47,071 nucleotides of DNA from Bdellovibrionota bacterium (GCA_041739995.1 JBGSMV010000004.1:1-47071); one strand, 5' to 3'; numbered from the stretch's first letter, positions 1 through 47,071 are shown. Program-made: numbers and translations. Notes: a model not told the origin generated them from the letters alone.

Positions 1-1
1 A

Positions 2-382
2 GTGGAGCTCACTTATCAGCGTCTCCCTGGCTATGAGCACCTGTCTCAGAGGGAGTATGCGCTTCTTATGGGGCAGAAGCTCGAATCTAGGCGCCAGGAA
101 GTGGTTAAGGAGCGCTATGCCAAGGGCCTTGGGTTCGCGGGGAGAGAAGCACTTCTAAAAACCAGAAGAGGCGTAGTGCCTCGGAGCACGAAGACTAGTA
201 CTGCAGAGTCGCATCGTCCTCGGGTTCTGTCTGTCTGCAATCAAAGGCGAGCAGAGTGCCGTCAGTGGTACTTCGACCTGTACTTTCTCTACAAGGACTG
301 CTCTCGGCGCTACCGCCAGGGAGAGCCTAATGTCGTCTTTCCCTCAGGCACTTATCCGCCAGCGCTGCCAGTGGCGGCTTAA
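2..382 (+). CDS. C-terminal fragment of probable Y1 (IS200/RAYT-like) tyrosine transposase; 5' end outside window
   Basis: Frame open from the window edge. Basic helical tail ending YRQGEPNVVFPSGTY resembles, from recall, the C-terminus of long Y1 transposases in myxobacteria-like genomes. The HUH motif is not visible here. Confidence 0.55.
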   Translation: MELTYQRLPGYEHLSQREYALLMGQKLESRRQEVVKERYAKGLGFAGREALLKTRRGVVPRSTKTSTAESHRPRVLSVCNQRRAECRQWYFDLYFLYKDCSRRYRQGEPNVVFPSGTYPPALPVAA

Positions 383-516
383 AATATTCTCCAAATGTAG
401 TCGCTGCTGGATGCTGGGTCGCAGGGGTCCACCTTGTACCACAAATTTGCTCATCAAAACCTCCCATAGTGGGCGCTTCGCTGAGTGAGCAGTCACCTTT
501 CGCAACATTTTGGTCG

Positions 517-3500
517 TCAGTTCGGGTGCGTGACGAGATCGCTTGCGGAACTGCGGGGGTGTTGCACATTGTCACTGAGAGAAATGGGGGCGTCATCCGC
601 GCTGGTTTCAAGCAACTGTGTGCGGGTACGATCTCTGGCGATGAACATGTAAATCGCGGGAACGACAAATAGAGTGAAGACTGTGCCAATTATCATGCCG
701 GTCACCAACACCCAGCCGATACTGTTTCGCGCTCCGGCGCCGGCACCGCTGGCGAGGATTAGCGGGAAGTGACCCGCAACAGTGGCAGTAGAAGTCATAA
801 GCACCGGGCGAAGTCGGACCGAGCTCGCCTCTATGATTGCTTGTAACTTGTCCTTGCCACTGCGCTGAAGCTGGTTTGCAAACTCAACGATTAATATGCC
901 GTTCTTTGATACCAGTCCGACCAACGTAACCAGACCCACCTGCGAATAAATATTGAGCGAAGTAAAATCAAAAAACACAAACATCAGTGCACCCGCAAGA
1001 GCGAGAGGCACCGAACCGCCAAGAATAATCAAAGGATCTCTGAAGCTTTCAAACTGCGCGGCAAGAACGAGAAAAATCATGATGAGCGCCAGTATGAGAG
1101 TCTCAGTTAGGGCATCTCCTTCCTTTCTTAACTGACGGGACTCCCCCGCGTAGTCAACCGTATATCCTGGAGGAAGGACTTCCTTAGCCGCAGCCTCTAG
1201 GACTTGTAGTGCTTGATCAATCGAGACCCCTGGAACTTGTGCGCCTTGAATTTTTGCGGAGTTAAGTTGCTGAAAGCGGTTTAGGGTTCGCGGCTGAACA
1301 GAATCAGCTATCGAAGCAATGGTTGATAACGGAACAAGCGAATCGTTGGGACCAGTGACGTAGAGATCGAGCAGTTGCTCAGGACTTATTCTGTCTTTGC
1401 GCTTGCCCTGCGCAATCACCTTGTAACTTCGCCCTGCAACGTTAAAGCGATTGATGTAGTTACCGCCAGTAAACCCAGCGATATCCTGGCCGACCTGTGC
1501 AAGGTTGAGTCCAAGCAGCGCAGCCCTATCCCTATCAATCGCAATCTCACTCTGAGGAAAGTCATACTTAAGATCACTGTCAGCAAACATGAAAACCCCA
1601 CTCTCGAAGGCCTTTTGGACTATGAGGTTGGAGTACTCAAAGATACGTAGCGGACTCTCAGTGGATGAAATAACAAATTCGATAGGAAAGTCGCTTCCAC
1701 CGGGCAGTGGGGGAGGGCTTGTGAGAATGATTCGAACTCCTGGGATATTCGCTACCTTTCCCCACGCTTCTTGCTCAAGCTCTTGAACACTGCGGGAACG
1801 CTCGCTCCACGGCTTAAGCAGCATCCCGGAGAACCCCCCTTGTGGGTTGGTGAGCTGAAACGACTTAGAGAACTCAGGAAAGCCTTCGTATACCTTGTTC
1901 ACTTCCTCAGTGAAGCGAGTGGTTTCTTCAATCGATGCATTGGGGGCTGCTTGAACAATTCCGAACAGAATTCCTTGATCTTCCTTTGGTGCCAGTTCCT
2001 TATTCGAAAACAGGTAGAAAGGAACAATGAAAAGCATCAAGAGCGCGGCGCCCAAGGCAATGCCAAATCTATACTGCAAACTTCTGGTCAATGCTCTGTG
2101 GTAGGCGTCGTGAACGCGAGCGAAAACGGAGTCAACGAGTGTCTTGAAGCGAGTCTCTGACTCTTCTCGCTTCACGAGCCGGGAAGACATCATGGGAGAA
2201 AGAGTCAGTGCCACAAGGCCTGAAACAAAGACCGCTCCTGCAAGAGTGAGCGCAAATTCTCTGAATAACGCGCCAGTCAGACCGCCTTGAAATGCTATTG
2301 GGGTGTAGACGGCGGCAAGGGTGATGGTCATCACGGTGATCGGACCAGCGAGTTCACGTGCAGCGGTGAGCGCAGCTTGAATGGGGGGAAGCCCCTTTTG
2401 AACGTGACGCTCGACATTTTCAAGCATGACGATAGCGTCATCGACCACCAGTCCTACTGCGAGCACAATTGCAAGTAGCGTGAGAAGGTTAATAGTGAAA
2501 CCAAACATCAACATCATCGCCGCAGCTCCTATGAGCGATAATGGAATGGCAATCACCGGGACAAGTACCGCGCGGAACGAGCCAATAAAGAGGAATATTA
2601 CAAGAATGACGATGAGAATAGTTTCAGAGAGAGTTTTCACTACCTCATAGATAGCATCTCGAATATACGCAGTGGCGTCGTAAGGCACGCCAAGTTGCAT
2701 TCCCGATGGAAGGTCGTTCTCGATGAGCGGGAGCACATTTCTAACGTGGCTAATGACGTCAAGAGAGTTCGCATTTGGCAGGGGCCAAATTCCCATGAAA
2801 ACTGCAGTTTCTCCACTGAACCGTACTTCCTCTTCGTAGCTCTCAGCGCCAAGGACCACATCGGCGATATCACGAAGTCGAATAACCGTATTTCCACTCC
2901 GTTTGACAATCAAAGACTCAAATTCTTCCCGAGAGCGAAGATCTGTGTTTGCCACAAGATTAACCGAGACCAAAGATCCCTTGGTGCTGCCCACTGCAGA
3001 GAGGTAGTTGTTGCTTGCCAGGGCCTCGTTCACTTGAGAGGGAGAAATTTGTAGCGCGGCCATTCGATCAGGCTTTAGCCAGATACGCATGGCAAAAGTC
3101 CGCGCCCCAAGAATGTCCGCCTTCTGTACACCGCTCAATGCAGAGATTCGCGGCTGTACTACACGGGTGAGGTAATCGGTAATCTGATTCTGCTCAAGGT
3201 CCTTGGAGTAGAAGCTCAAGTACATCGAGGCGATACGGCCGTCGGCCGTTTCTACGTTAATTACCGGTGCTTCCGCCTCAGGAGGCAACTCGTTTCGGAC
3301 TTGGGCAACTTTTGCTTGAATCTGAGTGAGTGCGGCGTTTACATCAAAGTTAAGGTGAAGGTGGGCCGTAATGGTGCTCAGACCTTGGGCGCTCGAAGAA
3401 TCCATGTAATCGATGCCGTCAGCACTCGCGATTACCCGTTCAAGCGGAGTGGTGATGAATCCGCGAACTAGGTCAGCATTTGCACCCACGTAGGCGGTAG

Positions 3501-3642
3501 TCACCGTCACTACTGCCAAATCGCTGCGGGGATACTGTCGAATGCTGAGGCTTTGGATCGCCTGGTATCCCGCCACCAAAATGATGAGATTAACGCAAAT
3601 GGCGAGAACCGGACGGCGAATAAAAATATCAGTAAATTTCAT
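517..3642 (-). CDS. RND efflux transporter permease (AcrB/AcrD/AcrF family)
   Basis: 1041 aa; N-terminus MKFTDIFIRRPVLA; TM4 GLVVDDAIVMLENVERH; KNGILIVEF; RLRPVLMT. Confidence 0.97.
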   Translation of the reverse strand: MKFTDIFIRRPVLAICVNLIILVAGYQAIQSLSIRQYPRSDLAVVTVTTAYVGANADLVRGFITTPLERVIASADGIDYMDSSSAQGLSTITAHLHLNFDVNAALTQIQAKVAQVRNELPPEAEAPVINVETADGRIASMYLSFYSKDLEQNQITDYLTRVVQPRISALSGVQKADILGARTFAMRIWLKPDRMAALQISPSQVNEALASNNYLSAVGSTKGSLVSVNLVANTDLRSREEFESLIVKRSGNTVIRLRDIADVVLGAESYEEEVRFSGETAVFMGIWPLPNANSLDVISHVRNVLPLIENDLPSGMQLGVPYDATAYIRDAIYEVVKTLSETILIVILVIFLFIGSFRAVLVPVIAIPLSLIGAAAMMLMFGFTINLLTLLAIVLAVGLVVDDAIVMLENVERHVQKGLPPIQAALTAARELAGPITVMTITLAAVYTPIAFQGGLTGALFREFALTLAGAVFVSGLVALTLSPMMSSRLVKREESETRFKTLVDSVFARVHDAYHRALTRSLQYRFGIALGAALLMLFIVPFYLFSNKELAPKEDQGILFGIVQAAPNASIEETTRFTEEVNKVYEGFPEFSKSFQLTNPQGGFSGMLLKPWSERSRSVQELEQEAWGKVANIPGVRIILTSPPPLPGGSDFPIEFVISSTESPLRIFEYSNLIVQKAFESGVFMFADSDLKYDFPQSEIAIDRDRAALLGLNLAQVGQDIAGFTGGNYINRFNVAGRSYKVIAQGKRKDRISPEQLLDLYVTGPNDSLVPLSTIASIADSVQPRTLNRFQQLNSAKIQGAQVPGVSIDQALQVLEAAAKEVLPPGYTVDYAGESRQLRKEGDALTETLILALIMIFLVLAAQFESFRDPLIILGGSVPLALAGALMFVFFDFTSLNIYSQVGLVTLVGLVSKNGILIVEFANQLQRSGKDKLQAIIEASSVRLRPVLMTSTATVAGHFPLILASGAGAGARNSIGWVLVTGMIIGTVFTLFVVPAIYMFIARDRTRTQLLETSADDAPISLSDNVQHPRSSASDLVTHPN

Positions 3643-3702
3643 GGAGACTCTTTGCTAAATAGCTATCTTCCCAAAAATCCGAGGGTCAAAATGTTTGCTG
3701 GC

Positions 3703-4872
3703 CTAAATGTCAGCGGGAGTAGGCGAGGTGCTATTTGAAGGAGCGAAGTGGTTGTTCACTGCGACCGCCACGCCGGGGCGCAGTTTGAATACTCCTGAAG
3801 TTGCGACTTCGTCTCCGGGTTTGAGGCCCTCCAGCACTGCGATTTGGTCTCCTCGTTGCTCGCCAAGCTTCACGATTTGCGATCGGACTCCCACATACTC
3901 TTCACCAGCGGGGCTCTTCATGTCTTCTAAAACGAAGACACTGTCACCATAGGGAGCATAGCTAATACTCGAGCTCGGAATCGGCATTACCTTTTGAGAG
4001 GTGCCAAGCGAAACACTTACACGAACGAACATGCCAGGACGAAGGCGCTCCTGCTCGTTGGCCACGGTTGCTTGAAGAGAAACATTGCGTGTGGATGGAT
4101 CCACTTGAGGATTCACTGCCGTTAGCTCGCCAAAAACTTGCAGAGGAGCCTCGTTGATAGTGACTTGTACCTGTTGTCCTTGGTGCACATCGAACAAGGC
4201 TTCTTGGGGTAGGGTGAAGTCAACAAATACGGGTTTGAGAGAGAAAAGTGGAATGATACCGGTACCGGCTGCGACGTATTGGCCGACATTAACCTGCCGA
4301 ATACCTGCGTACCCACTAAAAGGAGCGATGATTCTCTTGCGAACAATAAGCGCAGAAAGTGAGGCGACTTCTGCATTCGCAGTGAGCAGCGCGGCCTCGG
4401 CACGGTCGAGGTCAGACTTGGAAACTGCATTACGCTCTCTGAGGGGACGTATTTTAGCGATTTCTTGTTGAGCCAATGCTTGTTGAGATTTCGCACCCGC
4501 AAGCTGGGCTTCTTCCACTGAGGTGTCGAGTTCAATTAAAACCTGATTGGCCTCAACTTGGGCGCCTGATTCAACATTAATTCGTTTTACTGTTCCAGCC
4601 TCTTCGGCGCTGAGCGTTACGCCATTCGGTGAGGAGACGCTGCCAACGGCGAGACGGTTCATCGGCCACTCTTCTGTCGCTACTACTACCGTGGTGATTG
4701 CTTCAGGTGGAGGGGAGAAGTGGGAGTTCGCCGCGATGGCCGCGGATATGGATAGGTACTTATAGAGGCCAAACGCAACAAACAGAACGCCGAACACAGC
4801 GACGGCGAAGAGTGCTTGAAACTTCCTTGAACGTGTTGGTTGGACCAGTTTATCTTGGGTGCTGCTAGTCAT
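3703..4872 (-). CDS. RND efflux periplasmic adaptor (membrane fusion protein)
   Basis: N-terminal TM, lipoyl-like halves (GTVKRINVESGAQV; IIAPFSG), coiled hairpin, LRPGMFV, GLKPGDEV. ATG at 4872 preceded by GGAG was chosen over TTG at 4884. Confidence 0.95.
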   Translation of the reverse strand: MTSSTQDKLVQPTRSRKFQALFAVAVFGVLFVAFGLYKYLSISAAIAANSHFSPPPEAITTVVVATEEWPMNRLAVGSVSSPNGVTLSAEEAGTVKRINVESGAQVEANQVLIELDTSVEEAQLAGAKSQQALAQQEIAKIRPLRERNAVSKSDLDRAEAALLTANAEVASLSALIVRKRIIAPFSGYAGIRQVNVGQYVAAGTGIIPLFSLKPVFVDFTLPQEALFDVHQGQQVQVTINEAPLQVFGELTAVNPQVDPSTRNVSLQATVANEQERLRPGMFVRVSVSLGTSQKVMPIPSSSISYAPYGDSVFVLEDMKSPAGEEYVGVRSQIVKLGEQRGDQIAVLEGLKPGDEVATSGVFKLRPGVAVAVNNHFAPSNSTSPTPADI

Positions 4873-4885
4873 CGAAAACTCCAAT

Positions 4886-5587
4886 CTACTTAAGCGGTAA
4901 AATCTGGTTAATTAAATCGTCCTCGCAGCGAATGCCCTGCAAGGTGAAGCGAATTACATGCTCAGCAATTGAATTGAAGGCGAGGTCGTCTGATAAGTCC
5001 TCTTGCCGAATTCTTTCAACAAATGGGCGATGGGTTACGTAGAAGGTACACTGTCCCACAATGGAGGCGACTATTTGAGAGCGCACACTGTCCGAGAGCT
5101 GCGGTGAAAGAGTCTCAAGCACCGTCACGAGCGCATTGTGTGTGGGTCGAGAGAAGTTGGTGACCACAGAGTCGACGAGTTGCTCAAATAGTTCACCGTC
5201 CTCTGACGAAGAGCATAAGACTTCTCTACACATAACTCGGGTAGCTTGCGGGCCTGTGGGGCGCAGGATGTAGGTGAGCAGACCGTAGATGAAATCCCGC
5301 AGTCTTTGAGCTGCATCGAGACGTGAGGTGCAGGGGCCTGAACCCGTTAATTGCGACCGAAGCATGGTACAGTCGTTCAGCATGCAGTGAACGGCGGCGA
5401 TAAAAAGACTCTGCTTTGAGCCGAAGTAGTACTGGATTGCACCGAGATTTACCCCGGCAGCTTCGGCAAGTTCACGAGTGCTCACCTGCGAGTAGCCACG
5501 CTCAGCGAAAAGGCGCTGCGCCGCGTTTAGTAAGGCTTCTCGCGCTGATTCACGCACACCTCCTCCAGCTTGGATATTTTGCGACAT
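4886..5587 (-). CDS. TetR/AcrR family regulator (CecR/YbiH-like C-terminal domain)
   Basis: HTH signature AQRLFAERGYSQVSTRELAEAAGVNLGAIQYYFGSKQSLF; first gene of the efflux operon. Confidence 0.93.
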   Translation of the reverse strand: MSQNIQAGGGVRESAREALLNAAQRLFAERGYSQVSTRELAEAAGVNLGAIQYYFGSKQSLFIAAVHCMLNDCTMLRSQLTGSGPCTSRLDAAQRLRDFIYGLLTYILRPTGPQATRVMCREVLCSSSEDGELFEQLVDSVVTNFSRPTHNALVTVLETLSPQLSDSVRSQIVASIVGQCTFYVTHRPFVERIRQEDLSDDLAFNSIAEHVIRFTLQGIRCEDDLINQILPLK

Positions 5588-5600
5588 GAACCTATCTTAG

Positions 5601-5612
5601 TCAGTCGACTGA
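5601..5612. promoter_or_regulatory. Putative TetR operator palindrome
   Basis: Perfect 12-bp palindrome TCAGTCGACTGA 13 bp upstream of the TetR start codon. Confidence 0.6.
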
Positions 5613-5685
5613 ATGCCTGCAAATTTGCGAGCAACTAATTGAATTAAATAGATTATTTAAGAGTAAGGACCTGAGCGAAAAGACT

Positions 5686-6675
5686 TTAGGCAGCCTCCTC
5701 AAGCGCAAGCTGTTGGCGGTCCATCATGACGGTAGAAGCACGGAAAGTCTTAACGTGCTTGTCCGGGTGGGCGACGACCATCACCGCAATTCGGTCCAGC
5801 ATTGGATACTGGTGCAGGAGCGTGCGCACTAAGTTTTTATTGACCTTCTCCCAATAGTCATCCGAGGCGGAATACTTCTTAAAGAAGTCCTTAACGACAT
5901 CATCAAGGCGCAAAAAATCTGGATACTCGGCAGCGCGTTTGTAGCGATACGAAACCAGCACATCGACTGTTCGGGACTCGTGTTGATGGAACAACTGAAG
6001 CTTAGGAACCTTGAACTCAAACTGTTCAAGGCAGGGCTCGGCGAGCCCAAGCTCGGACTCAAAAAGTCGTTCAATCAATCCACGTACGAACGGAATTGCA
6101 GAGACATCTCGAGCCATGACAATCTGCTCGGTTGAGTTTGGAATTTTGATTACTCTTACAGAAAATCGAGAGCCAGTGATCGGATCGACATCGCGAGAAG
6201 AGAAGTCCCTTTCAGCCGCCTCAGTGATAGCGCGCAGTGCTTCATAGCTTTTCAGCTCACTTTCCGTAAAAACACGCACCGATGCCTTATTGTGACCACG
6301 AAAGATTATTTCCCATTTTTGACCATAGTGCGGAATGATCGCGCGCCACTCGTTTGGCTGGTTCCGAGAGTTGTTGCTGGTAGAGAGAATCTCCAGGTTT
6401 CTCAGAAAGTCCTTAGGACTTAGACGAATGGGAACGCCTCCGGGGCCAGGCACTATGACTAGTGGTGGCCCAGAGCGAAGTTCGGCTTCGAACGCTTGAC
6501 TGAAGTTTGCTTTGTCTCGCCGCGTACCCCTGGGCTTAAGATTGGGGAGGCGCAGAACTTCACCCCATGAGTTTTGGAATTTATCAGTGTTTAGCTGAAG
6601 AGGGGCGTCGGCTGGAGAAACGGGCCCGGGCACAATCGGTTTGGGCAGAAGAGGCTCGGGTTGATCGGGCAGCAT
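5686..6675 (-). CDS. Hypothetical protein; Pro-rich N-terminus, possible FolB/T-fold-like C-terminal domain
   Basis: 329-aa ORF fills the intergenic space. The C-terminal ~110 aa (VDVLVSYRY...YPDF...YWEKVNKNLVRTLLHQYP...IAVMV) has an aldolase-like strand-helix-helix-strand pattern. Confidence 0.6.
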   Translation of the reverse strand: MLPDQPEPLLPKPIVPGPVSPADAPLQLNTDKFQNSWGEVLRLPNLKPRGTRRDKANFSQAFEAELRSGPPLVIVPGPGGVPIRLSPKDFLRNLEILSTSNNSRNQPNEWRAIIPHYGQKWEIIFRGHNKASVRVFTESELKSYEALRAITEAAERDFSSRDVDPITGSRFSVRVIKIPNSTEQIVMARDVSAIPFVRGLIERLFESELGLAEPCLEQFEFKVPKLQLFHQHESRTVDVLVSYRYKRAAEYPDFLRLDDVVKDFFKKYSASDDYWEKVNKNLVRTLLHQYPMLDRIAVMVVAHPDKHVKTFRASTVMMDRQQLALEEAA

Positions 6676-7012
6676 GAGGCACCTCTGGCTTCTCGCAAAT
6701 CACCGGCGACAATCGACAATGCGAATTCGACTGATTCCGCTACGGAGCTTCGCCGAAATCCTACCGCAAAACCTTGTCCAACCAGTGTGATTTTTGAGCC
6801 TTTAGAATGACTACTAAGGCCCGAAAGATACCCATACGGCACGATGCGAACAGAAGTTAGACGTTAACCTGTCGATTTTACCTCAGGTTCCTGCGCTGTC
6901 CTCAGACCCTAGCAGCTCGGTAATACGCAAGCCGATTTGTTAGGCGAGCGACCGGGAGAGCTACGGATTGCGAAGAAAGGCACCCTTTGCGTTGCTCGAA
7001 AATATGAGTCCC

Positions 7013-8869
7013 TTAGTGAGGAGCTTCCCAGTTTTCAGGCGAACGCCACAGTCGCGATAGAAGCAGCTGCTTTTCGTGGATGAACTCCTTGGGGAGTCTA
7101 TCAAAGAGCTTGATGAAGAGCTCTTCGTGCGAGAGCACTTCTCTCTTCCACTCCTCCCGATTTACCGACATTACTTTACAGAAGTCATCATTCGAAAAGT
7201 CGAGTCCCTTCCAGTTAAAGTCTTCATAGCTCGGTACCCAACCGAGCGGGCTTTCGATAGAGCTGCCAGTCCCATGTACCCGGCTCACAATCCACTCAAG
7301 CACTCGCATGTTTTCGCCGAACCCAGGCCACAGAAACTTTCCGTTTGAGTCTTTGCGAAACCAATTGACAAAGAAGGTGCGCGGCGGGCGTGCAAGCGTT
7401 CGACCAATGTTGAACCAGTGGTTGAAGTAATCGCCCATGTGATAGCCGCAGAAGGGGAGCATCGCAAAAGGATCTCTTCGCACTTCTCCAATTTTCCCTG
7501 CAGCAGCAGCGGTCATCTCAGAACCCATCGTGGCAGCGATGTACACACCATGTGACCAATTAAATGCCTGCAATACCAGCGGCACTAAACTCGCTCTGCG
7601 CGCACCGAAAATAAATGCCGATATAGGTACGCCTTCAGGCTTTTCCCAATCAGGATCCAGGGTAGGGCACTGTGATGCGGGGGTGGTGAAGCGAGAATTT
7701 GGATGTGCTGCCTTGGTTCCCTTGGAAGGGTCCCAGGGATTACCCTGCCAGTCGATTAAATTGGCCGGTGGAGTATCATTCATCCCCTCCCACCAGATGT
7801 CGCCGTCTTTGGTCTGTGCGACATTGGTGAAGATGCTGTTCTTAGCAAGAGTCGCCATTGCATTGGGGTTGGATTTATTAGAGGTCCCTGGAGCGACCCC
7901 AAAATAGCCAGCTTCAGGGTTAATCGCGTATAAACGCCCATCTGCACCTGGTTTAATCCAGGCAATGTCGTCTCCGACCGTGTATACTTTCCAGCCCTTG
8001 TAGGATTCTGGGGGAATCAGCATGGCAAAGTTGGTTTTCCCACAGGCGCTCGGGAAAGCGGCGGCCACATAGGTTTTTTCTCCCTGCGGTGACTCAACGC
8101 CAAGAATAAGCATATGTTCGGCGAGCCAGCCTTCGTCGCGCGCCATGACAGACGCAATTCGAAGTGCAAAACATTTTTTGCCTAGCAGCGCGTTTCCGCC
8201 GTAGCCGCTTCCGAATGACCAAATCTCTCGATCTTCAGGGAAGTGAACTATGTACTTCTCTTCGTTGTTGCAGGGCCATGGAACGTCAGCTTTGCCTGGT
8301 GACAACGGCATGCCGACGGAATGTACACAGGGAACGAACTCTCCGTCAGAGCCAAGCTGATCAAGTACTGGCTGCCCGATGCGAGTCATAATTCGCATAT
8401 TGCAAACGACATATGGTGAATCTGAGATTTCAACGCCGATCTGCGAAATGTGAGAGCCTAGAGGGCCCATGCAGAACGGGATGACGTACATCGTTCTGCC
8501 ACGCATGCAGCCCTTAAACAGACCTTGCAAGATCTGTCGCATCTCCTTTGGATTCATCCAGTTGTTCGTTGGTCCGGCATCGTTGCGCACTCGGCTGCAA
8601 ATAAAGGTGCGATCTTCCACTCGCGCTACGTCAGCAGGGTCAGAATTTGCGGCGAAACAGTTGGGCCATTTGTCTTGGTTCAAACGGCGAAATGTTCCTT
8701 TGGCTTCAAGCTCCGCGGCTAAGGAGTCGTATTCTGATTGAGAGCCGTCACACCAATGGACTGCCGAGGGCTCACAAAGTGCGGTGAGCTCAGATATCCA
8801 ACCAAGCAGTTGCTTATGAGAGGTGAATCGTTCACCTGAAGAATTCTGTCCTTGCGATGAGCTTGGCAT
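7013..8869 (-). CDS. pckG: Phosphoenolpyruvate carboxykinase (GTP)
   Basis: Motifs [56 protein letters not shown]. Start reassigned to ATG 8869, which has an AAGGAG RBS. Confidence 0.98.
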
Positions 8870-8911
8870 GACACACTCCTTAGTGCTTACTGAGCCGAAA
8901 ATGGAAGGAAG

Positions 8912-9044
8912 CCCGTCCTGATGAGCCCAGACACAGCGAACTTTCCACTCTCTCCCCCCGACAACCCACCACAGGGTTACCGAGACAGTGATATTTTGGG
9001 ACGGGTGACGATGCGGGGCGAATTCGATCGCCGTGCAGCGCCCC
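8912..9044 (-). promoter_or_regulatory. Candidate structured 5' leader of pckG
   Basis: Nested inverted repeats: 8912-8918/8999-9005, 8946-8954/8982-8990 (1 mismatch), 8963-8967/8974-8978; separate hairpin 9015-9020/9039-9044. Confidence 0.35.
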
Positions 9045-9048
9045 ATCA

Positions 9049-9116
9049 AGGCGCGAAGTTTAGCTGATTTTTCTCAAAGACGTAAGGGCTTTGAACGTAT
9101 AGAGGCGCGAAGTTTA
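9049..9116. repeat. 14-bp direct repeat upstream of pckG
   Basis: AGGCGCGAAGTTTA at 9049-9062 and 9103-9116; reads TAAACTTCGCGCCT on the minus strand. Confidence 0.7.
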
Positions 9117-9174
9117 CGCACAGTGATACTCACATCATCCGTTGACTTTCTGAGTTCGAGGGCACACAGAAAAC

Positions 9175-9885
9175 CTACTGCGTTTCTAGGAAGTAACAAC
9201 GTGCCTTGAACCGTTCAAAGGGGACTCCCGGCCAGAGAGCTCGGTTGCAAAGCACCTCTTTAAAGCGATTTACATCATTATTTGCCAGAGCTGATTGGAG
9301 TAAGGCGCGTGTGCGCGGGGTGTAGTCGCCTCGGAATCTGAGGTCGACTACCACTTCTAAGAGTCTTGGGTCTAGACCTTCCCAAGGTACCACACCGTAT
9401 GCGGATACACTTGATGGGTGGCTCGATATCCGCTGCACATCTTTATACATGGTTTGCCAAGCATTCTCAAAAAGTACCCGTTCTTGGGCAGGGGAAATGG
9501 GATCCCCCAGATATGAATCAACAAAGGCGTGAGCTTTCTTTCCCGAGAGTCCCGCGGCAAGGGCAAGGTCTTTTGCCATCAGTAGAGGCAGGCCTGCAGA
9601 GACGAGGGCGGCTTCCACTTCTCTCTTTGACCGCATGCTCATATCGTAGCCGCGTCCAATCGTGACTCCTGAATGAAATCCGGGATGATGCGGAAGTCGA
9701 GAATAGTATGGACTGTCGGGGGCGCTGGAGCCTTCAGCGTGCCAGGTAAGAAGTCCCATCGAAGGAACGGAGACGGCGGTAGGGTCTAAGGAGCGAGGCG
9801 TTCGGACAGCGGAAATCATAGCTGCAAACGCTGCCTCTAAGCGTGAGCGATAATTGAGCATGCTGAGATCTGTTAGTGATGACAT
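9175..9885 (-). CDS. Pesticin C-terminal-like (lysozyme-fold) muramidase
   Basis: Motifs LTWHAEG, SGVTIGRGYDM, ISPAQERVLF, VDLRFRGDYTP typical of pesticin-domain peptidoglycan hydrolases; no obvious Sec signal. Confidence 0.85.
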   Translation of the reverse strand: MSSLTDLSMLNYRSRLEAAFAAMISAVRTPRSLDPTAVSVPSMGLLTWHAEGSSAPDSPYYSRLPHHPGFHSGVTIGRGYDMSMRSKREVEAALVSAGLPLLMAKDLALAAGLSGKKAHAFVDSYLGDPISPAQERVLFENAWQTMYKDVQRISSHPSSVSAYGVVPWEGLDPRLLEVVVDLRFRGDYTPRTRALLQSALANNDVNRFKEVLCNRALWPGVPFERFKARCYFLETQ

Positions 9886-9972
9886 AAGTACAACACTCGC
9901 TCCTTCAGAGCGCCGCGCTATATCGCGGCGTTGAGATAACCGATTGGTGACGTGGGCACCGGTATAGAGGTT

Positions 9973-10001
9973 ATCTTCGGTGTTTCAGCGGAAAAGTTTC
10001 G
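9973..10001 (-). promoter_or_regulatory. Putative alternative-sigma promoter (GAAACTT-N13-CCGA) upstream of the muramidase
   Basis: Minus strand reads CGAAACTT ttccgctgaaaca CCGAAGAT, about 90 nt before ATG 9885. Confidence 0.65.
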
Positions 10002-10061
10002 TCGCTTGCAAAAGCCTCTTTGGCTTCAATTGGGGAACATCTACGTGGCGGGGGGTTGAAA

Positions 10062-11294
10062 TCACTTCGAATCGGGAAGTGCCTTGATGGCGGCGGCGAA
10101 AGCATCGCACACATACTCAATATTCGATGGATTGAGTGCCGGAACAGAGATTCGACCGTTACCCGTAAGAAAGATTGAGTATTTTGACTTGAGAAACTGA
10201 ACTTGTTCTTGAGTGAGTCCGGTAAAAGAAAACATTCCGAACTGATCGACGACATGCTCAAAGTCGAATCCGCGCTGCTTCATGCCACTTGCAAGAGCTG
10301 AGCGCATCGAGGCGATTCGTTGACGCATGACACCAAGCTCACGGATCCAAAGCTCTTCAAGATCTGGATTAGTAAGCACCTCAGCGACAAGCTGAGCGCC
10401 GCGAGAGGGAGGATTGGAGTAAATTGCTCGAACGATCTGCTTTATCTGACTTAAGGTGGCACCTGCCTCAGTAGGACTACTGGTCACTACATGCAGGGTG
10501 CCGACTCTTTGGGAATAAAGTGAGAATGATTTGGAAAGCGAGCTCGCAATAAAACACGGAATACCACGAGCAACAAACTCACGGATAGGCGCAGCATCTT
10601 CTTGGAGGCCATACTTGAATCCCTGATAGGCAAAATCAATTACGGGAATATGGCTCGAGCGCTCAAAAAACGCCCCCAACATGCGCCAATCTTCTGGCGA
10701 AAAGTCCTTGCCGGTGGGGTTGTGACAGCAGGCATGCAGAATGATGGCGGTGCGCTGCGGAAGCCCTTCAAGATATCCGAGCACTTCCTCTACTTGCACG
10801 GCCCGACGAGTGCTGTCGTAGTACGGATACTCAAGCACTTGAAAATCGAGCTCAGAAAAAATTCCACGGTGATTTGGCCAGGTCGGATTCGGAATAGCGA
10901 CGGCGAGTGGAGATTTCAGAATGCGACGGACAAGATGCGCTGCCAGGCAAATAGCCGCAGTGCCCCCTGGGGCTTGGACCGTAGCGACGTTCGGCAAAAT
11001 CGTTGAATTCTCACCGAAGGTAAGTTTTTGCATCGCTTGCACATAGTTAGGCAGGCCATCGATCGGAAGGTACCCTTCGATGTGTGGGCGTGCGAGAAGC
11101 CGGTGGGCGGCATGAGAAACTGCATCGAGCACAGGTGTCACCCCATGTTCATTCATGTAGACGCCAGGACCTAAATTCTGCCTGTCCTTATGGGTAGACT
11201 TAGCGAAGTCCGAGGAGAGCCCAAGAATTGGATCGGGGGGCAATTCGGCAAGAGAGGAGAATAAACTAGCGACCACAGGTGATAAACGATTCAT
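10062..11294 (-). CDS. Aspartate/aromatic amino acid aminotransferase (AspC/TyrB family)
   Basis: PPDPILGL, PTWPNH, LHACCHNPTG, DFAYQGF, PLP-lysine motif SLSKSFSLYSQRVG, GMFSFTGL. Start uncertain (11294 or 11309). Confidence 0.96.
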   Translation of the reverse strand: MNRLSPVVASLFSSLAELPPDPILGLSSDFAKSTHKDRQNLGPGVYMNEHGVTPVLDAVSHAAHRLLARPHIEGYLPIDGLPNYVQAMQKLTFGENSTILPNVATVQAPGGTAAICLAAHLVRRILKSPLAVAIPNPTWPNHRGIFSELDFQVLEYPYYDSTRRAVQVEEVLGYLEGLPQRTAIILHACCHNPTGKDFSPEDWRMLGAFFERSSHIPVIDFAYQGFKYGLQEDAAPIREFVARGIPCFIASSLSKSFSLYSQRVGTLHVVTSSPTEAGATLSQIKQIVRAIYSNPPSRGAQLVAEVLTNPDLEELWIRELGVMRQRIASMRSALASGMKQRGFDFEHVVDQFGMFSFTGLTQEQVQFLKSKYSIFLTGNGRISVPALNPSNIEYVCDAFAAAIKALPDSK

Positions 11295-11522
11295 TTTCAA
11301 AACCCTCAAGGTTCAAAAACCCTCGGTCCCTCTCCTGTTATTCTCACGGCACAGGCCCCGTGAGGGCGCCAGCAGCGGTGAGAACGACGCACCTTCGGCG
11401 CCTTGATGAGCAGAGAAGCGGGAAATCAAAGGCAGAACAGATCGTAGAGGTTGGAAACAGCACTGTCAAACATCTGAATTTATGAGGATAACTAGGGAGA
11501 TGTGAGGTCGTAGGCGGGGAGA

Positions 11523-11551
11523 GGAAACTTTTGGATAAAATTGCCGAAGAG
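11523..11551 (+). promoter_or_regulatory. Putative alternative-sigma promoter upstream of the sigma gene
   Basis: GGAAACTT ttggataaaattg CCGAAGAG, about 46 nt before ATG 11598. Confidence 0.65.
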
Positions 11552-11597
11552 CTACCCCAGAACCAATCCGAAAGTTGTTTTACGGAAGTTTGACCAG

Positions 11598-12425
11598 ATG
11601 GCTACTAAGCGCAGCACCAAGACGAACCGTCCGGAGAAGAAGCGATCGAGCCCTAGTCGACGACAATCTTCGGCCTCAGTGGATGACGTGAAGCAAGGTA
11701 CCTCTTCTCTAGCCGATCGCGATCAGCTGATTACGCGGTATCAGCGCTTTGTGAATGGGCTGGTGGGCAAGCTGATCAGAACTCTCTCGCTTCCTAGTGA
11801 CCAAACTGATGAATATGTGGCGGCGGGTTATTTGGGTCTAGTCGAGGCCGCAGAGCGCTTTGATCCAAATTCTGGGGTCGAGTTTAGCACCTATGCATAT
11901 CTCAGAATCCGCGGAGCGGTAATCGATAGTGTTCGCGAGAGCTCGTATCTATCGGCAAAAGCGCTTCGTTTTGCGAAGGGGATGCAAGCGGCTCACGAGC
12001 TTCGTGAAGCTGAAGTTCTTGGAAGAAGCAAAGAACAGGGCAAGCCAGGTGTTGCTGAGATGCTTGATAGTGTGGCGAGTGGTGCACTAGTGCATCGCCT
12101 GTGCGGAGACTCCGGTCATGACGCACTCACCCATGCCACGGCTGTTTCCCAAACGCCTGAGTCCCTCATGGAAGAAGATCAGGGGCGCTCCGAGATTCGT
12201 GAATGGGTCGGGACTCTCCCCGAGAAAGAAAGAGCAATTATCGAAGACTACTATTTTAGGGGAAAATCGTTCACCGATATCGTTGAGTCGAGTGAAGGCA
12301 TGTCAAAGTCCTGGGTTTCGAGGCTCCATTCTCGCGCACTGCAGCAACTCAAAGAACGGATAGTATTTCAGGGGATTACTCCACTTAAGTGCGAAAAAAG
12401 CAAACTACAAAGCGGAACCCCATGA
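11598..12425 (+). CDS. Sigma-70 family sigma factor, FliA/WhiG-like, T3SS-locus associated
   Basis: Region 2 GYLGLVEAAERFDPNSGVEFSTYAYLRIRGAVIDSVR; region 4 LPEKERAIIEDYY...MSKSWVSRLHSRALQQLK. ATG 11598 preferred over TTG 11541. Confidence 0.92.
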   Translation: MATKRSTKTNRPEKKRSSPSRRQSSASVDDVKQGTSSLADRDQLITRYQRFVNGLVGKLIRTLSLPSDQTDEYVAAGYLGLVEAAERFDPNSGVEFSTYAYLRIRGAVIDSVRESSYLSAKALRFAKGMQAAHELREAEVLGRSKEQGKPGVAEMLDSVASGALVHRLCGDSGHDALTHATAVSQTPESLMEEDQGRSEIREWVGTLPEKERAIIEDYYFRGKSFTDIVESSEGMSKSWVSRLHSRALQQLKERIVFQGITPLKCEKSKLQSGTP

Positions 12426-12476
12426 GCAGGAAAAGCTAAAGTCATTCGATAGGCTGTATGTCCCAGATGGATCGCT

Positions 12477-13319
12477 ATGAAAGGAAAACGTTTTTCAATA
12501 TCAGTTGCTCATGTGTTCATTCGGATCATAGCTGGCGGTCTCCTGATCTCAATGTTGCTCGGCTGCGACGAGCAGATCGTGCACTACTTGTCTGAGAATG
12601 AAGCAAACGTTCTGGTCACTCATCTCGCGGATGTCTCAATTTCTTCAAAGAAGGTACGGCAAGCGGATGGTTCTTGGGCACTTGCCGTTGATGAAACAGA
12701 TCAGCTTCCTGCACTGAGAGCTCTCAGTGCTGCCCGCCTATTGAGATCTAATGAACCAAGAGAACCAGAACGTGGATCTCTCGTCGTGGGCCGAGACGAG
12801 CAGCGCTTTCGTCATGAACGAGCATTGAGTGCGGAGATCGAACGAACTCTTACCACGATCCCCTCGGTGCTTGAGGGAAGAGTGCATTTGAATTTGCCAA
12901 TTGTAGATCCGCTCTTCGGGCAACGCCTTGAGAAGCGCCCAGGTAGTGCGAGTGTCGTCGTGGTTGTGCGAGGGGAGGGCCCCTCCAAAGAAGAGATTGC
13001 CTTGATTGTTTCCGGGGCTTCGGGAATTCCCGTTGCTCTTGTATCGGTGATGATGCAGCAGCCGCCTCAGCATGAAGTCGCTTCAACCACACGCGGGATT
13101 TTGCCACTGGTGGATGCTGCAGTAGCGAGCGCCCCAGGAGTAGCGCCGAAACTCTTAGGACCGGCAGAGATCGGTGTACCTAATCCCAGCTTCTTTAGGG
13201 CTCACCGCGGACTTCTGATTCAAATAGCGGTTTCTTTGATGATTTTCGGCGGTGGTTTGTTGCTGCTTCTTCGTCGGCGCCCCAGTGCAAGAAACCTCTC
13301 GTCTGCAGGAATAGTGTGA
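12477..13319 (+). CDS. sctJ: Type III secretion inner-membrane ring lipoprotein (SctJ/YscJ family)
   Basis: Lipobox LLGC, LSENEAN, EIERTLTTIPSVLEGRVHL, SASV, IVSGA, C-terminal TM plus basic tail; 280 aa is SctJ size, not FliF size. Confidence 0.88.
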   Translation: MKGKRFSISVAHVFIRIIAGGLLISMLLGCDEQIVHYLSENEANVLVTHLADVSISSKKVRQADGSWALAVDETDQLPALRALSAARLLRSNEPREPERGSLVVGRDEQRFRHERALSAEIERTLTTIPSVLEGRVHLNLPIVDPLFGQRLEKRPGSASVVVVVRGEGPSKEEIALIVSGASGIPVALVSVMMQQPPQHEVASTTRGILPLVDAAVASAPGVAPKLLGPAEIGVPNPSFFRAHRGLLIQIAVSLMIFGGGLLLLLRRRPSARNLSSAGIV

Positions 13320-13328
13320 GGTGTTTCG

Positions 13329-14279
13329 ATGAGGAATGTAATTATCGAACAGGGCAACACGCAAACCGCTCGGGAGATTGCTGACTATATTGCTTCGGAA
13401 CTGTTGCGCACACTCAGGAGTTCGCTCGGTCACACGCATTGCTTGGAGATTCGAGCAGGCGCTTCATTCCAGCTACGCTCCCATTATGAGCAGCGCCTTT
13501 CAGTACAATGTCGTAGCAACGGGACGAGGGCCGCGATTGCTTTATCGACTGAGCATAAACCCCTGTCTCGTGTTGCGCTCTACCATCTTGTTCGTGAAGC
13601 GACGCGTACTCCTTTTAAGATTGATGGCCTGTGTCCTTTCGTGAGTTCTCAGGAGCGCTGTTTTCAGTATCGAGTGTTTGATAAGGCAGGATTGTCCCTG
13701 GGCGTGCTGTGTGTGTGGGTCGATAAGGGGACGGTTAGCGAGACGAATCTCTTTGCCGATACGGGGCCATTGCCTGAAGAACAGACGCCGCAGAACGTGC
13801 AGATGCTGCTTAGTTGCTCGATTGGCGAACTTTCAACACAGTATGAACTTTCCCTTCCGCATGAGATTTGCGCGGTCGTTGCCTCCATTCCAAAGATGAT
13901 TCGATTGCAGCTACTGGCGCGCACCGATACGCGGATGGACCCTCTTTCAATGAAAATAGTCGATATAGGAGAATGTATGCAGTCAGAATCACAATCTTTG
14001 GATCCATCTTTGCAGTTCACCCTTGATCTTGGCTGTCTCAACATCTCTTTGGAAGATTTCGTTTCGCTTAGACCGGGCAGCACTATTCGGGTTCCTGAGA
14101 TCAACTCGTCGACAGGGTTCCTGAGGTACGGAGGAGAGCCGGTCGCCTCTGTTGAGGTGAGTTTCGAGGCGACAGAACTAAAGATTCGGGTGGTCGATTT
14201 CTTTAGGGTTCCCGTCAGAGACGCGCAGGGCTGTGAGGTAGAGGTTGGTAATTTGATCGGTACGCAGCACCCCGCTTAG
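13329..14279 (+). CDS. SctQ/FliM-FliN-like C-ring protein (C-terminal SpoA domain)
   Basis: C-terminal LQFTLDLGCLNISLEDFVSLRPGSTI...PVASVEV...LKIRVV matches the SpoA pattern; directly follows sctJ. Confidence 0.72.
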   Translation: MRNVIIEQGNTQTAREIADYIASELLRTLRSSLGHTHCLEIRAGASFQLRSHYEQRLSVQCRSNGTRAAIALSTEHKPLSRVALYHLVREATRTPFKIDGLCPFVSSQERCFQYRVFDKAGLSLGVLCVWVDKGTVSETNLFADTGPLPEEQTPQNVQMLLSCSIGELSTQYELSLPHEICAVVASIPKMIRLQLLARTDTRMDPLSMKIVDIGECMQSESQSLDPSLQFTLDLGCLNISLEDFVSLRPGSTIRVPEINSSTGFLRYGGEPVASVEVSFEATELKIRVVDFFRVPVRDAQGCEVEVGNLIGTQHPA

Positions 14280-14379
14280 CCGCAATAGCCAAAAACTCTT
14301 CATAAGAACAGAGACTTACCGCTCTGCCCGCTACAGGTGTGTGCTCATATTTTCCCGGCGTGGTTCGCGCCGAGCAACA

Positions 14380-14408
14380 GGAAACTTTCGCTGAAAATCT
14401 CCGATAAG
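14380..14408 (+). promoter_or_regulatory. Putative alternative-sigma promoter upstream of the needle-like/sctV operon
   Basis: GGAAACTT tcgctgaaaatct CCGATAAG, about 90 nt before ATG 14497. Confidence 0.7.
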
Positions 14409-14496
14409 GCAGCACAGTAAATGACGGTACTCCCTCGAGTGCCAAATTAGCTAAGGCTGCAAGTTGAGCAGTCTAGGTATCAAAGAGGAGTGAATT

Positions 14497-14826
14497 ATGG
14501 CGAATCCAATAAGCATCAATCACATGGGAGCCCACCTTGATTTTGGAAAGGTGGCTCGGTTTCTTCCTGAACCAACCAATCGTTCAGGCCTCTCATTCTC
14601 TTCAGTGCTTGAAGGGGCCTCTGGTCTTGTAAGCAAGGTTGCGGGAATCGCACTCGGCGGCGGGGGCGCGCAACAGTTCCCAAACTTAGACCCCGGATAC
14701 GCCGACCTGCTGCAAAAGCAGATTGAAGTTCAGGTGCAGATGCAACTGATGACTCTTTATTCAAACATCGAAAAATCACAACACGAGACGAAAATGACTT
14801 CGTTACGAAACATTAGAGTTGGCTAG
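14497..14826 (+). CDS. Small helical protein, needle/inner-rod (SctF/SctI)-like C-terminus
   Basis: Strong GAGGAG RBS; C-terminus LLQKQIEVQVQMQLMTLYSNIEKSQHETKMTSLRNIR fits the needle-type S-N-x-x-K...x-x-N-I pattern. Confidence 0.6.
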   Translation: MANPISINHMGAHLDFGKVARFLPEPTNRSGLSFSSVLEGASGLVSKVAGIALGGGGAQQFPNLDPGYADLLQKQIEVQVQMQLMTLYSNIEKSQHETKMTSLRNIRVG

Positions 14827-14850
14827 GCGTGTTAGCAGGGATTCAGAGAT

Positions 14851-15084
14851 ATGAAACTTAAGACATGGCAAATTGAGGCATTGGCTTCCGGGCTTCCGAT
14901 TGCGGAGACCCGGAAGGTCCGACGAGTTTCACGCCGACTGTTGGAACTGCGTGATGAGGAGACTTGGGCAGCTGAGAGCGAGGAAACTCGCACCAGTTCA
15001 GCAGGCATGTTTGGTCACCTCGGTGCGAGCGCAGTAGAGCAGGGAGCCAGGAACTCGTTTCAAAAGCTAGGAGATAGGGCCTAA
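14851..15084 (+). CDS. Small hypothetical protein in T3SS-like operon
   Basis: 77-aa ORF packed between the needle-like gene and sctV (3-bp gap). Confidence 0.55.
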   Translation: MKLKTWQIEALASGLPIAETRKVRRVSRRLLELRDEETWAAESEETRTSSAGMFGHLGASAVEQGARNSFQKLGDRA

Positions 15085-15087
15085 GTC

Positions 15088-16983
15088 ATGAAGGAGCTTG
15101 TTGTTCCGTTTGGGTTGCTTGCGGTGATGGGAAGTTTGCTGCTGCCTGTGCCACCGATGGCGCTAGACTTTATGCTGGTGGGGAACTTGGTGCTGGCGTT
15201 GGTTCTTTTCCTAAGCTCGCTCTACGTATCCGACTCACTCAAGCTCTCATCGCTTCCCTCACTGTTATTGATCGCCACTCTCTATCGACTGGGACTTAAC
15301 GTAGCCACGACTAGGGCAATTCTAAGCGGTGGAGACGCAGGGCAGGTGGTGTTGGCCTTCGGCGAGACGGTCATCGCGGGGAATCTCGCGGTGGGGCTAG
15401 TGGTATTCGTGGTCCTTACTCTGATTCAGTTTGTAGTGATAGCAAAAGGTGCCGAACGTGTCGCGGAAGTGGCGGCGCGTTTTACTCTTGATGCGCTTCC
15501 GGGCAAGCAAATGTCCATTGATGCGGATGTGCGGGCGGGGTTGATTGACTTTGAAACGGCGCGGACACGAAGAAATGACTTGCAAACTGAGTCAAGATTT
15601 TTCGGGGCACTGGACGGTTCAATGAAGTTTGTGAAGGGCGACGCAATCGCTGGCTTGTTCATGGTTGCGGTCAATATTGTCGGAGGACTAGCCGTGGGCA
15701 CCATTGGAGAGGGCATGAGTTTCTCCAGAGCGGTGCAACACTTTACCTTACTCACCATCGGAGACGGGCTGGCATCACAGATTCCTGCACTCTTGAATGC
15801 ACTTGCCGCAGGAATGGTGGTTACGCGCGTGTCACGCGGCGATAATCAAACTTTAGCTCAAGAGGTATTGCAGCAACTGGGCCAGATTCGGAGCGTGAAG
15901 GTCATCATCGGGCTGTTTATTGCCTTGATTGGGATCGTTCCCGGAATGCCGGCTCTTCCATTCTTGAGTCTGTCAGGAGTCCTGCTTCTTTCGGCGATTC
16001 TCTCGCATGGTAAGGGTACCGGTGAACCAGTGAAGCAGGTTGAAAAATTTGAACCGCGAGTGCCTGCCACACTGGCCATTGAGGTTGGGGAAAAAGCGCG
16101 AACGCAGCTGCACGGCTCTCCAGCGCTGATGCCGACAATGCTCAAGTTTCGAGAAGAGACCCATCGTCGACACGGTTTGGTGATCGGGCTTCCAGAGTTT
16201 GAAGTGGCGCGAGAGTTGACCAACGGCTACCGCCTAAAGCTGCGTGGCATACCAGTCGCACAAGGAGTGCAGGGAGCTGAGGCGACGCAGACCCTCAAGC
16301 AAATCTTCGAAGCGTTGCACACAATTGTATCTGATCGGATGGTCGAGCTTATAGACGACATCATAACCCGTCGCATGCTTGATTCTCTAGAACGAGAGGC
16401 ACCTGAACTGATTGCTGCAGTTGTTCCAGCTGTGGTTACAGTTACTCAGTTGACTGAGCTGCTACGGATGCTGGCGCGTGAGCAAGTCTCGCTAAAGAAC
16501 TTTGATGTTATTGTACAAGCGGTGGCTGAAAGTGGCTCGAAAGCGGCCAATGAGCGGGTGTTGCTTGAAGAGGTGCGCATCGCCTTGCGCCGAGTGATCT
16601 CACACCAGCACGCTCTCGCTAACGCTAAAGTGCGCGCCTTAGTGCTGGACCCAGTGGTCGACCTCACTATTGCCCAGACTGAGCGAGAGAATCGCCCACT
16701 CTCGGTTGATGTCATCGCTCACATTGCTGAACAGCTCCTATTGCAGCATTCGGACGGCCGAGTGCTTGCAACCTCGCGTACCTCACGGCGACTGCTTGCG
16801 GATTGTCTTCGCCTTCGAGGCGTGACGATGCCGGTGATTGCATTTGATGAGCTGGCCGAAGGGTATCAGTTCGACATCGAAGGACGCGTGGACATATCAG
16901 AGGAACTTTCGGCTAAGTCAGATGATCAATTGTTGGGAAGTCCGTTTGGTTCTCAAAAATCAACCGAGGAGGACAGAATATGA
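15088..16983 (+). CDS. sctV: Type III export gate protein (SctV/FlhA, FHIPEP family)
   Basis: KGAERVAEVAARFTLDALPGKQMSIDAD, FFGALDGSMKFVKGDAIAG, LLTIGDGLASQIPAL; cytoplasmic domain divergent. Confidence 0.93.
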   Translation: MKELVVPFGLLAVMGSLLLPVPPMALDFMLVGNLVLALVLFLSSLYVSDSLKLSSLPSLLLIATLYRLGLNVATTRAILSGGDAGQVVLAFGETVIAGNLAVGLVVFVVLTLIQFVVIAKGAERVAEVAARFTLDALPGKQMSIDADVRAGLIDFETARTRRNDLQTESRFFGALDGSMKFVKGDAIAGLFMVAVNIVGGLAVGTIGEGMSFSRAVQHFTLLTIGDGLASQIPALLNALAAGMVVTRVSRGDNQTLAQEVLQQLGQIRSVKVIIGLFIALIGIVPGMPALPFLSLSGVLLLSAILSHGKGTGEPVKQVEKFEPRVPATLAIEVGEKARTQLHGSPALMPTMLKFREETHRRHGLVIGLPEFEVARELTNGYRLKLRGIPVAQGVQGAEATQTLKQIFEALHTIVSDRMVELIDDIITRRMLDSLEREAPELIAAVVPAVVTVTQLTELLRMLAREQVSLKNFDVIVQAVAESGSKAANERVLLEEVRIALRRVISHQHALANAKVRALVLDPVVDLTIAQTERENRPLSVDVIAHIAEQLLLQHSDGRVLATSRTSRRLLADCLRLRGVTMPVIAFDELAEGYQFDIEGRVDISEELSAKSDDQLLGSPFGSQKSTEEDRI

Positions 16984-17576
16984 AAGCATTTGCAATCTCA
17001 GTACTGAGTGTTGTGTGTATGAGTGGGTGCGGGCTCCTTCTGGCTCCTCCCAGCACTCCCTCAGTTTCCGAAGCTGAACGTATAGAAGCCATTGTTCAGC
17101 GTGGTGTTCAAGCAATGCAGCGTGGCGACCTCACGCGGGCCGACGCTGCATTCGCGCTTGCACTCGAAATAGGCTCAAGTGCGGCCGCCCTGGATGGTCA
17201 TGGATGTGTAGCTCTACTTCAGGGAGACTTTGAGGTGGCTGAGCGGTATTTTCTAACAGCACTTGGGCAAGATCCTAAGTATAGAGGTGCCCTAGGAAAC
17301 CTGGCACTTCTCTATGATATAAGTGGTCGACCGGTAGAAGCGGCGGCGCTGTATGAGTCAGCGATTAGGGCCCTTCCGACCAATGTGGCGCTTCGAAACA
17401 ACTTTGCAGCGCTTCTCGCCGATAACAAAGAGCAGAAGACTTTCAGTGGCAGGCAGGGGGCTGAAGACCCTACAGGGCTGAAGTACAGCCGTGCGGCGCG
17501 TGAGCTGAGGAAAGCAGCAACGCTTGCAGCACACCCGATAGTTATGAGTAACTTAGAACGAATGGAGGCACCATGA
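16980..17576 (+). CDS. TPR-containing lipoprotein (pilotin-like)
   Basis: Signal peptide with lipobox MSGC; TPR-like helices (ALGNLALLY, NNFAALL); ATGA overlap with the sctV stop. Confidence 0.8.
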   Translation: MKAFAISVLSVVCMSGCGLLLAPPSTPSVSEAERIEAIVQRGVQAMQRGDLTRADAAFALALEIGSSAAALDGHGCVALLQGDFEVAERYFLTALGQDPKYRGALGNLALLYDISGRPVEAAALYESAIRALPTNVALRNNFAALLADNKEQKTFSGRQGAEDPTGLKYSRAARELRKAATLAAHPIVMSNLERMEAP

Positions 17577-17896
17577 ATGCAATGAAGGCCGAAAAGCAGA
17601 AAGCGAACACGGCAGCAAATAAGAAGGGCAAGATCTCTGTTCGTCCCCCTTCGGCGACCAAAAAACCTGAAGGTGCTGACCAAATAGAGGAACAGCTCGC
17701 CAAGGTTTGGGCGGAGGAAGTGATAGCGTTGCAGGCGCAGCGTTTCACCACAGTGGAAGCAGCTCTTGGTGCGGTGGTAACTCAGGTGGTCAAAAGAATG
17801 TCGGGAGATGACGAGATGAAGGAGTTTCTCACATTCATGTGCGAAACTGATCCGGATATGCTGGACAGTCTCCGTGAGCTGCTTGTGCGTGCTTAG
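17573..17896 (+). CDS. Small hypothetical helical protein, last gene of T3SS-like operon
   Basis: ATGA overlap with the TPR gene and GGAGG RBS; 107 aa. Confidence 0.7.
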   Translation: MNAMKAEKQKANTAANKKGKISVRPPSATKKPEGADQIEEQLAKVWAEEVIALQAQRFTTVEAALGAVVTQVVKRMSGDDEMKEFLTFMCETDPDMLDSLRELLVRA

Positions 17897-18122
17897 TCCG
17901 AATGTTGTCTAGCAGGCTGGTGAAAAGGTGCTCTCCTTGGGACTTTTTCACTCGCTCCAAGCTCTTTTCGCGCGACGAGCGGCGTGAAATCCGCGTCGCT
18001 TCTCGTACTTACGCTATGCTCCAGTCCGCGGTTGGACGTCATGTCCTCCCTATCAGGGTCCGCCTTCGCTTGAATATGCCTGCGCTGCTATTTCATTCGA
18101 GGAGGCTACGGAGGATAGGAAA

Positions 18123-18180
18123 GCTTCGGGGGACAAGTCGGCGGGACGTCGTCGTCTGTGCCTACGGCACAGACTCCTAG
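18123..18180. repeat. Dispersed REP/MITE-like repeat family B, copy 1
   Basis: GCTTCGGGGGACAAGTCGGCGGGACGTCGTCGTCTGTGCCTACGGCACAGACTCCTAG, similar to 38331-38388; perfect 9-bp hairpin GTCTGTGCC/GGCACAGAC. Confidence 0.85.
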
Positions 18181-19082
18181 CCTTGTAAGCGTTCCGCCAA
18201 ATTTGGGATCTTTTCGGCCACGTTAGCATCTTCGTTTGAGTGTGTGGCCTCAGCAGTGGTTGCTGAGTCTTGGGTCGGCGCCTCGTTTGTCGCTGTAGAG
18301 GAGGCTTCAGCGGCACTTTCAGTATTAACGGAAGGGGCGTCTTCTTTAACCTGTTTGCGAGCAACGAGGCGTTTTCTAAGACGACCGAGTCTTGTGGCAG
18401 GGCCGTTGCTTCTTTCAAGGCAGAACTCAATCATGGCGTCTTGCAAGCGATCCGGACCGCCGCGCGCAAAAAGTTTTCCAATTTCTACTGATCGTTTCAA
18501 CCCCGCTACCCGACGTGGAAGATCGCGCCTGGCAGTTTCGAATTGCTGTGACTGACGCAGCGTCATGGCAAGCTTGTCTACTTGGGTCAGTACTAAAGCG
18601 GCGAGCGCTTCGTTGCGGTCTTTGGCAAAGAGAATCGCATCGGCGATAGGCTCGCCCTTCGTTGCCATGATAAGGGACTCGTCGATTGAATCCTCAGTGA
18701 ATGGCTTTACGATAAAACCTCTCGCACCCAGCATCAGCAGTCCAAAGACGTCGTCAACATTAGGCTCCCATGAACTGGGAATTGCTATGGTGGTGTCGTC
18801 GAGTTCAAGTATCTTCGATAGAAAGTCACCACTGGGCATTGAGGTCTTCTTGGCCTCAAAAATGATGTGTGAGAAACGGCGCTCCTCAAATTTCTTGAGT
18901 GCCTGAACGTGGTCTGGTGCATCGCTCACAGTACCGATGCCGAGTCGAACGATCATTTGCCGCAGGCTGTTGCGCATCGAAATTTCTGGTTCGACTACGA
19001 GAACGGAGATCTGTTTACGATCTGCGTCGCTGAGACCAGGCGGGCCGCTGCGCTTAATTTGTTGAGCGAACGAAGATTTCAT
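18177..19082 (-). CDS. Atypical response regulator (pseudo-receiver plus helical C-terminal region)
   Basis: Receiver pattern VLVVEPE...IIFEAK...MPSG...GARGFIVKPF, with Glu in place of the phosphoacceptor Asp. Confidence 0.82.
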   Translation of the reverse strand: MKSSFAQQIKRSGPPGLSDADRKQISVLVVEPEISMRNSLRQMIVRLGIGTVSDAPDHVQALKKFEERRFSHIIFEAKKTSMPSGDFLSKILELDDTTIAIPSSWEPNVDDVFGLLMLGARGFIVKPFTEDSIDESLIMATKGEPIADAILFAKDRNEALAALVLTQVDKLAMTLRQSQQFETARRDLPRRVAGLKRSVEIGKLFARGGPDRLQDAMIEFCLERSNGPATRLGRLRKRLVARKQVKEDAPSVNTESAAEASSTATNEAPTQDSATTAEATHSNEDANVAEKIPNLAERLQG

Positions 19083-19139
19083 CAAAGATCTTTCCCTTCC
19101 TGGCTGGGTAGAGGTGTAGCGTCTGCCCAGCCTTAATAG

Positions 19140-19195
19140 TATCGACGGGTTAGCCGAGGAGCTTAATCCTAGGAGTTTCCACTAACCCCTCGATA
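19140..19195. promoter_or_regulatory. Inverted repeat / back-to-back sigma28-like promoters between divergent regulators
   Basis: TATCGACGGGTTAG (19140-19153) vs CTAACCCCTCGATA (19182-19195), 13/14 match; minus strand reads TAAG-N15-GTCGATAC. Confidence 0.55.
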
Positions 19196-19243
19196 GTGTT
19201 TGTGTTTCTGGCAGAGGAACAAGAAACTGGCTATAGAAAGCCT

Positions 19244-19996
19244 ATGACTTCACCCAAACCCCCACGAGTGCTTATTGCTGACGATGACCAAGACACACGT
19301 GGGTTAGTACAGCTCGGAATTTCCATGCTCGGGTACGAGGTGATCGAGGCGACTGACGGGGCCGACGCCTGGGAGAAGTTCCAGTCCGAACTTCCCGCTA
19401 TCGCAGTTCTTGATAACAACATGCCAGGACTTACCGGAGTAGAAGTGTGCCAGCGCATTCGCGCTCATCCAGACGGTGCCATCGTGCCGGTGCTAATGCT
19501 TACTGCCAACGAGCTTCTTAAAGATAAGGTCTCCGCATTCGCAGAAGGAGTCGACGACTATCTCACTAAGCCTTTTCATCTCGAGGAGCTGCAAGCCCGC
19601 GTAAAAGCCCTTCTGCGCGTGCGAGATCTCAACCAACGTTTAGCGGAAAAGAATAGTGAGTTAGTAGGAATGCAGGAGCGACTGGTGAAGCAAGAGCGCC
19701 AGACGGTGGTGACTCAGCTTGCCGGCACCGCTGCTCACCAGCTGGGGCAACCGCTTGCGGCCATAATGCTGAATTGCCATCTGCTCGAAAGATTGCCTTC
19801 TACTGATGAACGCTTTCAAAAAGCGCTTGGCGCGGTGAAAGCTGATACGAAGCGAATGGCTGAGCTGATAGAGCAATTGCGCGGTGCTGACGCCCAGAAA
19901 ACCACACCGTATCACCAGGGCGAGCAGATCCTTAATTTGGGTAAAGACCCTGAGCCAGCAGTAGATTCAGCGCAAAAGAGCGCGAAGAAGGCCTAA
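19244..19996 (+). CDS. Response regulator receiver fused to HisKA-like dimerisation domain, no ATPase domain
   Basis: VLIADDD...VLDNNMPGLTG...MLTA...DDYLTKPF; coiled coil; H-box-like AAHQLGQPLAAI; ends without N/G boxes. Confidence 0.9.
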   Translation: MTSPKPPRVLIADDDQDTRGLVQLGISMLGYEVIEATDGADAWEKFQSELPAIAVLDNNMPGLTGVEVCQRIRAHPDGAIVPVLMLTANELLKDKVSAFAEGVDDYLTKPFHLEELQARVKALLRVRDLNQRLAEKNSELVGMQERLVKQERQTVVTQLAGTAAHQLGQPLAAIMLNCHLLERLPSTDERFQKALGAVKADTKRMAELIEQLRGADAQKTTPYHQGEQILNLGKDPEPAVDSAQKSAKKA

Positions 19997-20157
19997 ACAT
20001 TCATATTTTTCTGTTCATTGGCGGCGCGCCAACCTGGAGTAGCGCGGGCACTCTGCTATTCTATGAGGCCTTCGCCATGGGGGCGAGTGTCGTTCTGCCT
20101 TTTTAGCCAAAGCTCATCAAAAGGTGAAGATCGGACCAACTTTTACTCATAGTAGTT

Positions 20158-22044
20158 ATGGCAAGAACTGAACCGTCTATAGAGCAATTGCTTGCGCGAC
20201 AGGAGAGCACACTCGAAAGAGCTGACCGCACGATTGGCAAGCTTACCGCTCGTCCTGAACTTACTCAGAGGCAACGTGCAACGCTTGAGGCTGCTCAATC
20301 AAAACAACAGGTAGCACAGCAAGCACGCGCTCGCCTGCTTGAGCTAACGTCATGGCACAGTCAAAAGGAAAGATTTGGCGCCCGGCGTTGGGAGCAGCGC
20401 TACCAGAGAGTCTCAGAAATAACTTCCATGCCGCACAATAATCCGTTTGGAGTGAGTATTTCGAACGAAGAGCTTCAGAATCGAGTAGTTGCGGCGCTTT
20501 CGTGGACGCCATTATTTCGCTTTCAAAGGGCGTATTGCAAGCCAAATGATTTTATAACACCCAAGTTTATACTTACGCCTGAGAAGAAAATTCAATTTGT
20601 CGGATTAGATGAAAAGGCGCTTCGTGAACATTCGGTTGCCGCATGTCTTGTAAGCCCCGACCGGATCTCCAACTCGCTGGTAGAGTCACTACGACTTCAC
20701 AAATTTACTGAGAAGGAGCGTAAGTCTCCGATGGCGATGCTGGAAATTAAGGCCTCGCCGAAAGTGACTGATACTCTAAAATTGATATTTGATGCAGGCG
20801 AGTTTATTCAAGGGTCACACACGAGAGTGATGGTCCTTAGGAATCCTGACCAGGCTTTATGTAAGCGATATCCTCAGGCTGCGGTTCTAAGTACCGGACT
20901 CGAGGGGTCAGTGCTCTATTTCAGACATTCAGTAGGCGCTGAAGTCGGCCGTTCTGGCAAGCGTGACCCCGGTCGATGGAGGACGGCCCCCCCCGTTTTT
21001 GCCCAGCACTTTGCGACTGTTCTTAAGGCCTATCGTCGTTCGTTACACACGGTGGGTAAGTATGCCACTGAGTACGAGGCTCTCGTGGGCGTTCTTCATG
21101 ACCTATCGAATCTTAAGACTGATGTCGCGAGAAATTGGAAATCCAAAGGAGGGGAGAGCGAGAACAGAGCTCTTCTCGAGCGAGTCAAAGAGACGGTCTC
21201 CAAAGATCTTGAACTTCTAGAAAAAGTAGTCGACCCCAATAAGAAAAAAGTTCGAGAGGGGATGCGCGAATTTGCGAACCTGCGAGATAGCCTTGGGCGA
21301 TTTAATCCGACCGCCAAGGAAGCTCAGATTCGGGCAGCGATTACCCAGATGGAGCGACGGGTCCAAAGCATCGTGCCTCTTAGCGGCTATTCTGAACAGG
21401 ATCGAAAGGATCTTTTGAAGGTCGTATTTGATCAAGGCCAGATTCTACTCGATTTCCGAACTCATCTTGAGTCACTCAATGAAGATTCGCTTCTTGTCGA
21501 GGGTGGAGACCGCCGGCGCACCTCGGGATCGAAGGGTGTTCAAGACACTTTGTCTCGTATTGTTCCTAACCGTCATAGGCTCAATGAACTGCATACCCGA
21601 CCGTTCTTGACGTTCGAACGCGCACTTTCGGTAGGAATGTCCGATTTAGAAAAGGCGTTAGTAATTGGTTCGGCCAGGGATGCCAAGCGGGCGATAGCGC
21701 AGATGCATCTGATCTGCAGAATATCAGCGCTCACCATCGGAATCTCACAGCTTGAGGAAAAGCTCTCTGATCCCAAGACGTGCGATGGAGTGACGGTTTC
21801 AGAGCTTGCCAAGAAAAGTGAAAAGCGCTGCACTGAAGGAAAGTTTGAACAACATCTTACAGATGCAGAGCGCAAAATATTGACGGACCTAATGCAGGGC
21901 TTCAGGCCGATCGCTAAAAACCTTGCAGAGAAGGCGCATCTCGTTGGTGAGGAGCGTGCCGCGCTATTTCAAGAAGCGAAAGAATCGCTCGGAAAAACTG
22001 TTCCAGAGCGTTCAGTGTTTACCTGGCTCAGTCGCCGTAGATAG
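20158..22044 (+). CDS. Large hypothetical basic, helical/coiled-coil protein
   Basis: 628-aa uninterrupted ORF; no motif recognised. Confidence 0.75.
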   Translation: MARTEPSIEQLLARQESTLERADRTIGKLTARPELTQRQRATLEAAQSKQQVAQQARARLLELTSWHSQKERFGARRWEQRYQRVSEITSMPHNNPFGVSISNEELQNRVVAALSWTPLFRFQRAYCKPNDFITPKFILTPEKKIQFVGLDEKALREHSVAACLVSPDRISNSLVESLRLHKFTEKERKSPMAMLEIKASPKVTDTLKLIFDAGEFIQGSHTRVMVLRNPDQALCKRYPQAAVLSTGLEGSVLYFRHSVGAEVGRSGKRDPGRWRTAPPVFAQHFATVLKAYRRSLHTVGKYATEYEALVGVLHDLSNLKTDVARNWKSKGGESENRALLERVKETVSKDLELLEKVVDPNKKKVREGMREFANLRDSLGRFNPTAKEAQIRAAITQMERRVQSIVPLSGYSEQDRKDLLKVVFDQGQILLDFRTHLESLNEDSLLVEGGDRRRTSGSKGVQDTLSRIVPNRHRLNELHTRPFLTFERALSVGMSDLEKALVIGSARDAKRAIAQMHLICRISALTIGISQLEEKLSDPKTCDGVTVSELAKKSEKRCTEGKFEQHLTDAERKILTDLMQGFRPIAKNLAEKAHLVGEERAALFQEAKESLGKTVPERSVFTWLSRRR

Positions 22045-22497
22045 ATCGCGAGATCCTGCCGCGTGTTGAGATGAGATAATATAGGTCCAGGGGATCACGG
22101 CAAGAGCGAGATAGATCAAAATGAGCAGTGTAATCATTGGCCGTACCCAGCGACGCTGATGGGCCTGAAACATCAGGATTCCTGCCAAGAGAACGGCAAT
22201 CAACTTAACTACGAAGAGTGCCGGAGCGGTGCCATAGGCGACCATTAAAGAGCGCAGAAAGGAATTCCCCTCCATGTGGACTCCAAGAAGAGTGAGTCCC
22301 ACATAGGTCAAAAGCCCGTCGAGAACTTGGCAGCCGACGAGTAAAAGTCCAAGTAGAAAAGCGCGCTTCGAAAGAGACCAGGTGCCTACATGAATGAGCA
22401 CTGTGGGACGACGCTCGCGTTTACCAGACATGGAGATATGTTCAGTCTCTCCGGCGACACCCCTAATGTTAAAGCGCTTCCAGGACATGTGGTTCAA
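22012..22497 (-). CDS. Small membrane protein, DUF5658-like
   Basis: QVLDGLLTYVGL...EGNSFL...FVVKL pattern with 3 hydrophobic segments; start uncertain. Confidence 0.7.
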   Translation of the reverse strand: MNHMSWKRFNIRGVAGETEHISMSGKRERRPTVLIHVGTWSLSKRAFLLGLLLVGCQVLDGLLTYVGLTLLGVHMEGNSFLRSLMVAYGTAPALFVVKLIAVLLAGILMFQAHQRRWVRPMITLLILIYLALAVIPWTYIISSQHAAGSRDLSTATEPGKH

Positions 22498-22754
22498 TTA
22501 GCAAGAGTATAATAGGGGATGGTAGCACAAAGAGTGACCTGGCAAAGAAACAATGAGGCAGGTGCGGGTGGAAAGACTAGCGGACCTCCCTTCAGAAGTA
22601 AGTTCTTGTGGAAGTCCGCCTTAAAAACCAAACAAACCTCGTAGAACCTGTGTCTCTCATATCGGGACTTAGCCATCAGGACAAGTCGCAAAATGGAACC
22701 ACCGCGCTTTGTTCTCACATTAGTTGAGCACTCGCATCAAAGCGGCCCATTGGC

Positions 22755-23384
22755 CTATGCCGCCTCGCGCGTTTCTGGCGGAAGCTCCTTTAGTCCGGTG
22801 AACTCAAGATAGTAACGGGCAAGCTTTCTTCTCAACATTAAACGTGAGCGGTGAAGCCTGGACTTTACCGCCGGAATAGAGAGATCCAAGATCTCGCTGA
22901 CTTCTTGATTCGAGAGTCCATCAACATCGCGAAGGACAAATACTGCGCGGTATTGTGCCGGTAATCGATTAATTGCTTGATCAAGAATCTGCCGCAGCTC
23001 GTTGTTCTGGGTGATGGTATCCGAGCGATGTAGAATTGGATTGTCCTGCTCAAGACATGCTTGACGAATTTGAGGAGCAAGATCCTCTATCGAAATAGTG
23101 TGTTGCTGCTTTCGCTTACGCAGCTTCATGAAGGCAGCGTTCACGATAATGCGATACATCCAGCTTGAGAACTGTGACTGGCCGCGAAAGCCGTCAAGCT
23201 TGCTATAGATTGTGGCAAACACGTCTTGCACTACTTCTTCCGCATCTTCTTGGTTGCGGCAGAATCTCATGGCAAGGTTATAGACCTTGCTTTCATAGCG
23301 ACTGATTAGTTCTTCGAAGGCCTCCATCGAGCCCGCTCGAACTTCTTCTACCAATGACGCGTCGGATACTTTTTTCTGCTTCAT
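22755..23384 (-). CDS. ECF sigma-70 factor (RpoE-like)
   Basis: DAEEVVQDVF, FSSWMYRIIVN, LPAQYRAVFVLRDVDGLSNQEVSEILDLSIPAVKSRLHRSR. Confidence 0.95.
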   Translation of the reverse strand: MKQKKVSDASLVEEVRAGSMEAFEELISRYESKVYNLAMRFCRNQEDAEEVVQDVFATIYSKLDGFRGQSQFSSWMYRIIVNAAFMKLRKRKQQHTISIEDLAPQIRQACLEQDNPILHRSDTITQNNELRQILDQAINRLPAQYRAVFVLRDVDGLSNQEVSEILDLSIPAVKSRLHRSRLMLRRKLARYYLEFTGLKELPPETREAA

Positions 23385-23634
23385 ACAACTCACTCCCTGA
23401 GAAACCCAAAATCCTTAAAGAGACATTCCGTGTCATCTGAGCGAGCGCATTCACCTGCTCTCTCAGCATGCCCCCCTTTTGTGCCATCTCAGGGGTTTTA
23501 TTTGTCACCGTCGCGTCGTGTGGCTGTAACAAATGTGTAAAATGGGCATTCGATCAGCACTTTTCCGAAACGGAACAGTGATTGAAAGGATTCAGCAGCG
23601 ATATCGAACAACGTTTTTGAGGTCTTGGAGTTGC

Positions 23635-24405
23635 CTAAGAACGTGGGTCTAGCTTGCGGTGGATCCAGCGAAACCGAATGACGTCCTTTAACATGTCTAG
23701 GGAGTCCAGAATCAGGTTTACCTTTGAACCTGGCACGTTCTCCCAATTGATCGGGACTTCCGCGATGCGAAGACCGAGTCGTCGCGCGATAAAGAGCAGT
23801 TCCACATCGAAACTAAAGCGCTCCGCAGTTTGAAATTTAAAAATCCGCTGTGCTGAGTTACTCGTGAAGAGCTTGAAGCCGCATTGAGTGTCGGCAATCC
23901 CGGGAAGAACCAGCGCGTTCACGCAGGCATTAAACGTACGACCAAGGTATTTTCGGTGCCAGCGCGTCTTGATGCTGGTATCTTTAGAAAATATCGCACG
24001 GGAACCAATCGCCACATCAGCACCGCTTTTGACGGCCTCGAGCAATCTGCTTAGTTCAACAAATGGGGTAGCTCCATCTGCGTCCGCGAATAGTCGCAGC
24101 GTTCCACGCGCCATCTGCATTCCGACTTTTACCGCATGCCCTTTCCCGTAATTCCTCTCGAGAGAGTGCGCTCTGATACCTGGGTGCAGGCGACTAAACT
24201 TTTTAGTGACTGTGACGGTATCATCTGTGCTTCCATCATCAATCACGAGCACTTCGTAGGACTCGAAGTTACGTTCGAGGAAATCAACGGCATCGAGCAG
24301 CATCGGAGGCAATCGCCGTGCCTCGTTTAGCGCCGGTACGATCACGGAGATCTGTGGAATCGCATCGGGGAGTGTGCCAGTTGATGAGGGTTCATCCGTT
24401 GACAT
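23635..24405 (-). CDS. GT2 dolichyl/polyprenyl-phosphate glycosyltransferase (Alg5/DPG-synthase-like)
   Basis: SVIVPALNE, IDDGSTD, NYGKG, FADADG, DTQCGFKLF, FDVELL. Confidence 0.93.
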   Translation of the reverse strand: MSTDEPSSTGTLPDAIPQISVIVPALNEARRLPPMLLDAVDFLERNFESYEVLVIDDGSTDDTVTVTKKFSRLHPGIRAHSLERNYGKGHAVKVGMQMARGTLRLFADADGATPFVELSRLLEAVKSGADVAIGSRAIFSKDTSIKTRWHRKYLGRTFNACVNALVLPGIADTQCGFKLFTSNSAQRIFKFQTAERFSFDVELLFIARRLGLRIAEVPINWENVPGSKVNLILDSLDMLKDVIRFRWIHRKLDPRS

Positions 24406-25519
24406 GTGATCGTGTGCTCAGCTCTGTTTGATTCCGTTTTGCTGGGTGTGCAGTCGCTGCCGCAGTGGCTGTTCCCTCGCTCTCCGCTCGTACTTGGTCG
24501 AGGGTCTTTTTCCAGTTAAACATTATTACAGCGCCAGGAATACCGACGACTAGGTACTGAATAGCGTGCTGACAGATTGCCATTGAAAGCGCGTGTTCGC
24601 GCTCTACTCCTACTGACATAAGCACCGCCGTAGCGACTGCTTCGATGACACCAATGCCACCGGGAGCAGCGGGTATGAGTGAGCTGAAATTGACCGCGAC
24701 TAAAAACAGTACGCACTGTGCCCAGGTAAGGTTGGCTTGAAAGGCCTGAGCTACGCAGTAGTAAACGAGCAGCTCGACGCTCCAAATAATGAGCGACCAT
24801 GCGGCGATGCGCGGCATCTTGCGAGGTGAACAGAGCGGAGAGAGCCCGTGCAGGAATAGTTCAAGACGATCGAGGGCATACTCTGAAGACTTTGAATCTA
24901 CGCGCTTGTGGAGTTTCTCTGCAATCTTCAGCAATTTTGCTCGAACGCTTAATACTGCGACTACGCTCACGCCGACTCCAGCGAATAGCCAAGCGACGAT
25001 CAGCATGTTGTGTGAAAGATTGGCGTCCCCGACACCCAGCGCAAACAAGACAAACAAAAAGCTTATGGTTAAACCATCAACCAGACGCTCGCTCGCCACT
25101 GTGGCAAGCACAAGTGTGCGCGTCTGTCCGGCAATCTTTGCGCCCATGTGTGCGCGCACGAACTCTCCTGCGCGGGCAGGGAGAATGTTGTTCATGAAAA
25201 AGCCAAGGAAAAGGACTCGAAGCGCACTGGAGAAGGAGAGAGTGTGTTCAGGGAACAGTTTCTGCCAACGGCGGGATCGTAGAATGTAGGAGAGTGCGGT
25301 AAGTCCTATAGCGAGGGCTACCCACCAGAACTCAACTTCATGAAGGTGCGACACCAACACGCCAAAATCGATCCCGTTGAAGGCGAAGTAGAGTGCCGTT
25401 GCAGTAATGATCCACGGTAACACTTTTATGGCGATGCCACGTAGTACACGCAGAGCGCTGGTACGGTCGGTCGCTTGAGGTAGAGGGTGAGAAGACCCAG
25501 GTTGCGTGGCAGAGTTCAT
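24392..25519 (-). CDS. Lysylphosphatidylglycerol-synthase TM domain / flippase-like membrane protein
   Basis: RSRRW, NNILPARAGEFVR, ERLVD, PAAPGGIGVIE; multi-TM; overlaps the GT2 start. Confidence 0.9.
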   Translation of the reverse strand: MNSATQPGSSHPLPQATDRTSALRVLRGIAIKVLPWIITATALYFAFNGIDFGVLVSHLHEVEFWWVALAIGLTALSYILRSRRWQKLFPEHTLSFSSALRVLFLGFFMNNILPARAGEFVRAHMGAKIAGQTRTLVLATVASERLVDGLTISFLFVLFALGVGDANLSHNMLIVAWLFAGVGVSVVAVLSVRAKLLKIAEKLHKRVDSKSSEYALDRLELFLHGLSPLCSPRKMPRIAAWSLIIWSVELLVYYCVAQAFQANLTWAQCVLFLVAVNFSSLIPAAPGGIGVIEAVATAVLMSVGVEREHALSMAICQHAIQYLVVGIPGAVIMFNWKKTLDQVRAESEGTATAAATAHPAKRNQTELSTRSHVNG

Positions 25520-25543
25520 AGTTATGTCATGTTTACGACAGAA

Positions 25544-25772
25544 GTAGCCCTTCACGTGTTGTCACAGGCCGCTGCAACCAAATCCTATGTCCGCGTTAAC
25601 CCTAAGGGGTCGATTTGCGCAGCAAATCGGGGGTAAAAATATTATCCGTTCACAAAATGCAGTCGTTCCCGTTCAGGGTACGACCACACAACTGCCACCA
25701 CTCAGGTATCTTTCAGCCCAATAACGTCCTAACACCACCACTTCATTTACCCCGTGAACCGTGAACGGATAC
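25544..25772. mobile_element. MITE-like dispersed repeat family A, copy 1
   Basis: Imperfect terminal IRs GTAGCCCTTCACG / CGTGAACGGATAC (11/13); core 25628-25771 is similar to 31964-32100. Confidence 0.7.
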
Positions 25773-25835
25773 GGACTGGGGCGACACGCTATCAGGTCTT
25801 GAAAGTCAGGCCAAGGCGGGGGATCGTGAGCGCAT

Positions 25836-26378
25836 ATGAGTACTAACCAACTACGTGATGCTCCAGAGCTTCTAAAGCGCCACATTCGTGATGTTCCGGA
25901 CTTTCCTAAGCCGGGGATTATGTTCCGCGACATTACACCTATCTTGCGGAGCCCAGACGCTTTTTCTACTGCGATTGTAGCCCTGAGTGAGCTTGCCTTG
26001 GTGGAACGCCCTTCGGCGATTATTGGGATCGAATCCAGAGGCTTTCTCTTTGGGGCGCCGGTGGCGCTCGCACTCAAGGTTCCATTTATTCCAGTACGCA
26101 AACCAGGGAAGTTACCGGCTGCGCGCATGCAGGTTGAGTATAGTCTTGAGTACGGGTCAGGCCAGCTTGATATTCATGCTGACGCGCTTGATAAGAGCGA
26201 TTCTGTGGTGATAATTGATGATGTTCTTGCGACCGGTGGCACCGCACGCGGCGCCGCCAAGCTTGTAGAAATGCTTGGCGCTAAGGTCTCAGCACATATC
26301 TTTTTAATCGAGCTTGCTGCGCTCAAAGGCAAAAGTCGCCTGCCAGAGTATAACGTGAAGAGTCTGCTTTCGCTTTGA
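25836..26378 (+). CDS. apt: Adenine phosphoribosyltransferase
   Basis: PDFPKPGIMFRDITP, GIESRGF, RKPGKLP, YSLEYG, PRPP motif VVIIDDVLATGGT. Confidence 0.98.
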   Translation: MSTNQLRDAPELLKRHIRDVPDFPKPGIMFRDITPILRSPDAFSTAIVALSELALVERPSAIIGIESRGFLFGAPVALALKVPFIPVRKPGKLPAARMQVEYSLEYGSGQLDIHADALDKSDSVVIIDDVLATGGTARGAAKLVEMLGAKVSAHIFLIELAALKGKSRLPEYNVKSLLSL

Positions 26379-26403
26379 CCTAACCCAGTAGGCGGTCGTC
26401 CGC

Positions 26404-27162
26404 TTATCCGATCGGTTCTTCGCTGGTGATGCCCCTCACGCTGCAGCGTACTAAAGAATCGAACAGAGGTTGCATGGTGTTGGCAGAGGGAACACGTCGG
26501 TCAACGTCCAGCCATTCGTTGGTGCGGTACCAAAAGCTTTCACTACGTTCCACCCTCGAGCGACCATTCCACACCGTGATTCCAGAGGCTACATCGATAA
26601 TCTTAGTGTGCAGGATCGCTTCATCAAGGCTTTTCATCGATTCCAGAAAACCAATCAAGACTAGGTCGTACCCTGCTTCACGAGCGACGTTGATGGCATC
26701 GTGATTTCCAAGGAAAAATTCGTCCTTCTTGCCTGGCCAGTCGTAACGATTGAGTACTTCCACAATTGTCGAGGCTTCTGTCCGCACCAGTTCCGATCGC
26801 AATGACCAAGCGAGCTCGTTGCCGAGACCGGGGCGTTCCGTGTTGTAGGCGGAAACATTTGCCGGGGCAGAGAACGGGAGAATTGCCATTCGCACCGGGG
26901 CCTGAGAGTGGAAACGGGTACTTATATAATCGCGAAGGACTAGCCTGACATATGCATGGTTCTTGCAATCTGTATCGTACGAGGCAGCAGTTGCCGCACT
27001 CTTAGGCCTGAGGTTGGCACAAGAGACTAGTGCAAGCGCGGCGCCGCACATGAGGATTGATGAAAGCTGGCGCACCGTCAGACACGTGCCGCGCGAAGCG
27101 AGGTGATGTGTCAAGAGTTTGACGGAAAGTCCCACTGAAGAGCATCGAAAGAGAAAGTTCAT
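26404..27162 (-). CDS. Lipoprotein with FlgO/CsgG/TolB-N-like domain
   Basis: Lipobox LVSC; RMAILPF...GYDLVLIG...KIIDVASGITVW pattern; true start probably downstream of 27162. Confidence 0.7.
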   Translation of the reverse strand: MNFLFRCSSVGLSVKLLTHHLASRGTCLTVRQLSSILMCGAALALVSCANLRPKSAATAASYDTDCKNHAYVRLVLRDYISTRFHSQAPVRMAILPFSAPANVSAYNTERPGLGNELAWSLRSELVRTEASTIVEVLNRYDWPGKKDEFFLGNHDAINVAREAGYDLVLIGFLESMKSLDEAILHTKIIDVASGITVWNGRSRVERSESFWYRTNEWLDVDRRVPSANTMQPLFDSLVRCSVRGITSEEPIG

Positions 27163-27190
27163 AAGTCGCTGCCATTAAAAGGAATTAGCT

Positions 27191-28000
27191 ATGTTCACAA
27201 GGCACCAAGCACTCCCAGGACTCTCCCCTAAAGGTTCACGGCAAGCCCCACGAAGGACGATACTTCAAGGATTGTGCCAAATCTTCCTGATTCTTTCTTT
27301 ATTGGCGCTGCTGGGAGCTTGTAGCCGTCGCTATGACGATCTCCCGGCCTATCTTCCTTACTGGTTCGACGAGAAACCAAATGAGTCAGTAGGACGCTTT
27401 AAGACTTCCTACCTTACCGAGCAAATTGATGAGTACTATCGCGGGGTCAATCCTGGACCTATCGGAGTGACCACCTTCGTCAACATTGACGATCTCTACA
27501 CCACCTCAACCTTTGGTCGCATGGTGTCTGAGCAGGTCATGAGCGAGCTCACCATGAAGGGCTATGACGTCATAGAGCTACGGCATTCTGATGCCTTACA
27601 GTTTTTAAATCCCAGCGGGGAGTTCGCGCTTTCACGAGATATTGCTACGGTTCGTCGCGAACGAGAGCTTGGTGGTGTGGTTGTTGGCACTTACGTGATT
27701 TCTCCGGTACGAGTCTACGTCAACGCGCGCTTGGTGGATCCAAGTTCTTCAGTGGTGCTTTCAGCCGGCTCAGTCGAAATGTCGAAGACCAAAGAAATTG
27801 CGCGTATGTTGCGTAACGGTTCGGTTCCAGGAACTTTAGAGCGAATCCCCGTGAGACATCTTGGGAATTCTACCTATCCGATGATGGGCTGGCCGGGCAT
27901 GAACACGCGTCAGTTTGATGATGAGTCTTCGTCAGGCGCCCATAGCGATTTCTCCCTTACTCCTCAGTACGTTCCTGGCGGACCTGTGGGAGCGCGTTAG
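27191..28000 (+). CDS. FlgO-family outer-membrane lipoprotein
   Basis: Lipobox LGAC; IGVTTFVNIDDL..TSTFGRMVSEQ..ELR..GEFALSRD..VVGTY..VNARLV. Confidence 0.85.
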   Translation: MFTRHQALPGLSPKGSRQAPRRTILQGLCQIFLILSLLALLGACSRRYDDLPAYLPYWFDEKPNESVGRFKTSYLTEQIDEYYRGVNPGPIGVTTFVNIDDLYTTSTFGRMVSEQVMSELTMKGYDVIELRHSDALQFLNPSGEFALSRDIATVRRERELGGVVVGTYVISPVRVYVNARLVDPSSSVVLSAGSVEMSKTKEIARMLRNGSVPGTLERIPVRHLGNSTYPMMGWPGMNTRQFDDESSSGAHSDFSLTPQYVPGGPVGAR

Positions 28001-28660
28001 CGTCGAGACCTGCGGCGCTTAGCGACATTTAAGTGATCCGCTCAAAGCGGTATTGGCCCCCGGTCACTAGGCCCTTTATGTAGATTGAGTGCTGAGATTC
28101 TTGCTCGGCGTGATGCTGGGTATTCAATTCGCCGACGAGTACGACCGGGAAATTCGAAACATTCAGCCGCTAATCGCTTTCAGACCAAGCGCGATTGATA
28201 GTCAAGCGAAGTTGCGCATCTCCGCTACCTGAAAGGTTGTGAGGAATGGTTTGAATTATAATGCGAATGTCGGCCCGTTCAATTTCGTGAAGTTGAGGTG
28301 CGGGGTCGATTTTCAATGTGTACCCATTAAGCTCTCGCAGAATTGCTTGAGTCTCTGCTTCGGTGGGCTCCATCCATGTTCGCGATAGTTGGTCCGTAAG
28401 AGCCGCGTCGACCGCTATTGGGGGTTCCCCGCCAGCGCTGGATCGCCCGATTTAAGTTTGGCCTTGTGTTCATTCGGCTGCATGTTGGTCATTCGCACAT
28501 CCTTGTTGGCTTTCTAAATAGAGCATCGATTCCGCTAGCGCTCTTAAGCGGTCATGGCAGAAACTTCCAAGGGTGTGCGTTTCTCGATGATTGAAAAATC
28601 TGGCCCTTACACAACAGATAGCGTCCTCTCGACAGCATCGAGGAGCGTTCTGAAGCAAAC

Positions 28661-29218
28661 TCAGTCAGGCGTGTAAAGGAAGATGAGATCTTGGTCCATG
28701 CCTTTATGATCAAGTGAGCGTTCGAAGACCAGTAGATTGGTAATCGCAATGAGGCAGTGCTCATGGTTGGGCTTAATCTCGAAGTGCTTACCTGGCTCCA
28801 TCAGGTGGACAGTGGGGCGAGCGCCAGGGGTCTCAGCGAGAAGAAGAACACCCAAGCCTTCACGGCCCTCCATGCGCTCTTCCTTTAGCTCATGCTTTTC
28901 GTAGGCAAGATATCTGCCCGAGTTTACCACCAAGAATTTTTCGACCGAAGGATCCTTACGGAAGGTAATATCCACGCCTCCCCAGGGAGTTTTGATAATC
29001 TGACCAGTGCCTGAATCGATGTGGGCGAGATGCTTATGAAAAGCCTCACCGGAAGAAGGCGCCTTCACATAACTTCGGCCTTCCTCGGTGGCGAAGCGGC
29101 AGAAGGCGTTGAAAGCCGCAGCGCTCATAAAGCCCTGTGGGGGCAACGCGTGATCGAGAGAAGTAACGAGCGGGGAGAGATCGACGAAGGTGTCTTTCTT
29201 TAATGGGCTGTTCATCAT
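28661..29218 (-). CDS. Cupin-fold protein (mannose-6-phosphate isomerase type II-like)
   Basis: KTPWGG, EKHELKEE and IKPNHEHCLIA resemble cupin motifs. Confidence 0.65.
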   Translation of the reverse strand: MMNSPLKKDTFVDLSPLVTSLDHALPPQGFMSAAAFNAFCRFATEEGRSYVKAPSSGEAFHKHLAHIDSGTGQIIKTPWGGVDITFRKDPSVEKFLVVNSGRYLAYEKHELKEERMEGREGLGVLLLAETPGARPTVHLMEPGKHFEIKPNHEHCLIAITNLLVFERSLDHKGMDQDLIFLYTPD

Positions 29219-29477
29219 AACTTTTCAAACTCGCAGCTCAGGGAGGCTATCCCCGCAATCTAAAAATGGCGAATACAAAGTAGACAAAAAAGAGGTTTCT
29301 TAAGCCAGCACTCTTGCGTATTATTCAGTGCGTGTTAAGAAAACATTAGGCCGTCGACTGCGCTGGACCAGGACGACATCGTAAGCTTTTAGCTGTTAAT
29401 CCGTAGACTTGTCGCGATATGCGCTCAGGGGAGTTGTTATACGCGACCTTAAGCCTCGAATTTTCTAAAGGTATTCC

Positions 29478-30674
29478 GTGTCGGGAGATGTTTCTCAATC
29501 ATCAAATAGTTCTCAATCATCAAATAGTCCAGTTTTGCACCCGTCCGCTATTGGACCCAGCCTTCCTCACATCGATCTTTCGGATCCATCCCTTGAAAGC
29601 TTAGACGGATCGTCCGAGCGAATTCCTCCTGATAGAGAAATTGTTCCGTATAGTCCGGCTGGAATATCCATTGGGTTGGGAGTGGGGCCTGGCGCCTCCA
29701 TTTCTATCGCGGGTTCTATCGCGGCAGAAATATACCCGTCGACTCAGCCTCACGCGTGGGCTCAGGCGCTTGATCCAGCGCGAGGGTATCGTCCTACCGG
29801 CATACTGGTGTTGGCCCCCACCCAGAAGATTGAAATTGAAGCGCAGGGCGTGGTCTTCGATGTTGATGAGACAATCCTGCAGGGCACTGGCCAACATGTG
29901 CATGACGGGCCAGAGGCGCGGTTTGCCCAGGCCATTGCAAAGTTGCTGCGAAGTCATGACGTTGATTTCGATTTATCCAAGTGGGACGCAAACTATCGCA
30001 CGCATACGGGATGCGCTGAATCGGATGTGTGCATTAAGCTCGGCCTGCAAGTGCTCAAGGACTATAATGTTACCCTGAGTCCTATTGACATTAGAGAGGA
30101 GAGTCATCGAGTCCTGGAAGCCGGTTTCCCCGCCTTCATGGACAAGGTCAGCCTGGTGCAGAACGTCGGCTCACTGGTCTCTAGAACGAAAGCGGAAGGG
30201 CTGAAGCTCGCAACTTGTACCGCAAGTTCAGGGCAGTTTATTAGACGTGCCCTAGACCACTTTGGCCTATTCAGTCAGTTTAATGCTCACGTGTTTGAAG
30301 CTACGAAGAAGGTTGGTGATGGGGTATTCTCGGAAGTTTCAGTACAGAAAGCCTGCGAACAGTTGGGATTAGCTCCACAAACCTGTGTAATGATCGGAGA
30401 CTCTATTTCCGATTTCGGCTCTGCTGCTTCGGGCGAGCGCCCCCTGGATTTGGTGGTGGTGCGGTTGCCCAATGAGGGTCGAGCAGAGGCACTCGAGAGC
30501 TTTCAAAAACAGCGCGAGCAAGCGTTGGCTATGAACGGCGATGCGCTGACGCGCACGGTCGTGGTGATCGTAAGTGATTATTCACAGGTATCTATAAAGT
30601 ATTCTCCGCAAGCCCGGGTAACTTTTAAGGTGCCCCCAGTCGTTGAAGGGGATCCTCCAGTCGCGCATGCCTGA
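29478..30674 (+). CDS. HAD-superfamily phosphatase with long Ser/Pro-rich N-terminal extension
   Basis: Motif I VVFDVDETIL, motif II CTAS, motif IV MIGDSISD; GTG start uncertain. Confidence 0.82.
   Translation: MSGDVSQSSNSSQSSNSPVLHPSAIGPSLPHIDLSDPSLESLDGSSERIPPDREIVPYSPAGISIGLGVGPGASISIAGSIAAEIYPSTQPHAWAQALDPARGYRPTGILVLAPTQKIEIEAQGVVFDVDETILQGTGQHVHDGPEARFAQAIAKLLRSHDVDFDLSKWDANYRTHTGCAESDVCIKLGLQVLKDYNVTLSPIDIREESHRVLEAGFPAFMDKVSLVQNVGSLVSRTKAEGLKLATCTASSGQFIRRALDHFGLFSQFNAHVFEATKKVGDGVFSEVSVQKACEQLGLAPQTCVMIGDSISDFGSAASGERPLDLVVVRLPNEGRAEALESFQKQREQALAMNGDALTRTVVVIVSDYSQVSIKYSPQARVTFKVPPVVEGDPPVAHA
29492..29528. repeat. 18-bp perfect tandem duplication (encodes SQSSNS x2)
   Basis: TCTCAATCATCAAATAGT at 29493-29510 and 29511-29528. 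Confidence 0.9.
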
Positions 30675-30839
30675 GTCGAGAGCCGTGCCTCGCGTTTCGA
30701 CTTTTGCTTTCGGTAGAAATACTTCCTCTAAATAAGAGTTTGCTTACAAAGAGGCGCGGCGTCCGTTAGTGTGTATCGCGCAGAATGAGGCGCAGGGATT
30801 CCTTAGTAACAAGAAGTCAGATCGAAATGCCTTTGATGA

Positions 30840-31823
30840 TTAAATTGAAGCCTGCGCAGACGCGCCCGATGAGGATGCTAGGTTGAATCTTTCCAGCGAA
30901 GGTTCAGATACCCGAGGTTCCCCAGGGCCGAAGCCGGCGAGTTCTTGAGCGCTGACTGAAGACATCGCCCCCTTTGTTTTAGCCACAAGTGCACCGAGCT
31001 TGTTGCCGAGTTCGCAAGCGTCTCGAACACCCCCGCTATTTAGTAGGGTGTGACAAAAGGCAGCAGAGAAGGCATCACCACTGCCGATGGTGTCTATGAC
31101 GTTTACTCGATAGCCGGGCGCATAGACCGGCGAGCCTTGAGAGGATGTCGCAAAAGCCCCGCGTTCAGCCATGGTAATGAGCACGATATCAAGATTGAAT
31201 TTCTCAAGAAGGGATTGAGATTGCTCCTCCAGAGTGGAGCCCTTGAGTGAGAAAAGCTCAGCAAGATGCGCTATTTCTTCGTGGTTCAGTTTCGCGATAT
31301 TGCAGGCCTTAAGAGACTGATTCAACACGGCAGTGCTAAAGCAATTCTTGCGAAGGTTGACGTCAAAGAATTTTAACGCCCCTGAGGCGCTTTCGAGTAG
31401 TTTTGAAAGTGTCTCCCTTGAGGTGGCAGTTCTTTGAGATAGTGAGCCGTAGCAAAAAAGAGTGGCCTTTGAAGCCTTCTCAAGTAGCAGTGCTGAGGGC
31501 TCGATGAAGTCGTAAGCCACTTGCTCGATGATTGTATAGGTGGGAGTTCCGATTGAATCGAGTGCCACCTTGACGGTACCAGTTGGGTGCTGAGGGTCTC
31601 TCTGCACCAAGTCGGCCGCTACGCCGTGCTCTTGAATTGCGGAAAGTGCCGAGTCTCCGAGTGAATCGGCGCCTATGCGGCTGACCAGATAGGTGGGTAT
31701 TCCTAACGTACTAAGTCGATAGGCGAAATTTCCTGGGGCCCCTCCGAGCACTCTCCCTGTGGGGAGCTCATCCCAAAGCAATTCACCAAATGCCAAGGCG
31801 TATCTGGGGAGAGGTAAATTCAT
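30840..31823 (-). CDS. PfkB-family carbohydrate kinase (fructokinase-like)
   Basis: GELLWD, GGAPGN, IGADSLG, FDVNLR, KLNHEE, DTIGSGDAF. Confidence 0.95.
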   Translation of the reverse strand: MNLPLPRYALAFGELLWDELPTGRVLGGAPGNFAYRLSTLGIPTYLVSRIGADSLGDSALSAIQEHGVAADLVQRDPQHPTGTVKVALDSIGTPTYTIIEQVAYDFIEPSALLLEKASKATLFCYGSLSQRTATSRETLSKLLESASGALKFFDVNLRKNCFSTAVLNQSLKACNIAKLNHEEIAHLAELFSLKGSTLEEQSQSLLEKFNLDIVLITMAERGAFATSSQGSPVYAPGYRVNVIDTIGSGDAFSAAFCHTLLNSGGVRDACELGNKLGALVAKTKGAMSSVSAQELAGFGPGEPRVSEPSLERFNLASSSGASAQASI

Positions 31824-31908
31824 GAAGGCACCATTCTCAAAAAAGGCAGCGAAACCCTCCTGTACCAGGGATAAGGGCAGGAGTGAAGAGTTTTAGAATA
31901 AGAGATTC

Positions 31909-32101
31909 GTAACCCTTCACGTTGAATCTACTAATCGGCGCAAAGCGCAAAGATCGCTGGGTCCGGGGGTGAAAATACCATCCGGTCACAAAATGCAGGC
32001 GTCCCCGATCAGGGGATGACCACAGAACTGCCACCACTGAGTATTTTTCAGCTCAATACCTACCTAACACCGCCAGTTAATTTTACCCCGTGAACGGATA
32101 T
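31909..32101. mobile_element. MITE-like dispersed repeat family A, copy 2
   Basis: Starts GTAACCCTTCACG and ends CGTGAACGGATAT; shares CACAAAATGCAG, AACTGCCACCACT, CCTAACACC and TTTACCCCGTGAAC with copy 1. Confidence 0.7.
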
Positions 32102-32664
32102 GAAATCCTCCCTGCGCGTCAAGGGTGCTCAGATTCCGACCAGTTAGGGGAAGAATGCTCTTCTCCGCCAGAACAAGAAAATTGACTCTAAGGTTGCTTA
32201 CTGTTTCATTTGCGGAGAGCGGGGAACCGCAGTCCTTTTGGGCAATTCTCGAGGTAACTTCAGACGTTCTGGACTGGTGCTTTGACCGGATCTTCGCAGA
32301 AAGAAATTCGGTAGGTGTGCACGGCTTTGATACTCTTTAAATTCAACCAGTTACTTCTCTGGTCAGGGAAGAGATCCATTCTTGAAGAGCGAGGTTGGTT
32401 TAAGTAACATAAAGTTGAGTCGCTCGACCAATAAGACGGCGTCTCTAGTGGATTTAAACAGTGGTTTTCTGTAAGAAGTTCGTAAGCGCTTCTTTCTGTC
32501 GGTTCCTTGAAAATTCCGTTTGTTGATAGCTCGCCGCAGGCCTCTAGGCCAGTTCTGTTGAAGCCGGTGCTGGAGGCGAGCAGGATGCTTGGATAGCGCT
32601 TGAAAGACGCTTTTGACTAATAGGCTACGATCTAGAAGTGACTGGGGAGTGAAGTGAAACGGGG

Positions 32665-33468
32665 ATGACGACTCAAGGCGAACTTCCATCGACGCAAGAC
32701 TTGAATGCCACCGCAGCAGCAGTTATCGCTGACAGTACACTTGCCGCTTTTGCACCAGATGACGAACAAGCCACGCTGAGCGGCGCAACATCACAAACTT
32801 ATCACGGCTGGGTTTGCTCCGGGCCATTCTTTGAAACGGTGCTCTTCGTGTACTGCGCAGATCGCAACATGGTTCGGTCGGCAAAGCTCGGTGCTCAGGT
32901 ACCCATTTCCTTCGACATCTTTGATCCCGACGGCTTTCATTGTAACCGGGTGGATATTCTTGCTGGCATTGGGCCAGTCTCCGCCGTCGAGTGGGATCCA
33001 TTTCTTGGAAGTTGTAAGTTCGAAGCAGGAATGAAGCATGCACACGTCGTGGCGCATTTGCCCCCAGGGTTTCGTGCGGTTTCACGCCTGGTATCACAGC
33101 AGTCTGGCTGTTTGTTTGGAAAAGCCTTGAGACTTACCACCACGACTCGAACTTTCATGCCCGTAACGCTGGCACGTGATCGGTTCCCCATGCTGGTTCT
33201 TCTCAACCGCTCGGAAGTAGAGGCGACGGTTCGAGGACGACTGTTTTGTGGAAAGAGAACCCCAGAAAATGTTTGGAATATTCCTGCGAACGGATCGCGC
33301 ATATTGAGTATTGCGCACGAGTTTGGAGATGCCATTGCGTTGGAGCCGGAAGAGCAGGTCCAGGCCTATCTTCGCATGGGAGTGCGTGGTGACTACGAAG
33401 TAGGAGCCCAGTTTATTGAACGCCTACAAGGGCCAAGCGATGGGAGTGTTTTCCTCGCGCTTGGATAG
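32665..33468 (+). CDS. Hypothetical protein (beta-rich)
   Basis: 267-aa ORF, first of three co-oriented closely spaced ORFs. Confidence 0.7.
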   Translation: MTTQGELPSTQDLNATAAAVIADSTLAAFAPDDEQATLSGATSQTYHGWVCSGPFFETVLFVYCADRNMVRSAKLGAQVPISFDIFDPDGFHCNRVDILAGIGPVSAVEWDPFLGSCKFEAGMKHAHVVAHLPPGFRAVSRLVSQQSGCLFGKALRLTTTTRTFMPVTLARDRFPMLVLLNRSEVEATVRGRLFCGKRTPENVWNIPANGSRILSIAHEFGDAIALEPEEQVQAYLRMGVRGDYEVGAQFIERLQGPSDGSVFLALG

Positions 33469-33508
33469 AAACTGATGGGCCTCCTGTGAGGGGCAGTTGG
33501 AGAAAGGC

Positions 33509-34528
33509 ATGCAAACGGTGCGGTGGTTGGGATTCTGTGTCTCACAGTCGATGAGCAGAAGCCTGTTACATTTCTTCCCGTCTTGTGAGAACGCGAGCGC
33601 GCCCTATCCGGCGACCTGCACGCTTACGTTGCTTGCTGGGGAGGGCTCAGGACAGAACAATGCAGTGCAGCCTCATGCAATCCAGCGAAATGGTCCTGAT
33701 GCTCGCGGCGCTCAGTTGGACGCGGCTCCCCCAGTAAGGGCAGTAGTGGCGCTTGAGGGCGGACGCCTCGGCCATCCTGACGGATTGCGACTCGAAGATG
33801 CGTTTCCGACGCTTCGTACAGAGGTCTCCGGACTGTTCGGCATTCAGGTGGAAATCAGTACCCCTCAACCGCGATTGGATGTGGGCAGCTCGGGCTGCGT
33901 ACTTGAAGTGATTTCGCAAAGCCAACCCGTGCGGTTCGTGCCTAAGAAACTGCTTGGAAAAGAGTCATCAAATGGACGAGATGCGGGACGTCGTGGAAAG
34001 TGGGCGGACAGTCGCACTAAGGCCCCTGCATCTGGAGCGACCCAAATGAGCGTCGTTGCTCAAGAGCAGCGATCTTCAGTGAGCATGAGTTCGGTCAGCG
34101 GAATGGCAATTTTAGACGGGCAACAGGCGCCCTCGCTTGTTTTCGTAAATGCTTCGAATAAACCGATTTCCGCCGCGGTATTTTCTTTAACCTCGCGTGG
34201 TCGCGAGCCGGGTGCGGAAGGGGAGGATTTGCCGGTTGCGAGCATTCAGCTTGCCGCGGGACAAACGAGAGAGCTTCCCTTGCAAGACGGCGCGTTTGCT
34301 TCAGCGACAAGCCACGAATTCCTATCAGGGCGTTGTCAAAGTTTGCCGTTCTGTGTCGAGCTGCGTGATGAGTCCCTCTCGAAGGAGGGCGGGTCGGAAA
34401 ATGAAGGAAGCTCAGGGGAGAGTGTCGCCAGTGTTGAAGCGAGCCAAGTAGGCATATTTCTTGTGCACCGTGAGGCAAGAACGAAGCGGCTTGCCTCGGT
34501 GGTTACTCTTGAAAGCGCTGATTTCTAG
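33509..34528 (+). CDS. Hypothetical protein (beta-rich with disordered linkers)
   Basis: ORF with purine-rich RBS before ATG 33509. Confidence 0.7.
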   Translation: MQTVRWLGFCVSQSMSRSLLHFFPSCENASAPYPATCTLTLLAGEGSGQNNAVQPHAIQRNGPDARGAQLDAAPPVRAVVALEGGRLGHPDGLRLEDAFPTLRTEVSGLFGIQVEISTPQPRLDVGSSGCVLEVISQSQPVRFVPKKLLGKESSNGRDAGRRGKWADSRTKAPASGATQMSVVAQEQRSSVSMSSVSGMAILDGQQAPSLVFVNASNKPISAAVFSLTSRGREPGAEGEDLPVASIQLAAGQTRELPLQDGAFASATSHEFLSGRCQSLPFCVELRDESLSKEGGSENEGSSGESVASVEASQVGIFLVHREARTKRLASVVTLESADF

Positions 34529-34545
34529 TTTGGTCGAGAAGAGTT

Positions 34546-35337
34546 ATGAGTATTGCATTTTTTAGCCCATACGGTCTCGCTAGTGAAGAAACAGGCGTGT
34601 TGGCGCTGCTATGTAGCTACCTGCGTCAAAGCAACTACGCGGTGAATTCCTTGCAGTGTAATGGAATCTTCTCATTGTGTGAGCGCGATGCGGAAAATGG
34701 CTGGCGTCGTGGAGTGCGGAGCTGTTTCTCCTGCATGCATGAGCAGAGCGCGGTGGCACGTTGGAGTGGCGCAGAAATTCACGAGCTGTCCAGGTTCTTA
34801 GACCCCGATGAGGTGAGCGAGAGTCGCCGCTGGTCGATGGCGCTTTCACGAAAGACATTTGAGGCGTTGCCGTATGGTGACCTTAATGTGCTGCCCTTGG
34901 TGAGAGACTCTTTCGTTGCCCGTACGGGAAGAGACAGCATTGAAAATGCTTCTGACGAAGAGTTCGATACCTTACGTCGTATGATGCTCTCCTCAGTTCG
35001 AGCAATGCTTGCAAGCAAGCGGTTTCTTAAGACTAAGGATATTCAACTTGGGCTTGTGGCGGGCTGTAGGGACAATGTTTCCGCCGCCTTTGTTGCAGGA
35101 GCACAAAGTGCCGGTGTCGCTGTGGCGGAGTTTCGATGGGACATCCTGTCCCGTTCAGTCCAGGTGACGCACCCCGCCGCGGACAAAGCTTTTTCTTGTC
35201 CGGTGGTCTTTGATGATGTGACCGAAATGCGTACTGACGCCCGTACTTGGCCAGGTGAAATCATTCGCTTGGTTGATGAGTTAATGGTGTTCCTTGAAAT
35301 TTCCACCAGTCAGCTCCAGCTTCCACTTGCGCAGTAG
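34546..35337 (+). CDS. Hypothetical protein with Cys cluster; resembles N-terminal part of capsule-biosynthesis-type proteins
   Basis: CNGIFSLCE...CFSC; alternating strand/helix pattern; family assignment is from recall only. Confidence 0.6.
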   Translation: MSIAFFSPYGLASEETGVLALLCSYLRQSNYAVNSLQCNGIFSLCERDAENGWRRGVRSCFSCMHEQSAVARWSGAEIHELSRFLDPDEVSESRRWSMALSRKTFEALPYGDLNVLPLVRDSFVARTGRDSIENASDEEFDTLRRMMLSSVRAMLASKRFLKTKDIQLGLVAGCRDNVSAAFVAGAQSAGVAVAEFRWDILSRSVQVTHPAADKAFSCPVVFDDVTEMRTDARTWPGEIIRLVDELMVFLEISTSQLQLPLAQ

Positions 35338-35579
35338 TTTAAGGCCCTTCAAATCGTCGCTCTGACGCTTAGTCTCCTTTGAGGAACTTTCGGTTCCGTT
35401 GCGCCCCCTTAACGCCTGCCCACCTGTGCGGGATATCAGGGTGGTGGGAAACACGAGCAAAAAGGAAGTTGGCGGCTTAAATACCATTTCCCCAAATAGC
35501 CTTCATATTACAGGAACGCATAGATTTCGGTGGTGAGTCCGTGTGTGTCAGGGGTGCAGTTGTTGGGGGATATCGGGAA

Positions 35580-36284
35580 ATGATTACTAATAGAATTAGT
35601 GGTTCTGAACGAGTTGGCCGAGAACCAAATGCGGGCGAGTTAAGTGCCCCGCAAGCTACAATCGAGCGCCTATGTGCGAAGTATGGGCTATCATTCATCC
35701 GAGATCTTCAACCCGATCTCGGTGTAGGGACTTCTACGCACCTCGTGCGAAGAGGGAATGAAGAGCTAGTTCTCAAAGCTTTGACACCCGACGCGCAGTG
35801 CGGCGGCGAAAGGATGCCAGTGGGGCATCTGTCGATTGGGCTCGCAACCCTGCGTCGTGAGGATTTGGTATTACGGGCCGAGCTTCCAGGGCTTCCGCAG
35901 CATAAAGGAACTCTTGTCGGCGAAGATGGCAACAGAGAGGCGGTGTTAAGGAGCTTTCATCCTGGCAGCTCAGTAGTGGATCTCGTACAGCAAAGCCTTT
36001 TGAAAGACGCAGATTTCGAGCGCGCCCTGAGGGCACTCTTGGAAAAGGCAGACGCTAGAGGCTTTCGTCTATTAGACACCGACGCCTCCAACTTTATTGT
36101 CGCCGCCGAGTACAGCATCGTGAATCCTTACGCGGTCCATCGTACTTTGATGCTGATTGACCCAGAGGCTCTCTCCCCACGCAGCGAGTATGTGGAAGTC
36201 GAAGGCCGAGATCCGGTGCAAGACGTGATGAACTCACTTCGCGCGAAGGTTGCGGCGCCTAACGCAGACCGACTGGCTGCATAA
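35580..36284 (+). CDS. Divergent protein-kinase-like fold protein
   Basis: Gly-loop-like LGVGTS, VLKAL, catalytic-loop-like LDTDASNFIV, LIDPE. Confidence 0.6.
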   Translation: MITNRISGSERVGREPNAGELSAPQATIERLCAKYGLSFIRDLQPDLGVGTSTHLVRRGNEELVLKALTPDAQCGGERMPVGHLSIGLATLRREDLVLRAELPGLPQHKGTLVGEDGNREAVLRSFHPGSSVVDLVQQSLLKDADFERALRALLEKADARGFRLLDTDASNFIVAAEYSIVNPYAVHRTLMLIDPEALSPRSEYVEVEGRDPVQDVMNSLRAKVAAPNADRLAA

Positions 36285-36374
36285 CTCTCTTTCATTCTTC
36301 GTCGTACGGGGGTCCAGTTCCCAGGGCCTGCTTGTGCTCGATTTCTTGGCCTTAGCCGCACCGCCCCCGATATA

Positions 36375-36403
36375 GGAAACTTTCTGACTGAAATACCGAT
36401 TAG
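36375..36403 (+). promoter_or_regulatory. Putative alternative-sigma promoter upstream of orphan exported protein
   Basis: GGAAACTT tctgactgaaata CCGATTAG, about 180-210 nt before the next gene. Confidence 0.55.
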
Positions 36404-36612
36404 TCTCTTGGTACATGACGGCAAGAGTGTGGGTCGTTTACCAGGGACGAGATAGCGCTTTGGCGCGATTTCTCAAGGCAATGAAAGGCAATTTTTCCTG
36501 AAAAATTGGCCAAAAAAGGAGCTTTAATGCACCGCGCCCCACGAATCCTTCATAACTATTCGTAGGGATAGAGCATTCTGGGATGGAGCATCAGGGGAGT
36601 CGAAGAAAGGTT

Positions 36613-37659
36613 ATGAAATTCATATCGTTACCGCAGATTATTGGGTTCGTAGGAGCTGCCACTTATCTTCTTGGAGGTGCTCATTTACAGGCACAACCTC
36701 AGGTCATACCGGCTGGAGGGAATCCTCGCAGTGCCAGTGTCACTATCGATTCTTCCACAGACCTAAGCCAACCAATTTACTTTTACTATGTTTCTCCCGG
36801 GAATGAGACGCGAACCGTTGAGGTCACCTTGGAGGGTCCAAATGGAGCGACAGCGACAGTCGAGATTGCCAAATTCCGAGGTAGTGCCCAACAGGCTGCT
36901 GCTGCTATGCCGCGCAAATTCCAGATGCAGATGAATCGGGCATTGCGCGTGTCTGGACCGAATACCTCCTATGCTTATTCACCGCGTATGGGATCGTTTC
37001 CTGGTGGTTGCACTGAAGCGCAGTACCAGCTCTACCTCGAACTGATAAACGCTACTCCTGAACTTTCAGGCGTTACCCCAGAGCAGTTTTGCGCTGGGTT
37101 TGGCGGTGAGGATCCACCTCCGAGCGGAGGTGATGGTGGCGGAACTGGGCAGATTGGTAACGAAGTTACACAGATTGGACTGTTGAGGAAAAATGCTTGT
37201 GCGGGGGCGAGACGCTCTCGTTACCTTGTGCGAATGAAAGTGGATCTCTCCGCGGTCGATCCCGCTAGCGTGCAGGGTGGAATTCAGGTGCGAGGTGCTT
37301 TCCGTGAGCGAAATTACACTGGATCCAAAGCCGCGAGCATAAAGCCACGCTCGGATGGAATGTTTGCACCAGCTCCCTTATTACTCATGAGTTCGGTCTA
37401 TTCGTACGGAAGTGGCGAGCGCATCGTGTTTTCTCGATGGAAGAACAATAAGCCAAAACGAGCAATTCCGGTTCGTATTGAGAACTACGTCTATTATCGT
37501 GGGCTTGCACTTACTCGTAGCGTGGCCACAAGCTTTCTGAATGGAAAGGGCAAGGCCACCTTTGAGATAACGAACGGAGAGCGCGCATACTCAGTCTGTT
37601 TCGATATGCGTCGAGCACGCCAAAGTCGCAATGGCTACCCGATTGGGGATGACGCCTAA
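36613..37659 (+). CDS. Hypothetical exported protein
   Basis: Signal-peptide-like N-terminus ending AHLQA, beta-rich body, Gly/Pro linker, 4 Cys; alternative start 36583. Confidence 0.75.
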   Translation: MKFISLPQIIGFVGAATYLLGGAHLQAQPQVIPAGGNPRSASVTIDSSTDLSQPIYFYYVSPGNETRTVEVTLEGPNGATATVEIAKFRGSAQQAAAAMPRKFQMQMNRALRVSGPNTSYAYSPRMGSFPGGCTEAQYQLYLELINATPELSGVTPEQFCAGFGGEDPPPSGGDGGGTGQIGNEVTQIGLLRKNACAGARRSRYLVRMKVDLSAVDPASVQGGIQVRGAFRERNYTGSKAASIKPRSDGMFAPAPLLLMSSVYSYGSGERIVFSRWKNNKPKRAIPVRIENYVYYRGLALTRSVATSFLNGKGKATFEITNGERAYSVCFDMRRARQSRNGYPIGDDA

Positions 37660-37685
37660 CTTCGACCGAAAGTGTGAGTGTCCTG

Positions 37686-37717
37686 AGCGAGGAGGTCATT
37701 TAAGTAACTTCCTCGCT
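37686..37717 (+). terminator. Hairpin downstream of exported-protein gene, possible terminator
   Basis: AGCGAGGAGGT / ACTTCCTCGCT 11-bp stem (one G-U), weak U-tract. Confidence 0.4.
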
Positions 37718-38330
37718 GTTCTCGCGGAACTCATTGTATACTTAGACATTTACAAAGAGCTCAGCGAGCGCGGCGAGAATCGTTCAACTTAGTCCACTAG
37801 CGATTGGCGCACTCGCATTCTAAATTGCATCGTTATTGTTGCTGAAGAGCGGTCCATCCCTGGACGACACCTGCTTCGATGTGAACCTAGCCCTGGCTTA
37901 CATACTCCAGCAAAAAATCGCTTCGCTTGCCCTCCGTTGCCACGCGACCGAGCGGGCCTTCCCTGGCCAATCTCGACATCAGAACGTGACTTTTAGCCGG
38001 CAGGCGTGGTGTGCGGGTACTCTAGACCTAGCTCTCGTAGCTTTTGAAGGTACCCTTCAATAGTTGCGAGCTCTTGGCACGCTTCTGGAGCTTTTGGTAG
38101 TGATGCGGTAAGCGCGAAGAGTTGAAGATCGATAAATACTTCACGCAAGGTTGGTTCAGAACAAATACTAGTCATCTTGACCTCCTGGAAACACCTCGCA
38201 ACACATCCTTCGTGTTGCGAAACTTTGATGTAGCCAAGGTAAAGGTTCGGCCAGGTGCCCAAACAGCTTTCCATTTCGGCGCGAAATAATTTTAAGTGGC
38301 AAGCTCTCTTCTTCCTAGACCGTCTCTTAC

Positions 38331-38388
38331 GCTACGGGGGACAAGTCGATGGGACGTCGTCGTCTATGACAGTGTCACTGACTCCTAG
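38331..38388. repeat. Dispersed REP/MITE-like repeat family B, copy 2
   Basis: GCTACGGGGGACAAGTCGATGGGACGTCGTCGTCTATGACAGTGTCACTGACTCCTAG, similar to 18123-18180. Confidence 0.85.
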
Positions 38389-38478
38389 GAGATCTTCGTA
38401 TTCGAATGCACAATAATAGATTGGTGCTTATCTAGATCTTTCTTCTCACCGATAGTTTCTGATGTGAGGGACAGGGTT

Positions 38479-47071: not shown

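Follow-up and report, generated by a model that had tools for sequence, protein, structure and literature searches.

In plant pathogens and in Bordetella, the ECF sigma factors HrpL and BtrS, respectively, are dedicated to injectisome regulons. Streptomyces and Chlamydia each have a single FliA-family member, the gene of which is not known to be linked to type III genes. The predator Bdellovibrio bacteriovorus HD100 reportedly has no type III system, according to its genome report. Its FliA attack-phase regulon is described by the promoter TTAAG-N16-CCGATA (Karunker 2013, PMC3627812; Avidan 2017, PMC5430801), and a further report lists only one FliA-like sigma for the genome (PMC3464611). Myxococcus xanthus uses the Tad-like Kil apparatus and a needle-less T3SS* for contact-dependent prey killing, the localisation and interplay of which are called unresolved in a recent review (PMC12428579), and its T3SS operons are described as containing FliO (PMC12403147). 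The co-ordination of contact-killing devices by predators is the open question addressed here.

The genome studied, a metagenome-assembled genome (MAG) of a flagellated member of the Bdellovibrionota, is of the same phylum as HD100 and resembles it, as far as the published passages on HD100 go, in having dozens of sigma-28-type promoters, many before non-flagellar genes including a Tad operon. In those passages, however, one FliA serves the flagellins and TAD alike, whereas the present genome has a pair of FliA-family sigmas and two classes of -35 box, and the motif class described below leaves out the flagellins and takes in the Tad operon and a type-III-like apparatus, which does not match a single-FliA regulon of the B. 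bacteriovorus type. As with WhiG and chlamydial sigma-28, a protein from the sigma-28 family appears to be reused for a non-flagellar programme, but in this genome a canonical FliA is encoded as well, and the reused sigma is a second paralogue. As with HrpL and BtrS, the gene for an alternative sigma accompanies type III genes, and a single box precedes both the apparatus and dispersed cargo; those factors, however, belong to group 4 (ECF) and use other boxes, whereas the sigma here is a group-3 relative of FliA and WhiG. An ECF-type T3SS regulon was rejected as a description, as the linked sigma is FliA/WhiG-like and the ECF sigma gene of the window has no motif upstream.

The likeness to Myxococcus Kil/T3SS* lies in the pairing of a Tad-like operon with an atypical type-III-like apparatus, in a FliO-like gene before sctR and the absence of a linked secretin, and in a peptidoglycan hydrolase among the putatively co-regulated genes. 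In contrast to Myxococcus, the link here is a shared promoter motif, which is absent from the Myxococcus passages available (PMC12428579, PMC12403147), and the present system belongs to another phylum and includes a small needle-like candidate gene.

A two-box motif with fixed spacing

The DNA analysed (the window) is a stretch of 47,071 nt from this genome (GCA_041739995.1 JBGSMV010000004.1:1-47071). A preliminary description had reported four copies of GAAACTT-N13-CCGA with identical 13-nt spacing, and all four are present inside the 29-base ranges it gave, at 9977-10000 (-), 11524-11547 (+), 14381-14404 (+) and 36376-36399 (+). Its further statements also hold: every copy lies outside long ORFs and faces the ORF downstream, and CTGAAA occurs in three of the four spacers. 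The downstream ORFs start at distances of 87-91 nt (ORF236), about 47 nt (the sigma gene, ATG at 11598), 88-92 nt (ORF109) and 179-183 nt (ORF358). Compared with the four matches observed, dinucleotide shuffles of the window gave a mean of 0.04, and none of the 100 shuffles reached four.

In the 3.8-Mb genome, GAAACTT and CCGA are separated by 13 nt in 30 cases, compared with 0-6 at any one of the other spacings counted (8-12 and 14-19). Of the 30 cases, 19 fall outside our own crude ORF calls, which make up 88% of the genome. Because this enrichment at N13 holds in the rest of the genome, the post hoc definition of the motif is no longer a concern. A weight matrix found 60 sites at ≥16 bits and 53 at ≥18 bits, compared with four and one, respectively, in shuffled DNA, an enrichment of about 15-50 fold with strict two-box spacing. 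Among the 53 sites, 32 lie at most 300 nt upstream of a same-strand ORF start and eight face contig ends. From its sequence pattern, we take the motif for a true type of promoter, of which this Bdellovibrionota genome, similar to that of a predatory bacterium, has about fifty.

The extended consensus is (A)GGAAACTTT-N11-nCCGAWWA. In the count matrix from 23 seed sites, GAAACTTT is followed by an 11-nt spacer and n-C-C-G-A-W-W-A, with the final A present in 22 of the 23; the boxes and their spacing are conserved, and the spacer and flanks are not. The published FliA consensus is given as TAAAGTTT-N11-GCCGATAA (PMC7286023), and the motif has the same layout, a TAAAGTTT-like -35 and a GCCGATAA-like -10 placed 11 nt apart. 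Relative to class-3 flagellar promoters of sigma-28 (FliA), the boxes are of equal length and the spacer is the same, the -35 box (GAAACTTT) agrees at six of eight positions and the -10 box (nCCGAWWA) is compatible at all eight. It differs from them at two positions of the -35 box, the first (G for T) and the fifth (C for G), in a conserved AG that precedes this box, and in its targets, which are not flagellar genes. The FliA/ECF hybrid promoter proposed in the preliminary description was abandoned, since the two boxes and the distance between them agree with the classical sigma-28 consensus.

Genes downstream of the motif in the window

The site at 9973..10003 (-; 33.4 bits) lies 87 nt before the ATG at 9885 of ORF236 (9175..9885, -), a homologue of pesticin C-terminus-like muramidases and a candidate cargo or wall-cutting enzyme. 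Direct scans of ORF236 gave no Pfam, NCBIfam or PDB match; PF16754 is present on 22 of 119 homologues among the matches listed (query excluded), some of which, at 39-59% identity, are named pesticin C-terminus-like muramidase, supporting the earlier muramidase label, and its atlas look-alikes score 0.95-0.97.

The site at 11521..11551 (+; 35.8 bits), a candidate for autoregulation, precedes the sigma gene (11598..12425, +), for which an alternative TTG start at 11541 would overlap the promoter site. The next gene (12477..13319, +) encodes an SctJ-like inner-membrane ring lipoprotein (YscJ_FliF, 43.3 bits; SctJ TIGR02544, 72.4 bits versus 21.7 for FliF), and is followed by ORF316 (13329..14279, +), possibly SctQ-like. 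While the sctJ and sctV labels assigned earlier are recognisable, sctQ rests on FliMN_C at residues 228-277 with 18.7-21.2 bits, under the cut-off of 23.8.

A third site (14378..14408, +; 33.8 bits) precedes ORF109 (14497..14826, +), a small conserved protein kept before sctV in relatives. Its description as needle-like stands as a lead, drawn from weak atlas look-alikes (T3SS_needle_F, 0.87; HrpA_pilin, 0.85), and it has no PDB sequence match. Further along the likely operon are ORF77 (14851..15084, +), which has no family match, no assigned function and no tblastn match in relatives; the SctV-like export-gate protein (15088..16983, +; FHIPEP, 512 bits), one of three FHIPEP paralogues in the genome, which scores 484 bits with the SctV model versus 455 with FlhA, both under the equivalog cut-offs; a TPR protein, possibly chaperone-like, that is conserved after sctV (16980..17576, +); and ORF107 (17573..17896, +), the last likely gene, without a family match or a tblastn match in relatives. 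The fourth site (36373..36403, +) has the second best score of the genome, 36.6 bits, and lies upstream of ORF358 (36583..37659, +), which has no family match and is likely exported, as its sequence reads with a hydrophobic N-terminal segment.

Putative targets across the genome

The motif is found upstream of each of the four operons, scattered through the genome, that are assigned to one non-flagellar type-III-like apparatus. In addition to the sigma-sctJ-sctQ-like and ORF109-sctV operons of the window (35.8 and 33.8 bits), it precedes an ORF-FliO-like-SctR-SctS-SctT-SctU operon on contig C74, with the best score of the genome (39.0 bits), and the genes for an FliH-like protein (sctL) and an SctN-like ATPase on contig C36 (30.1 bits), the latter site being 7 nt before the first following start codon or within the longest ORF. 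The genome-wide scan thus bore out the expectation that the motif would be enriched and would precede the remaining sct genes on other contigs. The regulon of T3SS and dispersed cargo proposed earlier covers the apparatus but was drawn too narrowly: a complete Tad pilus operon, TadZ-CpaB-CpaF-TadB-TadC-TadG-like, on contig C64 (35.3 bits) has the motif too, as do pilins, ComEC/ComF/ComM/RadC/RadD, the pesticin-like muramidase, transposases and a CRISPR leader, some 40 transcription units beyond the four apparatus operons and the Tad operon. At least ten sites belong to gene families repeated in many copies, at contig ends, or to IS91/IS200-like transposase genes. Three sites near GIY-YIG genes have extra conserved sequence after the -10 box.

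Candidates exist for SctR, S, T, U and V of the core export apparatus, for the ring protein SctJ, for the ATPase SctN with SctL, and for SctQ of the sorting platform. Sct models outscore the flagellar ones each time, by a narrow margin for SctV and SctN, and SctR alone passes a curated cut-off (196 versus 179, subfamily model); the SctU candidate, an ORF of 262 aa, spans positions 2-259 of the 341 in the model. Two ORFs with a secretin domain, each about 1000 aa long, are on other contigs and do not adjoin sct genes. This set is separate from the complete-looking flagellar set of the same genome, which has fliF and fliI on contig C53, fliP/N/M on C60, and flhB/flhA on C36, where FlhA scores 842 bits, above its cut-off. 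Proteins of the type-III-like set are 38-60% identical across relatives, compared with 62-96% for canonical FliA.

The sigma factor of the window

The sigma protein (275 aa from the ATG at 11598) has the group-3 make-up of regions 2 and 4 (Sigma70_r2 and r4), with FliA and WhiG as its nearest relatives: its top NCBIfam rows are FliA/WhiG models and its closest PDB chains are WhiG and FliA. With TIGR02479 (FliA/WhiG) it scores 97.4 bits, under the cut-off of 189.6, compared with 248.1 for the FliA on contig C36. In place of the usual pairing of FliA/WhiG with flagellar genes, its gene precedes sctJ, an adjacency kept in 26 of 29 relatives. Its orthologues in relatives are 28-53% identical, whereas those of canonical FliA retain 62-96% identity within the order. 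Among the 19 sigma-70-family genes of the genome, it is the only one with the motif in the 700 nt upstream (35.8 bits compared with ≤0.8 for the others), which fits the autoregulation suggested in the preliminary description.

From these features, we consider that the FliA/WhiG-family, lineage-specific sigma at 11598-12425, heading the non-flagellar type-III-like gene set, probably reads the motif. With this sigma, RNA polymerase would begin transcripts some 7-10 nt beyond CCGAWWA; the sigma would amplify its own synthesis and would co-activate a 'contact' programme of the type-III-like machine, Tad pilus, pilins, muramidase and DNA-uptake/repair genes. The flagellar programme would be kept separate through canonical FliA and a different -35 box (CTCAA-N16-GCCGA), and several mobile elements and the CRISPR leader may ride on the same promoter as the contact genes.

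Conservation in relatives

Throughout one order of Bdellovibrionota the motif keeps its positions, and conservation extends over at least 21 families; the promoter positions at the sigma, sctR, sctL-sctN and TadZ loci are kept in related genomes, in line with what the preliminary description would predict. Of 29 relatives, 15 have a site before the sigma gene, and an equivalent one is present at the named MAG loci L079, L080 and L086; the other 14 orthologues have no site of ≥11 bits when scored with the matrix of the source genome (G000). The corresponding fractions are 13/17 for the sctR operon, 12/15 for sctL-sctN and 11/19 for TadZ, and sites equivalent to 14378..14408 are present at L079, L080, L082 and L084.

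Over 40 relatives, GMAACTTT-N13-CGAW gave 812 matches versus 129 for a reversed control, and the N16 spacing was flat. The -10 box changes with lineage: CGA is preceded by C in 24 of 27 sites in G000 compared with A in 26 of 46 in G019 (row count). Motif excess followed sigma similarity with a moderate Spearman coefficient of 0.42, over 40 genomes that are not independent, and two genomes (G032 and G040) have good sigma orthologues yet little motif excess.

Alternative readers of the motif

Canonical FliA (C36:25138-25890, in flhB-flhA-flhF-flhG-fliA), alone or together with the window sigma, could instead read the motif, the window sigma gene being a cascade target as in the B. bacteriovorus attack phase. 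Either or both could act at these sites because both should recognise a CCGA-type -10 and because B. bacteriovorus FliA is described as driving a broad non-flagellar programme: about two thirds of attack-phase promoters are reportedly under the control of FliA (bd3318) (PMC3627812), which is also reported to switch on the promoter of the TAD operon in E. coli (PMC5430801). The motif fits the general FliA consensus in both boxes and spacing, the Tad operon is a conserved target here too, and canonical FliA was found in 40 of 41 genomes searched. The flagellar genes themselves make this reading unlikely in our view. None of 23 flagellin upstream regions exceeds 10.5 bits for the motif, and no recognised flagellar structural gene is within 300 nt of any of the 53 sites of ≥18 bits, the nearest flagellar neighbour being a flagellin fragment at a contig end (L074) with an 18.4-bit site 821 nt upstream. 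The genes for FliK, FliS and FliL and one flagellin are instead preceded by CTCAA-N16-GCCGA, which has another -35 box at the same spacing and is nearer the reported Bdellovibrio FliA consensus TTAAG-N16-CCGATA (PMC3627812). Enrichment of this second class is modest (10 of 25 intergenic at N16 compared with 0-6 at other spacings), and no clean motif is common to the 23 regions upstream of flagellin genes. Furthermore, fliA has no motif upstream, and canonical FliA is 84-86% identical among G000, G019 and G033, yet the motif -10 box differs among them.

The other two readings are much less probable. An ECF (group 4) sigma, such as that at 22755-23393, would account for the AAC-N16-CGA layout, as the -35 contains GAAAC/AAC and lies 16 nt from a -10 core CGA, an arrangement that resembles ECF promoters. 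The genome has several short sigma-70-family genes (about 190-260 aa), the one in the window being typed as ECF, and HrpL and BtrS are precedents for T3SS regulons run by ECF sigmas. ECF sigmas usually autoregulate, however, and none of the 18 sigma genes other than the FliA/WhiG-like one, including the gene at 22755 named as the alternative in the preliminary description, has a site above 0.8 bits within 700 nt upstream. In addition, the -10 reads CCGAWWA in full, with a final A that is almost invariant, as in GCCGATAA, and the relatives examined show no linkage between the gene at 22755 and sct genes. We regard this reader as very improbable. That the motif is a transcription-factor binding site, or belongs to a mobile element or a dispersed repeat, would agree with the sites in repeat families and transposase genes and with the extended conservation near GIY-YIG genes. 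It is hardly credible given that conservation is confined to the two boxes and their spacing, that in relatives with 40-55% protein identity the boxes are kept before orthologous sct and tad operons while the surroundings differ, and that the sites face the genes, with no opposite-strand match in 15 ATPase loci.

A possible duplication of the flagellar sigma

With the window sigma as the reader, one may tentatively suppose that the flagellar sigma was duplicated in this order, and that the two copies split the life-style programme run by one FliA in B. bacteriovorus. The conserved copy would keep 'swim', and the fast-evolving copy would be a self-amplifying switch of a contact programme of 'attack and take up' (Tad, type-III-like exporter, muramidase, pilins, ComEC/ComF/ComM/RadC). 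The switch might be gated by export of an anti-sigma through the machine, which has no linked secretin, as FliA is by FlgM, making the system a Bdellovibrionota counterpart of Myxococcus Kil/T3SS* with its regulator identified. This scenario is doubtful as a whole, but it would provide an example of duplication and divergence of promoter specificity in the sigma-28 family. In the titles and opening abstract lines of the full-text literature searched, no paper on a FliA-family sigma dedicated to non-flagellar type III secretion was found.

The motif offers a precise and testable regulatory link in uncultured Bdellovibrio relatives, consisting of one box, one candidate sigma and about 50 targets, and supplies candidate secreted proteins or partners, namely the ORF236 muramidase, ORF358, a collagen-repeat protein and a trypsin-like protease. 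In practice it can also serve to assign scattered contigs in a metagenome bin to a single organism.

Motif copies in the window and across the genome

Four copies of the candidate promoter motif GAAACTT-N13-CCGA are present in the 47-kb window, compared with a mean of 0.04 in dinucleotide shuffles, none of 100 of which contained four. All of them lie between long open reading frames (ORFs) and each is pointed at a gene: the minus-strand copy at 9977–10000 faces ORF236 (9175–9885, minus strand), and the plus-strand copies at 11524–11547, 14381–14404 and 36376–36399 face the FliA/WhiG-like sigma gene (ATG at 11598), ORF109, which lies ahead of the FHIPEP gene, and ORF358, respectively. An alternative, longer frame for the sigma gene, from a TTG at 11541, would overlap the −10 box. 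The fixed spacing of the four copies and the CTGAAA in three of their four spacers, both reported in the preliminary description, were confirmed.

The window makes up all of contig C5. In the whole genome (3.81 Mb in 81 contigs), the exact motif occurs 30 times, whereas varying the gap from 8 to 19 gave 0–6 matches at each other length, a strong enrichment confined to N13. Nineteen of the 30 matches fall outside crude ORF calls, which span 88% of the DNA. A count matrix was built from 23 sites outside ORFs of at least 150 aa; in these, GAAACTT is preceded by A-G (A in 18 and G in 16 of the 23) and followed by T or C, a pyrimidine stands two bases ahead of CCGA in all 23, and CCGA is followed by W-W-A, the final A being present in 22. 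Scanning with this matrix returned 60 sites of at least 16 bits, compared with 4 in a first-order Markov shuffle, and 53 sites of at least 18 bits, compared with 1. Of the 53, 32 have a same-strand ORF beginning no more than 300 nt downstream, 8 point at a contig end, 9 are inside long maximal ORFs and 4 are other cases. Four of the in-ORF sites (on contigs C74, C48, C36 and C77) fall in the first codons, and the true start of the same-strand frame probably lies after the motif. The window observation is confirmed and extends to a genome-wide and, from the relatives described below, order-wide predicted promoter class, the GGAAACTTT class, named by its −35 box.

Predicted promoter type and a putative second class

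The extended consensus is GAAACTTT, 11 nt, nCCGAWWA. Compared with the FliA (sigma-28) consensus TAAAGTTT-N11-GCCGATAA, as it stands in the excerpt of PMC7286023, the motif has boxes of equal length and an equal spacer; the first box agrees at six of eight letters, and the second is compatible throughout its eight positions. On this basis the motif is a predicted sigma-28-type promoter with a variant −35 box; the FliA/ECF hybrid proposed in the preliminary description gives way to a plain sigma-28 variant. Three high-scoring copies (C48:18325–18355, C48:21949–21979 and C41:46770–46800) have additional conserved sequence, including a short palindrome, following the −10 box. Of these, the copies at C48:18325 and C41:46770 immediately precede ~80-aa GIY-YIG genes, with dprA just upstream on C48.

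Dyad and k-mer enumeration over the upstream regions of the 23 flagellin genes returned nothing clear as a common promoter, and inspection by eye found heterogeneous G(T/C)CGA(T/C) boxes only. The pattern TCAA[GAC]-N16-CCGA[TC] showed hardly any enrichment (13 intergenic matches at N16, compared with 3–12 at other spacings). The sole pattern to stand out was CTCAA-N16-GCCGA, for which 10 of 25 matches were intergenic at N16, compared with 0–6 at other gaps. It heads the FliK, FliS and FliL genes and one flagellin, is one letter off the B. bacteriovorus FliA consensus TTAAG-N16-CCGATA quoted in the excerpt of PMC3627812, and is a putative second, smaller sigma-28-type class.

Three export gene sets

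Among named records, the closest SctV loci belong to metagenome-assembled genomes (MAGs) of uncultured Bdellovibrionales or Bdellovibrionota bacterium, at 42–56% identity. The genome is that of a flagellated organism: Flagellin_N has 24 matches, of which 23 exceed the Pfam cut-off; 24 places is an unusually large number of flagellin-domain genes, whose products range from ~250 to 670 aa. It has three type-III-type export gene sets. The flagellar set consists of fliF and fliI on C53, fliP, fliN and fliM on C60, and flhB-flhA-flhF-flhG-fliA on C36, FlhA (842 bits) and FliA (249 bits) each scoring over its cut-off. Set A, the non-flagellar type-III-like apparatus, is spread over three contigs. 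Its window part consists of the sigma gene, an SctJ-like gene, ORF316 (with a FliMN_C match below threshold), ORF109, ORF77, an SctV-like gene, a TPR protein gene and ORF107. On C74 are two unknown ORFs, a FliO-like gene, SctR (196 bits for a cut-off of 179, the sole Sct cut-off reached), SctS, SctT and an SctU-like ORF, and on C36 a FliH-like gene and an ATPase gene, divergent from flhB. The ATPase scores 390 with SctN and 377 with FliI, and since set-A proteins are 38–60% identical across relatives while FliA is 62–96% identical, it evolves like set A and unlike a flagellar protein. No secretin gene was found beside any sct gene; two secretin-domain ORFs (~1000 aa) are located elsewhere in the genome.

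The SctU-like ORF (C74:47018–47806, that is, L175:1018–1806, minus strand) has 262 aa and matches model positions 2–259 of 341, which suggests that the autocleavage domain at its C terminus is absent or separately encoded. ORF364 (C74:50069–51163), second in the operon with the strongest motif, lies just before fliO-like-sctR; used as a probe at E 1e-8, it matched none of 40 relatives, same genus included, and would be a fast-evolving or newly acquired protein. ORF236, ORF109, ORF358, ORF77, ORF107 and ORF92 gave zero direct family or structure-sequence matches. No conserved anti-sigma candidate was found among the small ORFs, since tblastn with ORF77, ORF107 and ORF92 matched nothing in the relatives. 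Right after the sct operon, window 18177–19996 encodes two receiver-domain proteins, one on the minus strand with an unknown C-terminal part of 170 aa and one on the plus strand with receiver and HisKA but no ATPase domain; both may provide signal input to the system. A FlgO-family gene (113 bits; window 27191–28000) sits among unknown genes, distant from other flagellar loci. The third set, set B, is found at C55:21039–24415 (SctJ-like, FliMN_C and FliP-like genes) and C47:28607–37876 (a third FHIPEP gene, ~6 kb from a third TadZ/CpaE-like paralogue at C47:28751–29812).

Predicted targets of the motif

All four set-A transcription units are headed by the motif: the two window units by sites of 35.8 bits (sigma gene) and 33.8 bits (ORF109), the C74 sctR operon by the top site of the genome (39.0 bits, 32 nt ahead of the first subsequent start), and the FliH-like/ATPase pair on C36 by a site of 30.1 bits. 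Neither set B nor the flagellar structural genes have a site nearby, and among the 23 flagellin upstream regions the highest score is 10.5 bits. A full Tad operon on C64 (35.3 bits) encodes TadZ/CpaE-like, CpaB, CpaF-type ATPase, TadB, TadC and TadG-like proteins, followed by a receiver protein and a hybrid kinase. Further targets at 18 bits or more include an 828-aa TadE-domain protein, a GspE/PilB-like ATPase, a PilA-like pilin and one more prepilin; YifB/ComM, RadD (854 bits), RadC, ComEC-related, ComF and RecN; ORF236, with homologues annotated as pesticin C-terminus-like muramidase; ORF358 and genes for a collagen-repeat protein and a trypsin-like protease; an Na+/H+ antiporter and Phd and BrnT toxin–antitoxin genes; and small GIY-YIG genes and IS91-type transposases. 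The proposal of a T3SS sigma regulon with dispersed genes therefore largely stands for the apparatus, including the sct genes beyond the window, but its scope was too narrow, as sites are also found at genes for the Tad pilus, pilins and DNA uptake and repair, at mobile elements and at a CRISPR leader.

A competence regulon was considered and rejected. The dprA site scores only 8.8 bits and no ComEA-type gene was found, the sole HHH_3 match lying in a 1194-aa ORF; the DNA-uptake genes are therefore kept simply as targets. At C19:17230–23389, five motif copies (15.3–25.9 bits) are crowded into ~6 kb beside BrnT- and HigB-type toxin genes and RadC, those at C19:20668 and C19:22481 being near-duplicates.

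Conservation in relatives

The sigma factor was matched in all 41 sampled genomes of the order, although several of the weakest matches are probably canonical FliA only. The sctJ gene follows it in 26 of 29 loci, and in 15 of 29 loci the matrix found a same-strand site just upstream of the sigma orthologue. Both window promoters recur in two loci of named MAGs (L079 and L080), while L082 and L084 have the ORF109 promoter and L086 has the sigma promoter. For the sctR operon, relatives were found with SctR as the probe in place of ORF364, and 13 of 17 stretches have a same-strand upstream site of at least 9 bits (9 of at least 14.8 bits). An upstream site is present in 12 of 15 stretches for the FliH-like/ATPase pair, with no opposite-strand match, and in 11 of 19 loci for the TadZ-like gene, with two opposite-strand matches in total. 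The background is ~0.07 matches per 3.6 kb (154 in our genome at 10 bits over 7.6 Mb, both strands), so these fractions are far above chance, although the relatives are kin and their counts are not independent trials. The conservation in related genomes that the preliminary description had looked to is thus borne out. Across 40 relatives, GMAACTTT-N13-CGAW has 812 matches, compared with 129 for its reversed control, with an excess of at least threefold in 32 genomes; the N16 version is flat. Among 80 SctV loci of named genomes, the sigma gene is beside sctJ only in seven, from Bdellovibrionota-type MAGs and one unclassified MAG; no Myxococcota, Chlamydiae or proteobacterial locus has this arrangement.

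The probable sigma factor for the motif

We consider the window sigma (11598–12425, plus strand) the probable reader of the motif. It is the only one of 19 sigma-70-family genes with the motif upstream (35.8 bits; none of the others, among them canonical fliA and the ECF gene at 22755, exceeds 0.8 in its 700 nt upstream), and in nearly every relative it stands at the head of the apparatus genes. Flagellar genes lie outside the regulon and a separate CTCAA class exists, which also favours it. So does the lineage-dependent −10 box: CGA is preceded by C in 24 of 27 sites in our genome but by A in 26 of 46 in the relative G019, and between these two genomes canonical FliA is 84% identical, the window-type sigma 42%.

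Canonical FliA, acting alone or jointly, is a less likely reader, at perhaps one chance in a handful. Several findings speak against the window sigma: both sigmas would be expected to bind a CCGA-type −10 box, the CTCAA class is only modestly enriched, and the motif excess tracks similarity to the window sigma only moderately (Spearman 0.42 among kin that are not independent, with G032 and G040 as exceptions). According to the excerpts of PMC5430801 and PMC3627812, the single FliA of B. bacteriovorus drives the TAD operon and most attack-phase promoters. Against canonical FliA, the motif is missing from the flagellin upstream regions and from that of fliA itself, the CTCAA class, close to the B. 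bacteriovorus FliA consensus, heads flagellar genes, and the −10 box differs between two genomes whose FliA proteins are so alike. Reading by an ECF sigma appears highly unlikely: the AAC...CGA core also resembles ECF promoters, but the ECF gene in the window has no motif upstream. That the motif is a non-promoter element we regard as the least probable reading of all.

Comparison with known systems

The nearest models and solved structures to the window sigma are FliA and WhiG, although it scores below the curated FliA/WhiG cut-off (97.4 versus 189.6). The dedicated injectisome sigmas HrpL and BtrS are ECF-type. Titles and abstract openings yielded no report linking a FliA-family sigma to a non-flagellar type III system, and none on point for Bdellovibrionota with a sigma factor and a T3SS. 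The nearest described system is the attack-phase regulon of B. bacteriovorus, for which the excerpt of PMC3464611 lists only one FliA-like sigma, serving flagellins too. The Tad-like operon together with an atypical type-III-like set, in which a FliO-like gene is present but no secretin is linked, is reminiscent of the Kil/T3SS* killing device of Myxococcus xanthus as outlined in parts of PMC12428579 and PMC12403147, a likeness of gene content only. If these predictions from sequence hold, the regulon would be of genuine interest to the study of predatory bacteria.

Mobile elements and a CRISPR array

The eight contig-end sites belong to multi-copy repeat gene families. Repeat families headed by contig-end copies (C71:48631, C65:34377, C33:33562, C81:118, C74:73500, C75:317, C42:139596, C32:134, C67:611 and C68:19785) broke the assembly, and one is 72% DNA-identical to a gene with an IS200-like Y1 transposase (Y1_Tnp) domain. 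The IS91-type transposase genes at C77:3439 and C16:14430 bear a GCAACTT variant. Mobile elements seem to use the GGAAACTTT class. A CRISPR array at the end of C20 has a further copy (C20:34071–34101, 34.2 bits) ~320 nt upstream and may be transcribed from the same promoter class. The array (L043:191–580, equal to C20:34201–34590) has 36-nt repeats at 65–67-nt spacing, continues at the start of C19, and is preceded by three copies of a 39-nt element.
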